Of a DNA stretch of 64,000 nt, positions 1 through 64,000 are shown piece after piece. The notes under the pieces were generated by a model. It did not search any database. It saw nothing but the letters and a program-made list of their open reading frames with translations, and was not told where the DNA came from. The stretch's first letter is position 1. Each line of letters begins with the position of its first letter. The stretch spans positions 372,508 to 436,507 of the forward strand of contig OZ241339.1 in assembly GCA_965200235.1 (NCBI GenBank). The letters are read 5' to 3'. Origin of the DNA: Pseudomonadales bacterium (GTDB lineage: Bacteria > Pseudomonadota > Gammaproteobacteria > Pseudomonadales > Azotimanducaceae). A program made the translations under genes and the position numbers.

Positions 1-477
1 ACTGGTCACTGGCGAATCACGCACCAAGACAATCTCATTGGCTCGATAGGGTTTCGAGACTCGATTGCCGTCGTGGATAGCGATGGCGACGGACGTTCGG
101 ATGTGCTCGTTCCACTGCACGCGAGCGGTGGTCCCGACCGAGCGAGTTTCCTGTTGCTCCCGGCATCTGCGGTAGCGCTGGGCAGTAGCGCCGGCGGCAT
201 CGTTGCAACAACGGAGATTCTCGAAGGCTCCGGTTACGCCTTCCATGTGGATGTGGACGCCTGGGTCTCCCTGTCAGTCAGCAGCGCTGGCGATGTGGAC
301 GGTGACAGACGAGAGGATTTCATGCTCGGGATGACGACACATTCGGACAATGAGAACGAAAGCAACCCTGACTCGGTGTACCTCATCGTTTCCGCCGACT
401 TGAAATGGCTTGACGCGGCGGATGGCAGCCAAGACCGCATCATTCAACTATCCAATGTGGCCGGCCCGCGGCAATAG
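1..477 (+). CDS. FG-GAP/VCBS-like repeat protein, C-terminal fragment (5' end outside window)
   Basis: Frame 1 is open from nt 1 to TAG at 475-477. The translation has Asp-rich Ca-binding-like repeats (DSDGDGRSD, GDVDGDRREDF) typical of FG-GAP/integrin-alpha-type repeats. Confidence 0.45.
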   Translation, partial: TGHWRITHQDNLIGSIGFRDSIAVVDSDGDGRSDVLVPLHASGGPDRASFLLLPASAVALGSSAGGIVATTEILEGSGYAFHVDVDAWVSLSVSSAGDVDGDRREDFMLGMTTHSDNENESNPDSVYLIVSADLKWLDAADGSQDRIIQLSNVAGPRQ

Positions 478-503
478 TGGAGTGCGGTCAAAGACCGTGC
501 CGT

Positions 504-1529
504 TCACCCCTCAGCCAACAGCATTCTTAGGTCGTTCAAGGCGGCGTTGGTGCGGGAGACGTAGGACGCCATGACGAGCGAATGGTTGGCGAGCATGCCG
601 AAGCCGCCGCCGTTCAGGACCATCGGGCTCCAGAGCGCCTGCTGCGAGCCTTCGAGTTCGCGGATGATCTGCGCGAGGCTGACGCGCGCGTTCTTGTCGT
701 CAAGCACGTCTGCAAAGTCGATTTCGATGGCGCGAAGCAGGTGCAGGAGCGCCCAGGTCTGTCCGCGCGCTTGATAGAAATAATCGTCAATCTCCGTCCA
801 CGGCGTCTTCACGTAGGTCTCGGCGGGTGCGCTCGTCGCTTGGTTGGCGGCGCGGTCGCCGGCGAGCGCAAGATCGAGTTGCCGCTTGCCGACACTCGCG
901 CTCAATGATTGCGACAGGCTTCCCAAGCGAGAATCTACCGCAGACAGCCACGCGCGCAGATTGTCGGCGCGAGCGTAGAACTGCGCATCCGGTGCCTGTT
1001 CGTCGGCGATGCGCTGAAGATAGCGCTCGACGTGCGCGATGCCGTCTCGATACTCGCTCTCGGATGCCGGGAACAGCCAGCTTGAATTGTCGTAGAAGAA
1101 CTTGCCTTCGGCTTCGGCAAGGTCTGGGTCTTCGGCGGATTGGCTTTGCGATCGACTGAATTCGTGGCGCATGGCGCGGCTGAAGTCGCGAAGCTGCACA
1201 AGCACGCCGAACTCCCAATTCGGGACGTTGTCCATCCATACGCCCGGCGGCGCGATGTCATTGGACAGATAGCCGCCGCGCGATTCAAGCAGGGTACGGG
1301 CAATCTCGATCATGGTAGCAGTGGTGACATAGCCGGTCACTGCTTGGTCACCAGATTCTCGCGCAGCGGACTCGGCCAGCGCCTTCACATCGAATTGGTC
1401 GGGTTCGGCGTCCCACCACCACCAGATCGCGAGCACGGCGACCAAGTAGGCAGCGACCACGCCAGCGACCACGCGCCATACGACGCCGAAGGATTGTCGT
1501 TTCACGATCTGTCGAAAGAGCTGCTTCAT
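504..1529 (-). CDS. membrane-anchored conserved hypothetical protein (DUF2333-like, from memory)
   Basis: 341-aa ORF with an N-terminal hydrophobic helix (VVAGVVAAYLVAVLAIWWWW) followed by a soluble domain. An ATGA overlap with the upstream lipoprotein ORF at 1526-1529 implies an operon. The family name was not verified by search. Confidence 0.5.
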   Translation of the reverse strand: MKQLFRQIVKRQSFGVVWRVVAGVVAAYLVAVLAIWWWWDAEPDQFDVKALAESAARESGDQAVTGYVTTATMIEIARTLLESRGGYLSNDIAPPGVWMDNVPNWEFGVLVQLRDFSRAMRHEFSRSQSQSAEDPDLAEAEGKFFYDNSSWLFPASESEYRDGIAHVERYLQRIADEQAPDAQFYARADNLRAWLSAVDSRLGSLSQSLSASVGKRQLDLALAGDRAANQATSAPAETYVKTPWTEIDDYFYQARGQTWALLHLLRAIEIDFADVLDDKNARVSLAQIIRELEGSQQALWSPMVLNGGGFGMLANHSLVMASYVSRTNAALNDLRMLLAEG

Positions 1530-2215
1530 GGAGGAAGAGTAAGAATCTGTACCCGATACGGCGGAGACGACACAATATCAGCCCGAATGCGTCCTTCGCC
1601 GGAGGATTTTGCAAGCTGTTCGTACACCCAGCGGCCGAGCGCATCGCTCGGTGCGGCAATGCGCACAAGCGCATCTTCGCGGCGCGCATGGCGACCGAAC
1701 ACAGCCAAGTCCGCCATCAGCAACGGCGCTCGTCGTTCGAGCGCGCCTCGGTCGAGCTTCAATGTTCTGCGCTCGGCTCGCTCAAAACGCAGCACCTGTG
1801 CTTCGATAAAGTCAATCTGCGGGTAGTCTGGCAGCACTGATCTGGCGCGCTTGATGAATAGGTGAGCGCGTGCGAATTCATCGCGCATCAGCGCCTCGTT
1901 GGTCATCTGCAAGTAGCGCTCGACGATGCGCTCCATGCCGCTGAGTGCCGGCTCGTAGTCGGGTACGAGATTGAGCGCCTTGGTAAACCATAGAAAGGCG
2001 TTGTCGGACGCTGGCGTCGTCAGGAAATCGCGTTGCATGGCAAGCAGACCTCGGTCCAAGAGCACTTGCGCCTCGGCGCGAGCGGCGATCATTGGATCGG
2101 GCGCGGGCGGCGGCGCCTCGGTTGTCTGCGGCGGGGGAGGTGCCGGTGGTGTCGGCGTACACGCACAGAGAAGAAGTGTTCCGTATACGAACAGGCAGGC
2201 TGCGGAGACCCGCAT
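1526..2215 (-). CDS. putative lipoprotein with Pro-rich linker and helical repeat region
   Basis: 229-aa ORF. Signal peptide with a Cys-containing lipobox-like end (GTLLLCAC), then a PPAPPPP linker. It overlaps the downstream ORF by 4 nt. Confidence 0.45.
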   Translation of the reverse strand: MRVSAACLFVYGTLLLCACTPTPPAPPPPQTTEAPPPAPDPMIAARAEAQVLLDRGLLAMQRDFLTTPASDNAFLWFTKALNLVPDYEPALSGMERIVERYLQMTNEALMRDEFARAHLFIKRARSVLPDYPQIDFIEAQVLRFERAERRTLKLDRGALERRAPLLMADLAVFGRHARREDALVRIAAPSDALGRWVYEQLAKSSGEGRIRADIVSSPPYRVQILTLPP

Positions 2216-2254
2216 AGGTTTCAGTGTTCCGTGAAGCGAGCGACTAGCGTGTCT

Positions 2255-2425
2255 CTAATCTTCCACAAAGTCAAATTCATGCAGGCCGAACTTGCGCTTC
2301 AGGCCAAAAAAGCGTGTGTCCTTTTCGCTCGCCACTTCGTGAATCGGCCTGGTCGCGTGGTGATCGTCGATGCCGATGTGGCCTTGGTGCCGGGGGGATG
2401 GTAGGGCAAGGTCGTAGTCGCGCAC
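2255..2425 (-). CDS. possible 56-aa small protein (below the ORF-track size cutoff)
   Basis: GTG at 2425-2423 is preceded by GGAGGG with about 9 nt spacing and an in-frame TAG just upstream. Translation: MRDYDLALPSPRHQGHIGIDDHHATRPIHEVASEKDTRFFGLKRKFGLHEFDFVED. No family recognised. Confidence 0.25.
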   Translation of the reverse strand: MRDYDLALPSPRHQGHIGIDDHHATRPIHEVASEKDTRFFGLKRKFGLHEFDFVED

Positions 2426-2448
2426 ATCACGAGACCCTCCCTAGAACG

Positions 2449-3426
2449 TCAAGATGACCGCTTTCTCTGGCGCCGAACGGCAGGATCGGATTCAGGGTAC
2501 TGGTTCGCAAGCCGACCTACCACTTCGAAAAACTCCCGGCGCACTTCCAAGATGACTTCGCCCACCGGCCGCACGGCGTCAATGCGTCCGCAGACTTGGC
2601 CGGAAAGCGGGATCGCGGCTTCCATATCGCCGCCGAAGTAGAGCGACTGGGCATCGCCGAACGCCTGCATAGCGTTGATCTCGGGCGACTTTTCGAGGCG
2701 GCTCGTGCGCATGGTTCTGAGCGCTCGCAAGGCTGGCGAATGATCGCGGTTGAGAAACACCGTATCGGTTTCCTTGGCGCTCACCACCGCGTCCTTCCAA
2801 TTCTGATGCACAGGGGATTCAGCCGAGGACATCATGCGCGTGCCCATTTGGATGCCTTCGGCGCCAAGCGCGAACGCCGCCGCCATGCTCTTGCCGTCCA
2901 CGAAGCCGCCAGCGGCGATGATCGGCACATCGACTTGCGAGCGCACCAGCGGCAAGAGCACCAGCGTCGAGACTTCGCGCGGGTTCTTGAAGCCGCCGCC
3001 CTCGCCGCCTTCGACAACGAGGCCGTCCACCCCGCACTCGACAGCCTTCAGCGCCGCCGCAAGGCTCGGCACGACATGAAAGACCGTGAGCCCCGCCGAC
3101 TTGAGATGCTGCGTGTAGCGCTCGGGGTTGCCCGCGGAGGTGGTGACGAACTTGACGCCTTGCTCGATCACGAACTCGACAATGTTCGGGTCGCGAACAA
3201 AGGCCTGCGCGATATTCACGCCAAAGGGCTTGTCTGTGAGCGCTCGCATCTTAACGATCTCTTCGCGAATCTGGTCGAGCTCGCCCGAAGACGTTTCAAT
3301 GATGCCGAGGGCGCCCGCATTGGAGACGGCGGATGCAAGGCGCGAACGCGCGATCCATCCCATGGGCGCTTGCACAATGGGAGTCTCGACGCCAAGCATT
3401 TCGGTGATGCGATTGGAGAATGTCAT
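2449..3426 (-). CDS. nitronate monooxygenase / 2-nitropropane dioxygenase family (FMN TIM-barrel)
   Basis: From the internal ATG at 3426: MTFSNRITEMLGVETPIVQAPMGWIARSRLASAVSNAGALGIIE ... VVEGGEGGGF ... IIAAGGFVDG ... ALGAEGIQMGTRM, the classic NMO/FabK-like signature. The 453-aa track ORF (to 3810) is an upstream read-through extension. Confidence 0.85.
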   Translation of the reverse strand: MTFSNRITEMLGVETPIVQAPMGWIARSRLASAVSNAGALGIIETSSGELDQIREEIVKMRALTDKPFGVNIAQAFVRDPNIVEFVIEQGVKFVTTSAGNPERYTQHLKSAGLTVFHVVPSLAAALKAVECGVDGLVVEGGEGGGFKNPREVSTLVLLPLVRSQVDVPIIAAGGFVDGKSMAAAFALGAEGIQMGTRMMSSAESPVHQNWKDAVVSAKETDTVFLNRDHSPALRALRTMRTSRLEKSPEINAMQAFGDAQSLYFGGDMEAAIPLSGQVCGRIDAVRPVGEVILEVRREFFEVVGRLANQYPESDPAVRRQRKRSS

Positions 3427-3516
3427 GCGGTGTCTTTCCGGCCCGGCCAAGGAATGGCGCACATGATAGTGGCAAGTGTCTACACTTGAGGTTCTTGTCG
3501 TCGGAGTTGGTATCAA

Positions 3517-5352
3517 ATGGATTGGCTTGAAGGTGTGCAGATTGCGCAGGCGGCATCGCGACAGGTGCCTGAAGTGGCATTGCGCGCGATTGATTTGGCT
3601 GGTCAGATGGCGCGGCAGCTCGGTGCCGACGTGTTCGTCGATGCGCACTTTTCCAAGGCTTCGACCTTCCGCAGTCGAGGCAAGCGCCGCTTGCAAACCC
3701 CGGTGGCCGACTGGCTCAATGCCGACGCTGCGCGCTTGGCCGTCATCGCGACTGTCGATGAAAAGGAACTTATCGAGTCCTCCGCCGATCAAAGCCAAGT
3801 CGTGCTGCATGTGGACGCAAGCGCGAGCGAAGCGACGCTCTTCGCCGAATCAGGGCTGGCCGATCTGCTCGGCGATCCGGAGCGCGCGGCGTTGATTCCG
3901 CGAGGCGACTATGCCGCCGGCACGGTTGCGCTCGCCGTGCTTGCGGCAATCACAAGCCTTGTCGCCTTGCGCCGTCGCGGCGGACGCGCAGACATCGCGC
4001 ACATTCATGCGCGAAGCGTTCTGAGCTGGGTCAATTGGAAGGCGGCGGTGGCAGGTGATCTCGGACGAGATCTCAGACGCGAAGGCGCGCGTGCCGAATG
4101 GCCGATCATCCCGTGCAAGGACGGCCATGCGGCGCTGATTTACCAGGAACGCGACTGGCGGAATATCGTCGCGATGGTCGGCGATGCGCGACTTGCTGAG
4201 ACGCGCTTCGACAGCTTTCGCGGGCGCGCCGCGCATCGCGAGGAATACATGGCGATCATTCGCGATTGGGCGGCCGAGCGCACGAAGTCGGCGCTCATGC
4301 AAGCCTTTTTCGAGCACGACATCCCGGCTGCGCCGGTGCTCGATGCGCAAGATTTGCTGGCCGATCCGCTGCTGCGCCATAGGGAGGCACTCGAGTCGGT
4401 GACGCGCGAGTCAGGCAAGGCCGCGCGCTCGCCTCGGCTCGCGCATCGCGTCGCGGCGCTCGGCGAAGCGCAGGAGGCCAAGAACCCCCGTGGCGGGACC
4501 TTGCCGCTTTCTGGCCTGCGCGTCCTTGATCTCGGCATCATCACGGCCGGTGCCGGCGTCTCGGCGCTGCTCGCGGACTTGGGCGCCGAAGTGCTGAAAA
4601 TCGAGTCGCACACCTATCCCGACCCCTTTCGGGCGTGGGCGGGCGAGGCTGTGTCGCCCTTTTTCAAGAGCAACAACCGCAACAAGTACGGCTTGGCGCT
4701 CGATCTCAAGACAGAGCGTGATCGGGCACGGTTCCTCGCCCTCGTGGAAACAGCGGATGTGGTGGTCGAGAACTTTCGTCGAGGCGTTCTCGAACGGCTC
4801 GGGATTGGCTATGAAACGCTTAAATCGGTGAACCCGTCAATCATGCTGGCGTCGATCTCCGGTCAAGGCTTGGACGGGCCAGGCGCCGAAGCGAGCAGCT
4901 TCGGCTCAACCTTGGAAGCCTCGTCAGGCTTCTCGGCGCGCGTGTGCTACGACGATGGCGCGCCCTACACGACCGGGCGCAACGTCAATTATCCGGATCA
5001 AACGGTTGTGCTCTACGCGGCGGCCGTCATCGCCGCGGCCGTGTCAGGCGGCACGCGAGGCATGCACCTTGACGTGTCGCAGCGCGATGTCACGGTCTAT
5101 CTGCTAGGCGAGGAGATTGAGCGCGTTTCGGCGGGGGAAAGAGCGACAGATGTGGCGGTCACACAGAGTGCAAGCGTCAACAAGGGCTCCGAGATGTACG
5201 CGCTCGAGACGGCGTCGCGCACCGATGCCTTTGCCACGGATCCTGACGGCAATCTTGTCAAGGGTTTTCCGTTTCAGTTTCAGCAGGAGCCCATGAGCGT
5301 TCGCATGAACTCGCCGCGGGTTGGAGAGCATACCGATCAGTTCTGCGCATGA
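3517..5352 (+). CDS. CoA-transferase family III (CaiB/BaiF) domain protein, atypically long
   Basis: 611-aa ORF. The C-terminal half starts with the canonical family III N-terminus LSGLRVLDLGIITAGAGVSALLADLGAEVLKIES ... NKYGLALDLK ... ADVVVENFRRGVLERLGIGYE. The N-terminal about 320 aa look like a second, degenerate copy. Confidence 0.7.
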   Translation: MDWLEGVQIAQAASRQVPEVALRAIDLAGQMARQLGADVFVDAHFSKASTFRSRGKRRLQTPVADWLNADAARLAVIATVDEKELIESSADQSQVVLHVDASASEATLFAESGLADLLGDPERAALIPRGDYAAGTVALAVLAAITSLVALRRRGGRADIAHIHARSVLSWVNWKAAVAGDLGRDLRREGARAEWPIIPCKDGHAALIYQERDWRNIVAMVGDARLAETRFDSFRGRAAHREEYMAIIRDWAAERTKSALMQAFFEHDIPAAPVLDAQDLLADPLLRHREALESVTRESGKAARSPRLAHRVAALGEAQEAKNPRGGTLPLSGLRVLDLGIITAGAGVSALLADLGAEVLKIESHTYPDPFRAWAGEAVSPFFKSNNRNKYGLALDLKTERDRARFLALVETADVVVENFRRGVLERLGIGYETLKSVNPSIMLASISGQGLDGPGAEASSFGSTLEASSGFSARVCYDDGAPYTTGRNVNYPDQTVVLYAAAVIAAAVSGGTRGMHLDVSQRDVTVYLLGEEIERVSAGERATDVAVTQSASVNKGSEMYALETASRTDAFATDPDGNLVKGFPFQFQQEPMSVRMNSPRVGEHTDQFCA

Positions 5353-8300
5353 TGCGCTGTGTGTCCATCGATCTCGAGGTCGCTCCGATCGATGGCCGCA
5401 TCCACAAGATCGGTGCCGTGCGCAGCGACAGGGAAGACGATTTTCATCGCGCCGGTGGCCATCTCGGCGCCGCGCTGCAAGCGCTCGACCGCTACGCGCA
5501 TGGCGCGCAGTGCGTGCTTGGACACAATATCATCGAGCATGACCTCAAGTATCTGGCGGCTGCGGATCCGCGACTCGCTCTCTTCAAGCTGCCCGTCATC
5601 GACACCCTTCGCCTGAACCCGCTCGCCTTCCCGGCGCACCCCTACCATCATCTGGTCAAGCACTATCAGGACGGCGGGCTGCTTCGCGGCCAAAAGAACG
5701 ACCCGGTGCTCGATGCGAGGCTCGCGCTCGATGCCTTCGACAATCAGCGAGCGCAATTTGGGGACACACACCCTGATCTGCTTGGCGCTTGGCATTTTCT
5801 CTGTACGCCTGACCACAAAAGACAGGATGCCGCGCTTGATCGTGTGTTTTGCGAACTCAGGGGTGCCGAGCGTCCATCAAAGCAAGAAGCCAAGCGACTG
5901 ATCTTGGCGCGGCTTGCTGGCAAAGCGTGTTCGTTGGTCGCTGAGAAGCTCGCAGACAAGCCGAATCGCCATGGCTGGCCGCTCGCCTATGCGCTCGCAT
6001 GGCTGTCGGTCGCGGGCGGAAACTCGGTGATGCCGCCTTGGGTCGCGCATCAGTTTCCGCTCGCCAAGCGTCTTGTGCGGGATCTGCGCGACAAGGCCTG
6101 TGGACGCCCTAGTTGCGCATGGTGCCGAGCACGGCACGATGCGCGGCAAGAACTGCGTCGCTGGTTCGGGTTCGAAGGTTATCGCGAAGAACCGAAGCAT
6201 ACTGACGGACGCTCGATGCAAGAAGCCATTGTCCGATCGGTGATGGCGGGCGAGCACGTCCTCGGCGTGCTGCCGACCGGTGCTGGCAAATCGATCTGCT
6301 ATCAAGTGCCAGCGCTCTCACGCTATGACAAGACGGGCGCCTTGACGGTGGTGATTTCACCCTTGGTGGCGTTGATGGAAGATCAAGTCAAGGGGCTTGA
6401 GCGCCAAGGGGTCGGCTGTGCCGTCGCCATCAACGGCCTATTGTCGATGCCGGAACGCAAGAACGCGCTTGATCGGGTGCGCCTCGGCGATGCGGGCATC
6501 CTCATGATTTCGCCTGAGCAGCTTCGATCAGTCGCGGTGCGGCGCGTGCTCGGTCAGCGCGAGATCGCAAGCTGGGTGATCGACGAAGCGCACTGCTTGT
6601 CTGGTTGGGGGCAGGATTTTCGGCCTGACTATCGGTACATCTCGCGCTTCATCCGTGAACGCGCGCCCGAGATCCCTCCGATCTTAGGCCTGACCGCGAC
6701 GGCTAAGGCTGCTGTCAAGAACGACATCGTCAATCATTTCCAAGACAAGCTCGGCATCAAGCTGCGCGTGTTCGATGGCGGCGCCGAGCGCTCCAATCTG
6801 GCCTTTGATGTGGTGCCGACGACCCAAGCCGAGAAGTTTGCGCACACCCACCAGATGCTCATCGCGCATTTGCCGGACGACGGTTCCGGCGGCGCCATTG
6901 TCTATTGCGCGACGCGCGGCAAAAGTGAGGAGATGGCGGAGTTTCTCGGCAGGAAAGGCATGGCCGTCGCGCACTTTCACAGCAAGGTGTCGCCGGAAGT
7001 AAAAAAAGACGTGCAAGCCGCGTTCGGGCGCGGCGAACTGCGCGTCATCGCCGCCACCAACGCCTTCGGCATGGGGATCGACAAGCCTGATGTGCGCTTG
7101 GTGATTCACGCCGATGTGCCCGGCTCGCTTGAGAACTATCTGCAAGAGGCGGGTCGGGCTGGGCGTGATCGAGACGCGGCTCGCTGCGTCCTGCTCTACG
7201 CCGCCGATGACGTTGAGGATCAGTTTCGCCTGTCGGCGAGTTCGCGCCTGACGCGCCAAGAGATTCATGGCATCCTGCGGGCGCTTCGCAATATTGATCG
7301 GCGCGGGAGCCGCCACGGCTCTCGGCAACACGGCTCTCGGCAACACGGTTCTCGGCAACACGGTTCTCGGCAAAATGATGTCGTCGCGACGGTTGGCGAG
7401 ATTCTGACCGCCGATGATGAGCATCTATTCGAGCAGGATGCCGCCACCGACGATACGAGGGTGCGCACGGCGGTCTCGTGGCTCGAAGAGGCCGATCTCC
7501 TGACGCGCGAAGAGAATCGCGTCGAGGTCTTTCCCTCGTCGCTGCGCGTGCATTCGCTTGCTGAGGCGGGCAAGCGACTTGCCCGCGCCGAGATCAGCCG
7601 GGAATATCGGCAGAGCCTGCTTGCCATTGCAACCGTGCTCATGCAGGCGAAACCGGACGAGTCGCTGACAACGGACGATCTGATGAATGCCTCAGGACTC
7701 GGAACGTCCGCGGTGCGCGGCGCGCTCTATGATTTGGAGCGACTCGGCATTGCCAGCAATGACACGGCCTTGACTGCGTTTGTGCATCGAGGCGTCGAGC
7801 GAGCGTCAATGCGGCGCTATGAGAATGCCGCCGAACTCGAAGCCGCGCTGATCGAGCATATGCGACTCGCCGCGCCCGATCAGGACAAGGGCGAGGGCGC
7901 CAATCTGCACCTTCGCGTGGCGGCGCAGACGCTCGCCGATGCAGGGATTGAAGCGCCTTTGCCTGAGCGTCTCTGGCGCATCTTGAGGAGTATCGCCGCC
8001 GATGGACGCGAGGAGGAAGGTGGGGTCGGCAGCTTGGAGGTGCACAGGCGTGGTGCCGATGTCGTCTATGTGGTGTTGCGCCGGGATTGGCAGTCCCTCG
8101 CCGAGACGGCGCGCCTCAGGCGCGATGCGGCGCGGCTCTTGCTCGATCATCTCCTGCAGCGACTGCCAGAGGGCGCAAGAGGCGTCGATCTTCTTGTGGA
8201 GACGACGCTTGGCGAACTGACGCGGTGCATCGAAGCTGACTTGGAGATGAAGGCGCGCGTCAAAAAAGTCGCCAAGCTCATGGATCACGCCCTCCTGTGG

Positions 8301-10484
8301 CTGCACGAGCAGGACGTGATACGCCTCAACAAGGGGCTTGCGGTGTTTCGCCCGGCGATGACCATTCGCCTTGCGCGCGGCGAAAAACGTGGCTTCAGCA
8401 ATGCGGACTTCCAGCCGCTTGCCAGGCATTATCAAGGCAAGATCATGCAGATCCATGTGATGAAGGCGTTTGCGGAACGAGGGCTCGAGGCCATGGCGGA
8501 TGCCATGCGGCTCGCGATGGACTACTTTAGTTTGAGCCAAGATGAGTTTCTCAGGCGCTGGCTGCCGCAGTCCGAAAAAGAGCTCGCCCGCCAGACCACG
8601 CCGGAATCCTGGCGCGTGATTGTCGAGAGTCTGCGGCATCCGGTGCAGCAGCGCATCGTCGCGGATGATCGCGAACAAACCAATGTGCTGGTGCTGGCCG
8701 GGCCCGGTTCCGGCAAGACGCGCGTGCTTGTGCATCGCATTGCCTACTTGGTGCGCGTGCGGCGCGAGAATCCGCGTTCGATTCTCGCGCTCGCCTACAA
8801 CAGGCACTCCGCCTTGGACATCAAGCGGCGTTTGCAGGCGCTCATTGGCAGGGATGCCGTGGGCGTGACGGTGCTGACGTGTCATGGCCTTGCCATGCGG
8901 CTTGCTGGCGCCAGCTTTGAGGGCAACATGGAGCGCCCCGATAGCGAGCTATTCAAAGAAGTGCTGCGGCGGGCCGTCAGTATTCTTCGCGGAGAAGACC
9001 TGCCACCCGAGGAAGCCGATGCGCGCCGGGAACGGCTCTTGTCCGGTTTTCGATGGATCCTCGTTGACGAATACCAGGACATCAACGCCGATCAATACGA
9101 TTTGATTTCCGCGCTTGCCGGACGCCTGCGTGATGAGGACGACGGCAAGTTGACGCTCTTTGCGGTGGGTGATGACGACCAGAACATCTATGCCTTCGGC
9201 GGCGCATCGGTTGCGTTCATTCGTCGATTTCAAGAGGATTACGGGCCGCGCCCGGAATACTTGACCGAGAACTATCGATCGAGTGCGCGCATCATCGGCG
9301 CATCGAATGCGCTCATCGCACCATCGGCCTCACGTATGAAGGCCGGTCATGCGATCAAGCGAAACAAGGCGCGAGAGAGAGAATCGCCTGGCGGTGAATG
9401 GGAATCACGCGACCCTGTGGGGCAAGGCCATGTGCAGATAGTGCCGGCGGGCAGCGACGCTGTGTCGCAGGCGGCGGCGGTTGTGGGAGAACTGAAACGA
9501 CTCGAGCGGCTCGATCCGGATTGGCGCTGGTCGCGGGCTGCGGTGATCGCCCGCGAATGGGAGACGCTCGCGCCGTTACGGGCGCTCTGCGAACGCGAAG
9601 GCGTGCCAGTGCAGATGGCCAATGAGAACGCGCCGAGTTTCTTCAGGCTGCGCGAGACGCAGCATCTGCTCACCTGGGTGCGCAGCCGCGAGTCCGGGCT
9701 GATCGATGGGCCCGCATTGCGTGATTGGGCGGCCGCGCAGCCATCTGGCCCGTGGCAGGCGCTGATTGCGCAAGCGATCCATGACTTTGCGCTTGAGAGC
9801 GGGAAGGAAGCGCCGGTTGAGCACTTCGTCGAGTGGCTCGCGGAATGGGGCAGGGAGGCGCGCCGCGAGCAGCGCGGGTTATTGCTTCTCACCGCGCACC
9901 GTGCCAAGGGGCTTGAGTTTGATCATGTCGCGGTCCTTGACGGGCGCTGGGAGCGGGTCGGGCATGGCGAAGATGCGGACGCGCCGCGCCGTCTCTACTA
10001 TGTGGCCATGACGCGGGCGCGCCAAACGCTCACGCTCGCGAGCTTCGAGACGCCTTTGCATCTGTTGGACGCATTGCGCGGTCACGCCGATGTCAGGTGG
10101 CGCGCGCCAGCGACTGGGCAGATCGCGGATGCGTCAGGATTGCAGAAGACCTACCTGTCCGCGAGCTTGGAGCAGGTCGATATCGGCTTTGCCGGTCGGT
10201 GCGGCCAAGAGCACCGAGTGCACCGTTTGATCGCAGCGCTCACGGCTGGCGATGAACTCGATGCAAAGCCTACGGAGCGAGGTGGCTGGAGCCTTTACGA
10301 TGCGCACGGCGCAGTGGTAGGACGCATGGCACGGCGCTTCGAACCACCATCTGGCAAGACTTGCCTGCATGCGAAGGTAGGCGCTATCGTGCGCTGGAGT
10401 CGCGCCTTATCGCAGCCGAAGTACCGGGATTCTGCGAGATGCGATGAGTGGGAGGTGGTGGTGCCTGAGCTTGTGTTTGAATAG
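5349..10484 (+). CDS. DEDD 3'-5' exonuclease + RecQ (SF2) helicase + UvrD/PcrA (SF1) helicase triple-fusion protein
   Basis: 1711-aa ORF with three recognisable modules.
- aa 5-170, exonuclease motifs: [29 protein letters not shown].
- aa about 290-640, RecQ core: [72 protein letters not shown].
- aa about 1090-1640, UvrD core: [88 protein letters not shown].
The start overlaps the upstream stop (ATGA, 5349-5352). Confidence 0.85.
   Translation: [1711 protein letters not shown]
7302..7376 (+). repeat. in-frame 15-bp tandem repeat (GGYTCTCGGCAACAC, about 4-5 units) encoding (GSRQH)n
   Basis: Read directly: units at 7317-7331, 7332-7346, 7347-7361 and a partial 7362-7376, with a degenerate unit before them. 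Peptide: [23 protein letters not shown], between the RecQ core and a winged-helix-like region. Confidence 0.9.
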
Positions 10485-10528
10485 GAGAATGTGGCACTTT
10501 CTCTCGTCGAGGGAGCATTAGAAAACCT

Positions 10529-13186
10529 GTGGCAGGGATGCGACGTCAAACCATCATCACGCTCGGCCGTTTCGCCATGCGCGAGCTTCGCTTGCAAGCG
10601 GCGCGCGAGGCGTCGTCGGGCCTCTCGATACTCACCATCGAGCAATTCGTTGCGCGGCTCGCGGGCGGGTTCGTTCGCGCCATCGACAAGGACACGCTGC
10701 GCGCGGCCATTATGAGGGTGAAGGAGAACACTCACCTCGGCGAATTGGAACCTATCAAGTCGCTGCCTGGCTTTTCGCGCGCCGCGGCGGACACCTTCTG
10801 CAAAGCATGGCTTGCCGGCATCGACATCGCGGCCCGTCAAGGCGAGCATCCGCGCATCGCCGCCATTGCGAGCCTTGAGCAGGCGGTGCTCCGCGAACTG
10901 CCGGCGAATACGCTGACGCCCACCGAGCTTGCCAAGAGAGCGCTCGCACGAGTGCAGCACGTCCGCGCCATCTTTGGCGAGGTGGAAGTCAGAGGATTCA
11001 CCGAGCTGTCGCCGTGCTGGCGCGAGTTGATCGGGTCAGTCGCTGGCGAAACCAAGGTCACTTGGCACGCCGGTCCGCGCGCCGTGCCCGAGTGGCTCGA
11101 TGGCAACAGGCTAGAGATCACAACTTCTTGTCCTGAGCATCCGGGCGTCACTTGTGTGAGCGCCGCCACTGCCTACCACGAGGCGATCGAGGCGATGCGC
11201 TGGGCGCGAGCACTGATCGCGTCCAAGCAAGCGAAGCCCGAGGAGATTGCGATCGCAGCCACCGCGTGCGACGACTACGACGATCATCTGCTTGCGCTGC
11301 GCTCGGACGCCAATATCGACGTTCATTTCGCGCACGGCATTCCGGTCACGGCGACGCGCGACGGGCAGGCGTGCGCGGCGCTCGCCGAGCTTGTTCTGCG
11401 CGGACTCTCGCGCACGAGAATGCACCGGCTCGCGCGACTTCTCGGCAAGTCGCCGGGCCCTTTCGAGTCCTTGCCTGAGGACTGGCTCGGCGCCTTCCCT
11501 GAAAGCGCGCCGCTCACACGGCTTGAGAGCTGGCGAAACTTAATCCTCGCGCAGGGGGATCTCGACTATGGCGCGCAGGTGCAGGACATCGTGGCGATGA
11601 TTGATCGCGGCGCGGAATTCGCAGAAGACACGGGCACAGCCTTGCTGACGGGCAAGGCGCGCCTGATATGGCGGCAGGCGCTTCTTCTCGGCCCGCCCGA
11701 GTCTCTTGACCTCAGCATTGAACGCCTGCGCACCGACGATAGCTTTGACCCCGGCAATTCAATCGCTTGGGCGCCGGCGAGCTCGCTCGCCGCCGCACCA
11801 AGGCCGCATGTCTACCTGCTCGGCCTCAATTCGCAGCGCTGGCCGCATGTGGCTTTTGAAGACCGGCTGCTCTCCGATCACATCATCCCGACTTCGCAAC
11901 TCGATCCGCTGCCGGTGAATCTTGCCGATACCCGCGATTTCGAGACCATTCTTGCGACGAGCGCGGCGTCGGTGGTGCTCTCGCACGCGCGGCGAGATCA
12001 CGAAGGGCGGCTGCTTGGCCGCAGCGCGCTCCTCCAGGGACAACCGAAAGAGATGTATCTCGGACGCCATCGGGTGCCGGTCCACGCTTGTAGCGAAATC
12101 GATCGACTTGCCGCGCGCGTGAATGAATTTGCCGACATGGCGCCCGCGAGAATGGCCGCGGCGTGCTGGCGCGATTGGAACGATCGGCAGGACTTGACCG
12201 CGCACGATGGCATTGTCCAAGCCGATCACCCCATCATCAAAGCGATCTTGCAGCGCACCCAGTCGGCGGCTTCGCTGCGCCTGCTGCTGCGAAATCCAAT
12301 TGGTTTTCTGTGGCGCTATGGCCTCGGCCTGATCGAACCGCAGGCAAGCGAAGATCCCTTGATCCTCGATGCGATCGCCATGGGCGACCTGGTGCACGAG
12401 ATGCTTGAGCATTCGCTCGTCGCGCTTGAGGACAGTCAAGGTCTTGCCAATGTCAGCGAAGGCGATGTGCGCCAGGCGGTCGATCAAGCGTCAAGCGAGC
12501 TTGCCGAGCACTGGCAGTTGTATCGCGCGGTGCCGCCGAGAAAACTTTGGCAGCGTAGCTTGATGGAAGCGCGCAAGCAGAGTGAGCGCGGCCTGCTGCT
12601 TAGGCAAGCTGGCGCCGTCGCCCACGCCGAAGTGCCGTTTGGTGGTGCCGACATCAAGACCACACGCGAACTGCCGTGGGATGCGCAAGCGCCGGTTGAA
12701 ATCCCGCAAGCAGGCTTTCTCATTCAAGGCTATATCGACCGGCTCGATCTCGGCGCCGATGGCGCATCGGCATGGGTGCGAGACTACAAGACCGGCAAGA
12801 CGCCCAAGATCGGCGACGCGCGGCCGTTCGTGCTTGACAAGGGGCGCGAATTGCAGCGCTGCCTCTACGCGTATGCGGTGCGCGCCATGCTTGGGCCGCA
12901 GGTGGATATTCATGCCTCGCTGCACTATTTGCGCGACGATGTGGATCTTGCGCTCGCCGATGCCGAACTCGTGCTTGAGACCCTCTCGTTTTTTCTCGCA
13001 TCGGCGCGCACAAGCTTCCAAAGCGGTGTCTGTGTAATCGGCGCTGACGCTGGCGACACTTACGATGATCTTGCCTTCGCGTTGCCGGCCAACGCCGCCA
13101 ATATCTACTGCAAGGTCAAGCGCGACCTCGTGCGCGACAAAATGAACGAAGCTGGCAATGCTGCAGACGTGTGGGAAGCAGACTGA
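10529..13186 (+). CDS. AddB-like PD-(D/E)XK nuclease family protein (inactive-helicase-like N-terminus)
   Basis: 885-aa ORF with no clear Walker A. C-terminal RecB-type nuclease motif GYIDRLDLGADGASAWVRDYKTGK ... LQRCLYAYA. It sits 5' of, and overlaps (TGATG, 13184-13188), an AddA-like gene, as in addB-addA operons. An alternative ATG start exists at 10538. Confidence 0.7.
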   Translation: MAGMRRQTIITLGRFAMRELRLQAAREASSGLSILTIEQFVARLAGGFVRAIDKDTLRAAIMRVKENTHLGELEPIKSLPGFSRAAADTFCKAWLAGIDIAARQGEHPRIAAIASLEQAVLRELPANTLTPTELAKRALARVQHVRAIFGEVEVRGFTELSPCWRELIGSVAGETKVTWHAGPRAVPEWLDGNRLEITTSCPEHPGVTCVSAATAYHEAIEAMRWARALIASKQAKPEEIAIAATACDDYDDHLLALRSDANIDVHFAHGIPVTATRDGQACAALAELVLRGLSRTRMHRLARLLGKSPGPFESLPEDWLGAFPESAPLTRLESWRNLILAQGDLDYGAQVQDIVAMIDRGAEFAEDTGTALLTGKARLIWRQALLLGPPESLDLSIERLRTDDSFDPGNSIAWAPASSLAAAPRPHVYLLGLNSQRWPHVAFEDRLLSDHIIPTSQLDPLPVNLADTRDFETILATSAASVVLSHARRDHEGRLLGRSALLQGQPKEMYLGRHRVPVHACSEIDRLAARVNEFADMAPARMAAACWRDWNDRQDLTAHDGIVQADHPIIKAILQRTQSAASLRLLLRNPIGFLWRYGLGLIEPQASEDPLILDAIAMGDLVHEMLEHSLVALEDSQGLANVSEGDVRQAVDQASSELAEHWQLYRAVPPRKLWQRSLMEARKQSERGLLLRQAGAVAHAEVPFGGADIKTTRELPWDAQAPVEIPQAGFLIQGYIDRLDLGADGASAWVRDYKTGKTPKIGDARPFVLDKGRELQRCLYAYAVRAMLGPQVDIHASLHYLRDDVDLALADAELVLETLSFFLASARTSFQSGVCVIGADAGDTYDDLAFALPANAANIYCKVKRDLVRDKMNEAGNAADVWEAD

Positions 13187-16100
13187 TGGTCGCGCTGCCC
13201 GACAATGACGCTCGGCGCGATGCCATGCGCGTCCATGACCGCACCTATCTGGTCGAAGCTGGCGCCGGCTCCGGCAAGACAGCCGTGCTCGCCGGACGCA
13301 TCGTCATGCTGCTCGCCGCCGGCGTCAAGCCAAAGCACATCGCGGCGGTGACCTTCACGGAACTCGCTGCAAGCGAACTCTTGGTTCGTGTCCGCAAGTT
13401 TGTGGACGCGCTGATGGCCGGCAACACTCCGGATGAGCTTGTGCTCGCGCTGCCGGACAGCCTCGCCGACGCCGAGCGCACGCACCTCGAAGATGCGTTG
13501 AAGCGTTTCGACGAGATCACATGCTCGACGATTCACGGCTTTTGCCAGCAGCTCATCAAACCCTATCCGGTGGCGGCGGACTTGGACCCCGGCGCGAGCG
13601 TGATGGATCGCGATCAAGCGGATTTAAGCTTCTTGGAGACGCGCACGCAATGGCTGAAGGGGAGGCTCGACCTTGAAGAGGACACGCCTCTCGCCAGCCT
13701 TGTTTGGCATGACCAGGCGAAATCGATCACGCTGTTTGATGAGGTGCTGGACATCCTGCGAGAGCACCCCCACATGGAAGTGCGCCAGTCAGTCCGTTTT
13801 GATGACCAGTGGAACGAATTCAAGGATGCCGCGGCGTCGTTCTCGGCCTTCATGGAAGGATGCCCGGTGTCAGAGCCGGAAACCGCGCAGATCGTGCACG
13901 CACTTCGCGGGATCGCGGCTGGTCACCAGGCAGCTGAAGAAATCGAGCGCCTGCTCAACGTCATGTCGGTGGGCGACGACCTGACGCTGTTCACGAAGGA
14001 CCGCAAGCCTCGCAGCTACAGGATGAAAGGCAAGTGGGAGAAAGCTGCGCAACAGGACGGCCTGTCCAAGGCCGAAGGCGGGCGCTGCTTTGAGACCGCC
14101 AAGGCAATCTACGGAATGTGCCTTGAATCCTTGCAGGCCCTGCAAGCGATTGCTTGCTCGACACTGCTGCGCCTCATCGTCTCTGAACTCAAGCCTGTGA
14201 TTGACGCATATCACGCGCACAAGCGCCGCACGGCGCAGCTCGATTTTGACGATCTCATTCGTGGCGCGCGCGATCTGCTGTGCGGTCATGAGGACATTCG
14301 CGTTGCCCTCGGCCGTCGCTACACGCACGTCCTCGTCGATGAGTTTCAAGATACGAACCTGCTGCAGACGGAGATCTTCTGGCGGTTGTGCGGGGACGCC
14401 CCCTCGGATGCAGCGCGCGACGACTGGACAGCATTCCGTATTCGTCCGGGGGCGCTCTTCCTCGTCGGCGACCCAAAGCAGGCGATCTACCGATTTCGCG
14501 GCGCCGATGTCGCGGCCTATGTGCGAGCGCGCGCGCTGCTGCTTGGCGAGGATGAAGGCGCGCTGCTTCGCATCTCCACCAATTTTCGCTCGCTGCCGTC
14601 GATTCTTGCGCATGTGAACGAGAAGTTCGAAGAGCCCTTGTCGGTGGAAGCCGGACAGCCCGGGTTTACGCCGCTCGATGCGTTTCTCGAAGAGACCTCC
14701 GCGCAGAGTCTTGCGCGCCTCGACGTCACCGTCGAGCCGGACGAGCAGGGTAAGGTGTCCGTGGACAGTCAACGGCAAGCCGAGGCCGATGCGGTGGCGC
14801 TCGTGTGCGCGAAGCTGATCGGCAGTGAGATGCTGCCGGGTGACGATGCCGGGTCGCGAACAGTCAAGCCCGGTGACATCGCGCTGCTCGCGCCTTCCGG
14901 CACCGATCTTTGGCGCTACGAGGAAGCCTTGGAGCGGCTCGCTATTCCGGTCGCCACGCAAGCCGGCAAGGGTCTCTACCGACGCCAGGAAATTCAAGAC
15001 CTGATCGCGCTCACGCGCGTGCTCGCCGACAGTCGGGATACCCTTGCGCTTGGTGCGCTGCTGCGCGGGCCGCTGGTCGGACTCAGCGACGAGGCGCTGC
15101 TTGACATCGCCCTACATGTGCGCGGCGAAAGCGAGGATATACCGCGCCTGCGTCTCTTCATGGAACTCGAACAGATCGACAACAGCGAAGCTCGCGATGT
15201 GATCGGCAAACTGCAATTTCTCTACGGCAAGGCAGCAAGCACCACGCCGCACCATCTCATCTCGCAGGCGATCGATCTCCTGCATGTTCGTCCGATCCTC
15301 ATGCGCCGCCACGCTGGCCAGGCAACGCGCGTGCTCGCCAATGTGGACTTGTATCTCAGCATGAGCCGCGCCTATGCGGTGCGCGGATTGAAAGCCTTTG
15401 CCGAAGCCATGACCGCCGCATGGCACGACGAGCAGCGCGCGCCGGAAGGACGTCCCGACGCGCAGGAAGAGTCGGTTGCGCTGTTCACCATGCACGCGGC
15501 CAAGGGCCTCGAGTGGCGCATCGTAGTGCCGGTGAACACCATGACCCAAGTGCGATCCGCCGACGGACAGTTTGTTGACCGCGTCAACGGATACTTCTAT
15601 TGCAAGGCGTTCGGCACCAAGCCGCTCGGCTATGATGAGGCGCAGCAAGCAGAGCAAGACGAGCTTGATCGCGAGCGAGTGCGCCTCTGGTATGTGGCGA
15701 CGACGCGCGCGCGGGATTTGCTGGTGCTGCCGAATGTGATGGCGGATCGTAAGAGCAACGTGTGGTCGGGGGTCGTTCCGCTCGACATCGAGTCTCTGCC
15801 AGAGATCAATCTTGAAGAGTTGTCGCCCGAACTGCCCGCGGTTGAAGGCGAGCTCGTGAACGAACAGACGCGCGAAGTGTTCGCTGAGGAGGCGAAGATC
15901 ATTGCGCATGGTCATCGGCGCATTGCCTGGCGCAGTCCAAGCCGAGATGAAGACATTGCCGCGCCGCTTGCTTCGGAAGTTGAGGGTGAGGTGTTTGCCA
16001 ATGACGATGAGGCGTCTCCCCCCGCAGTCGATGGGCTTGACGTGCAAGGCGGACTGCAGCGCGGTCTGCTGATACACAAGCTCTTTGAAGAAGTGCTGAC

Positions 16101-16527
16101 CGGCGAGTGCCAAGAGAATGAAGCGGACTTGACCGCGCGCGCCGAAACGCTCATCGGCGAACTTGGGCGCACTGCGAGCGAGAACGCTGCCGATGGTCTG
16201 TCGCCCGCCGAACTCGCCGGATGCGTGCGACGCGGACTCGCGCTGCCGCAAGTTGCCGAATTACGACCGCGCCTCGTCGCAGAATGCAGCGTCTTCGGGT
16301 CGCGCATCGAAGCGGACACCGAGCTCATGTTCGCCGGTATTGCCGATGCCATTGCGTTCGACACCACGGGCGCGCCCGAAGTGGTCATCGATTGGAAGAC
16401 CGACGTTGACCCGCGGACAAGTCAACTCAAGCACTATGGCGAGCAGGTGCGCGCCTATCTTGAACTCACCGGCGCGAAGCGTGGGCTTGTTGTGCTGGTG
16501 ACCACAGGACGGGTGCTTGCGGTCTGA
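13186..16527 (+). CDS. AddA-like UvrD-family helicase with C-terminal RecB-type nuclease
   Basis: Helicase motifs: YLVEAGAGSGKTAVLAGRIV, HVLVDEFQDTNLLQTEIF, LFLVGDPKQAIYRFRGA, STNFRS, LFTMHAAKGLEWRIV, LWYVATTRARDLL. C-terminal nuclease: IADAIAFDTTGAPEVVIDWKTD ... YGEQVRAYLELT. The track ORF starts at GTG 13171; I prefer ATG 13186, which overlaps the upstream stop. Confidence 0.85.
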   Translation: MVALPDNDARRDAMRVHDRTYLVEAGAGSGKTAVLAGRIVMLLAAGVKPKHIAAVTFTELAASELLVRVRKFVDALMAGNTPDELVLALPDSLADAERTHLEDALKRFDEITCSTIHGFCQQLIKPYPVAADLDPGASVMDRDQADLSFLETRTQWLKGRLDLEEDTPLASLVWHDQAKSITLFDEVLDILREHPHMEVRQSVRFDDQWNEFKDAAASFSAFMEGCPVSEPETAQIVHALRGIAAGHQAAEEIERLLNVMSVGDDLTLFTKDRKPRSYRMKGKWEKAAQQDGLSKAEGGRCFETAKAIYGMCLESLQALQAIACSTLLRLIVSELKPVIDAYHAHKRRTAQLDFDDLIRGARDLLCGHEDIRVALGRRYTHVLVDEFQDTNLLQTEIFWRLCGDAPSDAARDDWTAFRIRPGALFLVGDPKQAIYRFRGADVAAYVRARALLLGEDEGALLRISTNFRSLPSILAHVNEKFEEPLSVEAGQPGFTPLDAFLEETSAQSLARLDVTVEPDEQGKVSVDSQRQAEADAVALVCAKLIGSEMLPGDDAGSRTVKPGDIALLAPSGTDLWRYEEALERLAIPVATQAGKGLYRRQEIQDLIALTRVLADSRDTLALGALLRGPLVGLSDEALLDIALHVRGESEDIPRLRLFMELEQIDNSEARDVIGKLQFLYGKAASTTPHHLISQAIDLLHVRPILMRRHAGQATRVLANVDLYLSMSRAYAVRGLKAFAEAMTAAWHDEQRAPEGRPDAQEESVALFTMHAAKGLEWRIVVPVNTMTQVRSADGQFVDRVNGYFYCKAFGTKPLGYDEAQQAEQDELDRERVRLWYVATTRARDLLVLPNVMADRKSNVWSGVVPLDIESLPEINLEELSPELPAVEGELVNEQTREVFAEEAKIIAHGHRRIAWRSPSRDEDIAAPLASEVEGEVFANDDEASPPAVDGLDVQGGLQRGLLIHKLFEEVLTGECQENEADLTARAETLIGELGRTASENAADGLSPAELAGCVRRGLALPQVAELRPRLVAECSVFGSRIEADTELMFAGIADAIAFDTTGAPEVVIDWKTDVDPRTSQLKHYGEQVRAYLELTGAKRGLVVLVTTGRVLAV

Positions 16528-16640
16528 TAGTCATCGACACGCTCAGCTTAGGCGGTAGCCAATGAATGATAAACTGTGACCCAAATCGAGCGGAACTGAA
16601 TATCCGCTCCTATGTGCGCGATTGATCGGTGCGTGGCCCA

Positions 16641-17087
16641 ATGCAAGAGATCAGAATTTTCATCAACGACAAGCCTCGAGCCATCGTGGGTTTAGAGCAT
16701 AGTGTCGAGGCTATGCTTAAGGAAGGCGAATGCACAAGCGAGAATGGCGTATTGGTGACTAACGACGGTATCACCCATGACGACCCTGCTGAGATTGTTC
16801 GTATTGGCGATGGCGATAGGTTGAAAGTATTGCCGGTAGGCGGCGACCGCACCATTTGCTACCAAGTCAACGGCGAGGCCCAAACTACCGTTAGCAGCCC
16901 TTTGACTGTGGGGGAAATCCTTGAACGCGCTGGCGCGTCAGCTAGCGTCAATGTCAATGATCGAGCCAGCTACTATCTTGAGAACCTTGCGACTGAGCAA
17001 CGTTACGACGACCCCGATGCTGAAGTAGCAGTTTGCGAGGATGATCGATTTATAGCTGTGCATCGCGGCCCAGCACCCGTTGCATGA
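16641..17087 (+). CDS. tandem beta-grasp (multi-ubiquitin-like) protein
   Basis: 148 aa from ATG 16641 (GTG 16629 also possible). Two similar halves, IRIFINDKPRAIVG...DRLKVLP and ICYQVNGEAQTTVSSPLTVGEIL...RFIAVHRG. It ends PAPVA with no terminal GG. Its stop overlaps the next start (ATGA, 17084-17087), and it lies in an operon with E2-like and JAB-E1 genes. Confidence 0.65.
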   Translation: MQEIRIFINDKPRAIVGLEHSVEAMLKEGECTSENGVLVTNDGITHDDPAEIVRIGDGDRLKVLPVGGDRTICYQVNGEAQTTVSSPLTVGEILERAGASASVNVNDRASYYLENLATEQRYDDPDAEVAVCEDDRFIAVHRGPAPVA

Positions 17088-17461
17088 CGCCTATCACGAA
17101 GGTCTTGGCCGAGCTGCAAGAGCTAGGACACGCTGCGCAGTGTTGCCAGCCCGACGGTTTCGGGTATGTCCTTGCAGTATTCGAGTATCCAGTCGATTCA
17201 GGCCGGTTTCGTGGGCACAGATTTAGAGTGGGCATAGGCTTTCAGGAAGATGCGTATCCCGAGTATCCGCCACACTGGCTATGCGTCTCGTCCTTGTCTG
17301 ACAATAGGATCCCTCAGCATAGCGGATTCACATTTGAAGGTGCCGATTGGCGTGTGTTCAGCGTCCCGCCTAGCGATGTCTGGGATTCGTTGCCGACTTC
17401 GCAGAAGAATATGAAAACCTATCTTCGCTTGCACATGACTCGATTCTGGGATCAGGTGTGA
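17084..17461 (+). CDS. prokaryotic E2 (UBC-fold)-like protein
   Basis: 125-aa ORF with the UBC/RWD-like motif AYPEYPPHW followed by Cys (HWLCVSS). It is coupled to both neighbours by 4-nt overlaps (ATGA at 17084, GTGA at 17458). Confidence 0.6.
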   Translation: MTPITKVLAELQELGHAAQCCQPDGFGYVLAVFEYPVDSGRFRGHRFRVGIGFQEDAYPEYPPHWLCVSSLSDNRIPQHSGFTFEGADWRVFSVPPSDVWDSLPTSQKNMKTYLRLHMTRFWDQV

Positions 17462-18960
17462 AACACGAAGCCGTCATTCCCGAGCGCATCAATGATCGAG
17501 TCAGCGACTTGCTGCTGCGGCATGTTCGTGGCGGGAAGCGGCAAGAAGAGCTTTGTTTCGGTCTGTGGCGACCGAGCACCGGTGCAACCCGACGCACGTC
17601 TATTCTGTTCGACATCATTCCGCCTGAACCGGATGAACGTCGATTGCACGGAAACGCGAGCTTCACTCCCGAATATCTTACCCGCGCCGTGCGCCTTGCT
17701 TGCGATCGGAAAGCTGGCCTCGCCTTCATGCACAACCATCTCGCCCCAGGCTGGCAGGACATGAGTGAACCCGATATTGTTGCGGAGCGCGAACGCATAT
17801 CGCCCCCGGCTCGGGCGACCGGCTACCCCCTTCTCGGACTGACACTTGGCACAGATGGCAGTTGGAGTGGCCGACTCTGGCAGTGGAACGGCGGGAAGTT
17901 CAATCGCGTGTGGTGCGACAAGGTGCGCGTAGCAGGCAAGCGATTGCGGATTACCTTCAATGACAAAGCTATCCCGCCTCCTGCAAGGCGTTCCGTCCTG
18001 CAACGTACCATTGATACTTGGGGGGCAGGATGTCAAAACATCATCGCCCGCCTTCGTGTGGGTGTCGTGGGCGTAGGGAGTGTTGGTTCTATGGTCTCCG
18101 AGGCGCTCGCTCGAATGGGGGTTGAACGGTTGACACTTATCGATCCAGATAGAGTCGAGATGCATAATCTTGACCGCCTTGTACATGCTGGCATCGATGA
18201 TGTAGGGCGAGCTAAGGTAGAAGTCGCCGCGCATCGGCTGCGAGTGAGCGCAACCGCAGAGCGCTTTGATATTCGGACGTATCAACTGCCAATTGAGAAT
18301 GAGACGGCGCTACTTTCAGCCTTGGATTGCGACCTGCTCTTTTCCGCTGTTGACCGTCCGTTGCCGAAGGACTTGCTCAATCGGATCGCCTACGTGCATT
18401 GCATTCCGGTGATCTCTGGTGGCGTGTTTGTGGGCAAGAAGAGTGACGGCACCTTAGGTCAGGCGGCATGGAGCGTAGCTATCGTCGGCCCATCACGGCG
18501 CTGTCTTCGCTGTGACGGACAATACAACTCTTCAGAGGTCGTTTTGGAACGCGACGGGTCGTTCGACGACCCAAGTTATGTTACCAATGCAACTGGCCGC
18601 GAGCAGGCGAACCAGAACGTCTTTCCTTTTTGCACGAATCTTGCGAGCCTTATGGTGATCGAAATGGCGAGACTCATCGTGGCAGCGGATTGGTGGCCGG
18701 ATGTCGGTGGCAAGCTGCATTACAGTCTCATTCCAGGAAGGCTTCAACACGAACAAGGAATGTGTCAGCCGAATTGCTCGATACGTGAAACAGAGGCCCT
18801 CGGCGATGCGTATCAGTACCCATTTGTACAGCCTGCGGACACACGACAAGCACCGACGCGCCAAACTCGAGTCGGACTCGCTAAAATCTGGCGTTTTATA
18901 AGGGACTTATATACAAAAGTTGACAGCCCCCCCCACCATTGCGAACCGCCCCAGAGTTGA
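17458..18960 (+). CDS. JAB/JAMM peptidase - ThiF/E1 adenylyltransferase fusion protein (3' end altered by IS insertion)
   Basis: N-terminal JAMM signature: EELCFGLW ... MHNHLAPGWQDMSEPD. E1 Rossmann domain: RVGVVGVGSVGSMVSEALARMGVERLTLIDPDRVEMHNLDRL ... FSAVDRPLPKDLLNRIAYVHCIPVISGG, plus a CxxC (CLRCDG). The last about 19 codons (from about 18902) are read from the inserted tnpB element. Confidence 0.85.
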   Translation: MKHEAVIPERINDRVSDLLLRHVRGGKRQEELCFGLWRPSTGATRRTSILFDIIPPEPDERRLHGNASFTPEYLTRAVRLACDRKAGLAFMHNHLAPGWQDMSEPDIVAERERISPPARATGYPLLGLTLGTDGSWSGRLWQWNGGKFNRVWCDKVRVAGKRLRITFNDKAIPPPARRSVLQRTIDTWGAGCQNIIARLRVGVVGVGSVGSMVSEALARMGVERLTLIDPDRVEMHNLDRLVHAGIDDVGRAKVEVAAHRLRVSATAERFDIRTYQLPIENETALLSALDCDLLFSAVDRPLPKDLLNRIAYVHCIPVISGGVFVGKKSDGTLGQAAWSVAIVGPSRRCLRCDGQYNSSEVVLERDGSFDDPSYVTNATGREQANQNVFPFCTNLASLMVIEMARLIVAADWWPDVGGKLHYSLIPGRLQHEQGMCQPNCSIRETEALGDAYQYPFVQPADTRQAPTRQTRVGLAKIWRFIRDLYTKVDSPPHHCEPPQS

Positions 18961-18973
18961 GTAAAATAGCACC

Positions 18974-20200
18974 GTGAGATACACCCATCGCTCAACCCGT
19001 TACCGCTTACTTCCGTGTACGCATGCGAAGCATCAATTGTTATGGCAGGTGACCGGTGCCTGTATTTGGGTATGGAACCGAATGCTCGCGTACAACGAAG
19101 AGGAATACGCATGGCATGAACGGATTCCGTGGGTCCTGCCAAAGCCATCGACGCGGTTTGAATCAACCGCAAAGATATTCACAAAGCTCCGTGCGAAGAC
19201 AGACTGGCTGCAGTCACTGCCGTTCGGTGCTGTTCGTCATACGCTTCAGTACCAAGCACGTGCATGGGAGAAGTATTTTAAGAGGCAAGGTGGTCGTCCG
19301 CAGTACAAGTCAAGGTATCGGACGCGGGCGGTGACGTTCCCTGAACCCGGACATTTTCAGTTGTCGGGAAGTAGCCTCCGCTTGCAGAAACTTGGATGGT
19401 TCCGCCTTGCTCGACGAGGCAACGACCCATACCGTGACTACGAACCACGTGCGGTGACGATCAAACGAGAATGCGGACGATGGTATGCGGTGATTCGGTA
19501 TCGGGTGCCCGCACACGAAGTCGAACACATTGACGATGGTCACGCAATCGGTGTAGACATGAATGTGGGACAAGTTGCATGCAGCGACGGCGAGATCGTT
19601 CGGCTTGACCGTGAACGCCTTGAAAGGCTTGAATGCCGGAAGCGTCGATATCAGCGCCGCATGGCACGACAGGTGATCGGGTCAAACCGAAGGGAAGTGA
19701 CAAAGCAACGTCTATCGAACGTGTATCGGAACATTCGCTGCTATCGAGACAACTGGCACCACCACACGTCAAAGGCGATTGCTGAGAAAGCCGGTACGGT
19801 CGTTGTCGAAAAGCTCAACACCAAAGGCATGACGGCTTCAGCGAAAGGTGATGTCGTCACCCCCGGAAAGAATGTCACGCGGAAAGCTGGCTTGAACCGT
19901 GAGATTCTCAACACCGGATGGTCAAGTCTCAAACACAAGCTCAGCTACAAGTCGGCACGACTCATTGAAGTGAACCCGCAATACACGTCCCAGACGTGCT
20001 CCCGATGCGGGTTTGTGGATGCGAGAAACAGACCCACACAAGCCAAGTTCAAGTGCTTGGCGTGTGGGCATACAGACAATGCTGATGTGAATGCGGCATT
20101 GAATATATTGGCGTCGGGGACTGGCGCAACTAGACGTGGAGGTGGCGAGGTCACTCGGCCTGTGAAGCGTCAAGAAGTAGCGGAACGAGGGTCAACGTGA
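18974..20200 (+). CDS. tnpB: TnpB RNA-guided endonuclease (IS605 OrfB family)
   Basis: 408-aa ORF. RuvC-I is AIGVDMNVG and RuvC-II is TVVVEKLN. The Zn finger is QTCSRCGFVD ... FKCLACGHTDNADVNAALNILASG, which includes the RuvC-III Asp. The N-terminus YRLLP...WNRMLAYNEE is typical of TnpB. Confidence 0.9.
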   Translation: MRYTHRSTRYRLLPCTHAKHQLLWQVTGACIWVWNRMLAYNEEEYAWHERIPWVLPKPSTRFESTAKIFTKLRAKTDWLQSLPFGAVRHTLQYQARAWEKYFKRQGGRPQYKSRYRTRAVTFPEPGHFQLSGSSLRLQKLGWFRLARRGNDPYRDYEPRAVTIKRECGRWYAVIRYRVPAHEVEHIDDGHAIGVDMNVGQVACSDGEIVRLDRERLERLECRKRRYQRRMARQVIGSNRREVTKQRLSNVYRNIRCYRDNWHHHTSKAIAEKAGTVVVEKLNTKGMTASAKGDVVTPGKNVTRKAGLNREILNTGWSSLKHKLSYKSARLIEVNPQYTSQTCSRCGFVDARNRPTQAKFKCLACGHTDNADVNAALNILASGTGATRRGGGEVTRPVKRQEVAERGST

Positions 20201-20234
20201 CCTGTCAAGTTTCGTATATAAATCCCTTTTATAA
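20050..20234 (+). ncRNA. expected omega-RNA (reRNA) scaffold of TnpB, overlapping the tnpB 3' end and right end
   Basis: Pure inference from the known TnpB architecture, in which the omega-RNA spans the ORF 3' end to the right end. No structure was verified. The boundaries are approximate. Confidence 0.25.
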
Positions 20235-20249
20235 AGGGGCTGCGACCTG

Positions 20250-21488
20250 ATGGCTAGCGTCACAACCCTCAATCTGCGGGACATCCGATGCTTCGCGGGT
20301 GAGCAGTCTGGGCGACTCGCCCGAATCACCTTGCTCGTGGGCGCAAACGGTGCTGGCAAGTCCACTTTTCTTGGTTGCTACAAGACGCTGACTCGTTTAG
20401 CGAACCTGCACAAGCTTGATGACGAGAACTACTTTGACGAAGCGCCGTTTGAAATGGGTGGTTTTGACACCATTGCGCGAACAGGTTGTGATGCATTCTC
20501 TTTGGGCGCTGAGTTTGCCGATCACTGCCACGAATCTCTGCGGTTTGACTTCGCAAGGGCAAATGGAAGCGAGCCTATCGAGCAGAAAGTTCGCCTTGGC
20601 TGGAACGATGACTATATGGACATTAGCCGGCGCGCTGCCGCTACTGAATCGTTTCTTATCCTAAATTCTCGATTTTCCTTCGCTCTGAATCGAGCATACA
20701 TTTCTTACGCGCAGGTCTCGACCTGGCTGGCACGGGCGGTGAAGTACGGACATATGCCGTTCAATGGCGATGTCGCGTCGTTCCGGCGGAGCAGTAGATC
20801 AGTGACCGAAGATGATGTGATTGCCTTTAGTCGATTTATATCACTCCTGCGGTCTGGCTTGCCGTTGCCAGTTGACGAGGCGTTCAGTGTGCATGCGCTC
20901 GATCCACACTTGGAACGTCGACAACGCACGTATTTGTTGCAGCCCCAGCTCTTGCCTGCGCTAGACCCGGAAGCACTAGCTTTTCTGGCAGACCTCGGCA
21001 AGCGCTTGGAGCTTTGGACTGATGTGAGAACCAAGGGCGAAGCAAACGGGTTTGCGATTCTTGTGGACTCGGTAGCGGGTACGCATAACCTCATGGATGT
21101 CGGCTTTGGTGTGCACAGTATGTTGCCACTTGCGAGAGCTATCTACGAGCGGCCCGCACATGCAATGCTCCTGCTACAGCAGCCGGAAGTTCACCTGCAT
21201 CCCGAAGCTCAAGCGAATCTCGCGCAATTCATGGTGGAGAGCCAGCAAGGGTTTCTCATTGAGACACATAGCGATCATTTCTTGGATCGATTTCGCATAT
21301 CCGTCATGCGAAAGCAATTGTCGACGGATGATCTCTCTATCCTCTACTTTGAGCCCGTGAATGACGGCAGCGCATCTGTTATTCATCACATCGCAGTTGA
21401 CGAGTCCGGCAATCTGATCAACGTTCCGAGGAACTTTCGATCATTCTTCGACCGCGAGATCAACGCGCTTCTTGGCTTTGAAGATTAG
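20250..21488 (+). CDS. AAA/ABC-type ATPase (AAA_15/21 with DUF3696-like C-terminus)
   Basis: Walker A is LLVGANGAGKSTFLG. Signature/Walker B region: MLLLQQPEVHLHPEAQANLAQFMVE ... GFLIETHSDHFLDRF. The C-terminal tail ...LINVPRNFRSFFDREINALLGF resembles DUF3696 ATPases. The family name is from memory. Confidence 0.75.
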   Translation: MASVTTLNLRDIRCFAGEQSGRLARITLLVGANGAGKSTFLGCYKTLTRLANLHKLDDENYFDEAPFEMGGFDTIARTGCDAFSLGAEFADHCHESLRFDFARANGSEPIEQKVRLGWNDDYMDISRRAAATESFLILNSRFSFALNRAYISYAQVSTWLARAVKYGHMPFNGDVASFRRSSRSVTEDDVIAFSRFISLLRSGLPLPVDEAFSVHALDPHLERRQRTYLLQPQLLPALDPEALAFLADLGKRLELWTDVRTKGEANGFAILVDSVAGTHNLMDVGFGVHSMLPLARAIYERPAHAMLLLQQPEVHLHPEAQANLAQFMVESQQGFLIETHSDHFLDRFRISVMRKQLSTDDLSILYFEPVNDGSASVIHHIAVDESGNLINVPRNFRSFFDREINALLGFED

Positions 21489-21527
21489 TTATGATGAGAG
21501 TGGTGGCAGGGCCCGGCTTGCGGATTA

Positions 21528-21772
21528 GGGCGTGTTAACACTATGCACGTTGACGCTGCCGAGACCCGTTTTCCGCCAGACAAGGCCGAGCGAGCGCTGT
21601 GTGGCCTACCCCACATGAGCGAGCGAGAACGAAGGCTGGCGGAAAACGGGGCCGGCCCGAAGGGTTGTCGCCTGAGCAAGAGCCGGAGCGAACACTTTGG
21701 GGCATGCGAATGGGCTTTTTCGGCTCTTGCACAGGCGACAACAGCGTCGGTGGGCATAGTGTTAACACGCCC
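21528..21772. mobile_element. MITE family A, copy 1 (about 245 bp, perfect TIR, TA flanks within TTAG/CTAG)
   Basis: TIR GGGCGTGTTAACACTATGC (21528-21546) and its exact reverse complement at 21754-21772. The interior is highly self-complementary. A second, inverted copy with about 90% identity lies at 31458-31704. Confidence 0.8.
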
Positions 21773-21856
21773 TAGATGGAATGCCTCAGCCACTTCAAGA
21801 ATGGACACGTCCTAATATGTGCCAGCGTTCCGCTCGAATCTGGAGGCTCTTCAAGA

Positions 21857-22300
21857 GTGTGTACCAAAACCATACTTGATGCCAGCCTGTTCTCCCGATT
21901 TGGCGACAATGAAATGAAGGCTTGGAGACAGTGGATCGAGAGTGGCGATGGCGTACTCGCCTACACGACGACCGGACGATTTGGACGGGAATTGCGGAAC
22001 AACTGGATGATCAGAAACTATGTGTTCGGTCAACGTAGAGGGCGTTCTGCGTTAGTCAAGAAGCCGGAATTGGATGAGGCCGCTGCGGAGCTACAGGGAC
22101 GCGAGTTTAGTTCCAATGATCAGCATGTACTTGAGCTCGCGCTGGCGAGTAGCGCCCAGGTGTTATGCACCGGTGACGAAGCTTTGAAGCAGGACTTCCT
22201 CAAGAATCTGCCAAAGTTGCGTCGGGGCGTGTATCCGCACAATGCGTCGCGCAAGGCCCGTGAAAAATTCCTGTCGGCGTATCGGTGTAGCGCAGGCTGA
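21857..22300 (+). CDS. PIN-like domain protein (putative nuclease)
   Basis: Track ORF is 21776-22300. I prefer GTG 21857, preceded by GGAGG (21842-21846); ATG 21776 directly abuts the MITE end. Acidic residues sit in PIN-like positions: TILDAS near the N-terminus, SSNDQHVLELA and LCTGDEAL. Confidence 0.5.
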   Translation: MCTKTILDASLFSRFGDNEMKAWRQWIESGDGVLAYTTTGRFGRELRNNWMIRNYVFGQRRGRSALVKKPELDEAAAELQGREFSSNDQHVLELALASSAQVLCTGDEALKQDFLKNLPKLRRGVYPHNASRKAREKFLSAYRCSAG

Positions 22301-22363
22301 GCTTGCTCGCGGCGGTAGTTGCAATCGAGACGTAGGAGTCATTCAAGGCATAAGAGGTTGCTG

Positions 22364-25237
22364 ATGGCTGGTAATTCCACAGAAGTCGCATACAACTTTG
22401 CGCTCGCTAAGCTGCTTCGTCTTGAAGGGTTGAACGCCCAAGCGGAGCAGCGCAAGAAGTTCGGGTCTGCACGCGGACAAGCCGATGTGCTGATCGACTT
22501 CGATGACTACGCGGTTGTCATTGAGGCGGAGTTTGGCAGCCCCGGCAAGAAAGATGCCGACAAGCGATTCCCTCGCGAGGCGCCTGCCGTGGTCAACGGA
22601 CTCGAAGTGCGCTTGGTCGTTGCCCTTGGCTACCCGGCGCACTTGGCGCAGTTGCCTGAAAGCGATTCTGAATCCAATTTGTCCGAGCGGAGCGACCTGC
22701 GAATCGCCTACCGATACTACGGTGAAGATTGGGGAGAAGAATCTTCGACGTCGGTGGCGGCTCTTGCGGCAACCTTGCGGGATTATTGGGTGCAGAGCGA
22801 TAACGGCATCGGTATTGAAGAGATCGTTGAGCAAGCCTCCGAGGCGATTCGGCTAGCGGCGTCGGTCTTGGAAAAAGTGGATGCGGACGGAGAGGAAAAT
22901 GCCGACGGCCCCTCGACCAAAGCGCTCATCTGGCTGAACGCACTGCTGTTTCAAGAATTGCTGGCGCGGCATTTCGATCACTCCGAGCTGCCTGCCGAAC
23001 ACGCTGATAAGAAGATCCGGCGCCCGGACCCGGAACGCGGCGCCGAACACTTGCTGTCCCAATGGATCGAACTGCTCGAAATCAACTGGTGGCCCATCTT
23101 TCATATCGCCAAAGAGACCTTGAAGACGACACCTGCGCCGAACGACTATCAAGCGCTTGCTATCTTGAAGCGTGCGGCGGCGGAGATTGCCGAGACAGGT
23201 GCCATCCGCAGGCACGATGTCGCTGGCCGTATTTTTCATCGCCTGCTGGACTCGCGGAAGTTCCTAGCGACGAACTACACGACAATTCCAGCAGCCATCA
23301 TGCTGGCGGGACTTGCGTTTGATGAGCGCAGCGAAAGCTGGCGTGGGATTGATTTCTCGAGTCCTGCGAGCGTGAAGGCGCTGAAGGTCGTAGACCCCGC
23401 CTGCGGCAGCGGCACTTTGCTGATGGCGGCGACTCAGGAAATTCTCAAACGTGCGCGCAGGACCGACGATGCCAGTTTCGACGAGCGGGCGGTGGTGCGC
23501 GCGGTTCTTGAGGAAGCGCTGTATGGATTCGACGTGGTGCCGGCCGCCGTGCATCTGGCCGCCTCAACGCTGTGCATGGCGGAGGCGCGCCAACTCATTC
23601 AGGACATGCAATTGTGGCGGTTGCGACATGAAGTCGTAGAAGGATTGCCGAGGCTCGGCAGCTTGGATTTTCTCGCTACCTCCCCAAGCAAGGGGTTTGC
23701 GAAACCGCTCGGCCTGTTTGAGGAGGAAGGTGTCTCCACGAGAGTGTCGGGGTCGGCGGAGCAAAGAGAACAGATGGACATGCCGGGCAAGTGCCATTTG
23801 GTGATCGCCAATCCGCCGTATACGAGGGCGGGCGGGCCTGGAAACGAAGACAATAGCAATTGGAATCCTATCTTTGGCTCGCTGCTTGATGGCAAGGATG
23901 CCGACACGATGAAGCGCGCCTTGGAGAAGGCGCTGAGCCCAACGGCGGCAAGCATGTATGCAGGGCTCGGTTCGGCCTTTGTCGAGCTTGCTAACCAGCA
24001 TCTCGATCACCAGGGTCGCCTTGCCTTCGTGCTGCCCGGCACGCTGCTATCTGGGACTCGCTGGGCGAGCGTTCGTCAGCTCCTGCTCGGCAACTACTGC
24101 ATTGACTGGGTGGTTGTCAGTCACGACGGGCGCAATCGCAGCGCGCGCAAAGAGTTGCCGGGGAGAAGATGGATTGCATTTTCGGAATCCACGCGCATCG
24201 CCGAAACACTGGTCGTTGCGACCAAGAACGCTGGCGACGCCAGGCAGCATCATCAAGTGCGATTTGTGAATCTATTGCGCAATCCCGACGAGCCGCTTGA
24301 GGCACTTGCGCTCACGCAACGGCTTCTGGCACTGGATGAGGAGGGCGTGCCTTCGGAGCCTGTGTCGATCAGGATTGGTGATAGGAATTGGGGGAGTGTC
24401 GTTGCTGTTCCACAAACAGAACTTGATCAAGGCCCATGGTCGTATGCGTCTCTTGTACAGCCAGAACTTTCGAGCACGAGGCTGCGGCGTTCGTCTTCAT
24501 CCACACACTTCTTGGATAATATTCCGAGAGTGGAGTTGCAGAACCTTGCAGATTTTGGTCCGTATGAGATGCAGATTAAGAACCCTGATCAGGGACTGTT
24601 TACGATCATTCAATCGACAGAGACTTTGCATGCGGGCATTCCCGCGCTTTGGCACCATAAATCGACCTACAACAACACGCTTCTGGCGGCATCGGATGCA
24701 CGATTGCAAAGGCGGAGTGACAAGGATTCGAAGAAGCAGGAGGCCATGCTTGCGAAGCAGCGTCGTCTTCATCTCGCCCGTGAACTTGGGTGGGCCCCGC
24801 AAAAACTGGCCTGTGTACTAACCGAGACACCGATGCTTGGCGTTAGGTCTTGGGTAACGATTCTATTGCATCATGGTGTTGGCGGCGCTGAGGAAGCGCT
24901 GTGCCTTTGGTTCAATTCGACACCTGGCGTGTTGATGCGGGTGCTGCATGGGGGGCGACCCTATCTTGGTAGGTCTACGATCACGCATGAGCTTGCACGC
25001 AGTTTGCCAGTGCTCGATGTTGGCAAGCTTGATCAGCAGCGACTGAAGGCATCGGTAGACATCTTCCATAGTCTCAAGAACCGTCCGCTGCAAGGATTTA
25101 CAGACATTGCAACCGATCCCGTGCGGAGAGAACTGAATAGCCGCTTTGCCAAAGAGGTACTCGACGTGGACCCCAACCTGATTGAGGCATTGACGCAAAA
25201 GCTGGCGCTGGAACCCACCATGCACGTTCGGCACTGA
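22364..25237 (+). CDS. large gamma-class N6-adenine DNA methyltransferase, possible fused type IIG/IIL restriction-modification enzyme
   Basis: Motif I is VVDPACGSGTLLMAA and motif IV is VIANPPYTRAGG. The N-terminus has a PD-(D/E)XK-like string (GQADVLIDFDDYAVVIEAEFG). The protein is about 957 aa. An upstream in-frame ATG at 22319 is also possible. Confidence 0.65.
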   Translation: MAGNSTEVAYNFALAKLLRLEGLNAQAEQRKKFGSARGQADVLIDFDDYAVVIEAEFGSPGKKDADKRFPREAPAVVNGLEVRLVVALGYPAHLAQLPESDSESNLSERSDLRIAYRYYGEDWGEESSTSVAALAATLRDYWVQSDNGIGIEEIVEQASEAIRLAASVLEKVDADGEENADGPSTKALIWLNALLFQELLARHFDHSELPAEHADKKIRRPDPERGAEHLLSQWIELLEINWWPIFHIAKETLKTTPAPNDYQALAILKRAAAEIAETGAIRRHDVAGRIFHRLLDSRKFLATNYTTIPAAIMLAGLAFDERSESWRGIDFSSPASVKALKVVDPACGSGTLLMAATQEILKRARRTDDASFDERAVVRAVLEEALYGFDVVPAAVHLAASTLCMAEARQLIQDMQLWRLRHEVVEGLPRLGSLDFLATSPSKGFAKPLGLFEEEGVSTRVSGSAEQREQMDMPGKCHLVIANPPYTRAGGPGNEDNSNWNPIFGSLLDGKDADTMKRALEKALSPTAASMYAGLGSAFVELANQHLDHQGRLAFVLPGTLLSGTRWASVRQLLLGNYCIDWVVVSHDGRNRSARKELPGRRWIAFSESTRIAETLVVATKNAGDARQHHQVRFVNLLRNPDEPLEALALTQRLLALDEEGVPSEPVSIRIGDRNWGSVVAVPQTELDQGPWSYASLVQPELSSTRLRRSSSSTHFLDNIPRVELQNLADFGPYEMQIKNPDQGLFTIIQSTETLHAGIPALWHHKSTYNNTLLAASDARLQRRSDKDSKKQEAMLAKQRRLHLARELGWAPQKLACVLTETPMLGVRSWVTILLHHGVGGAEEALCLWFNSTPGVLMRVLHGGRPYLGRSTITHELARSLPVLDVGKLDQQRLKASVDIFHSLKNRPLQGFTDIATDPVRRELNSRFAKEVLDVDPNLIEALTQKLALEPTMHVRH

Positions 25238-25240
25238 CTC

Positions 25241-25981
25241 TTACAGCAACCGCTCCTCGACCGCCAGCACGATCTCCGAGCGATTCGTCGCATTGCCAAG
25301 CGGCTGGCCGAAGTGATCGGCAAGGTGGCCGGTGACTCCGAACTTCACCCAGCCGTCGTCCATCAGTTCGATTTCGCCTGCCGGGATGCGGGTACTGGTA
25401 TCGGTATCTAGCAGCGTGACGCGCAGACGTGAAGCGTCCGTCGCTTCGGCGCGGAGCGCTGGCAATACTTGTCGTCCTTGCCAGTCGCCAATGCCGAGGT
25501 CAACGCTGCCGCCTGTCCAGTCAATTTGACCCGACAGGCTGATGGCGTCCCCTGTCTGCGCGATGCGGAAGTCCTTGAAGCCAAGCCGCCCTTCGGCAGA
25601 AATGGCGTATCGAGAGAGAATGGGCGCGAGTTGCGCGATGTCAATGGAGCCGGACAAGGCGGCGTTCACGGTGCCTGCTTCGTGCGTCACTTGGCCGCTC
25701 AATCCCGAATCTTGAAGCGCCCATTCGAGTTGCGGCGACAATGTCACGAGCGAAGTTGGCGACATCTTCCACGCGAGGCGCCCGAAATCCACCTGCATGA
25801 CGGAGACTTTCGCGCTGCCGCGCCAAAGCGTGCCTTGGGGCGCTGCCAGCCGCAGCGTAGTGCCCGCCGCCGAATCATGCACAAGGTTCGGGACGATGCT
25901 CGCCGGCAACTGCGTCAGCACAGCGAGCGCGAAGACGAAGAGGCCGAAGAGCGAAAAGCCAATAATCGTCCGCCGCGTCAC
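25241..25981 (-). CDS. GspN-like single-pass membrane protein (orphan)
   Basis: 246-aa ORF with an N-terminal TM helix (IIGFSLFGLFVFALAVL). Motifs reminiscent of T2SS protein N: QGTLWRGSA, SGQIDWTGGS. The GTG start overlaps the dapE stop (GTGA, 25978-25981). There are no other gsp genes nearby. Confidence 0.35.
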   Translation of the reverse strand: MTRRTIIGFSLFGLFVFALAVLTQLPASIVPNLVHDSAAGTTLRLAAPQGTLWRGSAKVSVMQVDFGRLAWKMSPTSLVTLSPQLEWALQDSGLSGQVTHEAGTVNAALSGSIDIAQLAPILSRYAISAEGRLGFKDFRIAQTGDAISLSGQIDWTGGSVDLGIGDWQGRQVLPALRAEATDASRLRVTLLDTDTSTRIPAGEIELMDDGWVKFGVTGHLADHFGQPLGNATNRSEIVLAVEERLL

Positions 25982-27099
25982 GTGAGTATGGATTCCAGAA
26001 TCTTCAGATAGATGCGCTCAAGCGCCTCAAGATCGTCAAGGCTGACGCGCTCGTTGACTTGGTGAATGGTCTCGTTGCAGGGGCCGAGCTCGACCACCGA
26101 GCAACCGTGCGCCGCGACGAATCGCGCATCGGAAGTGCCGCCGCCAGTATCGAAACGTGGCGCGGTGCCGGTCGCTTCGCGAATAGCCTCTGCGACCGTG
26201 TTCTGAAAGTCTGCGCTTGTGTTCAAGAAGGGCAGGGCGCTCGTCTGCCATTCGACCTCATAGTGCTCGCAGCGTTCGGCAATGATCGCTTCGGCGCGGG
26301 CTTGCAGGGATTCCGGCGTCGAAGCCGGCGAGAAGCGAAAATTGAAGTGGGCGACGAGCTCGCCGGGGATGACGTTCGTGGCGCCGGTGCCGGATGTGAC
26401 GTTCGAGAACTCCAAGTTGGTCGCAGGGAAATCCTCGCTCGCTTCGTCCCATGTCATTTGTGAGAGCGCTTGGATGATTCGGCTGGCGATATCGATGGGA
26501 TTCTTGGCAAGATGCGGATAGGCGACATGGCCTTGGATGCCTTGGATGGCGAGGCGAGCGTTCATCGATCCGCGCCGGCCATGACGAACAGTGTCGCCTG
26601 CGCGTTCAAGCGACGATGGTTCGCCGACCAAGCAATAGTCGGGAAGCTCGCCCTCGTCTGCGAGCACCTCCATGACGCGCCTCGTGCCGTCAACCGCATC
26701 GCCTTCTTCGTCACTGGTGATGAGAAACGCGAGCGAGCCGCGCATTCTGTTTTGGCGGACAAACGTTTCGGTCGCCGCCAACATGCACGCGATGCCACCC
26801 TTCATATCGGCGGCGCCGCGACCGTAGAGAAAGCCATCTCGGACGCTTGGCTCGAAAGGTGGGGTTGTCCAAGCGTCCAATGGACCGGTCGGTACGACAT
26901 CCGTATGACCGGCGTAGGCGAGCAGCGGTCGCTTGTCTCCGAGCCGCGCCCACAGGTTCGAAACCTGCCCAAACGCAAGCCGGCGCACCTCAAACCCAAG
27001 TGCTTCGAGTGTCGCGGCGATCACGTCTTGGCAACCTGCGTCATCCGGAGTGACCGAAGGTTGGGCAATCAGCGTTCTAGCTAGATCAAATTGGCGCAT
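25978..27099 (-). CDS. dapE: succinyl-diaminopimelate desuccinylase
   Basis: 373-aa ORF: LIAQPSVTPDDAGCQDVIA ... AYAGHTDVVPTGPLDAWTTPPFEPSVRDGFLYGRGAADMKGG ... a typical M20 DapE. It lies adjacent to dapD. Confidence 0.9.
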   Translation of the reverse strand: MRQFDLARTLIAQPSVTPDDAGCQDVIAATLEALGFEVRRLAFGQVSNLWARLGDKRPLLAYAGHTDVVPTGPLDAWTTPPFEPSVRDGFLYGRGAADMKGGIACMLAATETFVRQNRMRGSLAFLITSDEEGDAVDGTRRVMEVLADEGELPDYCLVGEPSSLERAGDTVRHGRRGSMNARLAIQGIQGHVAYPHLAKNPIDIASRIIQALSQMTWDEASEDFPATNLEFSNVTSGTGATNVIPGELVAHFNFRFSPASTPESLQARAEAIIAERCEHYEVEWQTSALPFLNTSADFQNTVAEAIREATGTAPRFDTGGGTSDARFVAAHGCSVVELGPCNETIHQVNERVSLDDLEALERIYLKILESILT

Positions 27100-27111
27100 G
27101 AGAACAAAAAT

Positions 27112-28125
27112 TCAGTTGTGCGCATGAAGCGCCGCGTTGAGTTCGACCTTTGATCGATTGGTTCGGCATTCTATGCCGCCGGTGAGGCCGTTCCTGATAA
27201 AGAGCATGTCGTCGCGTCCTGACAGGTCGCGCGCCTTGACTTCGCCGATGCGCGCGCCCTCAGCGTCAAAGACCGACACCGGCGTGCTTGCGGTGATATA
27301 GAGACCCGCCTCGATGGTGCAGCGGTTGCCGAGCGAGATGCCGGTGCCGGCATTGGCACCGATGAGGCACTCATCGCCGATCGAGACGCGCACCGTGCCG
27401 CCGCCGGAGAGCGTGCCCATGATGCTCGCGCTGCCGCCGAGGTCGGAGTGCGCGCCGACGACGACGCCTTGACTAATGCGTCCCTCGACCATGCCCGGAC
27501 CGATCGCACCCGCGTTGAAATTCACAAAGCCTTCGTGCATGACCGTGGTGCCCTCGCCGAGATAGGCGCCAAGGCGAATGCGCGAGGCATCGCCGATACG
27601 AACGCCGGTCGGCACGAGATAGTCGGTCAAGGGCGGGATCTTGTCGACGAGGCGCACCTGCAAGGAGCGTCCTCGCAGACGCTCGCGCATGTTCGCCGCA
27701 GGCACGTCTTGTGGTCTCATAGGACTGAGATTGGTCCAAGCGAGGGTAGGAAGGACGCCAAAGAGTCCGTCAAGGTTCATCGTGTTGGGTTGTTTCAGGC
27801 GCGCTGAGATAAGATGCAGCTTGAGGTAGGCGGATTCGATGTCTTCGATTGGGCCGTCTTCAAGCAGCGTGACGGCGACCGGAGAAGCCGAACCGCGCTC
27901 GTCGAGCAGTGGCGCCAAGGCGTCAGCACTTGCGCCAAGCGCCGCTTTGATCTTCTCGCCGAACGCGCCTGAAATTGGCGTGACGATTGATTTCCGGTTC
28001 GTAGCCAAGACCTTTTCGAGCGCTGGCGCCGCGCCCCCGCAGGCGAGGTGCGCAAACCACACGTCAAGCGTCCCAAGATGGTCTTGCCGCACGAATCCAA
28101 GGCCGTAAGCAAAAAGTTGATTCAT
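27112..28125 (-). CDS. dapD: 2,3,4,5-tetrahydropyridine-2,6-dicarboxylate N-succinyltransferase (long form)
   Basis: 337-aa ORF with YLKLHLISARL ... LPTLAWTN and a hexapeptide-repeat left-handed beta-helix region (GAYLGEGTTVMHEGFVNFNAGAIGPGMVEGRISQGVVVGAHSDLGGSASIMGTLSGGG). Confidence 0.9.
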   Translation of the reverse strand: MNQLFAYGLGFVRQDHLGTLDVWFAHLACGGAAPALEKVLATNRKSIVTPISGAFGEKIKAALGASADALAPLLDERGSASPVAVTLLEDGPIEDIESAYLKLHLISARLKQPNTMNLDGLFGVLPTLAWTNLSPMRPQDVPAANMRERLRGRSLQVRLVDKIPPLTDYLVPTGVRIGDASRIRLGAYLGEGTTVMHEGFVNFNAGAIGPGMVEGRISQGVVVGAHSDLGGSASIMGTLSGGGTVRVSIGDECLIGANAGTGISLGNRCTIEAGLYITASTPVSVFDAEGARIGEVKARDLSGRDDMLFIRNGLTGGIECRTNRSKVELNAALHAHN

Positions 28126-28297
28126 GTGTCGATGTGATACGTGACGATTCGTTATTGTAGCGGTCGCACTGTAGCGAAAACCGCAGAAACATTGATATCA
28201 CCGTGTCTGCCACATGCCGCACGGAACTCTTCGGCTCCACTTTCTATACGCTGCTCGCGGGTCGCACAGTCTTTCGTCGCTTCGCGTCGATTGACTA

Positions 28298-28467
28298 GTG
28301 CTCCGTCAAACTAAAAATGAGGTGTCAGCGCGCCCTTCGGGTGGCTGCGGGCAGTCCCCGTGCGGCGTTGCGCCGCTTGGAAATACGGCGGGTATTCCCT
28401 GCGCGACGCGCCTTGCACGGAAACTGCCCGCAGCCACTGACACCTGATTTTTAGTTTGACGGAGCAC
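28298..28467. mobile_element. MITE family C (about 170 bp) inserted at CTAG
   Basis: TIR GTGCTCCGTCAAACTAAAAAT.AGGTGTCAG at both ends (28298... and ...28467), with TA flanks inside CTAG at 28295-28298 and 28467-28470. The interior forms a long hairpin. Confidence 0.75.
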
Positions 28468-28470
28468 TAG

Positions 28471-29778
28471 CAGCCTGTTGAAAAAGGGCGATTCTGGCGG
28501 AGTTGGGCGGCGTGTCCCATCGAATTGCGCCCGCCTTCGGTGGCGAAGGACTCCGCCGGGCGTGCCCCCATCCATGCGATCCGGCTTCCGACTGTCCGCT
28601 GGAGGCGCGTTCCGCCCGTCCACGACCCCGCCCGTGGCGTTTCCGGCGCCCGCCCCGTCATGCCCATGCCTCCAGCCGCCTCAGCCTCACGATGTTGTAG
28701 GCCGCGGCCGCAAGCCGGAACTGCCAGGCCGCGTTCGCCAGCCCCCGGTGGCGCAGCTTCCCCAGCAGCCCGTAGGTCTTCATCCAGCCGAACGGCTCCT
28801 CCACCTGCTTGCGCTTCCGCTGGCTCACCGCGTACCCCGCGTGGCGCGTGGTGCGACCGTCCACGCAGCCCCCGGACCGCTTCGCCGCCACATGCGGCGT
28901 CACCTTCATCTCCCGGCACGGCTTCACGAAGTCCGCCACGTCGTACCCCTTGTCCGCGCCCACCGTGCGCCTTCGCTTCCCGGGCCGCCGCGACAGCAGC
29001 GCCACCCCCGCTTCCCATTCCGCCCGGCCTCCGGCCACCGTCACCTCCGTGTCCACGATCAGCCCGTTCCGGTTCTCCGTCAGCACATGCCCCATGTAGC
29101 TCAGCTTCGCCTCCTTGCCGGGCCCCTTCCGGTACAGCCTCGACTCCGGGTCCGTCGTCGACGCGTGCGTCTCGTTGCGCCGCCTCTCCCCGTGGAAGTC
29201 CGACCCGTCCCCGCCGCGCGCCTCCCCGTCCTTCGGCCGGAACGACTTCAGCGACGCGCACGCCTCGATCAGCGTCCCGTCCACGCTGAAGTGGTCGCGC
29301 GACAGCAGCCGACGCCCCTCGCCCTGCTTCCTCACCGCCTCGAACAGCAGCCCGTCCAGCCCCTCGCCGAGCATCCGGTCGCGGTTCTTCGAGAACGTCG
29401 AGTGGTCCCACACCGGCTCGTCCGCACCCAGCCCAACGAACCACCGGAACAGCAGGTCGTGGTCGAGCCGCTCCATCAGCAGACGCTCCGAACGCACCGT
29501 GTACAGCACCTGCAGCAGCAGCGCCCTCAGCAGGTGCTCCGGCGGGATCGACGGACGACCGCGCTCCGCGTACATCCGCGACAGCGCCGGCTCCAGCTCC
29601 GCAAGCGCCGCGTCCACTATCCGGCGCACCGCCCGTATCGGATGCGCCTCCCCTATCCTCGACTCCATGTCCACATAGCTGAACATCGACACCTGCCCGT
29701 CCACTTCGCCACGCATCCTCTTGCTCCTCTGCCGTCCGCACCTCTATTATCCTTCAACAGGACTTTTTCAACAGGCTC
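28471..29778 (-). mobile_element. IS5-family insertion sequence (1308 bp) flanked by CTAG
   Basis: Terminal inverted repeats: CAGCCTGTTGAAAAAG (28471-28486) versus the reverse complement of CTTTTTCAACAGGCTC (29763-29778). CTAG lies on both sides (28467-28470, 29779-29782). It contains a single DDE transposase ORF. Confidence 0.85.
28658..29716 (-). CDS. IS5/IS1182-type DDE transposase
   Basis: 352-aa ORF: MFSYVDMESRIGEAHPIRAVRRIVD ... LLRALLLQVLYTVRSERLLMERLDHDLLFRWFVGL ... HFSVDGTLIEA ... GADKGYD ... EEPFGWMKTYGLLGKLRHRGL, a typical IS5-family transposase. Confidence 0.85.
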   Translation of the reverse strand: MRGEVDGQVSMFSYVDMESRIGEAHPIRAVRRIVDAALAELEPALSRMYAERGRPSIPPEHLLRALLLQVLYTVRSERLLMERLDHDLLFRWFVGLGADEPVWDHSTFSKNRDRMLGEGLDGLLFEAVRKQGEGRRLLSRDHFSVDGTLIEACASLKSFRPKDGEARGGDGSDFHGERRRNETHASTTDPESRLYRKGPGKEAKLSYMGHVLTENRNGLIVDTEVTVAGGRAEWEAGVALLSRRPGKRRRTVGADKGYDVADFVKPCREMKVTPHVAAKRSGGCVDGRTTRHAGYAVSQRKRKQVEEPFGWMKTYGLLGKLRHRGLANAAWQFRLAAAAYNIVRLRRLEAWA

Positions 29779-29850
29779 CTAGGCACCTACGCCGTAGAAC
29801 GGTTTTAATGGGCTTGGATGCTATCTAGAAGAAAATAATAGTCGATACTA

Positions 29851-30113
29851 GTGTCCTGTCCCATAAATAAGTGTGGTTCAGAGTGAGCACAATCGCCGAG
29901 GGCAAGGCGCAGTCCGCAGGGAATATCGGGTATATTGCCAAGGGCTGCAACGCAGCCGTCGGCGATTGTGCCCACTCCCGAAGGGCGCGCAGGAGAAGGG
30001 CTGTGGCCACGTTGCGTCCCTTGGCAATACGGCAAAGTATTGCCTGCGGAACGCGCCTTGCCACAGCCCTTCTCCTGCGCGCTGAACCCACACTTATTTA
30101 TGGGACAGGACAC
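29851..30113. mobile_element. MITE family B, copy 1 (about 263 bp) inserted at CTAG
   Basis: 26-bp perfect TIR GTGTCCTGTCCCATAAATAAGTGTGG (29851-29876) and its complement at 30088-30113, with TA flanks in CTAG. An inverted second copy lies at 31707-31969. Confidence 0.8.
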
Positions 30114-30299
30114 TAGCGCTAAATGTGTCACGAACTATCCAAAATAATGGATTTATGATCGGAGTTGTGTCAAATTGCCCATCTTGAATTTCCTACGGTG
30201 CAGGCCCATAGCGATCTCGTTTCAATAATGCTAAGCATTTGCAATCGGGGATGCGTGTCCGCTAACGCATGGCCCGACACCTGCTGTGTCTCGCGCTCG

Positions 30300-31316
30300 T
30301 TAGTGAGCACCGTTCGCCTCGCGCAGCTTTGAAAGAAGTTCGCTCTCGCTTCGGCAGTCCACAATCCAGCCCCAGGCGCGCTCGTAGTCGTCCGCCGTAT
30401 TGAATCTCGATAGATAGTCTCCGAGGCTCTTCTCTGCCCGCGGCCCGAACTTGCGCGCCGCCTGATGGCCGAGTCGGGAGCGCTCCTGTGCCCGAAGATC
30501 GCGCGTTGCTTGCTCCATTCCTTGCTGCATGCCTCGCTCCATGCCCCTCAATTTGAATAGCTCCACCACATCTGGCATGAACTCTTCGTATTCCCGCGCA
30601 CGTTCCTCAAGTGTCATGGTCACCTCCTTTCGGTCTGCTTGTTCAAATCTTGTCAGCCAATTCGCCCGGTACGCCCACTCCGCCAAGTCCAGGCAGAACT
30701 CGGGGTCGTCCCGCGCCCACCGCCGCCGCGCCCGCTTCAGCACGTCCCGCGCTTCCACCTCGCCCTCCGCGCTCGCCATCCCAACGATCAGGGACATCCG
30801 GTCTCCTTCAGGCAGTTGACTTGACGACAATCGCTTGGCGTCGAGCAGAAGATAGCACTTCTCCGACAGGAACGCCAGCAGCCCCGGCGAGTTGTCCGCC
30901 CCCTGCCGCAGGTCGGCGGCGGCGCGCCACGGCGGCTTGCCCGTGTAGAACACCAGCGGTAGCAGCCTCGGCACCGGCTCTCCGCGGCGCAAAAACGGCT
31001 CGCAGACCATGATGCACAAGCCCGCCATCCGCGACGCCATCGCCGCGTCCGGCGACGACTGGGCTTCGATCAGCACCACGACCCGCGTGCCGTCGGGCAG
31101 GGCGAGTTCCCACGCGGTGTCGGCGCGCCGCAGCTTGAGCTGCGAATCGACCTGCTCTTCGGGAAAGCGCTTCAGCGTCGAGGCGTCGAACGCTGGCAGC
31201 GTCCCTTCTGGGAGGCAGCATCGGAGCAGCTCGCTCACGATGTCGGCGCGCCCGAACAGCCGCTTGGCGATGCGGTCGTGCCATTCGCGTATGCCGGTCT
31301 CGCTGTCCATGCGCAC
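30300..31316 (-). CDS. Rpn-family recombination-promoting nuclease / putative transposase (PD-(D/E)XK, YhgA-like)
   Basis: 338-aa ORF: WHDRIAKRLFGRADIVSELLRCCLPEG ... LRRADTAWELALPDGTRVVVLIEAQSSPDAAMASRM ... LPLVFYTGKPPW, the characteristic Rpn N-terminal nuclease layout. Confidence 0.7.
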   Translation of the reverse strand: MRMDSETGIREWHDRIAKRLFGRADIVSELLRCCLPEGTLPAFDASTLKRFPEEQVDSQLKLRRADTAWELALPDGTRVVVLIEAQSSPDAAMASRMAGLCIMVCEPFLRRGEPVPRLLPLVFYTGKPPWRAAADLRQGADNSPGLLAFLSEKCYLLLDAKRLSSSQLPEGDRMSLIVGMASAEGEVEARDVLKRARRRWARDDPEFCLDLAEWAYRANWLTRFEQADRKEVTMTLEERAREYEEFMPDVVELFKLRGMERGMQQGMEQATRDLRAQERSRLGHQAARKFGPRAEKSLGDYLSRFNTADDYERAWGWIVDCRSESELLSKLREANGAH

Positions 31317-31457
31317 ACTCTGGCAGGACTTTGCGGGAACCGAGTTGCGACTTTTGCTCGAATCCGTGCGGGAGATTGGCGCTTCGTCCTGTAGGACGGC
31401 CTGTCGGTGGCCGCCGCCAACGTGTGGCTGAAACGGGTCGGGCGTGAGGTTTCTTTA

Positions 31458-31704
31458 GGGCGTGTTCACACTATGCCCGCCGACGCTGTTGTCTCCTGAG
31501 CAAGAGCCGAAAAAGGTGAATCACGTGCCCCAAATGGGTCGCTCCGGCTCTTGCTCAGGCGAAAACCCTTCGGGCCGGCCCCGTTTTCCGCCAGCCTTCG
31601 TTCTCGCTCACTCATGGGGGGGGTAAGCCCCACAGCGCTCGCTCGGCCTTGTCTGGCGGAAAACGGGTCTCGGCAGCGTCGGCGGGCATAGTGTGAACAC
31701 GCCC
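31458..31704. mobile_element. MITE family A, copy 2 (inverted relative to copy 1)
   Basis: TIR GGGCGTGTTCACACTATGCCC (31458...) and its complement ending at 31704. It is about 90% identical by eye to the reverse complement of 21528-21772. TA flanks lie at 31456-31457 and 31705-31706. Confidence 0.8.
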
Positions 31705-31706
31705 TA

Positions 31707-31969
31707 GTGTCCTGTCCCATAAATAAGTGTGGATTCAGCGCGCAGGAGAAGGGCTGTGGCAAGGCGCGTTCCGCAGGCAATACTTTGCCGTATTGCCAAG
31801 GGACGCAACGCGGCCACAGCCCTTCTCCTGCGCGCCCTCCGGGAGTGGGCACAATCGCCGACGGCTGCGTTGCAGCCCTTGGCAATATGCCCGATATTCC
31901 CTGCGGACTGCGCCTTGCCGTCGGCGATTGTGCCCACTCTGAATCACACTTATTTATGGGACAGGACAC
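31707..31969. mobile_element. MITE family B, copy 2 (inverted relative to copy 1), abutting MITE A2
   Basis: Same 26-bp TIR as copy 1. It shares the CTAG at 31704-31707 with the end of MITE A2, so this is a nested or adjacent insertion. Confidence 0.8.
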
Positions 31970-32057
31970 TAGTTCAGTCGCGCTTTTGCGATCAAAGTGA
32001 CATGTCTACTGACCAATTACAAGGGCGCACGGCGCGGCATCCGCCTTGGCATGCCCT

Positions 32058-32210
32058 TGTCAGTGAGCGTCGTTCGCCTCCTCGCCTTCCGTGCTCGCCA
32101 TCGCGGCCATCAAGGACATCCGTCCCCTTTATAAAGTTAACTTTATGACAACTGCTTGGCGTCGAGCAGAAGATAGCACTTCTCGGGCAGGAACGCCGGC
32201 ATCGTCGTAG
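32058..32210 (-). pseudogene. decayed fragment of an Rpn-family gene (paralog of 30300-31316)
   Basis: 32060-32082 resembles the 3' end of the rpn-like gene (30298-30320). Further on, 32083-32205 resembles 30758-30890, including an exact 30-mer CTTGGCGTCGAGCAGAAGATAGCACTTCTC (32155-32184 = 30835-30864). An internal segment of about 440 bp is missing and there is no intact ORF. Confidence 0.55.
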
Positions 32211-32242
32211 GTGATTGTCGCTATATTTTGTAGGAAAAGCTA

Positions 32243-32271
32243 TTGACACCGCAATCATTTGCTAGTAACGT
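32243..32271 (+). promoter_or_regulatory. candidate sigma70-like promoter upstream of the giant autotransporter gene
   Basis: TTGACA (32243-32248), a 17-nt spacer, then TAACGT (32266-32271), in an AT-rich intergenic region. This is a pattern match only. Confidence 0.25.
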
Positions 32272-32330
32272 CAAATTTGCTCGCTAGCCAATTTCTCTGT
32301 GTGGACAGCACTCACCGCGCGGCACTGTGT

Positions 32331-32344
32331 GGGGGGGGGGGGGG
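32331..32344 (+). repeat. homopolymeric G14 tract 90 nt upstream of the giant autotransporter start codon
   Basis: Read directly: 14 consecutive G at 32331-32344, between the candidate promoter and ATG 32434. Confidence 0.95.
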
Positions 32345-32433
32345 CTCAAGTACAATTGCTTTGATGCGATGAAGTTGCATTTGAGTAGGAATTTTACGTT
32401 GAAAGAACATTACGAATCATAAGGTTGAACTGA

Positions 32434-35400
32434 ATGTCCCTAAAGATCATGCCGGGTCTTGTGTCTGAGTTTTTCGGAAGGTGTGCGCGACGCGCTTATC
32501 ACCGAGCGCTGACCACTGTAGCGCTGCTCATCCTGCCGCTCGCGCTTGGGCTCGCGGCAACCCCAACCCTCGCCCAAACCGCCGGCATCCAGCTTAGCCG
32601 CACCACCTTCACGCTCTACGCCGACAACGACGATATCAGCTATTCGGTGAGGCTGCGCTCGCAGCCCTCGGCGGATGTCACGGTCAGGATCCAGCTCGAT
32701 AATTTCGGCGTCTCGCGGGTGATATTCGACAACCCCAATGTCTGCGTGCCCATCCCCGGCGTCACCAACGGCCCCGCGGGCTGCACCAACGGCGTGTTCC
32801 GCTGGCTCGACCTGACGTTCACCAACAGCAACTGGAATCAGTGGCAACAAGTGGATGCGAGCCGTTTCGCCGAAACCGGTTTCTCGGAAGACGGCGACCA
32901 AAGCGCTATCTTCTCGCACACCGCCACATCCTCGGACAACAGCTACAACAACTTGGGCGGCCCGAGCTTCACGGTCACCCCCACCTCCGATAACGACAGC
33001 GAACCCACTTCGGCCTTGACGTTCCTGCCTGCGGCGGTGAGCGTCAACGAGGATTCGACCGACACCTATAGCGTGCGCCTGCGCAGCGACCCGGGCAACG
33101 GCAGCACCGTCACCATCACGCCCAACTCGGGCGGCCTCACCGCGTTCACGGTGGCGCCCACCTCGCTCACCTTCACCGGCGGCGGCTCGGGCACTTGGAG
33201 CACGCCGCAAACCGTCACCATCACGCCGGTGCCCGACGGCGATGCCGGCGACGACACCTACACCATCGCGCACAGCGGCAGCGGCGGCGGCGTCCCGTCG
33301 AACGCTGGCGGCCTGTCGCTCACCATTGTCGATACGGTCTCGCGCGGCATCACATTCAATCCCAAGATGATCGCCCTGCTCGAAGATGACAACAGCACCT
33401 ACACATTCCGCCTAGCGACGCAGCCGAGCGGCAACGTCACCGTGGCGGGCGAGATCGGCGATGTGCGCGTTGCCATCGTGTGCGACCCAAATGCCCCATC
33501 CGGCTCAGATGGCCGATGCCTGACCGGTAGCAGCGACGTCACCCGCACCAACGCGGAGCGGTTCAGCTACACCTTCACCACCACCACTTGGAATCAGCCC
33601 GCGACGGTGGAACTCGTGTCGCAGAGTTCGACTAGCCGAACGTCCACCACCATCTCGCACACGGCCACGGGCGGCGGCTATAACAGCGTTTCGGCATCGC
33701 TGCCGGTAACGTTCGAGCCCCCGACCGAGCCGCGGGTGGTGCTTGAAGTGTCGTCGCAGTCGGCTACCGAAGGCAGCCCGGTCAACGTCACTGTCAACTT
33801 GGAGGGCGGCCCCACGCTCAGTGCCAACACCGTCTTCCCGATTACGATCACCAACGGCAGCGCGGAATCCGCCGACTACACCGCGATCAGCAGCGTCACC
33901 GTGAACGCGGGCGCGCGCAGCGGCAGCGCATCGATTGCGATCACCGACGACAACGTGTTCGAGGCCGCCGAAACCTTCACCGTCGCGCTCGGCACGCTGC
34001 CAAGCGGCGTGCGGAAGTCGCGCCCGGACGAGCCGACATCGTATGAAATCACCATCGCGACAAGTGACAGGCCGGAACTGCGCCTTGAGGCGCCGACTAC
34101 GGTGAACGCGGGCGGACGTCAGCCCGCCCGCCAATTTGAATTCAAGGTGATTGCGAGCAATCCTGCGGACAAGGATATCACCGTGCCGCTCGATGTCACC
34201 ATTACAGTGCCCGTCTCGATAGGGGGGGACGCTGACGGCAACTTGTTAGCTGCCACTGATGGCGGCAGAAAGTTGCTTACGCTTTCTGAAGGCGATACGG
34301 AGGTGAGTTATTCATTATGGGCTTCTGATATCGAAGCCGACAGTTCGCGGGGCAGGGCCGAGGCCGAGATCGTCACTGGCGCCGATTACACCGTCAGCAG
34401 CACCGCAGGCAGCGCCACGGTCACTGTGCAGAATGACTATACAACGTTTATTGGTTTGACGGCGCAAGCTGGCAATATCAGCGAGACCAGCGGCAGCAAG
34501 ACGATCACCATTGCCTTGGAACGCGGCTTGGTGACCCCCGAGGCGCTCGCCGTGCCGCTCGAAATCACCGGCACGGCGGTGCTCGGCACCGACTACACGC
34601 TGAGCGCGCCCCCCACCTTGCCGAGGGGTGTGGCCTACAGCAACCTCGGCAGCACCGACCTCACCAATAGCCCGCCCACGGTCACCTTCACCGGCGGCGC
34701 GACGCTGAGCGCCACCACCGCCACGCTCATCGTATCAGCCACGTCCGATACGCTCGACGAAGCGAATGAAACCATCGGCATCGCGATGGACTCGGCGATC
34801 AATAGCGTCAATGCCGGCACGAACCTTGACGGTGGTGTCCAATTCGAAAGAGATGAGTCGTCGGTAAGTTTCAGCATCACCGACGACGACGACACTCCCG
34901 AAGTCAGCATCACCGGCCCCAACGCCGCGCTCACCGAAGGCGCCACCGCCGAATACACCATCAGCGTTAGCGGCGAGGCGCAGGCCGAATTGTCGATCGG
35001 CCTGACGGTCAGCCAAGTGGGCGCCTTCGTCGATGCCGACGACCTCGGCGCGCAAACCCTGACGCTCGCCTCCGGCGTCACCAGCCTCAATTTTGAGGTC
35101 GTAACGCTCGCCGACTCCGCCGACGAGCGCGACGGCTCGCTCACCGTCGCGCTCAACACAGGCACCGGCTACACCGTCAGTTCCGGCGCGGGCTCGGCGA
35201 CCGTCGCCGTCAACGACAACGACGCCACCTTCGTCGAGATGTCCATCGGCGGGTCGAGTGATGTGGACGAGGCGAGCGGCAGCAAAACCATCACCATCGA
35301 GATTAGCCGCGGCCTCGTGGCGGGCGAAGTGCTCGCCCTGCCGCTTGCGGTTGGCGGCACCGCCACGCTCGGCACCGACTATACCCTCGCCGCGCCCACC

Positions 35401-38400
35401 AGCCTGCCCACCGGCGTCACTTACACCACCCTCGGCAGCGCGCCCACGGTCACTTTCACCGGCGCCGCCACGCCAACGGCTTCGGAAGCCACGCTTATTT
35501 TCACGGCCACTTCGGACAACCTCGACGAGGGCGACTCGGAATCGTTCACGATCAACCTGCCGACCTTGAACGCGAATTCCGGCACCAATCTCACCGGCGG
35601 TGCCGCCGGCAGCGACAGCGTCGCACTCGATATCACCGATGACGATCCGCCGCCGGCGCTGTCGGTGAGCGTATCGCCGACCACCGCCATCACCGAAGGC
35701 ACCAGCGTCACTTACACCGTCAGCGCGCCCAATCCGTCCGCTGAAGAACTCACCATCCCCTACACCGTCTCGCAATCGACCGGCGCCGCCTTCCTCGCCG
35801 CCGACAGCGTCGGCGCGGATGAGCTGACCTTGCCGGCGGGCGACACCAGCGTCACCTACACCCTCGCCACCGCCTCCGACCAGAACGACGAGATCGACGG
35901 CAGCTTCACCTTCGCGCTGTCAACGCCGGCGAACGACGCCGGCTACACGCTCGTCTCCGGCGAGACCTCGGTCACGACCGATGTGCGCGACGACGACCCC
36001 ACCACCGTCACGCTCAACGTGCCCGCCGGCGCCATCGCCGAGAACGCTGGCAGCAAAACCCTCACCGTCGTCCTCGGCCGGGGACTGGTGGCGGGCGAGC
36101 GGCTGACCGTGGACGTGCGCTTCGCCGGCACCGCCACCTATACCACCGACTACACGGTGACGCGCCCCTCCGGCTCGATTCCCGCCGGCATCACCTACAA
36201 CAGCTTCGGCGCCACCACGCGCGTATTCGTGGTCGGCCCCTCCGCCAATTCGTTCGGCCTCGTCGTCACCGCCGTGCAGGACAACTTGAACGAAGGCGCC
36301 TCGGAATCGATCATCGCCTCGCTCGCGCCGCTGAACGCGAGTTCCGGCACCGGCCTTAGCGGCGGCGCCAGCGCCAGCGGCGGCGCCACCTTCGCGATCA
36401 CCGACGACGACAGCGGCGGCGGCGCCACCATCGCCGCGGACGCGGCGATGGTGGCCGAAGGTACTGCGGCGAGCTTCACCGTCACCCTCGCCAGCGCCTC
36501 GGTCACCGCCACCACCGTCAACTACACCGTGTCGCAAACCGGCACGGTGCTCGCGGCCAACGCGGCCGGCAATAAATCCGTGGTGGTGGCCGCTGGCGAA
36601 ACCGAAGCCACCTTCACCGTCGGCACCGCCTCGGACACCACCGACGAAGTGAGCGGCTCGGTGGATGTCACGATCACCAGCGGCACCGGCTATACGGTGG
36701 GCGCCACCAGCACGGCTTCGGTCGAGGTCACCGACGACGACCCCACCCTCGTCGCCATCGCCGCCGCCAGCGACAATAGCGCGCTTGAAGGCAGCACCAC
36801 CGACACGGCCATGTTCACCGTCACCCTTGGGCGCGGGCTGGTCGATGGCGAGAGCCTTGAAGTGCCGCTCGCCGTTACCGGCATCGCCGCAGCCGAGTAT
36901 TCGCTTGCCGTCGCCGCCGCCACCGGTGTTGCCCTGTCGGGCAACACGCTCACCTTCACCGGCCCGGAGAGCGGCGCCAGCGCCAGGACCGCCACCATCA
37001 CCTTCACTGCGGCCGACGACGAAAGCGCCACGGACGCCGCCAACGAAGCGGTTGCCATCACCATCCCCGCGTCCTCGGCCAGCGGCACGCCGCGCATGAC
37101 CGCGAGCGGCCTCGACGGCGGCGCCTCCGGTTCGGGCACGGCGGGCATCACCATCGTCGATAAGGGCATTGCCGGCGGCGCGGTGAGCGTCAGCGCCGGC
37201 GCCGCCGTCACCGAAGGCGAGTCGGCCACCTTCACCCTCGCCATCAGCACCGCCTCGACCAATCCGGTCACGGTCAATGTGACCGTGGCCGAAACCGGCA
37301 TGGTGCTCGCGGCTAACGAAGACGGGGCGCGCACGGTGGTCATCCCGGCGGGCGAAACCGAAGCCACCTTCACCGTCGGCACCGCCTCGGATGCCATCGA
37401 CGAGCAGAGCGGCTCGGTCGATGTGACGGTCAACACCGGCACCGGCTACAGCGTGGGCACCAACCAGGCATCGGTGGCGGTGGCGGACGACGACCCCACC
37501 GTCGTCACCATCGCCGCAACCGATGGCACCGCCATCGAAGGCGACAGCGATGCCACCGCCGAGTTCACCGTCACCCTCTCGCGCAGGCTCGTTGCGGGCG
37601 AAAGCCTTGTGGTGCCGATCGGCGTGGCCGGCCTCGCCGCCCGCTCCGAATACACCCTCGCGCTTGCCGACGCCGAAGATATCGCGCTCGCCGACAATGA
37701 TCTCACCTTCACCGGCGTTGACGCGGACAGCGATACCACCGCTACCATCACTCTCACCGCGAACGCCGACAGCGTCGCCTCGGATGCCGCCAACGAAGCG
37801 GTGACCGTCACCATCCCGGCGTCTTCGGCCAGCGGCACGCCGCGCATGACCGCGAGCGGCCTCGCCGGCGGCGCCAGCGGCGCGGGCCGGGCGCGCATCA
37901 CCATCACCGACGCGGGCATCACCGCCGGCGCGGTCACCATCGCCCGCAGCGCTGCATCCGTCACCGAAGGCGGCACGGCCACCTTCACGCTCACCTCCGC
38001 CAACGCCGCCAGCAAGGCCACCACGGTCAACGTCACGATTGCCCAGACCGGCGCGGTGGTCGCGTCGAGTAATCTCGGTGCCCGCGAAGTGGTGATTCCG
38101 GCCAATGCGTCGAGCGTGAGCTTCACCGTGGCCACCACTGCGGATGCCATCGACGAGCCCAGTGGCACGGTCACGGCCACGGTCGCCGCCGGCACCGGCT
38201 ATACGGTGGGCGCCACCAGCACGGTTTCGGTCGAGGTCACCGATAACGACCCGACCTCGGTCACCCTCGCCGCCACCGACACCGCCGCCGCCGAGGGCGA
38301 CAGCAGCGACACCGCGGCCTTCACCGTCACCCTCGGCCGCGCGCTCGAAAGCGGCGAAACCCTGGTGGTGCCCATCGCCGTCGCCGGTTTCGCCAGCAAC

Positions 38401-41400
38401 GCAGAGTACTCGCTCGCGCTCACCGCCGGCACCGGCCTCAGCCTCACCGGCAACACGCTCACCTTCACCGGCATGGCAAGCGCCGCGCGCATCGCCACCA
38501 TCACGCTGTCCGCGCTGGCCGAAACCGATACCAGCGATGCCGACAACGAAGCGGTGACCGTCACCATCCCGGCGTCCTCGACCGCGGGCACCTCGCGCAT
38601 GACTGCCACTGGGCTCGACGGCGGCGCCGTCGGCACCGGCAGCGCGCGCATCGCCATCACCGATGCCGGCGTCGCCGCCACTCCGGGCGTGACCTTGAGC
38701 GGCGGCACGCTCGTTGTGAAAGAAAACGAAAGCGCCAGCTACACCATCGTGCTCGATACGGATCCGGGCCAGGGCAGCACCGTCACGGTCACGCCGGCAT
38801 CGGCCAATACCGACCTGTCGTTCAGTCCCCTCAGCGTCATGTTCACCGGCGGCGCCAGCGGCACTTGGGACGTGCCGATGGCCGTGACCGTGACCGCGGG
38901 CGCCGATGGCGATGTCGCGAACGACAGCGCTACCATCACCCATAGCGTCAGCGGCTACACTGGCGTGGCGACGGTCGGCGATATCACGGTCAGCGTCACC
39001 GATGCCATGCACGGCTGGGTGGTCGAACCCGAGGAGTTGACGGTGGCAGTCGGCGACACGGCCACCTACACCGTGCGCCTGCTGAGCGAGCCATCACGCC
39101 AAGTGCGCTTTACCGCTTCGAGCGACTCTAATGGAACTGCCCGCGTGGCGCCGACCGATCGTCAAAATATCGCGCCAGGTAACTGGCAAACAGGGCGTCA
39201 GATGACTGTCAACCCTCGCAGGGCGGGCACAGCCATTATTACGCATGCCAACAACACTGGCAGCCAGGAAACGAGCTACAGATCAGAACCTATTCCATCG
39301 GTGAAGGTGCTCGTCACAGCGAGCGGCGCGCCGATGGTGAGCATTGCGGCCGACGAGGCGAGCTTTACTGAAGACGGTTCGGCCACCTTCACCGTCTCCT
39401 CAGACGAGGCTGCGGGAAGCGGCGGCTTGCTCGTGGACCTCACAGCCGTCCAGGAAGGCCGCTATGCTGACAGCGGTCTGCCGACAGATGTCTGGATTTT
39501 AGAAGATCAACGAGCGGCAACGGTCACCGTTGACCTTGAAGACGACAGCGCCGATGAGTCTGACGGTAGCTTGACGCTGACCCTGTCGAGCAGCGAGGAC
39601 TATCAAGTGAGCTCAAGCGGATCGGCCACTACGATCCTCGTTGACAACGATGCCACTTTGGTCACCCTCGCCCGCACAAGCGGCGCCGATGCCAACATCG
39701 ACGAAACAGCGGGCGAATCCTCGCTCACGGTCATGCTCGGCCGCGCCTTGGTGGCGGGCGAGGTGCTCAGCGTGCCGCTCGCCGTCACCGGCACCGCCAC
39801 CTTGAATACCGACTACACGCTCGCGGCGCCGGCCAGGCGGCCGGCGGGCGTCACCTACGCGGGCCTCAATACGGCTTCGCCGAGCATCACCTTCACCGGC
39901 GGCGCATCGAGTTCGGCGTCCGCATCGGTGCGCGTGCTGGCGAGCTCGGACGCGGCGGCGGAAAGCGATGAAACCATCAACATCGCGCTTGGCACGCTGG
40001 ACGCAAACTCCGGCACCAACTTGGATGGCGGCGCGAGCGGTTCGGGTTCGGCGGCCTTCACCATCGCTGATGACGACGGCACCGGGCCGGTCATCAGCGT
40101 GACGGCGGGCGCCGCGGTCACCGAAGGCGCCAACGCCAGCTTCACCGTCACCGCCGCCCCGGCGCCGTCGGCGAACCTTACCGTCAACCTCAGCGTCGGC
40201 GCCAGCGGCGATTTCGTGGCGGGCACCAACACCGGCGGCAAGACCGTCACCATCCCCACCGGCGGCAGCGCCACCTACACGGTGGCCACGGTGGGTGACG
40301 GCGTTGACGAGCCGAACGGCAGCGTCACGCTCACCGCGGTGGCCGGCCAAGGCTACTCGGTCGGCAATTCCGGCAGTGGCACTGTCACGGTCAACGACAA
40401 CGACAACACCAGCGTGACCTTAAGCGCGCCCGCCAGCAATATCGGCGAGACCGGCGGCAGCAAGGCGCTTACCGTCACGCTTGGCCGGGCGCTCGTCAGC
40501 GGCGAGACGCTGACGGTGCCGGTCAATTTCGCCGGCGCCGCCACCCGCGCCACCTTCGGTACTGACTACACAATCGCCTCGACCGCCGCGACCGGCGTCG
40601 CCTACAGCGCGCTCACCAGCAGCCCGATCACGATCACCTTCACCGGCCGCGCCAGCGCCTCGCGCACCGCCACGCTGACCTTGAGCGCTACAGGCGACAC
40701 CACCGAGGAACCCAACGAGAATATCGCCGTCAGCCTCGGCGCGCCCACCGCGAACGCCGCGCTCGGCGGCGCCACCGGCTCGGGCACGGTGAGCTTCTCG
40801 ATCACCGACGACGACGGCAGCCTGCCGTCGGTGACCATCGCCAGGAGCGGCGCTTCGGTCACCGAGGGCGCCAATGCCACCTTCACCGTCACCGCGAGCG
40901 CCGCGCCGGATGCGAACCTCACGGTGAATCTCAATGTCGCGCGCGTCGGCAATTTCGTCACCAGCACCAATGCCGGCAGCAAGACCGTCACCATCAATTC
41001 CGGGTCAACCACGGCCACGTTCAACGTGGCGACTGCAGGCGATACCGCCGACGAGGCTGACGGCAGCGTCACGGTCAGCGTCGCCACCGGCAGCGGCTAC
41101 ACGGTGGGCTCGACAAGCAGCGCGACGGTGGATATCAACGATAACGACGCCACGACGGTCACGCTGTCCGCGCCCGCCAGCAATATCGGCGAGACCGGCG
41201 GCAGCAAGCAGATCACCGTCACATTGGGCCGGGCGCTCGTCTCAGGCGAGACGCTGACGGTGCCGGTCAATTTCGCCGGCGCCAACCCCCAAGCCACCTT
41301 CGGCACCGACTACACGGTGGCCGCGCCCAGCACCGTGCCGGGCGGGGTCGGCTATAGCGCCACCACCAGCAGCCCCATCACCATCACCTTCACCGGCGGC

Positions 41401-44400
41401 GCGGGCGCCTCGCGCGCCGCTACGCTCACTTTGAGCGCGCGCGGCGACACCAGCGAGGAAAGCGACGAGAATATCGCGCTCAGCCTCGGCACGCTTGGCG
41501 CGGCCAGCCTTTCCGGCGGCGCGACCGGCTCGGGCGCGCCCAGCTTCCAGATCATCGACGACGACGCCAGCCTGCCGGTGGTGAGCGTCGTCCAGGGCAC
41601 CTCGCCGGTCACCGAAGGCACGCCGGCCAGCTTCACCGTCAGCGTCGCCCCAACGCAGAGCGCGGCGCTTACCGTGAACGTCAATATCTCGCGCGTCGGC
41701 AACTTTATTGCGAGCGGGGACGCCGGCATCGATACTGTTACCATTCCCACCGCCGGCACCGTCACCTATTCCGTGGATACGACCGCCGACACCACGGACG
41801 AGGCCAACGGCAGCGTCACGCTCACCGCCACCGCCGGGCGTGGCTACACCGTGTCCGGCAGCGCGGGCAGCGCAACAGTGGCGGTCAACGATAACGACAA
41901 CACCGGCGTCACCTTAAGCGCGCGCGCCGGCAATATCGGCGAGACCGGCGGCACGAAGGAACTCACCGTCACCCTCGGCCGCCCGCTCGCCGCCGGCGAG
42001 ACGCTCGCCGTGCCGCTCACCTTTGGCGGCACCGCCACCTTCGGCAGCGATTACACGCTGTCCTCGCCCACTCCGCGGCCGAGCGGCGTGGGCTATAGCA
42101 ACCTCAGCAGCACGAACCTCACCGATAATCCGCCCACCATCACCTTCACCGGCGGAGCCGCCGTCTCGCGCACCGCCACCTTGACGGTAAGCGCCTCCAA
42201 CAACGCGGTCGAGGAGACGGACGAGACCGTCACCGTGGCCTTGGGCACGCTCGCGGCGAACACCGCGCTCGGCGCCGCCACCGGTTCGGGCACCGCGAGC
42301 TTCTCGATCATCGACGACGACGACCCGTCGCTGCCGACGGTGAACGTCGCCGCCGGCGCGGCCGTTGCCGAAGGCGGCAACGCCACCTTCACATTCAGCG
42401 TCAGCCCGGCGACGCATCCCGCGCTCACCGTGCGCTACACGGTCACCCAGAACGGCAGCTTCCTCACCAGCGGCGCGCTCGGTGCCGGCAAAACGGTGTC
42501 GCTCGCCGAGGACGCGGGCTCGGCCACCGTCAGCATCCCCACCGTCAACGACAGCAACGACGAGGCGGCCGGCGAGGTGACCGTCACCCTCACGGCGCAG
42601 GCGGCCTACCAGGTCGGCACCGGCAGCGATTCGGTGGATGTCACTGACAACGACCCGACGTCGGTCACGATTACAGCGCCTTCCGGCAATATCGCCGAGG
42701 ATGGCGGCACTAAGGTCATCACCGTCACGCTCGGCCGCGCGCTGGTGACCGGTGAATCCGCGTCGGTGGTGCTCGACCCCGGCGGCGCCGCCACCCTCGG
42801 CACCGACTACACGCTGCTCGCGCCGACCACGGTGCCGGCGGGCGTCGCCTATACCACGCTCGGCACCGCCCCCACGATCACCTTCACCGGCGGCACCGCG
42901 CCAGCGAGCGCCACCGTGACGCTGCGCGCCGACGACGACATTCGCGATGAAGGCGACGCCGAGACGGTGACGGTGGGCATCAACGGCACCGCCTCCTCCG
43001 CCACCAATCTTGGCGGCGGCTTGAGCGGCTCGGGCAGCGCGAGCTTCTCGATCACCGACGACGACGGCACGCCGGTGGTGAGCATTGCCGCCGGTGCAAC
43101 TGTGACCGAAGCGAGCGCCCTCGCGACATTCCCGATCACTATCAGTCCTGCACCTCAGGAAAATCTAAGCCTCATATTTTTTGTGTCCCAAATGGGCGAC
43201 TTTTCGGAATACCCTGGTGAACTCGGCCTTGTCGACTTTAGCAATGACTATGGTCCGTTGCCTCTCTTGATAGGGACGAGCACGACCGAGATCACATGGG
43301 ATTTACTGGACGACAGAACCGACGAGCCGTCCGGCTCCATTACCATCGAGCTCCGCCCAGGCAACGGCTACCGCGTGTCCTCGGCCGAAGGCGCATCAAG
43401 CGCCACCGTGAGGGTGCTCGATAACGACTCTTCAACCGTCACGCTCGCCGTCGCTGCCGGCGATCTCACCGAGCTGGTCAGCCCGGCCACTGACAAGCTG
43501 ACCATCTCGGTCAACCGTGCGCTCGTTGACGGCGAAGAGATCGCCGTGCCGATCGAATTCGCCGGCGGCGCCATCGGCACCCAGCTGAGCCTGTCCATGG
43601 CCACCACCACCGGCGCCTCGCTCAACGCCACCACCGGCGTGCTGACCTTCAGCAGCGGCGGCCAGAGCGCCACCGTGCGCATCGCGCCGCTGCTCGACCC
43701 GGACGAGATCGACAACACCATCACCGTCAGCCTCGGCACCTTGGGCCTCACCAACATCGACGGCGGCGCCAGCGCCACCGGCAGCGGCAGCTTCAATATT
43801 ATCGACGCCGGCCCGCAGCCGGCGGTCGATCTGTCCGCCACCACAGTGGCCTTGACCGAAGGCGGCGCCGCCGGCACCTACCGCGTCAAGCTGCACACCG
43901 ACCCGGGCGCGAGCGTCACCGTCACGCCGTCCTCGGCCGATGACACGCGCGTGACCGTCTCCGGCGCGCTCACCTTCACCGGCGGCGCCACCGGCACCTG
44001 GGACGACTGGCAAACCGTCACCCTCACGCCGCTGCCCGACGGCGACACCGCGAGCGAGGAAGTGGTCATTTCCCACGCCGTGACTGGCTACGGCAGCGTC
44101 ATCTCCGGCCCGGACCTGACCGTCTCGCTCGTTGATATCGGCGCCGGCGTGACGGTCACGCCCACCTCACTCACCGTCCAAGAAGGCTCGAGCGCCAATT
44201 ACACGGTGGTGCTCAACAGCCGTCCGAGCCAGAATGTCGTGATCACGCCGGCCAGCAGCGCGGTCGCCAACGCCACCGTCGGCGGTGCCGTCACCATCAT
44301 GCCCGCCACTTGGGATCAGCCGCGCACGGTGCAGGTCACCGGCGTCGATCGCGGCAGCGCCAATATCAACCACGCAGTCACGTCCGCGGACAGCAGCTAC

Positions 44401-47400
44401 TCCGGCGCGTCCGCATCGCCGGTGGCGGTCACCGTCGGCGCCAGTCCACGGGTGCGCGTCTCGACAACGAGCGTCACCGCCAGCGAGCGCGGCGCGGACG
44501 GCGTCTACATGGTCAGCCTCAACACCGACCCGAGCGGCACCGCGCGCGTCACTGCCACCCGATCGAGCGACGAGATTGCCGTGAACGGCGGCGCGTCCGC
44601 GACCCTCACCTTCAACAGCAGCAACTGGCAGACGCCGCAGCGGATCACGGTGCGCGCCCAGCCGGACTACGACAAGGACAACGACACCGCGGCCATCACC
44701 CATGCGGTGACGGGCTACGGCAGCGTCTCTAGCGGGCCGCAAGTCAGTGTCTCCACGGTCGATATCGGCGCCACGATGATCTATTTGGAGCGCTCGGCCG
44801 ATCCGATCAATGATCTCAACCCCCTTGCCATCCCTGATCGCCGCGTTACCAGCTTGACCCTCAACGAGGGCGAGAGCAAGGATTTTTACGCCGTGATCAC
44901 GACTCGGGCGCGCGTCATATTCGGCTCTGTAACGTTCCCAAGCGACTTGGCAGTGAGCGGCGGCATCGGAGGCAATTTCCGCGCATCGGGCCAGACCGGT
45001 TCACGTGCCAACCTTTCAATCAGCGCAACGAGCAGCGGCAGCACTTCCGGCCATGTATGCGCCTACGTGATCGACCCGCATCCGGATTACCCGCAGCAAA
45101 CAGCGCCGACAAGCCTCAGCCAGTGCAATGCCGCATACACCTTGCCTGTCACGGTGAATTTGGGCGACCGCGTCAATATCGAACCCACCACGCTGGATAT
45201 CGAAGAAGGCGGCAGCGCGCAAACCTACGAAGTGTGGCTCAACACCGATCCTTCCGGCACCGCCACCGTCACGCCAGTCTCGCCCGATATCGGCGCGGTG
45301 ACCGTGTCCGGCGCGCTCACCTTCAACTCTAGAAATTTCGGCGACCGCCAGCAGGTGACCGTCACCCCGGTCGATGACGACGATCGCGACGATGAGACCG
45401 TCGCCATCACCCACACCGTGGCGGACTATTCCGGCAGCGCCAGCGGCGTGACCGTGAACGTGGACGACGACGACGACCTGCCCGATATCAGCATTGTCGC
45501 GACGGCTGCGAGCGTGGTCGAAGGCGGCACCGCCAGCTTCACGATTTCGGCGGATCCGGCCCCCGAGGCCAGTCTCACCGTCAATCTGACGGTGCAGCAA
45601 ACCGGCGACTACGGCATCGCCGCCGGCAGCCTCGGTTCGCAGACCGTCACCATCGCGGCCACCGAGACGAGCGCGAGCTTCACCGCGGCCACTGCGGGCG
45701 ACGATGTAGACGAAACCGCAGGCTCGCTCGCCGCGACCATCGCCACCGGCAGCGGCTACACGGTGGCGGCGAGCCCCGCGAATACCGCGACCGTCGAGCT
45801 GCGCGACAACGACGCCACCTCCGTGACCTTGGCCGTGCCCGCCGGCAACATCGCCGAAGCCGACGGCACCAAGACCATCACCGTCACCTTGGGACGGGCG
45901 CTTGTCAGCCCCGAAGTCTTGCCAGTGCCCTTGAGCTTCCTCGGCAGCGCCACGCGTGGCACCGACTACGCATTAACCGCGCCGAACCCGGTGCCGGCCG
46001 GCCTCGCGTTCAATTTGTCGGGTGCAACGCCCAGCATCACCTTCACCGGCCCGTCGCCGGAAGCAGCCACCTTCACGCTCGCCTCCACCGACGATGATGC
46101 CGATGAGGGCTTGAGCGAGTCCGTGTCCGTCGCGCTCGGCACGCTCAACGCGAGTTCCGGCACGAACTTACATGGCGGCGCCGTCGGCAGCGGCAGCGGC
46201 GCCTTCGCCATTGAGGACGACGAAACCACTGTGGTTCCGGAGGTCAGCATCGCCGCAGGCGCGGCCGCCACCGAAGGCGGCAACGCCACTTTCACGGTGA
46301 GCGTTTCCCCGGCGATCAGCGCCGCGTTGACGGTGGCGCTCAACGTCACCCAGGACGGCACGTTCGTCGCCGCCGGCAATCTCGGCGCGGACGAGGTGAT
46401 CGTGCCGGCGGGCGAGGCGAGCGCGGTGTTCAGCGTCGCCACCGTCAACGACGACCTTGACACAGCCGACGGCTCGGTGACCGTCACCATCACCGACGAT
46501 GCGGCCTACACGATTTCCTCGACCGCTGCCGCCGCCACAGCCGACGTGACCGACAACGACGCCACCATCGTCACCCTGGCGAACGACGTGCCGGTCACGC
46601 AGGAGGCGAGCGGCACCCCGGCCAGATTCACCGTCTCGCTCAGCCGCGCCCTCGTGACCGGCGAAGCCATCCGCGCCCCGCTCAGCTATGCGGGCGGACC
46701 GAACGGCGCGTTCACGCTGAGCGGCAACCCCAACGGCATCGACTTCACCAGCAACGTCCTCACCTTCACCGGCGGCACGGGCGCGGCCACCACCGCCACC
46801 ATCCAATTCTTCTCCAGCCGCGACCAGGACAACGAAGACGAGAACTACACCGTCAGCTTCGGCACGGTGGTTGGGAGAGGGCTTGGCGGCGGCGCGTCCG
46901 GCGCCGGCACCGCCGCGATCAGCGTCCTCGACGATTTGCGCGCCACCCAGACCATCAGCGTCGAAGCGACGAGCGCGTCCATCGATGAAGGCGGCACGGC
47001 CACCTTCACGGTTACGACCAGCCGCCCTTATGGGTCGCAGCTCGGGGGCGAGAACCGCACGGTGAGAGTGGGTCTGCGCGGCACCGGTGCCGCCACGCTG
47101 CCAGCCGAGTTCCGCTCCTTGACCTTCCCGATCGGCACGGCCTCGCTGCCGCTGTCCGTCGCCACGCAAACGGACGACGTGGACCGGCCCACCGGTGCGG
47201 TGATCGCAACCGTGCAGAGCGGTTCGGACTACGTCGTCAGCTCCAGTGCGGGCACGGCCGAAGTGCCCGTGAACGACGACGACCCGACCACCTTCACGGT
47301 TGGGCTGCTCAACGCAACCATCCAATTGAACGAGGAGGATTCGGTCAACGAAAGGACCACAGCGGGCAACGTCCTGCGATTCAGCTTCTCGCGCGGCTTG

Positions 47401-50400
47401 GTTGCCGGCGAAACCGTCAACATCCCGCTGGTCTTCACGGGCGGCACCCCGGGCGAGGATTTCTTCATCCGCACCACGCTCGCCGCTGACGGCACGCCGC
47501 CGAGTTGGCTGAGCATATCCTCGGCGGGCGTGGTGACCATCAGCGGCGGCGAAACCGCCGGGTTCGACACCTATCTTGTCGTGCTTGATGATGACGACGG
47601 CATCGACGAGCGGATCACCCTCTCGTCGATTGGCACCATCACCCATACCGGACTCGGCGGCAGCGCCACCGGCACCATCCGCGCGCCCGCCACGTTCAGC
47701 ATTATCGACAACGACCAGCCGAGCGGCCCGGCGGTGAGCATCGAATCCGACGGCGACGTCACCGAAGGCACCGCTGCGGCCTTCACCCTGAGCGTCTCGC
47801 CGGCGCCGACCGCGGAGCTCGAGGTGTCGCTGACCGTGGCCGAGGAAGGCGGCTTCGTGGACTCCAGCAATACCGGCGCGCAGACCGTCACCATTGCGGC
47901 GGACGCCACTTCCGCGGCCTTCACCGTTGCCACCTTGGGCGACACCGCCGACGAGCCGGACGGCTCGGTGACCGTCACCGTCGCCTCCGGCACCGGCTAC
48001 GAAGTCGACTCGCCGAGTTCGGCCGAAGCGGCAATTGCCGACGACGACGCCACGACCGTAACCTTGGCTGTGACCGACGCGATCGCTACCGAAGGCGATT
48101 CGAGCGCCACCGGCGCGTTCACCGTCACGCTTGGCCGCGCGCTCGTCTCCGGCGAAAGCCTGACCGCGCCGCTCGGCCTGTCCGGCGCCACCGCGGGCGA
48201 CGAGTTCAGGCTTGCGCTCACCGCCGCCAGCGGCATCGGCTTCAACGCTGCGACCAGCACGCTCACCTTCACCGGCGGCACGGGCGCGTCCACGGTCGCC
48301 ACCCTGACCCTCACCGCCGAGGACGACGACAACTTCGCCGACGAGACCTTGACGTTAAGCCTCGGCGCGCTGTCTTCGTCGGGCTTGAGCGGCGGCGTGG
48401 AAGGCACCGGCAGCGGCGATATCGAAATCACCGATGCCGGCGCGCCCGAACCCGTCATCAGCGTCACCGCCGGTGCCGGCATCACCGAAGGCGGCACGGC
48501 GACGTTCACCGTCACCGCGGCACCTGCGCCGACCGCCGAGCTTGAGGTGGCGCTTGCCGTCTCGCAACAAGGCAGCTACGTCGCTTCCGGCAACCTCGGC
48601 AGCGCCAGCGTCACCTTCGCGGCGAACGACGGCAGCGAGACCTTCACCGTCGCCACCCAAGGCGACAACGTTGACGAGCCAAATGGCGCGGTGGTGGTGA
48701 CCGTGGTGAACGGTACCGGCTACGGCCCGTCCTCGACGAGCGGCTCGGCGCAAGTGGCCGTGGCCGACGACGAAGCCACGAGCGTGACTTTGGCCGTGAC
48801 CGACACGACTGCCACCGAGGGCGATTCGAGCGCCACCGCCGCGTTCACCGTGACGCTTGGCCGCGCGCTCGCCGCAGGCGAGGGCATCTCGGTGCCGCTC
48901 ACCTTCACCGGCGGCGATCCCGGCGACGACTTTAGCATGGCGCTCGCCACTGCAACCGGCATCAGCTTCACCGCTGCCACGAGCACGCTCACCTTTACTG
49001 GCAGCGCGAGCGCGGACAGCGTCGCAAATCTCACTTTCACCGCCTTGGAAGACGACAACTTCGTCAACGACACGGTGGGCGTGGCGTTGGGCGCGGTGAC
49101 CGTGACCAACCTCGGCGGCGGCGTCAACGCCTCCGGCAGCGGTAACATCACCGTCACCGACGCCGGTGTGCCGGATCCGGTCATCAGCATCGCTGGCAGC
49201 GCGGGCGTCACCGAAGGCGGCACGGCGACATTCACGGTGACGGCCGCGCCAGTGCAGCCGACTGATACTTCCGTGTCGGTGAATGTGACGCAGGAAGGCA
49301 GCTACGTCGCTGCGGACGATCTCGGCGCCGATACCGTGACAATTCCTGCGAACGCCGCCTCTGCGGACTTCACCGTTGCGACCGTCGGCGACAGCGCCGA
49401 CGAGCCGAACGGCTCGGTGACCGTGACCGTGACCTCCGGCAGCGACTACGAAGTGTCTTCGACCGCAGGCTCGGACGAGGTGGATGTCGCCGACGACGAT
49501 GCGACCACCGTCGTCTTGGCGGTGACCGATGCGACTGCCACCGAAGGCGATTCGACCGCGACCGCCGCGTTCACCGTGACGCTTGGCCGCGCGCTCGCCA
49601 CCGGCGAAGGCTTGACCGTCGCGCTCGGCTTCGCGGGCGGCGCGAGCGGTGATGATTTCACCCTTGCGCTCACTACGGCGACCGGCATCTCCTTTGCGGC
49701 GGCGACCAACACCTTGACCTTCTCGGGCGGTGCGGGCGCTTCGAGCACTGCGACATTGACTTTCAGCGCGGCGAACGATGCCGATACCACCGACGAGACC
49801 GTCACCGTCAGCCTTGGCACCCTAACGCCGTCCGCGCTCGGCGGCGGCGTGATCGGCAGCCGCACCGGCGACGGCGAAATCGTCATCACCGATGCGGGCG
49901 TCGTCGGCGCGGTGATTGTGGCTGGTTCGCCTGTGGCTGTGACCGAAGGCGGCGCAACGGGCAGCTACACGGTCGTGCTCGCGACCGACCCGGGCGCGAT
50001 CGTGACGGTGACGCCAAGTTCTGGCGATACAAGCGCGGTGACGGTATCGGGTGCGCTCACCTTCAACACCGGTAACTGGAGCACGCCGCAGGCCGTGACC
50101 GTGACGCCGGTGAGTGATGGCGACGTGACCAACGAGAGCGTCAGCATCAGCCACGCCGTTTCGGGCTATGCGGGCGTGACGAGTGCGCCGACGGCGACCG
50201 TCACCGTGACTGATCTCGGGCGCGGCGTGGTGGTCGAACCGACTGCGATCGACATCGACCAAGGCGACAGCGAAACCTACAGCGTCGTGCTTGTGAGCGC
50301 GCCGGCGGTCGGCACGACGGTCAGCGTTGTCGCCGCGAGCGGCGATGAAGAGGTCGCGACCGTGAGCGGAACGCCTCTCTTCACGACAGCCAACTGGAGT

Positions 50401-53400
50401 GCGCCGCAGAACGTCACTGTGACTGGCGTCGGTGGCGGCTCGACGAGCATCAGCCACAGCATCACTTCGGCGGACACTGACTATTCGTCGATCACGCCGT
50501 CGGCTGTGTCGGTGTCGGTGACCGCGGTACCGGCCGTGCTGCTGTCCGAATCGACGATCGAAGTCACTGAACGCGGCGAGGACTCTAGCTACGATGTGGT
50601 ACTCGCCACCAATCCGGGGGCCGAAGTGACCGTCACGCCGGTTTCTTCGGATGCGAGCGCGGCGAGCGTTTCCGCTGCGCTGACCTTCAACGCGAGTAAC
50701 TGGAGCACGCCGCAGACCGTGACGGTCTCGCCCGAGATCGACAACGATGCAGTTGGCGAAACAGTAGCGATCTCGCATACGGTGACTGGCTATCAGGGCG
50801 CCTCCGCACCGTCTGATATTGCCGTCACCGTCACTGACTTTGGTCATGCGATCCTCGTCGAACCGACTGCTCTCAGCGTGCCTGCGGGCGAAACCGCGAG
50901 CTACTCGGTGACCATCACCTCGGCGTCCGCAAGCGGCGTGACCCTGACGCCGACAAGCGGCGCGGACGCGACTGCGACGGTCGGTGCCGGCGTGACCTTG
51001 AGCGCGGCTGATGCCAATACAGCCGTCGAGATTGTCGTCACCGGCGTCGCCGTCGGCCAGACCAGCATCACCCATGCGATCGCCACCGTCGACCCGAACT
51101 ACGCGAGCGTGGCGGCGGCGCCGCTCGCAGTGGACGTGACCGCGGCAGCGGGCGTGCGCATCGCGCCGCTGGAACTCGCGCTGACCGAAGGCGGCGAAGA
51201 CGACAGCTACGAAGTGCGGCTCGGCACCGATCCGGGCGCGACCGTCACCGTGACGCCGAGCGCCGGCGATGCAGGTGCCGTGACGGTGTCCGGCGCGCTC
51301 ACCTTCAACTCGACCAACTGGAGCGATCCGCAGACGGTGACCATCGCTGCGGTCGACGACGATGATCGCGACGACGAATCCGTCACCATCACCCACGCGG
51401 TCAGCGGCTATGCGGGCGTCACGAGTGCGCCTGATGTGACGGTGACGGTTTCCGACGACGATCTCTTGCCGACGGTGAGCGTCTCGGCCACTGTGGGCAG
51501 CGTCTCCGAAGGCGGCAACGCGACGTTGCGCGTGAGCGCGACGCCTGCGCCCGCAGCCGACCTTGAGGTGTCCTTGACGCTTGCGGCGCAAGGCGACTTC
51601 TTCGCATCCGACGCGCTTGGCGATGTGACCGCGACAATCGCCGCTGGCGCCGAGTTCGTCAATGTGACGCTGCCAATCCTGAGTGATGAGATCGACGAGC
51701 CGAACGGCTCGCTCAGCGCGACGCTCGTCGCGGGCGACGGCTACCTGCTTGCGGAAGCGCCCGCCAACGCGACGGTCAAGATCATCGCCGACAACGATGC
51801 CACGCAAGTGACGTTGGCATCCGCTGCTGGCGAGGACATCGACGAGGACGGCGGCAGCGCATTGCTGAGAGTAGCGCTTGGTCGGGCGCTGCAGGCTGGG
51901 GAAGCCCTCGAAGTCGTGCTCGAACTCGGCGGCAGCGCCGAGCTCGGCGGCGACTACACGCTTGCGGCGCCTTCGGCCGCGCCTGCGGGTGTCGCCTACA
52001 GCGGATTGGATAGTGCGCCGACGATCACCTTCACCGGCGGCGCAGGGGCATCGGCGAGCGCCGCGCTGCGCTTGGTTGCCGTGTCTGACAGCATTGATGA
52101 AGGCGACGGTGAAAGCGTCACCATTGCGCTTGCCGCGCTCGACTCGAACGCCGGCACGAACCTCGGCGGCGGCGCAAGCGGCACTGGCAGCGTCAGCCTT
52201 GAGATTGTTGATGACGACGATCCCATCGTCCTGCCGACCGTGTCGGTGAGCGCCGGGCCTGCCGCTACCGAAGGTGGTGAAGCGGTGTTCTCGATCTTGG
52301 CGAACCCGGCCCCTGACGGCGAAATCCGTGTTGGTCTTAGCGTGTCCGACAGTGGCGCGTTTGTGGCTGCGGGCGACCTCGGCGAGCGGTTCGTCACGCT
52401 GAGCGCGGCATCGCCTTCGACGAGCGTCTCCGTCGCCACCATTGACGACGAAAATGACGAAGCCGACGGCGCGGTGTCGGTGACTATGCAAGCGGGCGAA
52501 GGCTATGTCCTATCGCGCACCGATGCCTCGGCGTCCGTCAGCGTCTCCGATGACGATGCGACTTCTGTCAGCGTCGCCGCTTCGAGCGAGGACGTTGCCG
52601 AGAACCAGCGTGCGACTGTGACCGTGATGATCGGACGCGCGCTCGCGCCGTCCGAGACGCTCGAAGTCGAGCTTGAGATCAGCGGCGACGCCGTGCTCGG
52701 CGTGGACTACCGCTTGGAGGTGCCCGCCGTGGTGCCGCCGGGCGTCTCGTATGCGATGCTCGACAGCGCGCCGCGTGTCATCTTCACTGGCGGCGTGGCG
52801 GCGTCTCTCTTGGCGCCAATCGTGATCGTGCCGATCGCCGACGATGAGTCGGAAGATGCCGGGGAATCGTTAAGCATCGGTGTCGCGCCGAACGAGGACA
52901 TTGCGCCGAGCGGCGGCGCCATCGGTAGCGAGCCTGTCGATATCGATATCGTCGAGCCGACGGAGCCTGTCGATCCAGTGCCGGGCGGCACTCCGGAAGT
53001 GTCGATCACCGCGAACGCGGCGATCGTCGAAGGCGGCGAGGCGCTGTTCACGCTGTTCGCGAACCCGGCGCCCGAGCGCGATCTCGCGGTGAGCGTGGTG
53101 ATCGCCGAGCAGGGCGGATTCCTGGCCGACGCGACGATGACGGCCTTTGAAGCAACGGTCAAATCCGGCGAAACCTCCACGGTGCTGCGCATCGCCACGG
53201 CGAGGGATGACCTCGACGAAGCCGACGGTGCGGTGAGCGCCACCGTGCAGGCTGGCAGCGGCTATACGCTCGCTGGCGCGCCGGGCAATGCGGCAAGCGT
53301 TGTCGTGACGGACGACGATGCGACCTTCGTGACGCTCAATGTGCCAGCGGACAGCCTTGCCGAAGCGGGCGGCAGCGCCGTGCTCACTGTCAGTCTGGGA

Positions 53401-56262
53401 CGCGCGCTCGTCGCGGGCGAATCGCTGCCAGTAGCCTTGACGTTCGGCGGCAGCGCCACCTTGGGCGCGGACTACGGCCTCGGCGCGCCGAGCGAGCTGC
53501 CTTCCGGTGTCGCCTACAGCGGCATTGATGCCGCCCCCTTGATCACCTTCACTGGCGGCACGGGCGCGGCGGACACCGCGACGCTGACCGTGACGGCGAT
53601 CGCCGACGACATGGCCGAAGCCGAGGACGAGACCATTACGGTTGCGCTCGACATGCTCGATGGCATGTCCGGAACGGGGCTCTCGGGCGGTGCGATGGGC
53701 AGCGGCGAAGGCACCTTGACGATCATCGAGCCTGAAGTGGTGTTCGAGCCGACGCTCCTTGTCTCCGAGACGACGCTGGCGATTACCGAAGGCGGCGAGA
53801 GTTCGTACACGGTCGCGCTCGGCGCCGAGCCGATGGGCGAAGTGACGATTGAGATCGCCGTGACCGGAAGTGCAGCGGTTGAACTCTCCGCGACGAGCCT
53901 GACGTTCACCAGTGAAACCTGGGAGACCGCGCAGCAGGTGACGGTGACGGCGCCCGAGGACGACAACCTTGCAGGCGAGTCGGGAGCGCTGAGTCACACG
54001 GCGTCCGGCGGCGGCTATGATTCGGTTGGCGCGGAAGTCGCGGTGACGGTGGCCGACAACGACGAGGCGTCGCTCGTTGTCTCCGAGACGACGCTGGCGA
54101 TTACCGAAGGCGGCGAGGGTTCGTACACGGTCGCGCTCGGTGCCGAGCCGATGGGCGAAGTGACGATTGAGATCGCCGCGACCGGAAGCGCAGCGGTTGA
54201 ACTCTCCGCGACGAGCCTGACGTTCACCAGTGAAACCTGGGAGACCGCGCAGCAGGTGACGGTGACGGCGCCCGAGGACGACAACCTTGCAGGCGAGTCG
54301 GGAGCGCTGAGTCACACGGCGTCCGGCGGCGGCTATGATTCGGTTGGCGCGGAAGTCGCGGTGACGGTGGCCGACAACGACGAGGCGTCGCTCATTGTCT
54401 CCGAGACCTTGCTCGCGCTCGTTGAAGGCGGCGAAGGGTCGTATACGATCGCGCTCGGCGCTGAGCCGTCGGGAACGGTGACCGTGTCCATCGCGGCCAC
54501 CGGCGATGCGGCGCTTGAACTGTCCGCCATGAGCCTGACGTTCAATGCGGGCAACTGGAACGCGGCGCAGCGCGTGAGCGTGACGGCGAGCGAAGACGAC
54601 AACCTTGCAGACGAGACCGGCTCGCTTGACCACAGCGCGTCGGGCGCCGGCTTTGCTTCGGCGGGCGCCAAAGTGTCCGTGACGGTGACCGACAACGACA
54701 CCGACCTCTCTGCAGCATCGTCCGCCTGGATGGCGCGCTTCGGGCGCACGGTGTCCGAGCAGGTCCTCGAAGGTGTGGGTGATCGCGTGGCCTCGCGGCG
54801 GCGCTTGGACGCCATGCCGTCCGAGGGCGGTGACGCTGAGAATGGCCTCAGCTTCATGGCTACCTTCGCCGGGATGGACATGGACGATCTCGATCTCGAC
54901 GCTTCGCGCGACCCGTTCGCAGGTCAGGCGTCACTTGGACTCACAGGCTTCATGAACCCGCAGCGATTTGCAGGCGGCGGCAGCCGGGGCGTATCCCCAG
55001 GCATGTTCCAGGGCGCATCCCTGAATCCCGATGCCGAAATGTCTGATCGCACCGAACCTGTGTCCGCGCCGCACTCGCAAAAGCAGGCGCTCGAGCAGCT
55101 GCTGCACCGCGCGCTGTCTGGCTCGGCCTTCAACTTGGACGGTCGGCGTTCGGACGGCTCGCAGTGGGGGCTGTGGGGACGCGGCTCGGTCGCTACCCTT
55201 GAGGGCCGATCAAGCGACGGCATCGCGATTGACGGCGATGTCATCACCGGTCAGCTTGGCGCGGACTGGTCGGCGAATCGCTGGCTATTCGGCCTCAGCT
55301 TCTCCTACAGCAAAGGCGACGGCGACTACACTTGGGCGAACGGCAGCGGCGACCTTGAATCGACCATGAGCGCATTCACGCCCTACATCAGCGTCGGCAC
55401 CGACCGCTTCTCTGCGTGGGGTGCGGTGAGCGCCGGGCGCGGCGACATGATGCTCACGCCCGATGAAGGCGCGACCATCGAGACCGATGTCGAGATGGAA
55501 CTCGGCGCTGTTGGGCTGCGCGGCGAACTCTTGAACTTCGGCAACGGCTTCAGCGTGTCGATATTGTCCGATGCCTTCGCCATGCAGTCGAGCGCGGATG
55601 CTGCTGTCGGAATGCCGGAAGCAGAAGTGGATGTGAGCCGCGTCCGCGCCGCGATCGAAGCGGCGTGGAGCCGGCAGATGGCGAACGGCGGCCGCTTCTC
55701 GGCGCGGCTTGAAGGCGGTGTTCGCCAAGACGACGGCGACGCCGAAGAAGGCGTTGGTGGCGAGGTGTCGGGCGGCCTGTCTTGGCGTCACGGCGGACTG
55801 ATTTTCGAGATCGAAGGCCGCAGCCTGGTGACGCACGAGGACGACAACTTCAGCCAAACAGGCGCTTCGGCGCACCTGTCCTGGGATCCGCAACCCGCAT
55901 CCGAGCTCGGGCCCTCGCTCTCCGTGCGCCAGCACTGGGGCGTGTCGACGGCGAGCGGCATCGACCAGATGTTCGAGATGCGCGACATGAACCGCTTCGG
56001 GCTTGAGACCGGCGCGCAGCGGCTCGACACCGAGCTTGGCTGGGGCTTGCCTGCCTTCGGCGACCGCTTCGTGGCGACGCCTTTCCTGCAGCACGGCGCG
56101 CAGGACAGCGCCGAGACGCAGACCTTCGGCTGGCGCCTGGCGCCCTTGGATGCGGAAGGCGAAGTGCTCGACCTCGACATGAGCTTCAAGGCTGTGCGTC
56201 GCATCGGCGTCACTGGCGAAACCGAGCACGGCATCGGTGTCGAGGGGCAGGTTCGCTTCTAG
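32434..56262 (+). CDS. giant (7942 aa) type Va autotransporter with Calx-beta-like / Ig-like repeat passenger
   Basis: One uninterrupted 23.8-kb ORF.
- Signal peptide: ...LLILPLALGLAATPTLAQTAG.
- Passenger: dozens of about 100-120-aa repeats with Calx-beta hallmarks (ITEGG.A.FTV..., ...DEPNGSVTVT...GYTV...A.V.V.DND).
- These alternate with a second repeat type (GETGGSK.ITVTLGRALV.GE.L.VP..F.G.AT.GTDYT...F.I.DDD) and with DPGA.VTVTP...WSTPQTVTVT modules.
- C-terminus: AWMARFGRTVSEQV linker, then a beta-barrel (WGLWGRGSVATLEG ... terminal VRF). Confidence 0.9.
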   Translation: MSLKIMPGLVSEFFGRCARRAYHRALTTVALLILPLALGLAATPTLAQTAGIQLSRTTFTLYADNDDISYSVRLRSQPSADVTVRIQLDNFGVSRVIFDNPNVCVPIPGVTNGPAGCTNGVFRWLDLTFTNSNWNQWQQVDASRFAETGFSEDGDQSAIFSHTATSSDNSYNNLGGPSFTVTPTSDNDSEPTSALTFLPAAVSVNEDSTDTYSVRLRSDPGNGSTVTITPNSGGLTAFTVAPTSLTFTGGGSGTWSTPQTVTITPVPDGDAGDDTYTIAHSGSGGGVPSNAGGLSLTIVDTVSRGITFNPKMIALLEDDNSTYTFRLATQPSGNVTVAGEIGDVRVAIVCDPNAPSGSDGRCLTGSSDVTRTNAERFSYTFTTTTWNQPATVELVSQSSTSRTSTTISHTATGGGYNSVSASLPVTFEPPTEPRVVLEVSSQSATEGSPVNVTVNLEGGPTLSANTVFPITITNGSAESADYTAISSVTVNAGARSGSASIAITDDNVFEAAETFTVALGTLPSGVRKSRPDEPTSYEITIATSDRPELRLEAPTTVNAGGRQPARQFEFKVIASNPADKDITVPLDVTITVPVSIGGDADGNLLAATDGGRKLLTLSEGDTEVSYSLWASDIEADSSRGRAEAEIVTGADYTVSSTAGSATVTVQNDYTTFIGLTAQAGNISETSGSKTITIALERGLVTPEALAVPLEITGTAVLGTDYTLSAPPTLPRGVAYSNLGSTDLTNSPPTVTFTGGATLSATTATLIVSATSDTLDEANETIGIAMDSAINSVNAGTNLDGGVQFERDESSVSFSITDDDDTPEVSITGPNAALTEGATAEYTISVSGEAQAELSIGLTVSQVGAFVDADDLGAQTLTLASGVTSLNFEVVTLADSADERDGSLTVALNTGTGYTVSSGAGSATVAVNDNDATFVEMSIGGSSDVDEASGSKTITIEISRGLVAGEVLALPLAVGGTATLGTDYTLAAPTSLPTGVTYTTLGSAPTVTFTGAATPTASEATLIFTATSDNLDEGDSESFTINLPTLNANSGTNLTGGAAGSDSVALDITDDDPPPALSVSVSPTTAITEGTSVTYTVSAPNPSAEELTIPYTVSQSTGAAFLAADSVGADELTLPAGDTSVTYTLATASDQNDEIDGSFTFALSTPANDAGYTLVSGETSVTTDVRDDDPTTVTLNVPAGAIAENAGSKTLTVVLGRGLVAGERLTVDVRFAGTATYTTDYTVTRPSGSIPAGITYNSFGATTRVFVVGPSANSFGLVVTAVQDNLNEGASESIIASLAPLNASSGTGLSGGASASGGATFAITDDDSGGGATIAADAAMVAEGTAASFTVTLASASVTATTVNYTVSQTGTVLAANAAGNKSVVVAAGETEATFTVGTASDTTDEVSGSVDVTITSGTGYTVGATSTASVEVTDDDPTLVAIAAASDNSALEGSTTDTAMFTVTLGRGLVDGESLEVPLAVTGIAAAEYSLAVAAATGVALSGNTLTFTGPESGASARTATITFTAADDESATDAANEAVAITIPASSASGTPRMTASGLDGGASGSGTAGITIVDKGIAGGAVSVSAGAAVTEGESATFTLAISTASTNPVTVNVTVAETGMVLAANEDGARTVVIPAGETEATFTVGTASDAIDEQSGSVDVTVNTGTGYSVGTNQASVAVADDDPTVVTIAATDGTAIEGDSDATAEFTVTLSRRLVAGESLVVPIGVAGLAARSEYTLALADAEDIALADNDLTFTGVDADSDTTATITLTANADSVASDAANEAVTVTIPASSASGTPRMTASGLAGGASGAGRARITITDAGITAGAVTIARSAASVTEGGTATFTLTSANAASKATTVNVTIAQTGAVVASSNLGAREVVIPANASSVSFTVATTADAIDEPSGTVTATVAAGTGYTVGATSTVSVEVTDNDPTSVTLAATDTAAAEGDSSDTAAFTVTLGRALESGETLVVPIAVAGFASNAEYSLALTAGTGLSLTGNTLTFTGMASAARIATITLSALAETDTSDADNEAVTVTIPASSTAGTSRMTATGLDGGAVGTGSARIAITDAGVAATPGVTLSGGTLVVKENESASYTIVLDTDPGQGSTVTVTPASANTDLSFSPLSVMFTGGASGTWDVPMAVTVTAGADGDVANDSATITHSVSGYTGVATVGDITVSVTDAMHGWVVEPEELTVAVGDTATYTVRLLSEPSRQVRFTASSDSNGTARVAPTDRQNIAPGNWQTGRQMTVNPRRAGTAIITHANNTGSQETSYRSEPIPSVKVLVTASGAPMVSIAADEASFTEDGSATFTVSSDEAAGSGGLLVDLTAVQEGRYADSGLPTDVWILEDQRAATVTVDLEDDSADESDGSLTLTLSSSEDYQVSSSGSATTILVDNDATLVTLARTSGADANIDETAGESSLTVMLGRALVAGEVLSVPLAVTGTATLNTDYTLAAPARRPAGVTYAGLNTASPSITFTGGASSSASASVRVLASSDAAAESDETINIALGTLDANSGTNLDGGASGSGSAAFTIADDDGTGPVISVTAGAAVTEGANASFTVTAAPAPSANLTVNLSVGASGDFVAGTNTGGKTVTIPTGGSATYTVATVGDGVDEPNGSVTLTAVAGQGYSVGNSGSGTVTVNDNDNTSVTLSAPASNIGETGGSKALTVTLGRALVSGETLTVPVNFAGAATRATFGTDYTIASTAATGVAYSALTSSPITITFTGRASASRTATLTLSATGDTTEEPNENIAVSLGAPTANAALGGATGSGTVSFSITDDDGSLPSVTIARSGASVTEGANATFTVTASAAPDANLTVNLNVARVGNFVTSTNAGSKTVTINSGSTTATFNVATAGDTADEADGSVTVSVATGSGYTVGSTSSATVDINDNDATTVTLSAPASNIGETGGSKQITVTLGRALVSGETLTVPVNFAGANPQATFGTDYTVAAPSTVPGGVGYSATTSSPITITFTGGAGASRAATLTLSARGDTSEESDENIALSLGTLGAASLSGGATGSGAPSFQIIDDDASLPVVSVVQGTSPVTEGTPASFTVSVAPTQSAALTVNVNISRVGNFIASGDAGIDTVTIPTAGTVTYSVDTTADTTDEANGSVTLTATAGRGYTVSGSAGSATVAVNDNDNTGVTLSARAGNIGETGGTKELTVTLGRPLAAGETLAVPLTFGGTATFGSDYTLSSPTPRPSGVGYSNLSSTNLTDNPPTITFTGGAAVSRTATLTVSASNNAVEETDETVTVALGTLAANTALGAATGSGTASFSIIDDDDPSLPTVNVAAGAAVAEGGNATFTFSVSPATHPALTVRYTVTQNGSFLTSGALGAGKTVSLAEDAGSATVSIPTVNDSNDEAAGEVTVTLTAQAAYQVGTGSDSVDVTDNDPTSVTITAPSGNIAEDGGTKVITVTLGRALVTGESASVVLDPGGAATLGTDYTLLAPTTVPAGVAYTTLGTAPTITFTGGTAPASATVTLRADDDIRDEGDAETVTVGINGTASSATNLGGGLSGSGSASFSITDDDGTPVVSIAAGATVTEASALATFPITISPAPQENLSLIFFVSQMGDFSEYPGELGLVDFSNDYGPLPLLIGTSTTEITWDLLDDRTDEPSGSITIELRPGNGYRVSSAEGASSATVRVLDNDSSTVTLAVAAGDLTELVSPATDKLTISVNRALVDGEEIAVPIEFAGGAIGTQLSLSMATTTGASLNATTGVLTFSSGGQSATVRIAPLLDPDEIDNTITVSLGTLGLTNIDGGASATGSGSFNIIDAGPQPAVDLSATTVALTEGGAAGTYRVKLHTDPGASVTVTPSSADDTRVTVSGALTFTGGATGTWDDWQTVTLTPLPDGDTASEEVVISHAVTGYGSVISGPDLTVSLVDIGAGVTVTPTSLTVQEGSSANYTVVLNSRPSQNVVITPASSAVANATVGGAVTIMPATWDQPRTVQVTGVDRGSANINHAVTSADSSYSGASASPVAVTVGASPRVRVSTTSVTASERGADGVYMVSLNTDPSGTARVTATRSSDEIAVNGGASATLTFNSSNWQTPQRITVRAQPDYDKDNDTAAITHAVTGYGSVSSGPQVSVSTVDIGATMIYLERSADPINDLNPLAIPDRRVTSLTLNEGESKDFYAVITTRARVIFGSVTFPSDLAVSGGIGGNFRASGQTGSRANLSISATSSGSTSGHVCAYVIDPHPDYPQQTAPTSLSQCNAAYTLPVTVNLGDRVNIEPTTLDIEEGGSAQTYEVWLNTDPSGTATVTPVSPDIGAVTVSGALTFNSRNFGDRQQVTVTPVDDDDRDDETVAITHTVADYSGSASGVTVNVDDDDDLPDISIVATAASVVEGGTASFTISADPAPEASLTVNLTVQQTGDYGIAAGSLGSQTVTIAATETSASFTAATAGDDVDETAGSLAATIATGSGYTVAASPANTATVELRDNDATSVTLAVPAGNIAEADGTKTITVTLGRALVSPEVLPVPLSFLGSATRGTDYALTAPNPVPAGLAFNLSGATPSITFTGPSPEAATFTLASTDDDADEGLSESVSVALGTLNASSGTNLHGGAVGSGSGAFAIEDDETTVVPEVSIAAGAAATEGGNATFTVSVSPAISAALTVALNVTQDGTFVAAGNLGADEVIVPAGEASAVFSVATVNDDLDTADGSVTVTITDDAAYTISSTAAAATADVTDNDATIVTLANDVPVTQEASGTPARFTVSLSRALVTGEAIRAPLSYAGGPNGAFTLSGNPNGIDFTSNVLTFTGGTGAATTATIQFFSSRDQDNEDENYTVSFGTVVGRGLGGGASGAGTAAISVLDDLRATQTISVEATSASIDEGGTATFTVTTSRPYGSQLGGENRTVRVGLRGTGAATLPAEFRSLTFPIGTASLPLSVATQTDDVDRPTGAVIATVQSGSDYVVSSSAGTAEVPVNDDDPTTFTVGLLNATIQLNEEDSVNERTTAGNVLRFSFSRGLVAGETVNIPLVFTGGTPGEDFFIRTTLAADGTPPSWLSISSAGVVTISGGETAGFDTYLVVLDDDDGIDERITLSSIGTITHTGLGGSATGTIRAPATFSIIDNDQPSGPAVSIESDGDVTEGTAAAFTLSVSPAPTAELEVSLTVAEEGGFVDSSNTGAQTVTIAADATSAAFTVATLGDTADEPDGSVTVTVASGTGYEVDSPSSAEAAIADDDATTVTLAVTDAIATEGDSSATGAFTVTLGRALVSGESLTAPLGLSGATAGDEFRLALTAASGIGFNAATSTLTFTGGTGASTVATLTLTAEDDDNFADETLTLSLGALSSSGLSGGVEGTGSGDIEITDAGAPEPVISVTAGAGITEGGTATFTVTAAPAPTAELEVALAVSQQGSYVASGNLGSASVTFAANDGSETFTVATQGDNVDEPNGAVVVTVVNGTGYGPSSTSGSAQVAVADDEATSVTLAVTDTTATEGDSSATAAFTVTLGRALAAGEGISVPLTFTGGDPGDDFSMALATATGISFTAATSTLTFTGSASADSVANLTFTALEDDNFVNDTVGVALGAVTVTNLGGGVNASGSGNITVTDAGVPDPVISIAGSAGVTEGGTATFTVTAAPVQPTDTSVSVNVTQEGSYVAADDLGADTVTIPANAASADFTVATVGDSADEPNGSVTVTVTSGSDYEVSSTAGSDEVDVADDDATTVVLAVTDATATEGDSTATAAFTVTLGRALATGEGLTVALGFAGGASGDDFTLALTTATGISFAAATNTLTFSGGAGASSTATLTFSAANDADTTDETVTVSLGTLTPSALGGGVIGSRTGDGEIVITDAGVVGAVIVAGSPVAVTEGGATGSYTVVLATDPGAIVTVTPSSGDTSAVTVSGALTFNTGNWSTPQAVTVTPVSDGDVTNESVSISHAVSGYAGVTSAPTATVTVTDLGRGVVVEPTAIDIDQGDSETYSVVLVSAPAVGTTVSVVAASGDEEVATVSGTPLFTTANWSAPQNVTVTGVGGGSTSISHSITSADTDYSSITPSAVSVSVTAVPAVLLSESTIEVTERGEDSSYDVVLATNPGAEVTVTPVSSDASAASVSAALTFNASNWSTPQTVTVSPEIDNDAVGETVAISHTVTGYQGASAPSDIAVTVTDFGHAILVEPTALSVPAGETASYSVTITSASASGVTLTPTSGADATATVGAGVTLSAADANTAVEIVVTGVAVGQTSITHAIATVDPNYASVAAAPLAVDVTAAAGVRIAPLELALTEGGEDDSYEVRLGTDPGATVTVTPSAGDAGAVTVSGALTFNSTNWSDPQTVTIAAVDDDDRDDESVTITHAVSGYAGVTSAPDVTVTVSDDDLLPTVSVSATVGSVSEGGNATLRVSATPAPAADLEVSLTLAAQGDFFASDALGDVTATIAAGAEFVNVTLPILSDEIDEPNGSLSATLVAGDGYLLAEAPANATVKIIADNDATQVTLASAAGEDIDEDGGSALLRVALGRALQAGEALEVVLELGGSAELGGDYTLAAPSAAPAGVAYSGLDSAPTITFTGGAGASASAALRLVAVSDSIDEGDGESVTIALAALDSNAGTNLGGGASGTGSVSLEIVDDDDPIVLPTVSVSAGPAATEGGEAVFSILANPAPDGEIRVGLSVSDSGAFVAAGDLGERFVTLSAASPSTSVSVATIDDENDEADGAVSVTMQAGEGYVLSRTDASASVSVSDDDATSVSVAASSEDVAENQRATVTVMIGRALAPSETLEVELEISGDAVLGVDYRLEVPAVVPPGVSYAMLDSAPRVIFTGGVAASLLAPIVIVPIADDESEDAGESLSIGVAPNEDIAPSGGAIGSEPVDIDIVEPTEPVDPVPGGTPEVSITANAAIVEGGEALFTLFANPAPERDLAVSVVIAEQGGFLADATMTAFEATVKSGETSTVLRIATARDDLDEADGAVSATVQAGSGYTLAGAPGNAASVVVTDDDATFVTLNVPADSLAEAGGSAVLTVSLGRALVAGESLPVALTFGGSATLGADYGLGAPSELPSGVAYSGIDAAPLITFTGGTGAADTATLTVTAIADDMAEAEDETITVALDMLDGMSGTGLSGGAMGSGEGTLTIIEPEVVFEPTLLVSETTLAITEGGESSYTVALGAEPMGEVTIEIAVTGSAAVELSATSLTFTSETWETAQQVTVTAPEDDNLAGESGALSHTASGGGYDSVGAEVAVTVADNDEASLVVSETTLAITEGGEGSYTVALGAEPMGEVTIEIAATGSAAVELSATSLTFTSETWETAQQVTVTAPEDDNLAGESGALSHTASGGGYDSVGAEVAVTVADNDEASLIVSETLLALVEGGEGSYTIALGAEPSGTVTVSIAATGDAALELSAMSLTFNAGNWNAAQRVSVTASEDDNLADETGSLDHSASGAGFASAGAKVSVTVTDNDTDLSAASSAWMARFGRTVSEQVLEGVGDRVASRRRLDAMPSEGGDAENGLSFMATFAGMDMDDLDLDASRDPFAGQASLGLTGFMNPQRFAGGGSRGVSPGMFQGASLNPDAEMSDRTEPVSAPHSQKQALEQLLHRALSGSAFNLDGRRSDGSQWGLWGRGSVATLEGRSSDGIAIDGDVITGQLGADWSANRWLFGLSFSYSKGDGDYTWANGSGDLESTMSAFTPYISVGTDRFSAWGAVSAGRGDMMLTPDEGATIETDVEMELGAVGLRGELLNFGNGFSVSILSDAFAMQSSADAAVGMPEAEVDVSRVRAAIEAAWSRQMANGGRFSARLEGGVRQDDGDAEEGVGGEVSGGLSWRHGGLIFEIEGRSLVTHEDDNFSQTGASAHLSWDPQPASELGPSLSVRQHWGVSTASGIDQMFEMRDMNRFGLETGAQRLDTELGWGLPAFGDRFVATPFLQHGAQDSAETQTFGWRLAPLDAEGEVLDLDMSFKAVRRIGVTGETEHGIGVEGQVRF
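53755..54708 (+). repeat. 3 x 318-bp tandem repeat inside the giant gene (copies 1-2 about 98% identical, copy 3 diverged)
   Basis: 53755-54072 and 54073-54390 differ at only a handful of positions (peptide LVSETTLAITEGGE.SYTVALGAEPMGEVTIEIA.TGSAAVELSATSLTFTSETWETAQQVTVTAPEDDNLAGESGALSHTASGGGYDSVGAEVAVTVADNDEAS). 54391-54708 is a diverged third unit. Confidence 0.85.
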
Positions 56263-56308
56263 CGACCTCCGCTCTGCCAACGCAGGAGCAAGAAGCCGGC
56301 GCCGCTAA

Positions 56309-56561
56309 GGAAGGTCTGATCAAGTCTGCAAAGCTCAGAGGTCATGTGGGGTGCGCTGGCAAGGAATGACGAAGAAGCGTGGCAGGCCCCACGTGATGAG
56401 GAATGACGCAGGCAGCGCGCCCCACATGACGTCCCGAAGGGCGCTTCGCGTGGTGGTAGAGACGATTTCGTTGATTTTTTCGGTCACGGTAGTGTAGACG
56501 AGTCAATTTCGATGAGCCAACAAGAGAAGCGCTGAGCGAAGTAGACTTGATCAGACCTTCC
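56309..56561. mobile_element. MITE family D (about 253 bp) with 19-bp TIR and CTAA flanks
   Basis: GGAAGGTCTGATCAAGTCT (56309-56327) and its exact complement at 56543-56561. CTAA lies on both sides (56305-56308, 56562-56565). It has an internal palindrome CATGTGGGGTGCGCTG...CAGCGCGCCCCACATG. Confidence 0.75.
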
Positions 56562-56705
56562 CTAAGCTGTTGGCGAAGATGCGCCGGTCGCCATGCGTCG
56601 CCATGCTAAGATGCGGCGATTTTGCGTGCCGCTACGCATGATCCGTGCGTTCTGAGCTGTCTTCTCAGCGCGTTTTCCACTCGAACGAACAGGCTTCATT
56701 CCGTT

Positions 56706-58736
56706 ATGCAGACAGAACTTCTACTTCCGCCGTTGATCGGCTTGCTTGGCCTCATCGCCGCCGGTGTCATCTATCTCATCGTCAAGCGCTATCCCGAAGG
56801 CGAGGATGCCCTCAAGGAAATTGCCGAGACCATTCATCAGGGCGCGATGGTGTTCATGCGCCGCGAATACTCGAACCTCGCCATGTTTGCGGCCATCTTG
56901 CTGGTGGCCTTGTGGTTTTCGCTTGGCACCGAGACAGCCCTTGCCTTTTTTGCGGGTGCGCTGTCGTCCGCGCTTGCTGGCTGGCTCGGCATGTACACTG
57001 CGACGCGCGCCAATGTGCGCACGACCACCGCTGCCCACACCAAAGGCATGCCGGAAGCCCTGTCAGTCGCGTTCTTCGGCGGCTCGATCATGGGCCTTGC
57101 GGTGGCGGCCTTGGGATTGCTCGGTCTCGGCACGGTCTACTTCTTCTTCGGTGGCGACCCGCACACTGCCGAGCACATTCACGGCTTCGGCATGGGCGCA
57201 TCGGTGGTGGCGCTCTTTTCGCGTGTCGGTGGCGGCATCTACACCAAGAGCGCCGATGTCGGCGCTGATTTGGTCGGCAAAATCGAAGCCGGCATCCCTG
57301 AAGACGACCCGCGCAATCCGGGTGTGATCGCCGATAACGTTGGCGACAACGTGGGTGACGTCGCTGGCATGGGGTCTGACATCTTCGAATCCTACTGCGG
57401 CTCGATGATCGCGACCATTGCGATTGCCGCGACTTTGAGTGCGGCGGCCGTCGAATTGGTCGCGCCTGGCCTCGGCGAAGACGCTGGCAAGGCGAGCCTC
57501 ATGTTTCTGCCGCTTGCGCTCGCATCGGCCGGACTTCTCTGTTCAATCCTCGGCATCGGTGTCGTGCGCGCCTTCTCATCGGCAAACCCCGCCAAGGCCC
57601 TTCGCATCGGCATGATCGCAACGCCGGTAATGTTCTTAGGCGTTGCGTGGTTCGTCGTCTCGGCGAGTGGGGTCAGCGCCAATGTGTGGACGGCCGTGCT
57701 GCTCGGCTCGGTCGGCGGCGTGGTCATCGGGCTCGTCACCGAGTATTACACCTCGGCGAGTCCTATCCGCAAGATCGCTGAATCGGGACAGACAGGGCCG
57801 GCGACGGTGATCATCGCCGGATTTGCCAACGGCATGCAGTCGGTGGTGGTGCCGCTGCTCACCATCTGCGCCATCATCTGGTTCTCGACCGAACTCGCCG
57901 GTCTGTATGGCGTCGGCATCGCCGCGGTCGGTTTGCTTGCGACGGTCGGCATGACCATGGCCGTGGATGCCTACGGGCCGGTGGCGGACAACGCCGGCGG
58001 CATCGCCGAGATGGGCGGCCTCGGCGAAGATACGCGCCGTATCACCGATTCGCTCGACGAAGTTGGCAACACTACGGCGGCGCTCGGCAAAGGCTTCGCT
58101 ATTGGCGCTGCGGCCTTGGCGGCGCTCGCCATCATCACCGCCTATGTGGAGACCATCAGCCTTGGTATGGAGGGCGAGTTTTCCCTGCACCTCGGCGACC
58201 CGAAGGTGTTGATCGGTATTTTCATCGGCGGCATCACGCCGTTCCTGATCGCATCCTTGACCATGACCTCGGTCGGCGATGCGGCAATGGATATGGTCAA
58301 CGAAATTAGGCGTCAGTTTCGCGAGATTCCCGGTCTGCTCGAAGGCTCCGGCAAGCCCGACACCGAGCGCTGCATCGACATCGCGACGCGCGCTGCGCTC
58401 AGGCGGATGATCGTGCCGGGGGTGATTGCGGTTGGCGTGCCGCCGCTTGTCGGCTTCGGCATCGGGCCGGAGGCATTGGGCGGCGCGCTCGGCGGCGGCT
58501 TGCTCGGCTGCGTGCTGCTTGCGCTCACCATGGCGAATGCCGGCGGCGCGTGGGACAACGCCAAGAAGTTTGTCGAGAAGGGCAATCTCGGCGGCAAGGG
58601 TTCTGCGGCGCATGCGGCCAATGTGGTTGGCGACACGGTGGGCGACCCGTTCAAGGACACATCCGGGCCGAGCATGAACATCCTCATCAACGTGATGGCG
58701 ATCGTGTCGCTGGTGATTGCGCCGCTATTGGTATAG
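56706..58736 (+). CDS. hppA: membrane-bound proton/sodium-translocating pyrophosphatase
   Basis: From ATG 56706: [23 protein letters not shown] ... [56 protein letters not shown] ... [15 protein letters not shown] ... [14 protein letters not shown] ... [20 protein letters not shown], canonical H+-PPase motifs. The track ORF begins at 56622. Confidence 0.9.
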
Positions 58737-58762
58737 AGATATCAGTGTAGACGCAGAGCAGA

Positions 58763-59437
58763 TCAGCCAGCGAGGAATTCTTCGATCTGATCGGCCATAT
58801 TGCCGCAGGCGTTTGCCTGCACGCGCGCGATCATCGGCACTGGCACGATGATCGCTGGCATGAACGAGGTGCCGGAGGCTTGCGAGCTGATCTTGCCGAC
58901 GGCGGCGTTCTGCTGCACGTCCCAGATCGAGGCTTCGTAATTGGAAGACCGCTCCCAACTGACGAAGCCGAAGCAGCCCGCGGCGCCGGGCGTGGCGGCG
59001 CAGGTCATGCCGCCGCTCGATCCGGTGTTCTCGGTCGTGCCTTCAATCCACACGATGTAGCGTACGCCAAGCCCTTCGATTCGGTCTTTGAGCAGCGGCT
59101 CGTCGATCTGCGCACTAAATTCGCGCATCTCGCGTGGGGCGAAGCGCGGCTCGAACCACGGGAAAGTGCGGTCCTTGAAGTGTTCTTGAGAGATGACTTG
59201 GAACGGGGTTTTCGAGCTGCCGAGCGAGCGGCCAACACAGTCGATGTACTCGATTTCGGTTTCGTGGCCAGCGGTTTGCAGGTTCTTGCCGAGCACCACC
59301 ACCGCGTCTTGTCCGCCGATGCCGGTGCTGCCTTCCCGCAGCACTTGAACGCTTGAGTTGACGCAGCCGCCGAGAAGAATTGTCAATAAGACGGCGCAGA
59401 GCAGAGGGCGCATCGCGATGCTCAAAAAAGTTTGCAT
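58763..59437 (-). CDS. putative lipoprotein
   Basis: 224-aa ORF with signal peptide and lipobox LTILLGGC. It is the last gene of the minus-strand MotA-vWA cluster. No family recognised. Confidence 0.45.
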   Translation of the reverse strand: MQTFLSIAMRPLLCAVLLTILLGGCVNSSVQVLREGSTGIGGQDAVVVLGKNLQTAGHETEIEYIDCVGRSLGSSKTPFQVISQEHFKDRTFPWFEPRFAPREMREFSAQIDEPLLKDRIEGLGVRYIVWIEGTTENTGSSGGMTCAATPGAAGCFGFVSWERSSNYEASIWDVQQNAAVGKISSQASGTSFMPAIIVPVPMIARVQANACGNMADQIEEFLAG

Positions 59438-59443
59438 CAGATA

Positions 59444-60076
59444 TTACCCGCTTTCCTCCAAGCGTTGCTGTAGCCAGGTTTGAATGCCCGGCTGCGAAGG
59501 AAGTTGGCGTGCGATCAGCGCTGAGGCGTCGCGCAGCGCCGTTCGTGTGGCGGCGGCGAGCGCGGCGCCCGATTCGGAACTGCCGAGCACCCGGAAATTG
59601 CGTGTGTCGGAGCGCCCGTAGGCGGAGACGGTCCAGTTGAGCACTTCGTGACCCTGCGGCTCGAGCAGCTCGATGCGATAGACGATGCGCACCTCGAAGA
59701 ACTCGGTTTGCGTTTGCTGCGGGATGCTGAGCTCTGATCTGACAACGCTCGCTTTGAGCACGAGACCCGCATCGAGCGCCGCTTCGCCCATGCCGCTGAT
59801 GTTTGATGCGGTGGTGAACAGCGCGCGCGTCGTCTGTTCGAGCATGCGCTGCTGATCTTGCCCGAAGCTGACGCGCCAATCGCCGTAGCCCTCGATCGTT
59901 TCCTCGTGTACGTAGCTCTGGAACGCAGCGTCGGTCAACAGCCCGATATGAACCGGCAGCGGCTGCACGAGCGGCAGCGGATAGCTGCCCTGCATCTCCA
60001 CCTGCGCCCCGCTGCAGCCCGCAAGCAGCAACGCCAACAAGAATCTCGCCCGAAAAAGGGACACACACCACCTCAT
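59444..60076 (-). CDS. putative lipoprotein
   Basis: Start chosen at ATG 60076 (MRWCVSLFRARFLLALLLAGCSG, lipobox LLAGC). The longer track ORF (to 60238) runs through the 12-mer repeat array and is probably spurious. Confidence 0.45.
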   Translation of the reverse strand: MRWCVSLFRARFLLALLLAGCSGAQVEMQGSYPLPLVQPLPVHIGLLTDAAFQSYVHEETIEGYGDWRVSFGQDQQRMLEQTTRALFTTASNISGMGEAALDAGLVLKASVVRSELSIPQQTQTEFFEVRIVYRIELLEPQGHEVLNWTVSAYGRSDTRNFRVLGSSESGAALAAATRTALRDASALIARQLPSQPGIQTWLQQRLEESG

Positions 60077-60231
60077 GCCGCGCAGTCTACCGAAAAACCG
60101 AAAAAGGGACACACACCGAAAGGGGACACACACCGTCAAAAGGGACACACACCGTCGCGCCGCCGAACACCGAAAAGGGACACACACTGCCGAACGGAGC
60201 GCATGGAAGGGGAAGCAGAAGGGGACACACC
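60058..60231 (+). repeat. array of six copies of GGGACACACAC(C) with irregular 8-35-nt spacing
   Basis: Copies at 60058, 60106, 60123, 60142, 60177 and 60222 (the last is GGGACACACCT), most preceded by an A-run. The array lies between the vWA gene stop (60254) and the lipoprotein gene start. Confidence 0.85.
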
Positions 60232-60253
60232 TCCCCAAACGCGGTGCGTGCGT

Positions 60254-61270
60254 CTATTGAAGTTCGGCGGCACCGACAAATGCGCCGAGATTGCGGTGGG
60301 TGAGCTCGCGCATGAGGGCAGCGAATCGATAGGCCCTCCCGCGCAATTCTGGCGGCGCATTCGGCTCGAACCCGACAGGGAATCCGACAGCGTGAATGCG
60401 CACGCGCCGCCTTCCAGTGACTTGGCTCGTTCGGTTGGCTCTATCGACGGCGTCCACAACGCTTTGGATGGTATTGCCCTGTTGAAAATCGTCGCCGAAG
60501 ACGTAGATCGAAATCTCAAGGCTTGGATCATAGTAGGCCGAAATCGCGCGCTGGATGCCTTCGACGGGACTTGAGTTGGAAAACGGATTCCATGACGCAA
60601 GGCGGTCGACAATCTGCCTGCGCACAGTTGGCGAGTCCGGCATCCAGCGTCCGGCGAAGCTGCGAAACATGTAGTCACCCATGTCATTCATCACTTGAAT
60701 GCCTTTGACTTCCGGGTAGATGGCGAGCACTTCGCCGACTTTGCGCCGCACGCCTTCCCAAGCGTAGCTGAACATGCTGCCAGATGTATCGATGACAAAG
60801 ATGATGTACTCGCTGTCGGCGGTGATGCCGCCGATGGCGTTCTCGCCGCTGACACCGGCGGTCGCTTGCAGCGCCAGCATTTGCTCGGTGAGCGATTGGC
60901 GTGCGCTCGATAGGCCGCGTGCGCGCTCGCTGAGCAGATATTCTTGTTCTTCGGATTGCTTGATTTCCTGTTCGATTCGCGCCATGCGCGTGCGCAAGGA
61001 TTGGATTGTCTTGGCGGCCTCGTCGAGTTCGACCTGCTTGTCGGACAAGGCGAGCTTTGCGCGGTCGGATTCATCGCGCGAGTCAAGCAGGGCGTCGCGC
61101 ATCACTGCGATACGCGCTTCTAGGTCTTCGAGCGACTTGTCATAAAGCGCTGGCTCTGATGTTTCCGTGACCATGAGCAACAGCAGCAATCCGCCGAAGC
61201 CGCAGCAGATCATGGCTAGAAACGGCATGCCGAAGTCTTCGTTGTCGCTGTCGCGGCGGCGCTTGATCAT
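60254..61270 (-). CDS. TM - coiled-coil - von Willebrand factor A domain protein
   Basis: 338-aa ORF. N-terminal TM helix (MPFLAMICCGFGGLLLLLMV), a long heptad-like segment (LEDLEARIAVMRDALL...RMARIEQEIKQSEEQ), then vWA with the MIDAS motif FVIDTSGSM. Confidence 0.65.
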   Translation of the reverse strand: MIKRRRDSDNEDFGMPFLAMICCGFGGLLLLLMVTETSEPALYDKSLEDLEARIAVMRDALLDSRDESDRAKLALSDKQVELDEAAKTIQSLRTRMARIEQEIKQSEEQEYLLSERARGLSSARQSLTEQMLALQATAGVSGENAIGGITADSEYIIFVIDTSGSMFSYAWEGVRRKVGEVLAIYPEVKGIQVMNDMGDYMFRSFAGRWMPDSPTVRRQIVDRLASWNPFSNSSPVEGIQRAISAYYDPSLEISIYVFGDDFQQGNTIQSVVDAVDRANRTSQVTGRRRVRIHAVGFPVGFEPNAPPELRGRAYRFAALMRELTHRNLGAFVGAAELQ

Positions 61271-61284
61271 GCGGGCGACTGTTC

Positions 61285-62355
61285 CTACGGCCAGTCCGAG
61301 GATGGAGATAGAAAGGAGCCGCCCGTTGAGCGCGCAAGCTCCCAGTAGGCGCCCGCAGCCGCATTGTCGCCTTCCAGCGGCAGCAGGATGACGTTGAAGA
61401 TAATCCCCGGCGTGACGAGATTGACGGCATCGAAGAACAGGCGCAAGCGATCTTGCGCTGAGATGGTGTTACTGCGCGGCGTCCGGCGGCCGATCGTCGG
61501 CAAGCCATCAGTGACTAGGAACACGCGATCAGGCCGCGGCGCAAGCGTACCCAGCGTATCGATCAGCGCCGCGAGGTTCGTTCCGCCTTCAGGCGTCACC
61601 TCATCAAGCGCGTCAAAGGCGCGCTGAAGATGATCGCCGGTGGCGCTTGGTCGCCATGTTGTCTGTCCCAATACCGAGCGAGCTTTTTCGTTGAACACGA
61701 TGAGCTCGAACTGGCTGTTGATTGGCAGTGACGCGGCAATCCAGTTGGCGGTGCGAAGGGTGCGCAGCCATTTTTCGGATGCGCGCCGCTCATCCGCAGG
61801 GAGGTTGCGGCGGCGTATGGCATTGACCAAGGTCTCGTCGAGCATGCTTGCCGAGGCGTCAATGGCAACCACGATGTGACTGCCGTCCATGCGCATGCCG
61901 GAGAGATACTGGCGGCTGCCTTCGCCTTCGAGTTCTCGTAGTGATGTGCCGCCGCCGTCCTCGCCTTCGGCTTCCAAGACCTCGACTTGTGCCTTTTGTG
62001 CGTCTACTTGGCGCGCCAAGGTGTCGATGCGGGTTTTTTCGTTGCTCAAACCCGAGCGTTTGAACTTCAGCAGCGCCTCGTCTGCCTCCACCTGCTCGCG
62101 AAGTCGCGCTTCGTTTTGACGCGCCTCAAACAGCTTGCGTTCTATTTCGCTGATGGTCGCCTGTATCTCGTCAAGATCAATGTCCTTTTCCTCGTAGAGA
62201 AAATCGAGGCGCCGCATTTCTGCGAGCAGGAGTTCGTCGCTTTCGCGGTCTTGTGGAATGTTCAAGATGAAGAATACAAGTGCGACAGCAGCAAAGCCAC
62301 ACGAAATCACGTCTAAGAAGGACATGGAGAAGGTGGTGAGCTTTCTACGCGCCAT
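61285..62355 (-). CDS. TM - coiled-coil - von Willebrand factor A domain protein (paralog of 60254-61270)
   Basis: Start chosen at ATG 62355 (MARRKLTTFSMSFLDVISCGFAAVALVFFIL). It has a coiled coil and a vWA domain with MIDAS VAIDASASM. The TM helix contains an Asp, as in ExbD/TolR/MotB-type stator partners. Confidence 0.65.
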   Translation of the reverse strand: MARRKLTTFSMSFLDVISCGFAAVALVFFILNIPQDRESDELLLAEMRRLDFLYEEKDIDLDEIQATISEIERKLFEARQNEARLREQVEADEALLKFKRSGLSNEKTRIDTLARQVDAQKAQVEVLEAEGEDGGGTSLRELEGEGSRQYLSGMRMDGSHIVVAIDASASMLDETLVNAIRRRNLPADERRASEKWLRTLRTANWIAASLPINSQFELIVFNEKARSVLGQTTWRPSATGDHLQRAFDALDEVTPEGGTNLAALIDTLGTLAPRPDRVFLVTDGLPTIGRRTPRSNTISAQDRLRLFFDAVNLVTPGIIFNVILLPLEGDNAAAGAYWELARSTGGSFLSPSSDWP

Positions 62356-63688
62356 GCTCTGAGACGCGGATGGCGAGGACGGTGTGTGTCCCAATTGTCG
62401 CTGTGCTGCCAGCGGTGAGGCGATGTATGCGCCGACCCTGATGGGAAATCTCAAGGGCTTTCGTCACAGGCGCGATCGAAAAGGTATTCGCTGGCAACGC
62501 ACGCACGGCCGTCGCAAGGTCAACCTTGGTGAAGATCGGCGTTGCAACGCCTTGATACACGATGTGCGTCGGCGCAGGTTCAGGTGGGGGCATGGCGGTG
62601 TGTGTCCCATTCTGTACCGTGTGTGTCCCATTCTGCTCGTCGGTGTGTGTCCCCTCGGTCGCGGTGTGTGTCCCAAATGACGCTGTCCCGCTCGAGGTGA
62701 GCGAGGTCACAAACTGCACGCCATCGCCGTCGCATACACCGAAGTGCTGTGTATTCGCCAAGATGCCTTGAATGTGCGCATCGCCCGCGAGTGCGTGGCA
62801 GTCACCGATGTCGAGTGATCGCAGGGCGCCCATCAGTCCGGGGATGCGCGCCGCCCGCTGCGTGACCGCGAACTGCGTGCGAGAGGCGCTGCCGCATGCC
62901 GCAGCGATAGCGCTCGCGAGCTTTGTCGCGGTTTGCTCAAGTTCGCGGACATCAAAACTCACATGCCAGTTGCCAGTTTGGTGTTTGACTTCGAGGTGCA
63001 GTCCATTGCTCTGCGTTTCGATTTTGCCGCTCACCCAGTCGTAGAGCCTTGACCATAATTGCTGCTCAGTGTCGGCGATGCGCAATGGGTCGAACCGGGT
63101 CTCGCGCACGAACTCATCGGCAACGCGCGCAAGCCACGCATCGAGCAGTGGCAAGAGGCCGCCCTCAGGCATGGACTCCACGACATCGCGCACGATTTCG
63201 TCGTGCTGCCGTACAAGTCGCGTCAACGAAATCTGCTGGAGCGTGACATCAAGCACCCAATCCGCGGAGTCGGCCGCACCCGCCGCAACGCTTGCATCGA
63301 CAAATGCCAAGGGTGTCACCGAGGTTTCCTCCACGATGCCAAGTAGCAGAGCGAGCTGATCCTTGCTGTAGTGGCTTGGCACAGCAAAGACCGCGCTCGC
63401 GCCTTGAGCGCTGCTCTTTTCAATCAGTTGCTCAAGTTGATTGAAGACCAAATCGGCGCTTGATCGCACATTCTTGTGACGCGAGCGTAGTGGCGATGCG
63501 TCGAGCCGATGCCAATAGCTGTCGTGGGCGGCGAGCGGCGAGCGTCTGTGCTCGCGCAGCGCTTGCTCGCCAAAAATCAACACCTTGGGCTCCACGAGCG
63601 CGAACCCTGGCATCTGCACTTCACTGGTTTTACCAGAGTATGCCGAGAGCTCCCAGTCGTTGAGGTCGAACACCTTCAAGGGTGTCAT
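62345..63688 (-). CDS. hypothetical protein, possibly degenerate actin/Hsp70-fold ATPase, with C-terminal GTHT repeats
   Basis: 447-aa ORF. AVFAVPSHYSKDQLALLLGIVEETSVTPLAFVDASVAAGAA resembles the Hsp70/actin 'ITVPAYF...INEPTAAA' segment. The C-terminal region holds 5 GTHT peptides encoded by the 12-mer GGGACACACACC. There is an ATGA overlap with the MotA-like gene. Confidence 0.35.
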   Translation of the reverse strand: MTPLKVFDLNDWELSAYSGKTSEVQMPGFALVEPKVLIFGEQALREHRRSPLAAHDSYWHRLDASPLRSRHKNVRSSADLVFNQLEQLIEKSSAQGASAVFAVPSHYSKDQLALLLGIVEETSVTPLAFVDASVAAGAADSADWVLDVTLQQISLTRLVRQHDEIVRDVVESMPEGGLLPLLDAWLARVADEFVRETRFDPLRIADTEQQLWSRLYDWVSGKIETQSNGLHLEVKHQTGNWHVSFDVRELEQTATKLASAIAAACGSASRTQFAVTQRAARIPGLMGALRSLDIGDCHALAGDAHIQGILANTQHFGVCDGDGVQFVTSLTSSGTASFGTHTATEGTHTDEQNGTHTVQNGTHTAMPPPEPAPTHIVYQGVATPIFTKVDLATAVRALPANTFSIAPVTKALEISHQGRRIHRLTAGSTATIGTHTVLAIRVSEHGA

Positions 63689-64000
63689 TCTCGTACCGTC
63701 ATATGCCGAATGAGTTGCTCGTCACAGTAGCGCTGTGCATCGAGCACGAGGCGCTCCTGCACGAGTTGAAGCTGATAGACAAAGAACATCACGAGGATGC
63801 TAATTAGAAGGGCGATGAACGTGGAATTGAACGCGACGCCGAGGGAAGCGGTGACGCCAGAGATGTCCCCTTTTTGGACAACCTCGTCAACACGCCCCAA
63901 AGCTTGGCCGATGCCGCGCACCGTGCCAATGAACCCGATCGACGGAATCGCCCAGGCGATATAGCGCACCATCGCCAGCTCGCTGTCGAGTCGCTCGGCT
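63685..64000 (-). CDS. MotA/TolQ/ExbB proton-channel family protein (C-terminal part; 5' end beyond window)
   Basis: AIPSIGFIGTVRGIGQALG ... GVAFNSTFIALLISILVMFFVYQL matches the conserved last two TM helices of MotA/ExbB/TolQ. The reading frame stays open upstream of the ATG at 63972 to the window edge. Confidence 0.7.
   Translation of the reverse strand, partial: AERLDSELAMVRYIAWAIPSIGFIGTVRGIGQALGRVDEVVQKGDISGVTASLGVAFNSTFIALLISILVMFFVYQLQLVQERLVLDAQRYCDEQLIRHMTVRE

What the first reader, a model, noticed from the sequence alone, without database searches (positions are those of the whole stretch)
32243..32433. G14 homopolymer between a candidate promoter and the giant autotransporter start: possible phase-variation switch
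Seen in sequence:
- An uninterrupted run of 14 G at 32331-32344, 90 nt upstream of ATG 32434, in an otherwise AT-rich leader.
- A TTGACA-17-TAACGT match lies about 60 nt further upstream.

Established: poly-G/poly-C tracts in promoters or leaders of surface adhesins and autotransporters drive slipped-strand phase variation in Neisseria, Haemophilus, Bordetella and others.

Inference: tract-length changes could modulate transcription, or G-quadruplex/leader structure, of a 24-kb gene whose expression must be very costly.
Basis: partly seen in the sequence, partly recalled or inferred. Interest (0 to 1): 0.6.

Follow-up and report, generated by a model that had tools for sequence, protein, structure and literature searches.

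The report
Length-variable poly-G tract before giant adhesin
A run of 14 G's just upstream of a 24-kb surface-protein gene in an uncultured sponge-symbiont bacterium is real, and it varies from 10 to 14 G's between sponge samples whose flanking DNA is otherwise the same; this is the signature of the slippage-prone expression switches known from pathogens, but its effect on expression has not been tested.

Summary
The G14 run (32331-32344) is real. It ends 89 nt before the ATG of a 7,942-aa Calx-beta autotransporter gene and is far beyond chance: a first-order Markov model expects 1.3e-4 such runs per window.

Assembled contigs from 12 other sponge samples carry the same locus. The run is resolved in nine: G10, G11 (two samples), G12 (two), G13 (two), G14 and G-T-G12. 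One further contig carries at least 14 G's and stops there. Lengths differ on three identical local SNP backgrounds. No other isolated or out-of-frame indel was seen in 20 kb, and the giant ORF stays open. The tract is therefore a hypermutable repeat, not an artefact.

That would put the tract in the transcribed leader, as in Moraxella uspA1. A Bordetella fim-like position in the core promoter is not excluded.

Four of seven related giant genes that I fetched also carry C11-C20 runs within 100 nt of their start codons.

No RNA data or raw reads were available, so any effect on expression is inferred.

Verdict: a probable slipped-strand expression switch, a new member of a known kind. I found no description of one in sponge symbionts.

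The parts
32243..32248 (+). Candidate -35 hexamer TTGACA (promoter P1)
   Evidence: Read directly. Together with TAACGT it gives 13.5 bits in my PWM heuristic, above the best of 300 shuffles. It is unchanged in all sample haplotypes.
32266..32271 (+). Candidate -10 hexamer TAACGT (promoter P1, 17-nt spacer). The predicted transcription start is near 32278-32280.
   Evidence: It matches only 3 of 6 consensus positions, so the strict scan does not list it. The transcription start is not mapped.
32331..32344 (+). G14 homopolymer, the hypermutable tract
   Evidence: Other samples carry G10, G11, G12, G13, G14 or G-T-G12. Markov expectation is 1.3e-4 per window.
32347..32358 (+). CAAGTACAATTG motif, which contains the alternative -10-like hexamer TACAAT (32351-32356; promoter P2)
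   Evidence: It occurs once in the window against 0.02 expected. A similar motif follows the C11 tract of L002. P2 candidates score 7-8 bits, which is chance level.
32369..32422 (+). Possible 17-codon upstream ORF (MKLHLSRNFTLKEHYES) that ends on the ribosome-binding site of the giant gene
   Evidence: Six-frame reading. There is no evidence that it is translated. It is listed only because one rival reading uses it.
32422..32425 (+). Shine-Dalgarno-like AAGG, 8 nt before the ATG
   Evidence: Read directly.
32434..56262 (+). Giant surface-protein gene of 7,942 aa. It has a long Sec-type signal peptide (cleavage around TLA/QT), Calx-beta-type repeats and a C-terminal autotransporter barrel that ends in Phe.
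   Evidence: A 99%-identical protein from another assembly has the same N-terminus. The ORF stays open in four other samples.
32138..32205 (.). Multi-copy segment that marks the upstream limit of the gene's own regulatory region.
   Evidence: Logan word depth is 8-10 times that of the unique flank in four runs. The neighbouring intact copy at 30300-31316 matches PF04754.

Best explanation
The G14 run is a slipped-strand, hypermutable simple-sequence repeat in the 5' regulatory region of a giant Calx-beta autotransporter gene. The host is an uncultured sponge-associated gammaproteobacterium; its closest named relatives are Pseudomonadales MAGs.

**Proposed mechanism**
- Replication slippage adds or removes G's.
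- The symbiont population therefore holds, and different sponge individuals become dominated by, different tract lengths.
- The most likely layout is that transcription starts at the sigma-70-like promoter TTGACA-17-TAACGT, near 32279. The tract then lies at about +52 to +65 of a roughly 155-nt leader.
- Tract length then sets the amount of full-length mRNA or protein in a graded way, as the G(n) tract upstream of Moraxella catarrhalis uspA1 does.
- The result would be cells that differ heritably but reversibly in how much of a very costly, exposed surface fibre they display.

**Shown:** the tract exists; it is beyond chance; its length is polymorphic on identical local backgrounds; the gene is intact.

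**Inferred:** the transcription start, any effect of length on expression, and reversibility within a lineage.

**Odds:** I put a functional switch of any mode at about 0.65, and this leader mode specifically at about 0.4.
For: **Length variation between samples**
- Contigs of public runs give G13 in X1, X2 and X3, and G14 in X4.
- They give G12 in X9.
- They give G10 in X11, G-T-G12 in X12, and G11 in X13 and X15.
- They give G12 in X10.

**Recurrent change on the same background**
- Haplotype A: the window has G14 and X1-X3 have G13, with 0 SNPs in 745 nt.
- Haplotype B: X4 has G14, X10 has G12 and X12 has G-T-G12; all share 32256A.
- Haplotype C: X9 has G12 and X11 has G10; they share three SNPs.

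**A local hotspot**
- In 20 kb laid on four runs, the only other indels are two lone 3-nt ones and two clusters inside divergent patches, whose net length change is a multiple of three.
- A G7 inside the gene shows no length change in the three of those four runs that cover it.

**Possible within-sample heterogeneity**
- In three low-depth samples the contigs break at the tract.
- Where a tract-bearing unitig was recovered, its depth is only a third to a half of the flank: 2.8 against 7.5, 3.5 against 9.2 and 5.4 against 9.75.

**Chance and promoter**
- Chance expectation for such a run is 1.3e-4 per window.
- Promoter P1 scores above all 300 shuffles.

**Recurrence in relatives**
- The only G/C runs of 10 or more in the window and in seven fetched loci of related giant genes all lie within 100 nt of a giant gene's start.
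- They are the window's G14 (-90), a C11 in L002 (-55), a C20 in L003 (-98) and a C14 in each of L004 and L006 (+67).

**Literature**
- uspA1 G(n) lengths change mRNA 21-fold (PMC7302503).
- Bordetella fim3 is ON at C14 and OFF at C13 (PMC10172299).
Against: - There is no transcript data. No RNA run holds the locus, so neither the transcription start nor any length effect is known.
- Only assembled contigs could be read, not raw reads, so heterogeneity within one sample is suggested but not shown.
- Any uninterrupted G run of 10 or more would be length-variable whether or not it has a function.
- All five lengths from G10 to G14 occur as sample consensus. A neutral tract would give the same picture.
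- The predicted leader fold is no more stable than shuffled sequence (z = +0.95).
- In the model, the pairing of the tract with codons 2-3 is the same for G10, G12 and G14.
- The -10 hexamer of P1 is weak (3 of 6), and the tool's strict scan finds no promoter at all.
- The haplotypes differ by at most 1.6%, so persistence of the tract across them is weak evidence for selection.
Confidence: 0.4

Rival explanations
1. Neutral mutational hotspot. The run is hypermutable simply because it is a long homopolymer. Its length has no consequence for expression, and it persists only because the strains diverged recently.
For: - All lengths from G10 to G14 are found as sample consensus, with no obvious preferred length.
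- There are no expression data.
- The leader fold is unremarkable.
- The haplotypes differ by 1.6% or less.
- In X12 the run is interrupted by a G>T change. This is how such tracts decay.
Against: - G/C runs of 8 or more are depleted about three-fold in the window. The genome therefore does not tolerate such runs freely.
- A run of 14 or more is expected 0.007 times per 3.36 Mb.
- Four of seven fetched loci of related giant genes carry C11-C20 runs within 100 nt of the start and none elsewhere.
- The location before a surface-protein gene is the classical one.
Confidence: 0.3
2. Core-promoter switch of the Bordetella fim or Neisseria opc/porA type. The real promoter would use TACAAT (32351-32356) as its -10 element. 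The tract would fill the spacer and -35 region, so its length would set the spacing to an upstream weak -35 (CTGTGT) or to an activator site. G10-G12 would give 16-18-nt spacers and G13-G14 would give 19-20.
For: - TACAAT lies 6 nt after the tract.
- It sits inside the 12-nt motif CAAGTACAATTG, which is expected 0.02 times per window.
- A near-copy of that motif follows the C11 tract of L002. There it would leave a 21-nt leader with a good ribosome-binding site.
- In Bordetella Pfim2, Pfim3 and PfimX the -35 region is itself CCCCCC, and it is co-centric with the BvgA site (PMC7250471).
- The range of tract lengths is the same as in Pfim3, C11-C16 (PMC10172299).
Against: - P2 candidates score only 7-8 bits, below the median best score of shuffled sequence (8.6).
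- No recognisable -35 element or activator site was found.
- Whole-collection scans for tract plus motif gave only five hits, about what I estimate chance would give. The one hit I inspected (L090) is not next to a giant gene.
Confidence: 0.2
3. Upstream-ORF frame switch. A short ORF would start before the tract (for example at GTG 32301) and read through it as poly-Gly. Depending on tract length modulo 3, it would stop at 32360-32362, at 32370-32372, or at TAA 32420-32422 on the ribosome-binding site of the giant gene. That would change translational coupling.
For: - The six-frame reading with G9-G16 shows the three alternative stops.
- One frame (G9, G12, G15) ends on the Shine-Dalgarno region.
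- An earlier scan note on another genome (e1-1115153) proposed the same idea. That is a lead only.
Against: - There is no ATG and no ribosome-binding site before the tract.
- The candidate starts are a GTG or TTG with no Shine-Dalgarno sequence.
- There is no conservation evidence.
Confidence: 0.05
4. Sequencing or assembly artefact. The homopolymer, or its length variation, would be produced by sequencing chemistry.
For: - The window (G14) and the runs X1-X3 from the same host label (G13) differ by one G. That could be a homopolymer consensus error.
- One X13 contig carries 9 extra G's after the tract. It looks like a two-colour-chemistry poly-G artefact.
Against: - Contigs at depths from 3.5x to 266x, from four studies and ten samples, span the tract. 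Their lengths differ by up to 4 nt.
- Duplicate runs of one sample agree: X1 and X2 both give G13.
- A G7 in the same gene shows no length change in the three of four runs that cover it.
Confidence: 0.02

Closest known systems
Moraxella catarrhalis uspA1 G(n) tract (PMC7302503 and the Lafontaine et al. work cited there)
   Same: Both are uninterrupted poly-G tracts of about 8-13 nt upstream of the ORF of an autotransporter-superfamily adhesin. In uspA1, length changes alter the mRNA level in a graded way, with a 21-fold difference between G10 and G12. If promoter P1 is real, the window's tract has the same position, between the promoter and the start codon.
   Different: The window's host is an uncultured sponge symbiont, not a human pathogen. 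The gene is a 7,942-aa Calx-beta type Va-like autotransporter, not a trimeric one. No effect on mRNA has been measured here, and the transcription start is not mapped.
Bordetella pertussis fim2/fim3/fimX promoter C-stretch (PMC1891110, PMC10172299, PMC7250471)
   Same: Both are G/C homopolymers of 11-16 nt before a surface-structure gene, and several lengths coexist in natural populations. One nucleotide decides between ON and OFF in fim3 (C14 against C13). The -35 region there is the homopolymer itself. The window's tract ends 6 nt before a TACAAT hexamer.
   Different: No activator site or fim-box equivalent was found. The TACAAT promoter is not above chance, and the best promoter candidate lies 59 nt upstream of the tract. 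I found no BvgA-type regulation to point to.
Neisseria meningitidis porA (poly-G) and opc (poly-C) promoter tracts
   Same: Both are homopolymers in the promoter of an outer-membrane protein gene. In Neisseria, length sets high, intermediate or no expression.
   Different: In porA and opc the tract lies between or next to defined -35 and -10 elements. That geometry is only one unproven option here.
Intragenic tracts of phase-variable autotransporters (Bordetella bapC, PMC1891110; Neisseria NalP/MspA, own knowledge)
   Same: The gene class is the same. The related loci L004 and L006 carry a C14 inside the annotated 5' coding region, as these genes do.
   Different: In the window the tract is non-coding. 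Stops occur in all frames between it and the ATG, so a frameshift ON/OFF mechanism does not apply.

Membership tests
Simple-sequence-repeat contingency locus (slipped-strand phase variation) | An uninterrupted repeat long enough to be hypermutable (a G/C run of about 8-9 or more) | tested here: met
   G14 at 32331-32344. Markov expectation is 1.3e-4 per window.
Simple-sequence-repeat contingency locus (slipped-strand phase variation) | Tract length differs between otherwise near-identical strains | tested here: met
   G10, G11, G12, G13, G14 and G-T-G12 occur across samples, with different lengths on three shared local haplotypes. No other isolated or out-of-frame indel occurs in 20 kb.
Simple-sequence-repeat contingency locus (slipped-strand phase variation) | Several lengths coexist within one population or culture, with reversible high-frequency switching | tested here: inconclusive
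   Only assembled contigs were available. Contigs break at the tract in samples S4, S5 and S22. Where recovered (S4, S5), tract-bearing unitigs have a third to a half of the flank depth. That fits heterogeneity, but it also fits poor reads across poly-G.
Simple-sequence-repeat contingency locus (slipped-strand phase variation) | The tract sits where its length can affect expression (promoter, leader or ORF) of a surface or host-interaction gene | tested here: met
   The tract ends 89 nt before the ATG of a giant autotransporter and starts 59 nt after the best promoter candidate.
Simple-sequence-repeat contingency locus (slipped-strand phase variation) | Expression depends on tract length | not testable with these tools
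   No RNA run holds the locus. This needs reporter fusions or paired DNA/RNA data.
uspA1-type leader tract | The tract lies downstream of the transcription start and upstream of the start codon | tested here: inconclusive
   This is predicted only. P1 (TTGACA-17-TAACGT) scores 13.5 bits, above 300 shuffles, but the strict scan finds no promoter and the transcription start is not mapped.
Bordetella fim-type promoter C-stretch | The tract forms the -35/spacer region between an activator site and a functional -10 element | tested here: inconclusive
   TACAAT lies 6 nt after the tract, but promoter scores of 7-8 bits are at chance level. No activator site was identified. The recurrence of the motif in L002 is suggestive only.
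Type Va (classical) autotransporter | C-terminal 12-strand beta-barrel translocator domain | tested here: met
   TIGR01414 scores 21.6 bits against a cut-off of 16. PF03797 scores 25.9 bits, just under its cut-off of 26. The protein ends in Phe. A relative, P0013, is named an autotransporter barrel protein by NCBI. There is no PDB sequence match, and no structure was predicted.
Type Va (classical) autotransporter | N-terminal Sec signal peptide and a passenger domain | tested here: met
   The N-terminus has a basic region, a hydrophobic core and TLA/QT (read by eye, no predictor was run). The passenger consists of Calx-beta-type repeats rather than the usual beta-helix, so the protein is an atypical member.

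The most novel reading that the evidence does not exclude
Long G/C homopolymers at the 5' end may be a general, independently maintained control module of the giant Calx-beta, LRR and cadherin-like surface-fibre genes of sponge symbionts across several bacterial phyla. The tracts would sit sometimes in the leader or promoter (the window, L002, L003) and sometimes inside the first codons (L004, L006).

If so, sponge microbiomes, usually seen as stable mutualists, would run pathogen-style contingency loci on their most exposed and most expensive proteins. Possible reasons are hedging against host phagocytosis or recognition, or against phages that use the fibres as receptors. From my own knowledge, Calx-beta is also the building block of the sponge's own aggregation factors.
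Probability: 0.35. Interest if true: 0.65.

Novelty: new member of a known kind. Interest (0 to 1): 0.45.

Why it matters
Slipped-strand expression switches are textbook biology for mucosal pathogens, but they have hardly been considered for beneficial, uncultivable symbionts. One search for 'phase variation' together with 'sponge symbionts' found a single, unrelated paper. Two broader searches listed no sponge paper among their top hits.

Here the switch-like repeat can be seen varying in nature, across sponge samples from four sequencing studies. It sits in front of a 24-kb gene that must be among the most costly in a 3.4-Mb genome.

If tract length does tune expression, symbiont populations inside one sponge would be mosaics of fibre-rich and fibre-poor cells. 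That bears on how sponges tell symbionts from food, on phage pressure in sponge tissue, and on how metagenome-assembled genomes, which collapse such variation, should be read. It also offers a simple, PCR-sized marker for following symbiont population dynamics.

Tried and rejected
I therefore could not count homopolymers genome-wide, search for mismatch-repair genes, or look at paralogues in the same genome.
- The look-up of encoding contigs refuses proteins longer than 5,000 aa. The 99%-identical allele P0007 and the window's own contig could not be fetched.
- The look-up through the neighbouring Rpn-like protein found no record.

**Searches that found nothing useful**
- Exact-pattern scans for the tract flanks in genome contigs and metagenome contigs found nothing. 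The species is not in those collections. Its nearest relatives share 79% identity in the H+-pyrophosphatase and are Pseudomonadales MAGs.
- The N-terminal protein query in genome contigs returned only an internal-repeat match (L001).
- No RNA runs hold the locus. No runs are kept as raw reads.
- Rfam gave nothing for the leader. It returned only chance-level miRNA-model hits on the MITE hairpins.

**Ideas tested and not supported**
- The leader fold is not special (z = +0.95). The predicted pairing of the tract with codons 2-3 is independent of tract length.
- G-quadruplex formation appears only in the energy model and was not tested further.
- A coding role for the tract is rejected, because stops occur in every frame.
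- A shared tract-plus-CAAGTA..CAATTG module is inconclusive. Collection scans gave five hits, about what I estimate chance would give, and L090 is not beside a giant gene.
- PWM promoter scans of L002 and L003 gave nothing usable.

Full report
**1. Observation**

The window has an uninterrupted G14 at 32331-32344. It is the only homopolymer of 9 or more bases in 64 kb. The next longest are a G8 at 31616 and a C8 at 18927.

The tract ends 89 nt before ATG 32434, the start of an ORF running to 56262 (7,942 aa). A TGA lies in frame directly before that ATG. All three forward frames contain stops between the tract and the ATG, whatever the tract length. The tract is therefore non-coding.

The gene's own upstream region (32211-32433) is 45% G+C against 63% for the window.

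TTGACA is at 32243-32248, followed by a 17-nt spacer and TAACGT at 32266-32271.

G/C runs are depleted in this window: 3 runs of 8 or more are observed against 8.4 expected under an independent-base model. A run of 14 or more is expected 1.3e-4 times per window under a first-order Markov model, or 0.007 times in a 3.36-Mb genome.

**2. The gene and the organism**

- The protein has a long Sec-type signal peptide, read by eye.
- It has Calx-beta-type repeats (PF03160).
- Its C-terminus ends in Phe. It passes NCBI's autotransporter-barrel model (TIGR01414, 21.6 bits, cut-off 16) and falls just short of Pfam's (PF03797, 25.9 bits, cut-off 26).
- No solved structure matches by sequence.

'Giant autotransporter' is therefore reasonable, although the passenger domain is atypical.

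Relatives found through the N-terminal 450 residues are other proteins of 4,000-8,000 aa. Several sources name them as coming from sponge symbionts: Thioalkalivibrio sp. HK1, AqS1, AqS3 and a Nitrospira 'SB' bin. A 99%-identical allele, P0007, has the same N-terminus, so a second gene call agrees on the start.

The public runs that hold the locus are labelled 'sponge metagenome' or carry one coded host label. The flanking H+-pyrophosphatase is at most 79% identical to anything in the species-representative collection. The best matches are Pseudomonadales MAGs and a sponge-derived gammaproteobacterial bin.

Upstream of 32210 lie MITEs and a decayed Rpn-like fragment. Earlier notes e1-3005450 and e1-3005452 describe these. 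My own checks agree: inverted repeats, a PF04754 match on 30300-31316 and high multi-copy depth.

**3. Is the tract variable?**

Only Logan contigs were available, not raw reads. Each contig gives roughly the majority sequence of one run.

| Source | Sample | Tract |
|---|---|---|
| window | own assembly | G14 |
| X1, X2 | S1 | G13 |
| X3 | S2 | G13 |
| X4 | S3 | G14 |
| X9 | S7 | G12 |
| X11 | S8 | G10 |
| X12 | S9 | G-T-G12 (32332 G>T) |
| X13, X15 | S10, S12 | G11 |
| X10 | S4 | G12 |
| X6 | S5 | at least G14; the contig ends in the tract |

The flanks define four local haplotypes, and three of them carry more than one length:
- Haplotype A, with no SNP: G14 and G13.
- Haplotype B, with 32256A: G14, G12 and G-T-G12.
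- Haplotype C, with three SNPs: G12 and G10.

Length has therefore changed repeatedly on the same background.

As a control I laid 20 kb of the gene on four runs. The only other indels were two lone 3-nt insertions and two clusters inside divergent patches, whose net length change is a multiple of three. A G7 at 34222 showed no length change in the three runs that cover it. The ORF thus stays open while the tract changes.

Differences of up to 4 nt, at depths from 3.5x to 266x and in four studies, cannot be homopolymer read error. The single-G difference between the window and X1-X3 could be. One X13 contig with nine extra G's looks like a poly-G chemistry artefact.

In three low-depth samples (S4, S5, S22) the contigs break at the tract. 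Where a tract-bearing unitig was recovered (S4, S5), its depth is a third to a half of the flank. That would fit mixed lengths within a sample, but it is equally expected from poor reads across poly-G. I count it as suggestive only.

**4. Where does the tract sit in the transcription unit?**

No RNA run holds the locus, so this is inference.

The tool's strict consensus scan finds no promoter at all. I built a simple position-weight heuristic from E. coli sigma-70 frequencies recalled from my own knowledge. It ranks TTGACA-17-TAACGT first at 13.5 bits. That is above the best site in each of 300 shuffles of the region (95th percentile 12.0, maximum 13.4). This promoter would start transcription near 32279 and put the tract at about +52 to +65 of a roughly 155-nt leader.

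A second option is TACAAT at 32351-32356, 6 nt after the tract, with the tract filling the spacer and -35 region.
- On the heuristic it scores only 7-8 bits, which is chance level.
- It does lie within a 12-nt motif, CAAGTACAATTG, that is expected 0.02 times per window.
- A near-copy of the motif follows the C11 tract of the related locus L002.
- Whole-collection scans for 'tract plus motif' returned five hits, roughly what I estimate chance would give. The one hit in a Pseudomonadales MAG is not beside a giant gene.
- I leave this option open at about 0.2.

Other checks on the leader gave nothing special:
- Rfam finds nothing there.
- Its fold is not more stable than shuffles (z = +0.95).
- The predicted pairing of the tract's 3' G's with UCCCU at codons 2-3 is the same for G10, G12 and G14.
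- With quadruplex energies, a two-tetrad G4 becomes possible at G11 and a three-tetrad G4 at G15. That is a model, not evidence.

**5. Related loci**

Giant relatives under 5,000 aa could be fetched together with their flanks.

| Locus | Protein | G/C runs of 9 or more |
|---|---|---|
| L002 | P0016, Calx-beta | C11 ending 55 nt before the start, non-coding |
| L003 | P0037, with P0005 in tandem behind it | C20 ending 98 nt before the start, non-coding |
| L004, L006 | two paralogues in one 1.85-Mb genome | C14 at +67 to +80 of the annotated ORF, read as PPPPP, about 45 codons before the signal peptide and inside a 5' module conserved between the two |
| L005 | P0027 | none upstream; two G9 runs inside the ORF |
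| L007 | P0045 | none; it begins inside an upstream giant gene |
| L008 | P0040 | none in the 246 nt available |

Across the window and these seven loci, every G/C run of 10 or more lies within 100 nt of a giant gene's start, and none lies elsewhere. The chance of that placement is below 1e-8, even when the two paralogues are counted once.

Earlier notes of this scan report the same pattern in other presumed sponge-symbiont genomes. I treat those notes as leads. My own loci give an independent partial check.

**6. Comparison with known systems**

- The general device, a slipped-strand repeat before or inside a surface-protein gene, is well established.
- In Moraxella catarrhalis, a G(n) tract upstream of the uspA1 ORF changes mRNA 21-fold between G10 and G12 (PMC7302503).
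- In Bordetella, the fim2, fim3 and fimX promoters contain C-stretches of 11-16. C14 is ON and C13 is OFF for fim3, and one culture holds several lengths (PMC10172299).
- In those Bordetella promoters the -35 region is CCCCCC itself (PMC7250471).
- A survey of Bordetella homopolymers rates tracts 81-150 nt upstream of a start codon as moderately likely to overlap a promoter. It also lists tracts in the autotransporter gene bapC (PMC1891110).

The window's tract meets the sequence-level criteria of a contingency locus: length, strain-to-strain variability and position. The functional criteria, length-dependent expression and reversibility, could not be tested.

**7. Verdict**

Hypermutability is shown and regulation is inferred.
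- I put about 0.65 on a functional expression switch of some mode: 0.4 for the leader or uspA1-like mode, 0.2 for the core-promoter or fim-like mode, and 0.05 for upstream-ORF coupling.
- I put 0.3 on a neutral hotspot and 0.02 on an artefact.
- This is a new member of a known kind. My literature searches turned up no description of such switches in sponge symbionts.
- The broader reading, that 5' homopolymers are a general feature of giant surface-fibre genes across sponge symbionts, is the part worth following up.

Noticed in passing
L004:1486-1580 and L006:1486-1580: Two ~4,880-aa paralogues in one 1.85-Mb circular contig share a conserved 5' module. It runs TTGATA(C/T)AAT, 9 nt, ATG, 63 nt, C14, with the signal peptide about 45 codons after the tract (residues 72-97). 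The C14 lies inside the annotated ORF and reads as PPPPP. It is a candidate translational ON/OFF switch, unlike the non-coding tract of the window.
   Followed up: partly
L002:1436-1446 and L003:1383-1402: A C11 ends 55 nt before, and a C20 ends 98 nt before, the start codons of two other giant surface-protein genes (P0016; P0037 with P0005 in tandem). Both tracts are non-coding, and each is the only G/C run of 9 or more in its 17-kb locus.
   Followed up: partly
L005:4819-4827 and L005:8530-8538: Two G9 runs lie inside the ORF of a 4,394-aa fn3-rich giant protein that has no upstream tract.
   Followed up: no
window 32347-32358; L002:1461-1474: The 12-nt motif CAAGTACAATTG (0.02 expected per window) follows the G14 by 2 nt. 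CAAGTAAACAATTG follows the C11 of L002 by 14 nt. Collection-wide scans for tract plus motif gave only about the number of hits I estimate chance would give, so the meaning is unclear.
   Followed up: partly
window 31704-31972: This MITE, bounded by 28-nt perfect inverted repeats, reaches a Logan word depth of 58,677 against about 211 for the unique flank in run X1. That is some 280 copies' worth in that sponge holobiont.
   Followed up: no
window 34038-34161, 43114-43317, 37539, 48220: The giant gene is mosaic between samples. In X4 there are dense SNP and indel patches whose net length change is a multiple of three. In X13 and X12 there are lone 3-nt insertions. The allele P0007, 99% identical over the N-terminal 450 residues, is 106 aa shorter. 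This looks like recombination or repeat-number variation, that is, antigenic-type variation on top of the tract.
   Followed up: partly
window 32434-56262: The passenger domain is built of Calx-beta-type repeats. From my own knowledge, the same domain makes up the sponge's own aggregation factors; a paper on that gene family, PMC5400394, came up. Mimicry of, or binding to, host adhesion molecules is a possible role. I did not test it.
   Followed up: no
window 32411 (run X8) and 32405-32417 (runs X14, X16): In three samples the contigs stop 17-29 nt before the ATG, not at the tract. This probably reflects mixed haplotypes (SNPs at 32385 and 32439) in those samples.
   Followed up: no
window 31616-31623 and 18927-18934: The next-longest G/C runs are a G8 inside a MITE and a C8 near the 3' end of the JAB-E1-like gene. 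I did not check their variability.
   Followed up: no

What the first reader, a model, noticed from the sequence alone, without database searches (positions are those of the whole stretch)
32434..56262. 7942-aa autotransporter whose passenger is built from Calx-beta/Ig-like repeats rather than a beta-helix
Seen in sequence:
- One intact 23.8-kb ORF with a Sec signal and about 7,400 aa of alternating repeat modules.
- The repeat types are Calx-beta-like EG..A.F.V...DE.DG...V.L...GY.V modules ending in DNDAT/DDD, and DPGA.VTVTP...W..PQ.VTVT modules.
- A C-terminal linker and 12-strand-type barrel end in an aromatic residue (VRF).

Established:
- Classical type Va passengers are mostly beta-helical and far smaller.
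- Giant Calx-beta/Ig-repeat adhesins are usually exported by type I secretion.

Inference: threading a passenger of about 7,400 aa made of Ca-binding Ig-like domains through a type V route is mechanistically unusual. The gene is also flanked by MITEs or ISs on both sides.
Basis: partly seen in the sequence, partly recalled or inferred. Interest (0 to 1): 0.65.

Follow-up and report, generated by a model that had tools for sequence, protein, structure and literature searches.

The report
Giant sponge-symbiont adhesin with enlarged autotransporter-like barrel
This is a real, intact 7,942-residue surface protein of an uncultured gammaproteobacterium, most likely a sponge symbiont, made of 60 Calx-beta-like domains anchored by an unusually large autotransporter-like barrel; that barrel defines a big, almost unannotated family that may explain how sponge symbionts display their "eukaryote-like" adhesion domains.

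Summary
The 23.8-kb ORF (32434-56262, +) is real. Four independent assemblies carry it intact at 97.5-98.4% amino-acid identity; only the copy number of the last 318-nt repeat varies (2 or 3).

It has a Sec-type signal peptide, then 60 tandem beta-sandwich domains that are all related to each other (21 A, 22 B, 13 C, 4 c). One domain passes the Pfam Calx-beta cutoff clearly; an AlphaFold model of four modules has pLDDT 93. Net charge is -704.

The C-terminus is an outer-membrane barrel but not a classical 12-strand autotransporter barrel. PF03797 matches only its first third (26.2 bits, cutoff 26). In distant relatives the model covers about 200 residues and about 165 more follow. AlphaFold predicts about 18 strands.

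This barrel module defines a large family (10,750 clusters at 50% identity). Matching loci lie in MAGs of at least six to eight phyla, many with names pointing to sponge metagenomes. Passengers carry Calx-beta, fn3, cadherin, LRR or SRCR domains, with no conserved partner translocator.

Best reading: a self-exporting, type V-like, Ca-stiffened surface fibre for host attachment. Surface exposure, Ca binding and strand count are inferred, not shown. MITEs flank the gene as reported.

The parts
32331..32344 (+). Poly-G tract (G14) about 90 nt upstream of the start codon, inside the 273-nt upstream block shared with the other assembly
   Evidence: The other assembly has G12 through a T/G substitution, with the same total length. 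A possible slipped-strand site; no length variation was seen.
32434..56262 (+). Complete CDS, 7942 aa plus stop
   Evidence: Intact in four assemblies.
32434..32574 (+). Signal peptide, residues 1-47, predicted cleavage TLA|QT
   Evidence: Read from the translation. Relatives also start with signal-like N-termini.
32587..34068 (+). Membrane-distal domains 1-4 (residues 52-545). They are divergent; domains 1 and 3 carry Cys-pair loops (C104/C117, C350/C362). Domain 4 is the best Pfam Calx-beta match.
   Evidence: PF03160 scores 50.8 bits at residues 446-541.
34084..38667 (+). A-B didomain block 1 (domains 5-16, six pairs)
38689..39318 (+). C-c spacer (domains 17-18). Domain 18 holds the small indels that differ between strains.
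39337..43809 (+). A-B didomain block 2 (domains 19-30, six pairs)
43825..44763 (+). C-c-C spacer (domains 31-33)
44764..45171 (+). Non-repeat insert (residues 4111-4246) with a Cys pair (C4209/C4231); no family match
45172..45474 (+). C-type domain 34
45487..49896 (+). A-B didomain block 3 (domains 35-46, six pairs)
   Evidence: The modelled segment A-B-C-c (residues 5581-6034) has pLDDT 93.4.
49912..51462 (+). C-c-C-c-C spacer (domains 47-51)
51475..53730 (+). A-B didomain block 4 (domains 52-57, three pairs)
53755..54699 (+). Three similar C-type domains (58-60), the only DNA-level tandem array (318 nt x 3, 86% matches). Copy number is 3 here and 2 in other assemblies.
54724..54807 (+). Conserved segment H1 (AWMARFGRTVSEQVLEGVGDRVASRRRL; family consensus AWLARFGRTVAEQV..AV..R) directly after the last domain. 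Its helical character is assumed, because it lies outside the modelled region.
54808..55071 (+). Variable Gly/Asp/Met-rich linker (residues 7459-7546), low model confidence
55072..55146 (+). Conserved helix H2 plus a short strand (family consensus SR..T.R.LL.GSSF.LT) immediately before the barrel
55162..56259 (+). Outer-membrane beta-barrel (residues 7577-7942), about 18 predicted strands, ending in VRF. PF03797 matches only the first ~95 residues.
31701..31973 (.). 273-nt palindromic MITE-like element upstream; second copy at 29847-30119 (97%)
31456..31706 (.). 251-nt MITE-like element with 33-nt perfect terminal inverted repeats; second copy at 21526-21774 (90%)
32026..32258 (-). Truncated second copy of the YhgA/Rpn (Transposase_31) gene, directly upstream of the giant gene. 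The shared block with the other assembly starts inside it, at 32161.
56306..56564 (.). 259-nt MITE-like element immediately downstream. It is also present in the other genomic context, and synteny between the two assemblies breaks exactly at its right end.

Best explanation
The gene encodes a giant, self-exporting outer-membrane adhesin or fibre of an uncultured gammaproteobacterium that most likely lives in sponges. Proposed mechanism: (1) The precursor crosses the inner membrane through Sec (signal peptide, residues 1-47). (2) The C-terminal module (conserved segment H1, variable linker, helix H2, then a barrel of about 18 strands ending in an aromatic residue) is inserted into the outer membrane by the BAM machinery. 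(3) The passenger is threaded to the cell surface from its C-terminal end, as in type V secretion, with no dedicated partner protein. Sequential folding of the small beta-sandwich domains outside the cell gives the vectorial pull. (4) Outside, 60 Calx-beta-like domains with acidic junctions (DNDAT/DDD, D..DE; net charge -704) bind seawater Ca2+ and stiffen into a rod roughly 0.2-0.25 um long. Its membrane-distal N-terminal domains, and perhaps the central insert, carry disulfide-bonded loops that could act as binding sites. (5) The fibre attaches the bacterium to sponge matrix or to other cells. The sponge's own Aggregation Factor is built of Calx-beta domains, so Ca-dependent Calx-beta to Calx-beta contact is one candidate. 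Shown: the ORF and its integrity, the domain anatomy, the beta-sandwich fold prediction, the presence of a beta-barrel with partial autotransporter similarity, the family's size and passenger types, and the absence of partner genes. Inferred: surface exposure, BAM dependence, direction of threading, Ca2+ binding, rod length, the sponge habitat of this organism, and the host ligand.
For: ORF integrity across four assemblies at 97.5-98.4% identity, with only in-frame indels. 60 related domains in the order CCC-B-(AB)6-Cc-(AB)6-CcC-insert-C-(AB)6-CcCcC-(AB)3-CCC. Internal A-B copies are 34-68% identical to the reference copy, so they are old, maintained repeats. Pfam Calx-beta scores 50.8 bits for domain 4 and 27-31 bits elsewhere. 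The AlphaFold A-B-C-c model has pLDDT 93.4 and is all-beta; Foldseek hits are tandem Ig-like arrays including the NCX1 Calx-beta pair. The barrel model has core pLDDT about 85-93, a helix and then about 18 strands. PF03797 gives 26-33 bits on profile positions 1-95 in close relatives, and 39-41 bits on positions 1-212 in distant relatives, with about 165 residues left over. TIGR01414 gives 25.5 bits against a cutoff of 16 in one relative. The barrel family has 10,750 clusters, always C-terminal, ending in W or F. A canonical Calx-beta sits next to the barrel in most relatives, and other passengers carry fn3, cadherin, LRR, He_PIG or SRCR. No T1SS, TpsB, Omp85 or POTRA in the window or in the protein, and no conserved translocator next to 80 related loci. 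All Cys outside the signal peptide occur in close pairs, as expected for an extracytoplasmic protein. Habitat: the contig name ROBB21-1 and MAG names (COS, CAR and RHO bins, Ca. Poriferihabitaceae) point to sponge metagenomes. Literature: Calx-beta is enriched in sponge symbionts (PMC9531527, PMC11706023); Aggregation Factor is Calx-beta-rich (PMC5400394, PMC11670116).
Against: No experimental data of any kind. Similarity to autotransporter barrels is marginal and partial in this protein: 26.2 bits against a cutoff of 26, no hit at all when a 542-aa slice was scanned, no NCBIfam hit, no PDB sequence hit, and no hhalign hit to an Ag43-family profile. The Foldseek matches of the barrel are generic and poor (TM about 0.4, rmsd 13-16 A; BrkA at rank 24, TMt 0.48). 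The strand count rests on one AlphaFold run with 21 sequences, and I could read only its secondary-structure string, not its coordinates, so barrel closure and whether a helix sits in the lumen are unknown. The modelled segment also omitted H1. An even-stranded barrel leaves an N-terminal extension in the periplasm unless a segment crosses the pore, and that crossing is not shown. The Ca-binding motifs are inferred from sequence only. Codon differences between strains (24 synonymous and 42 non-synonymous in 2218 codons) suggest only mild constraint on the repeats. The sponge habitat is inferred from record names and was not checked against sample metadata.
Confidence: 0.6

Rival explanations
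1. It is an ordinary type Va autotransporter with a classical 12-strand barrel. On this view the extra predicted strands are a modelling artefact or long loops, and only the passenger is unusual.
For: PF03797 and TIGR01414 do hit the start of the barrel. PGAP already names several relatives 'autotransporter outer membrane beta-barrel domain-containing protein'. A helix precedes the barrel.
Against: The barrel region is about 365 residues, against 255 positions in the Pfam model. AlphaFold places confident, short-looped strands throughout. The BrkA barrel superposes poorly (TMt 0.48). hhalign to the Ag43 family is negative.
Confidence: 0.15
2. Same export route, but the passenger is cleaved off and released, forming an extracellular Ca-dependent matrix or biofilm scaffold instead of staying as a cell-anchored fibre.
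For: Many autotransporter passengers are released (own knowledge). A long, variable, probably disordered linker (residues 7459-7546) lies between the last domain and the barrel.
Against: No protease domain or recognisable cleavage motif was found. The conserved H1 and H2 segments suggest a structural role for the junction. Nothing tests this either way.
Confidence: 0.1
3. The barrel is just a porin-like membrane anchor, and the 7,400-aa array stays in the periplasm or serves a non-adhesive envelope role.
For: With an even number of strands both barrel ends face the periplasm by default. Passage of a segment through the pore was not shown.
Against: A rod of about 0.2 um cannot fit a periplasm. 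Relatives carry typical extracellular interaction domains (SRCR, cadherin, LRR, fn3). The conserved segments before the barrel resemble the autotransporter linker arrangement.
Confidence: 0.06
4. The protein is exported by type I secretion or by a two-partner (TpsB) system encoded elsewhere, like other giant Calx-beta or BIg adhesins.
For: Giant Ca-binding repeat adhesins are usually T1SS substrates (own knowledge). Only 64 kb of the genome was inspected.
Against: There is an N-terminal Sec signal. No RTX/HemolysinCabind repeats, TPS domain or POTRA were found. The C-terminus is a barrel with an aromatic end, not a T1SS signal. No ABC/MFP/TolC or TpsB gene lies in the window or recurs near 80 related loci.
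Confidence: 0.03
5. The ORF is an assembly chimera or a decaying pseudogene.
For: One short-read contig breaks or collapses in the last repeat array and has broken gene calls. The gene sits among MITEs and IS remnants.
Against: Four independent assemblies, one on a 3.36-Mb contig, keep a 23.5-23.8 kb frame open with about 2% divergence. Apart from one array, the repeats are too diverged at DNA level to collapse.
Confidence: 0.01

Closest known systems
Classical (type Va) autotransporters, e.g. Ag43, BrkA, EspP (Pfam PF03797, TIGR01414)
   Same: The order Sec signal, passenger, helix, C-terminal barrel. Aromatic C-terminal residue. No partner gene. Local HMM similarity over the first strands of the barrel.
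   Different: The barrel is about 365 aa with about 18 predicted strands instead of 12. There is a second conserved segment (H1) and an ~88-aa variable linker upstream of the barrel. The passenger is a chain of beta-sandwich domains, with no beta-helix or autochaperone hit. Profile comparison with the Ag43 barrel family is negative.
Inverse autotransporters (type Ve: intimin, invasin)
   Same: A type V barrel exports and anchors a tandem array of Ig-like domains that forms a rod (own knowledge; review PMC6555100, listed but not read). This shows such passengers are compatible with type V export.
   Different: There the barrel is N-terminal and has 12 strands, and the passenger is C-terminal. 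Here the order is the classical one and the barrel is larger. No Pfam barrel family other than PF03797 (and DUF6850 at E 0.05) appeared when the C-terminus was scanned up to E = 10.
Giant T1SS repeat adhesins (LapA, SiiE, MpIBP and other RTX adhesins)
   Same: Huge size, dozens of about 100-aa Ca-binding beta-sandwich repeats including Calx-beta, extreme acidity, and a presumed role as a Ca-stiffened stalk with binding modules at the far end (LapA's Calx-beta domain is mentioned in PMC7616799).
   Different: Those have no Sec signal, a C-terminal RTX/T1SS signal, an N-terminal retention module and adjacent ABC/MFP/TolC genes. None of these is present here.
Sponge Aggregation Factor proteins and the 'eukaryote-like' Calx-beta, cadherin and fn3 proteins of sponge symbionts
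   Same: Long Calx-beta arrays acting outside the cell in a Ca-dependent setting (PMC5400394, PMC11670116). Calx-beta, cadherin and fn3 are enriched and laterally transferred in sponge symbionts (PMC9531527, PMC11706023, PMC8163846). FN3/cadherin proteins with an 'autotransporter domain' were reported in Ca. Synechococcus feldmannii and spongiarum (PMC6506613).
   Different: Aggregation Factor is a host protein. The symbiont papers count domains and do not define the shared C-terminal barrel module, its size or its family-wide distribution. No paper found here describes it.

Membership tests
Type Va (classical) autotransporter | N-terminal Sec signal peptide | tested here: met
   Read from the translation: basic n-region, about 20-residue hydrophobic core, TLA|Q site. 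No signal-peptide predictor was available.
Type Va (classical) autotransporter | C-terminal domain matches the autotransporter beta-domain models (PF03797, TIGR01414) over their length | tested here: inconclusive
   This protein: 26.2 bits against a cutoff of 26, profile positions 1-94 of 255 only; no hit with a longer slice; no NCBIfam hit. Relatives: 30-41 bits, at most positions 1-212. TIGR01414 gives a local 25.5 bits in one relative.
Type Va (classical) autotransporter | 12-stranded beta-barrel | tested here: not met
   AlphaFold gives about 18 strands over 365 residues. Superposition on BrkA is poor. This is a prediction only, and the coordinates were not inspected.
Type Va (classical) autotransporter | Alpha-helical linker occupying the barrel lumen | not testable with these tools
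   A helix (residues 7547-7561) is predicted just before the barrel, and a second conserved segment (7431-7458) lies upstream. Their position relative to the pore could not be read from the output.
Type Va (classical) autotransporter | Self-sufficient: no dedicated translocator gene | tested here: met
   None in the 64-kb window. No conserved outer-membrane partner near 80 related loci.
Type Va (classical) autotransporter | Beta-helical passenger with autochaperone (typical, not strictly defining) | tested here: not met
   No Pertactin, AC_1 or PATR hits. The passenger is 60 beta-sandwich domains.
Calx-beta domain (PF03160) | HMM match above the gathering score | tested here: met
   50.8 bits at residues 446-541. 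Other segments score 27.3 and 30.7 bits (cutoff 27) or 22.7 bits. All 60 domains are linked to each other by iterated self-HMMs. Relatives have strong Calx-beta hits next to the barrel, up to 129.6 bits.
Calx-beta domain (PF03160) | Beta-sandwich fold | tested here: met
   AlphaFold pLDDT 93.4, all-beta. NCX1 CBD1-CBD2 is among the Foldseek hits (ranks 32 and 43), along with many other Ig-like arrays.
Calx-beta domain (PF03160) | Ca2+ binding by acidic loop residues | not testable with these tools
   Conserved D..DE and DNDAT/DDD motifs at domain ends, 941 Asp+Glu against 237 Lys+Arg. Binding itself was not tested.
T1SS RTX adhesins | C-terminal RTX repeats and secretion signal, no Sec signal, adjacent ABC/MFP/TolC genes | tested here: not met
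   No HemolysinCabind hits. A Sec signal is present. The C-terminus is a barrel. No T1SS genes in the window.
Type Vb/Vd (TpsB, PlpD) | POTRA domain(s) plus a 16-strand Omp85 barrel | tested here: not met
   No POTRA, Omp85 or ShlB hits in the C-terminal 542 aa or in relatives.
Type Ve (inverse autotransporter) | N-terminal barrel with a C-terminal passenger | tested here: not met
   The barrel is C-terminal. No barrel-type Pfam hit in the N-terminal 1000 aa apart from a sub-threshold DNAJC11 beta-barrel match of 19.2 bits.

The most novel reading that the evidence does not exclude
The C-terminal module is a distinct, so far undescribed subclass of type V secretion. It would be an enlarged, roughly 18-strand, autotransporter-derived barrel specialised for exporting chains of Ig-like, 'eukaryote-like' domains. 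It would have spread by lateral transfer (partly on conjugative elements) through sponge symbionts of many phyla, and serve as their general platform for displaying host-interaction proteins. In this giant member, the Calx-beta fibre would engage the sponge's own Calx-beta Aggregation Factor in a Ca-dependent way, so that the symbiont is recognised as 'self-like' or is held in the tissue.
Probability: 0.25. Interest if true: 0.85.

Novelty: new variant of a known kind. Interest (0 to 1): 0.62.

Why it matters
Sponge-symbiont genomics has repeatedly found enrichment and lateral transfer of Calx-beta, cadherin, fn3, LRR and similar domains. It has also noted that few lineages encode recognisable secretion systems (PMC8163846). 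A single self-contained barrel module attached to these passengers, found in MAGs of many phyla, offers a concrete and testable answer to how such proteins reach the cell surface.

For type V secretion, an autotransporter-like barrel with about six extra strands that carries up to 7,400 residues of beta-sandwich domains would widen the accepted limits of barrel size, passenger fold and passenger length.

The family is large (about 10,750 clusters at 50% identity). Public records call its members 'hypothetical protein' or give them a generic autotransporter label, so a dedicated model would improve annotation of many marine metagenomes.

Tried and rejected
1. Pfam and NCBIfam on a 542-aa C-terminal slice gave nothing. 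A 442-aa slice gave the marginal PF03797 hit.

2. PDB sequence and profile searches with the barrel, the A-B profile, the C-type profile and the insert gave only spurious or weak hits.

3. Foldseek of the barrel model returned generic large barrels (TonB-dependent receptors, LptD, TamA) with poor superposition, so no specific structural relative was identified.

4. hhalign of the family against the single Ag43 barrel sequence, and against an alignment of Ag43-like barrels, found no similarity. The Ag43 homolog search returned almost only near-identical E. coli copies and the resulting alignment was poor.

5. An even/odd hydrophobicity test of the predicted strands was clear for most of strands 9-18 but weak for strand 12 and for the long strands 1-5. 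It neither confirms nor refutes the strand count.

6. Promoter and terminator scans around the gene found nothing useful.

7. The poly-G tract was compared between assemblies. There is no length difference, only a substitution, so phase variation is not supported by these data.

8. I looked for a conserved partner gene next to 80 family loci. None looked like an outer-membrane translocator; the recurrent neighbours are a small unknown ORF and conjugation genes.

The full C-terminal module, including H1, therefore could not be modelled.
Full report
THE OBSERVATION

The window holds one uninterrupted ORF at 32434..56262 (+) of 7942 codons. G+C rises to 0.65-0.70 across it.

An exact-sequence look-up finds this protein on a 3.36-Mb contig. 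It also finds a 7942-aa variant on an independent 47-kb MAG contig, which NCBI calls 'hypothetical protein OXE81_02395 [Gammaproteobacteria bacterium]', and a 7837-aa variant. A 7836-aa variant lies on a fourth contig.

Aligned, the four versions are 97.5-98.4% identical. They differ only by in-frame indels: one 106-aa repeat, and small indels in domain 18.

One short-read contig from a metagenome scaffold named ROBB21-1 (SAMN13943197) collapses one repeat and has broken gene calls there. At DNA level only 53745-54699 is a tandem array (318 nt x 3, 86% matches). The ORF is therefore not an assembly artefact; only that array's copy number is uncertain.

Codon differences between two versions are 24 synonymous and 42 non-synonymous in the first 2218 codons, and 14 and 15 in the C-terminal segment. 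That points to mild constraint on sequence and strict maintenance of the frame.

ANATOMY OF THE PASSENGER

The N-terminus reads as a Sec signal with a TLA|Q site after residue 47.

Iterated self-HMM searches resolve 60 tandem domains between residues 52 and 7422, with a single 136-aa non-repeat insert at 4111-4246. All four seed models converge on the same set, so the domains are one superfamily.

Stricter subtype models give 21 A (about 105 aa), 22 B (about 135 aa), 13 C and 4 c (about 100 aa each). Their order is CCC-B-(AB)6-Cc-(AB)6-CcC-insert-C-(AB)6-CcCcC-(AB)3-CCC.

The A-B copies are 34-68% identical to the reference copy. The B module shows the Calx-beta hallmark G.AT.G.DY...F.G....D...E..E. 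Both A and B end in DNDAT/DDD. The C module has the W..PQ.VTVT...H pattern.

Pfam Calx-beta scores 50.8 bits for domain 4 and 27-31 bits elsewhere; fn3_6 is marginal.

An AlphaFold model of A-B-C-c (residues 5581-6034, using the internal repeats as the alignment) has mean pLDDT 93.4 and is all-beta. Foldseek returns tandem Ig-like arrays, including the Calx-beta pair of NCX1.

The protein has 941 Asp+Glu against 237 Lys+Arg. Its six Cys residues outside the signal peptide form three close pairs, in domains 1 and 3 and in the insert.

THE C-TERMINAL MODULE

A 542-aa slice gives no Pfam or NCBIfam hit. A 442-aa slice gives PF03797 at 26.2 bits (cutoff 26) over profile positions 1-94 of 255. Close relatives behave the same way.

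Two distant relatives pass the threshold comfortably (41 and 39 bits). Even there the model covers only positions about 1-212 over about 200 residues, and some 165 residues follow where about 45 model positions remain.

AlphaFold on the last 442 residues predicts a helix and then about 18 short-looped strands over 365 residues; core pLDDT is about 85-93. Foldseek finds only generic large barrels with poor superposition, and the BrkA autotransporter barrel ranks 24th with TMt 0.48.

Profile comparison with an Ag43-family barrel alignment is negative, though that alignment was shallow.

My reading is that the barrel is related to autotransporter barrels over roughly its first ten strands and carries about six additional strands. 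This rests on one model whose coordinates I could not inspect. The model also omitted the conserved H1 segment.

THE FAMILY

An exhaustive HMM search with the family profile finds 10,750 cluster representatives (50% identity) at E <= 0.001, and 6,070 at E <= 1e-30. The best 150 all match the whole module, almost always at or within about 50 residues of the C-terminus of proteins of 506-7836 aa. They end in W or F in 139 of 147 cases.

The conserved layout is a canonical Calx-beta domain, then 'AWLARFGRTVAEQV', a variable linker, 'SR..T.R.LL.GSSF.LT', and then the barrel with motifs such as LWGRGA and DGGDAETGFG.

Passengers also carry He_PIG, cadherin-like, fn3, LRR, SRCR or choice-of-anchor R domains.

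Among one-genome-per-species records, at least 460 loci are confirmed. The 80 best are all MAGs. They are labelled Alpha- and Gammaproteobacteria, Arenicellales, Ca. Poriferihabitaceae, Binatia, Nitrospirales, Spirochaetia, Vicinamibacteria, Syntrophobacterales and one Acidimicrobiales bin. Several genomes hold multiple copies.

Many isolate names (COS, CAR, RHO and SB bins) and the name Poriferihabitaceae point to sponge metagenomes. That is my inference from names, not a tested enrichment.

Public names for family members are 'hypothetical protein' or PGAP's generic autotransporter-barrel label, for example in Ca. Synechococcus spongiarum.

CONTEXT

The window has no T1SS, TpsB, Omp85 or other secretion gene. 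The neighbours are helicase/nuclease genes, ThiF, TnpB, an AAA ATPase, a methyltransferase, DapD, DapE and an H+-pyrophosphatase.

The giant gene is the only member of the barrel family and of the repeat family in the window.

Near 80 related loci no outer-membrane partner recurs. The family genes are often in tandem.

The block from 32161 to the end of the downstream MITE (56564) is shared at 98-99% with another assembly, where the genes beyond it are different.

MECHANISM

The most economical model has four steps:
- Sec export across the inner membrane.
- BAM-dependent insertion of the barrel into the outer membrane.
- Type V-like threading of the passenger from its C-terminal end, with folding of the small domains outside the cell.
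- Ca-dependent stiffening into a rod of roughly 0.2-0.25 um, assuming about 4 nm per domain (my estimate).

Binding would be by the membrane-distal N-terminal domains. All steps after the anatomy are inference.

Type Ve proteins show that Ig-like arrays can pass through a type V barrel (own knowledge), so the passenger fold alone is not a mechanistic paradox. The size, the classical orientation and the enlarged barrel are the unusual parts.

COMPARISON AND NOVELTY

Calx-beta, cadherin and fn3 domains are known to be enriched, and partly laterally transferred, in sponge symbionts (PMC9531527, PMC11706023, PMC8163846).

FN3/cadherin proteins with an 'autotransporter domain' were seen in sponge cyanobacterial symbionts (PMC6506613).

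Robbins et al. note that few sponge symbiont lineages encode recognisable secretion systems (PMC8163846).

The sponge Aggregation Factor is itself rich in Calx-beta domains (PMC5400394, PMC11670116).

I found no paper that defines this barrel module, its extra strands or its distribution. The library searched is not complete.

VERDICT

I rate this a new variant of a known kind: a type V-like autotransporter family with an enlarged barrel and Ig-like passengers. This gene is its largest member among the relatives whose lengths were tabulated.

Interest is 0.62. The object is real and the family-level picture is worth following up. The key structural and functional claims are still predictions.

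Noticed in passing
window 32331-32344: A G14 homopolymer about 90 nt upstream of the giant gene's start codon. The other assembly has G12 because of a T/G substitution, with the same total length. It could be a slipped-strand phase-variation site, but no length polymorphism was seen.
   Followed up: partly
window 32161 and 56564; L083 141 and about 24300: The giant gene, its 273-nt upstream region and the downstream MITE form a block shared at 98-99% with contig k141_5750. Beyond both ends the genes differ: P450 and DNA methyltransferases there, H+-pyrophosphatase here. The downstream break is exactly at the MITE's right terminal repeat. In L083 that MITE also carries a 65-nt nested insertion.
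   Followed up: partly
window 28295-28470, 29847-30119, 31701-31973, 31456-31706, 21526-21774: Several MITE-like families with 28-34-nt terminal inverted repeats. The 273-nt element is itself palindromic and present twice (97%). The 251-nt element has a second copy 10 kb upstream (90%).
   Followed up: partly
window 28467-29782: A 1316-bp stretch bounded by 20-nt inverted repeats (CTAGCAGCCTGTTGAAAAAG). It has long ORFs on both strands (424 and 434 aa) with no Pfam match. It may be an uncharacterised insertion sequence.
   Followed up: partly
window 30300-31316 (-) and 32026-32258 (-): A YhgA/Rpn-type (Transposase_31) gene and a truncated second copy (73-84% identical fragments) directly upstream of the giant gene.
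   Followed up: partly
window 60048-60242 and 62378-62701: Clusters of a GGGACACACAC-containing repeat (about 6 direct copies), and inverted copies 2.2-2.5 kb away. They bracket the minus-strand genes at 60254-62454, one of which has a VWA domain. Unexplained.
   Followed up: no
window 16000-25300: A lower-GC stretch (0.54-0.58 against 0.61-0.64 in the flanking sequence) carrying ThiF-family, TnpB (IS605 OrfB), AAA_21/AbiEii-like ATPase and an Eco57I/N6-methyltransferase-like gene. It looks like a mobile or defence island.
   Followed up: partly
L004, L013, L039, L043, L045, L048, L056, L061, L081 (about 1-5 kb downstream of the barrel gene): In about 9 of 80 related loci the barrel-family gene sits directly upstream of an HTH gene and an F-type conjugation operon (TraL, TraE, TraK, TraB/TrbI, TraV; Pfam-confirmed). 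Some members therefore appear to ride on conjugative elements.
   Followed up: yes
22 of 80 related loci, e.g. L020 7332-7865: A small ORF (about 177 aa, no Pfam match) lies immediately downstream of the barrel gene on the same strand in 22 loci. It often precedes the conjugation genes. Function unknown.
   Followed up: partly
L005, L008, L012, L027, L044, L066, L076: Barrel-family genes often occur as adjacent pairs, and several genomes hold four or more copies.
   Followed up: no
window 44764-45171 (residues 4111-4246): The only non-repeat segment of the passenger. It has a Cys pair (C4209/C4231) and no Pfam or PDB match. It may be a mid-fibre functional module.
   Followed up: partly
P0107: One family member carries a scavenger-receptor cysteine-rich (SRCR) domain (91.8 bits) as passenger, a domain typical of animals.
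   Followed up: no

What the first reader, a model, noticed from the sequence alone, without database searches (positions are those of the whole stretch)
58763..64000. MotA/ExbB-like channel + actin/Hsp70-like protein + two TM-coiled-coil-vWA proteins + two lipoproteins in one operon
Seen in sequence:
- Six same-strand genes with overlaps or tiny gaps: ATGA at 63685-63688, an 11-nt overlap at 62345-62355, a 14-nt gap at 61270-61285 and a 6-nt gap at 59437-59444.
- Both vWA proteins have an N-terminal single TM helix, a long coiled coil and a MIDAS motif (DTSGSM, DASASM).
- One of the TM helices contains an Asp (FLDVISCGF), as in ExbD/TolR/MotB/ZorB stator partners.

Established:
- MotA/ExbB/TolQ-family channels energise partner proteins using the proton-motive force.
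- Zorya defence uses a MotAB-like stator.

Inference: this looks like a PMF-driven envelope machine in which vWA proteins replace the usual ExbD/MotB periplasmic domains. I do not recognise it as a characterised system. The operon is cut by the window edge, so upstream components are unknown.
Basis: partly seen in the sequence, partly recalled or inferred. Interest (0 to 1): 0.6.

Follow-up and report, generated by a model that had tools for sequence, protein, structure and literature searches.

The report
Proton motor with vWA-headed axle
The stretch is the back half of a conserved 12-gene operon in a sponge-symbiont bacterium that most likely builds a proton-driven membrane motor whose central axle is two adhesion-type (vWA) proteins; the motor core was predicted by computer in 2025, nobody has tested its function, and this lineage has lost one of the two proton-binding residues.

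Summary

The main inference also holds.
- The MotA/TolQ-like gene is not part of a tol or ton operon. A 99%-identical strain and eight more distant genomes show one fixed 12-gene operon with no ExbD/TolR/MotB gene.
- Both vWA proteins start with an ExbD/TolR-like helix (SFLDV.SCGFG).
- The channel keeps both pore threonines.
- The "actin/Hsp70-like" protein folds as an Hsp70 nucleotide-binding domain (pLDDT 90). It lacks the glycine phosphate loops and carries a small FHA-like tail.

The idea is not new. Williams-Jones et al. 2025 (Mol Biol Evol, PMC12204202) predicted TolQ-like pentamers with paired "transpore-helix vWA" proteins, with no experiments. That paper does not mention Hsp70, FHA or PEGA; I did not search it for the other partner genes.

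One feature is special to this lineage. The second vWA protein has replaced the proton-binding Asp by Ala or Ser. This was a single event on a long branch, while 106 other orthologues keep Asp. The axle would therefore have a single protonatable site.

Function remains unknown.

Verdict: real, an uncharacterised variant of a computationally known kind, moderate interest.

The parts
63685..64000 (-). Gene G: C-terminal 104 residues of a MotA/TolQ/ExbB-family channel, cut by the window edge (258-275 aa in relatives). It holds the last two TM helices, with pore Thr codons at 63922-63924 (GTV) and 63820-63822 (NST).
   Evidence: Pfam MotA_ExbB, E 3.2e-13. Alignment of the L003 orthologue to E. coli TolQ puts GTV and NST on TolQ T145 and T178. 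TM3-TM4 are near-identical across nine loci. Codons checked.
62345..63688 (-). Gene H: 447-aa cytoplasmic protein. It has an Hsp70-NBD-like domain (res 1-338, nt 62675-63688), a disordered GTHT-repeat linker (res 339-367, nt 62588-62674) and a small FHA-like beta domain (res 368-447, nt 62348-62587). Its start overlaps the stop of G (ATGA).
   Evidence: AF2 model, pLDDT 90.1, pTM 0.75. Foldseek against PDB: the top 50 matches are all Hsp70/Hsp110 proteins (mostly their NBDs), E about 1e-13, TM up to 0.68. No Pfam hit for this protein. FHA (PF00498) is found in 2 of 36 homologues. The Gly-rich phosphate loops are absent from the family consensus. The family has 2276 cluster representatives.
61285..62355 (-). 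Gene I (vWA1): 356 aa. It has a short basic N-terminus, a transpore-type helix MSFLDVISCGF with Asp15 (62311-62313), a stalk of about 120 residues predicted to be coiled coil, and a vWA domain with a full MIDAS (DASASM 61843-61860, GGT, TDG).
   Evidence: Pfam VWA_2, 30.6 bits, above threshold. Asp is conserved in all nine loci. Coiled-coil-type hits to EnvC, SMC and similar proteins. Codons checked.
60254..61270 (-). Gene J (vWA2): 338-aa paralogue of I. Its transpore-type helix MPFLAMICCGF has Ala19 (61214-61216) where orthologues have Asp. It also has a stalk and a divergent vWA domain (DTSGSM 60773-60790).
   Evidence: hhalign of I against J profiles: 99.2%, 235 columns, including the TM helix, stalk and MIDAS. 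106 of 119 top homologues have Asp; the 13 of this clade have Ala or Ser. The Asp-less group is one branch with 100/100 support. The spacing from Asp position to MIDAS is 142 residues in 117 of 117 homologues.
60077..60253 (-). J-K spacer of 177 nt. It holds most of a cluster of five copies of GGTGTGTGTCCC on the coding strand, one with a mismatch; the cluster spans 60058-60188, and the last copy overlaps the start of gene K. The motif is the reverse complement of the 12-mer repeated in the H linker.
   Evidence: Elsewhere the spacing is 10 nt (L006) or 32-33 nt (L008, L010); in L009 gene K is called 358 nt after J.
59444..60076 (-). Gene K: lipoprotein of about 210 aa (lipobox LLLAGC, Ser at +2). 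Fold unassigned.
   Evidence: ORF and lipobox. Orthologues are present in all loci. The only family hint is Pfam LptE at E 0.0064, below threshold. No PDB sequence match. Not detectably related to L (hhalign 24%).
58763..59437 (-). Gene L: lipoprotein of 216-224 aa (lipobox LLGGC), the last gene of the operon. It is convergent with an H+-pyrophosphatase gene (56622-58736, + strand).
   Evidence: 297 homologues, with 43 invariant columns including four Cys. AF2 model, pLDDT 77. Best Foldseek matches are the ring-forming outer-membrane lipoproteins PelC, HpaA, FlgT, CsgG and LptE, at low TM (0.3-0.6).

Best explanation
Window 58763-64000 is the 3' half of a 12-gene, chromosomally inherited operon. 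The gene order is:

- A: secreted TPR protein with a TonB_C domain
- B: Gly/Ser-rich lipoprotein
- C: lipoprotein
- D: TM-TPR protein
- E: TM protein with PEGA repeats and a GldK-like FGE-sulfatase fold
- F: small acidic secreted protein with a conserved C-terminal peptide
- G: MotA/TolQ-like channel
- H: Hsp70-NBD-like protein with an FHA-like tail
- I and J: paralogous proteins, each with a transpore helix, a coiled coil and a vWA domain
- K and L: lipoproteins

Most likely mechanism (inferred):
1. Five G subunits form the proton channel ring in the inner membrane.
2. One I and one J insert their N-terminal helices into the ring, in the place that ExbD, TolR or MotB dimers occupy.
3. Proton flow through Asp15 of I and the Thr ring of G turns or ratchets the ring relative to the I/J axle.
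4. The two stalks have fixed, matched lengths: 142 residues in J, 151-154 in I. As a coiled coil that would be about 17-18 nm. They carry two MIDAS vWA heads across the periplasm.
5. The heads grip an acidic ligand on one of the operon's own periplasmic or outer-membrane proteins (F, C, E, K or L) and so pass force to it.
6. H sits on the cytoplasmic face of G. It is translationally coupled to G and probably acts as a non-catalytic regulator or clutch.

In this lineage J has lost its Asp, so the motor would run on a single protonatable site.

Shown: domain content, homology, motif conservation, synteny and the H fold. Inferred: 5:2 stoichiometry, I/J heterodimer, periplasmic location of the heads, their ligand and the physiological output.
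For: **Channel.** Pfam MotA_ExbB, E 3.2e-13. The best PDB sequence match is TolQ, with both pore Thr aligned. TM3 and TM4 are almost invariant across nine loci.

**Axle.**
- SFLDV[IM][SC]CGFG sits at residues 11-22 after a basic N-terminus in I and in J orthologues.
- I and J are paralogues over the helix, stalk and MIDAS.
- Stalk length is invariant in 117 of 117 J homologues.

**No conventional partner.** No ExbD/TolR/MotB family hit appears in any of the 12 proteins.

**Synteny.** The same 12 genes occur in the same order in L011 (99.0% DNA identity to the window), L002-L006, L008 and L009, and, as far as the locus reaches (from gene E onward), L010. The flanks differ: tusA with H+-PPase, or tusA with methyltransferase and suf.

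**H.** Hsp70-NBD fold at pLDDT 90.

**Independent prediction.** PMC12204202 predicts the same core from AF3 models.

**Mobility.** No plasmid copies and no defence-system hits.
Against: - No complex model could be made here and there is no experimental data anywhere.
- J lacks the Asp in this clade, so a symmetric two-Asp rotary cycle cannot operate as drawn for MotAB or ExbBD.
- The vWA fold of J is below Pfam thresholds.
- The ligand of the heads and the role of nine of the twelve proteins are guesses.
- H lacks the Gly-rich nucleotide loops, so an ATP-dependent role is doubtful.
The upstream half is therefore taken from a 99%-identical strain.
Confidence: 0.7

Rival explanations
1. Same motor, opposite direction of work. 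The vWA heads and the periplasmic proteins form a fixed anchor, as MotB's peptidoglycan-binding domain or ZorB do. The G ring then rotates around the anchored axle and does its work, or signals, in the cytoplasm on the Hsp70-like/FHA-like protein H.
For: - H is cytoplasmic and as conserved as the motor (2276 cluster representatives).
- H is translationally coupled to G (ATGA).
- The stalks have a rigidly fixed length.
- There are many candidate scaffold proteins: TPR, PEGA and lipoproteins.
- The flagellar stator and Zorya work this way (established knowledge; PMC9389320 read).
Against: - G has only a short cytoplasmic tail and no ZorA-like extension.
- H has no recognisable enzymatic or effector domain and lacks nucleotide loops.
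- MIDAS heads suggest reversible ligand capture rather than permanent anchoring.
Confidence: 0.18
2. In this lineage it is not an active motor. Loss of the Asp in J, together with life as a sponge symbiont, means the complex has become a static trans-periplasmic scaffold or adhesin anchor, comparable to the membrane-anchored vWA proteins BatA and BatB. G would then be only a structural collar.
For: - Asp to Ala or Ser in all 13 clade members.
- A long stem branch of 0.81 leads to the clade.
- Repeat insertions lie in the H linker and in the J-K spacer.
Against: - I keeps its Asp and G keeps both pore Thr in every clade member.
- All 12 genes stay intact, and J is 76-88% identical within the clade, which indicates purifying selection.
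- Heterodimeric axles need only one helix engaged at a time in current 5:2 models (inference).
Confidence: 0.07
3. It is an anti-phage defence system of the Zorya type, with a MotAB-like sensor.
For: Weak PADLOC and NCBIfam hits of the MotA domain to ZorA (E 6e-4 and 0.037). The window also holds mobile elements and conflict systems upstream.
Against: - The ZorA hits cover only the shared MotA domain. There is no ZorB, ZorC, ZorD or ZorE, and no nuclease or helicase.
- No other PADLOC hit beyond coiled-coil noise.
- The operon sits in the same housekeeping context (tusA, H+-PPase or suf) across genera.
- No plasmid copies.
Confidence: 0.03
4. It is a canonical tolQRA or exbBD-tonB operon whose TolR/ExbD gene lies just outside the window.
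For: The window cuts the MotA-like gene. Gene A of the operon carries a TonB_C domain (26 bits against a cut-off of 24.6 in L006).
Against: - In the 99%-identical strain L011 and in seven of the eight other relatives (L010's locus starts only at gene E), the six genes upstream of G encode TPR, lipoprotein, PEGA/FGE and small secreted proteins. None is ExbD/TolR.
- Gene A has a signal peptide rather than a TonB-type anchor.
Confidence: 0.02

Closest known systems
TolQ-like pentamers with paired 'transpore-helix vWA' (TPH-vWA) proteins, predicted in Williams-Jones et al. 2025, Mol Biol Evol 42:msaf138 (PMC12204202)
   Same: - A tolQ/motA-like gene is tightly linked to two heterologous TM-tethered vWA genes.
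- There is no tolR or exbD gene.
- The helix is ExbD-like and carries the proton-binding Asp.
- The pore Thr ring is conserved.
- The family is found mainly in Proteobacteria, and its function is unknown.
   Different: - The paper describes a conserved pair of Asp, one per vWA monomer. Here J has Ala.
- The paper does not mention Hsp70, FHA or PEGA (term search). I did not search it for the lipoproteins, the TPR/TonB_C protein or the acidic secreted protein, which are co-conserved here.
- I could not compare directly with the paper's Idiomarina seed sequence.
TolQR-TolA / ExbBD-TonB (Tol-Pal and Ton systems)
   Same: The channel belongs to the same family and has the same pore Thr. The axle helix motif resembles ExbD and TolR (my recollection: ExbD PFIDVMLVLL, TolR PLLDVLLVLL). 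The task, coupling inner-membrane PMF to the outer envelope, is the same. One operon protein bears a TonB_C domain.
   Different: - There is no ExbD/TolR periplasmic domain.
- There is no separate TolA/TonB-type transducer with an SHLS anchor, so the axle itself would be the transducer.
- The axle is a heterodimer.
- G appears to have four TM helices with the N-terminus inside (read from the sequence), like MotA rather than TolQ.
Flagellar stator MotAB/PomAB and Zorya ZorAB
   Same: The 5:2-type channel family and an Asp in the plug helix.
   Different: There is no OmpA-like peptidoglycan-binding domain, no ZorA tail and no ZorC, ZorD or ZorE. There is no flagellar or defence context.
Type IX secretion / gliding motor GldLM-GldKN (PorLMKN)
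   Same: - A PMF motor whose periplasm-spanning subunit reaches an outer-membrane-proximal assembly.
- The FGE-sulfatase domain of E matches the GldK/PorK model best (NCBIfam TIGR03525, E 2e-26).
- Lipoprotein L resembles ring-forming outer-membrane lipoproteins.
   Different: GldL and GldM are not homologous to G, I or J. E scores 93 bits against a GldK cut-off of 350, so it is not an orthologue. The host is a gammaproteobacterium.
Myxococcus Agl-Glt gliding machinery with the vWA adhesin CglB
   Same: A TolQ/TolR-type motor with two different plug subunits (AglQ and AglS), TPR and TonB_C-bearing partners, and a MIDAS vWA protein in the pathway (PMC9389320; PMC9946355 listed).
   Different: In Agl-Glt the vWA protein is a separate outer-membrane lipoprotein and is not fused to the plug helix. 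No Glt family hits were found here. The H protein is absent from Agl-Glt.

Membership tests
TPH-vWA / TolQ-like predicted motors (PMC12204202) | TM-tethered vWA genes tightly linked to a tolQ/motA-like gene | tested here: met
   G, H, I and J are consecutive with overlaps or a 14-nt gap. The same order holds in nine other loci.
TPH-vWA / TolQ-like predicted motors (PMC12204202) | No tolR/exbD/motB gene in the cluster | tested here: met
   Pfam and NCBIfam scans of all 12 proteins give no ExbD, TolR or MotB/OmpA hit.
TPH-vWA / TolQ-like predicted motors (PMC12204202) | Two heterologous vWA paralogues | tested here: met
   hhalign of I against J: 99.2% probability with only 16% identity.
TPH-vWA / TolQ-like predicted motors (PMC12204202) | Conserved proton-binding Asp in the transpore helix of each vWA monomer | tested here: not met
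   I has Asp15. J has Ala19. All 13 members of this clade have Ala or Ser, while 106 other J orthologues have Asp. By descent it belongs to the family, but it departs from this feature.
TPH-vWA / TolQ-like predicted motors (PMC12204202) | Ring of conserved Thr in the channel lumen | tested here: met
   GTV and NST align with TolQ T145 and T178 and are invariant in nine loci.
TPH-vWA / TolQ-like predicted motors (PMC12204202) | 5:2 complex with the helices inside the pentamer | not testable with these tools
   No multimer prediction is available.
Tol-Pal / Ton systems | TolR/ExbD (PF02472) partner and a TolA/TonB transducer with an SHLS-type anchor | tested here: not met
   No PF02472 hit. The only TonB_C protein (A) starts with a cleavable signal peptide and TPRs.
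Zorya | ZorA with a long tail, ZorB with a peptidoglycan-binding domain, and ZorC/D or ZorE | tested here: not met
   PADLOC gives only a marginal ZorA hit on the MotA domain (E 6e-4) and nothing else.
Hsp70/actin (ASKHA) ATPases (protein H) | Two-lobed ASKHA fold | tested here: met
   AF2 model at pLDDT 90. Foldseek finds Hsp70 NBDs at E about 1e-13 and TM 0.57-0.68.
Hsp70/actin (ASKHA) ATPases (protein H) | Gly-rich phosphate-1, phosphate-2 and adenosine loops (my recollection of Hsp70: DLGTT, DLGGGT, GG..R) | tested here: not met
   The family consensus of 151 sequences has ELND, LD..LH and R.A.LPGL at those places. H is probably a pseudo-ATPase.
FHA domain (C-terminus of H) | Pfam PF00498 match | tested here: inconclusive
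   There is no hit for the window protein, and 2 of 36 homologues hit at up to 3.2e-10. The model shows a seven-strand beta domain of about 75 residues.
vWA domain with MIDAS | DxSxS, Thr and Asp metal site on a Rossmann-like fold | tested here: met
   - I: Pfam VWA_2 above threshold, with DASAS, GGT and TDG.
- J: DTSGS and GDD are present, the Thr position is Ser in SNSSP by profile alignment, and Pfam is below threshold.
T9SS GldK/PorK (protein E of relatives) | NCBIfam TIGR03525 equivalog score | tested here: not met
   93 bits against a cut-off of 350. E shares the fold family and is not an orthologue.

The most novel reading that the evidence does not exclude
The 12 genes form a distinct, self-contained class of energised trans-envelope machine, separate from Tol and Ton. 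Its rotating or ratcheting axle is itself the force transducer and ends in two integrin-like heads.

The sponge-symbiont clade would be a natural single-Asp version. It would show that one protonatable residue per axle dimer is enough to drive a 5:2 motor, or that it converts the motor into a one-way ratchet.
Probability: 0.3. Interest if true: 0.75.

Novelty: new variant of a known kind. Interest (0 to 1): 0.55.

Why it matters
Ion-driven 5:2 motors power flagella, Ton uptake, Tol-Pal envelope maintenance, gliding, type IX secretion and Zorya defence. This operon would add a widespread family with no known job. The second vWA protein alone has at least 7990 clusters, and the Hsp70-like partner has 2276 cluster representatives.

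The family also has an unusual design. The axle carries metal-dependent adhesion heads on stalks of strictly fixed length, and the operon supplies its own periplasmic and outer-membrane partners.

The clade found here offers a natural test of a mechanistic question in the field: does a 5:2 motor need both Asp residues of the axle dimer? The practical limit is that this organism is an uncultured sponge symbiont, so experiments must use cultured relatives.

Tried and rejected
- **Own genome.** An exact look-up of H found nothing. An exact look-up of J gave only a 2.7-kb contig. I used L011, a 99.0%-identical strain, instead.
- **Sequence searches of I, J and K against PDB.** These returned only coiled-coil noise.
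- **K and L as paralogues.** Rejected (hhalign 24%).
- **Defence reading.** Rejected.
- **Literature.** Only PMC12204202 describes the core. I found no report of single-Asp axle dimers.
- **RNA evidence.** No run marked as RNA holds the locus; the four runs returned are of unknown kind, so expression is untested.
- **Internal signals.** There are no promoter-like sites, and only weak terminator-like sites (11 against 5.5 expected by chance), inside the six genes.
- **SHLS-like pattern in protein A of L006.** It is not shared by A of L008 or L003, so I dropped it.


Full report
**1. What is in the window.**

ORF listing shows six consecutive minus-strand genes at the right end of the window.

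| Gene | Coordinates | Product |
|---|---|---|
| G | 63685 to beyond 64000 | MotA/TolQ/ExbB-family channel, C-terminal 104 residues |
| H | 62345-63688 | 447 aa |
| I | 61285-62355 | 356 aa, counted from the ATG of MARRKL |
| J | 60254-61270 | 338 aa |
| K | 59444-60076 | lipoprotein, from the ATG of MRWCVSLF…LLLAGC |
| L | 58763-59437 | lipoprotein, LLGGC |

- The J-K junction was not mentioned. It is a 177-nt spacer.
- A scan found no promoter-like sites and only weak terminator-like sites inside the stretch.
- L is convergent with an H+-pyrophosphatase gene at 56622-58736.
- Exact codons were re-translated: Asp15 of I in MSFLDVISCG, Ala19 of J in MPFLAMICCG, DASASM, DTSGSM, and the two Thr of G.

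**2. The operon beyond the window.**

- A scan of species genomes with H found four Pseudomonadales MAGs, one of them a Candidatus Azotimanducus chromosome.
- Exact look-ups of more distant homologues added L006, L008, L009 and L010.
- L011 is a metagenome contig 99.0% identical to the window over 5.3 kb.
- L002-L006, L008, L009 and L011 carry the same 12 genes in the same order (and the gene tables). L010 shows the same order from gene E onward, where its locus begins.

| Gene | Product | Evidence |
|---|---|---|
| A | secreted TPR protein ending in a TonB_C domain | Pfam 26 bits against a cut-off of 24.6 in L006, |
| B | Gly/Ser-rich lipoprotein with a conserved C-terminal helix | |
| C | lipoprotein of about 425 aa | |
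| D | TM-TPR protein | |
| E | TM protein with PEGA repeats and an FGE-sulfatase fold whose best NCBIfam match is GldK/PorK | E 2e-26, far below cut-off; |
| F | acidic secreted protein of 81-109 aa with a conserved C-terminus …ISED..V.FP.DI | |
| G-L | as listed in section 1 | |

- The flanks differ between lineages. tusA lies upstream in all loci whose flank was read. Downstream there is H+-PPase in this lineage and a methyltransferase plus the suf operon in others. The 12 genes are therefore the unit.
- None of the 12 proteins hits ExbD/TolR, MotB/OmpA or a defence family.
- J has no homologue on 72,556 plasmids.
- DNA runs holding the stretch are sponge metagenomes, so the host is a sponge symbiont.

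**3. The motor core.**

- G hits Pfam MotA_ExbB (E 3.2e-13 for the window fragment).
- The best PDB sequence match of its full-length orthologue is E. coli TolQ. The alignment puts GTV and NST on TolQ T145 and T178, the pore threonines. Both lie inside the window, at 63922-63924 and 63820-63822.
- The last two TM helices are nearly invariant across nine loci.
- I and J both begin with a short basic segment followed by SFLDV[IM][SC]CGFG…. From my own knowledge of ExbD (PFIDVMLVLL, Asp25) and TolR (PLLDVLLVLL, Asp23), this is the plug-helix motif with the proton-binding Asp.
- Profile comparison shows that I and J are paralogues across the helix, stalk and MIDAS region (99.2%, 235 columns, 16% identity).
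- I passes Pfam VWA_2 and has a complete MIDAS. J has DTSGS and GDD, with Ser at the Thr position.
- The distance from the Asp position to the MIDAS Asp is exactly 142 residues in 117 of 117 J homologues. In I it is 154, or 151 in this species.
- A stalk of about 120 residues would be roughly 17-18 nm if it is a coiled coil. That is enough to reach the outer part of the periplasm (inference).

**4. The clade-specific change.**

- Among the 119 best J homologues with a readable motif, 106 have Asp.
- The 13 that are at least 76% identical to the window have Ala (11) or Ser (2).
- In a maximum-likelihood tree these 13 form one group with 100/100 support on a long stem branch of 0.81. This points to a single loss.
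- I keeps Asp and G keeps both Thr in the clade.
- All 12 genes remain intact, which argues against decay.
- The axle would therefore have one protonatable site.

**5. Protein H.**

- The AF2 model on 36 homologues is confident (pLDDT 90.1).
- Residues 1-338 match Hsp70 nucleotide-binding domains (DnaK, Ssz1, Hsp70-x and others; E about 1e-13, TM up to 0.68).
- The consensus of 151 family members lacks the Gly-rich phosphate and adenosine loops. It has ELND, LD..LH and R.A.LPGL instead. I read H as a pseudo-ATPase scaffold.
- Residues 339-367 are disordered and consist of GTHT repeats.
- Residues 368-447 form a seven-strand beta domain. Two of 36 homologues hit Pfam FHA there.
- The family has 2276 cluster representatives at E ≤ 1e-3 and 1219 at E ≤ 1e-30.

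**6. The lipoproteins.**

- L has 297 homologues and four invariant Cys. Its model (pLDDT 77) resembles the ring-forming outer-membrane lipoproteins PelC, HpaA, FlgT, CsgG and LptE, though at low TM (0.3-0.6). I take this as a fold class only.
- K has only a sub-threshold LptE hint and is not detectably related to L.

**7. What is known.**

A note search pointed to Williams-Jones et al. 2025, which I read.

[quoted passage not shown] They occur mostly as heterologous pairs.
- No phenotype is known.
- A term search of the paper found no mention of Hsp70, FHA or PEGA; the other partner genes were not searched for.
- A text search found no other paper on this system.

The core idea is therefore published as a prediction. 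This locus is a member by descent. It departs from the "pair of Asp" feature and comes with a fixed set of nine further genes.

**8. Mechanism and rivals.**

- Best reading (0.7): a G pentamer with an I/J heterodimeric axle, driven through Asp15 of I. It presents two MIDAS heads to operon-encoded periplasmic or outer-membrane partners, with H as a cytoplasmic regulator.
- Main rival (0.18): the same motor, but the heads serve as anchors and the work is done on H in the cytoplasm.
- Minor rivals: a static scaffold in this clade (0.07), a defence system (0.03) and a canonical Tol/Ton operon (0.02).
- The physiological output is unknown. By analogy with Tol-Pal I favour an envelope-maintenance or surface-remodelling role, but nothing here tests that.

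**9. Verdict.**

The locus is a variant of a kind known only from computation. The function is untested and the organism is uncultured. Interest is 0.55.

Noticed in passing
window 60058-60188 (+) and 62381-62674 (-): Ten of the window's eleven copies of GGGACACACACC lie in this operon (0.28 expected by chance). Five are on the coding strand in H: four encode the GTHT linker repeats and one encodes IGTHTV near the C-terminus. Five are reverse-complement copies in the J-K spacer, so on one mRNA the two clusters could pair and bracket genes I and J. Like-placed copies occur in L002, L003 and L005 (in L005 only the H-side copies), and further copies lie elsewhere in those loci.
   Followed up: partly
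window 62661: The contigs laid from three sponge-metagenome runs (X5, X8, X9), and also L011, carry an 18-nt insertion here. It adds one 12-mer repeat, which is six more linker residues in H. The repeat number therefore varies between strains that are 99% identical.
   Followed up: yes
L010 3779-8913: In a 2.0-Mb genome the operon is split between H and I by about 5 kb. The insert carries a phage-integrase-family gene and several ORFs without Pfam hits. DDE transposase genes lie nearby.
   Followed up: no
L009 4461-6505: The PEGA/FGE gene E is called as two genes of 158 and 523 aa in this 7.2-Mb genome.
   Followed up: no
L003 8921-9193; L006 8908-9153; L008 8905-9186; L011 8936-9217: The small acidic secreted protein F is low-complexity except for a conserved C-terminal peptide ([FI][IV]P[ST]E.ISED..V.FP[IV]DI-COOH). 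It is a candidate docking motif for a MIDAS head or a TPR partner.
   Followed up: partly
window 62250-62270 (I residues 30-36): In this species (window and L011), protein I has a 3-residue deletion just after the TM helix. Its Asp-to-MIDAS spacing is 151, against 154 in the seven other loci.
   Followed up: no
window 63850-63900: The periplasmic loop between the last two TM helices of G reads GRVDEVVQKGDISG here and in L011. The other loci read GQAY[KR]AVE-GDI[AS]G (SQAYEAVG-GDIAG in L009). The change includes a one-residue insertion and is species-specific.
   Followed up: no
window 32434-56262 and 56622-58736: A 7942-aa repeat protein with an autotransporter-like C-terminus lies upstream, and an H+-pyrophosphatase gene is convergent with gene L. 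In the close relatives whose flank was read, a large convergent gene lies after gene L (676 aa in L003, taken to be the pyrophosphatase but not scanned). The more distant operons lack both neighbours, so they are not part of the system.
   Followed up: partly
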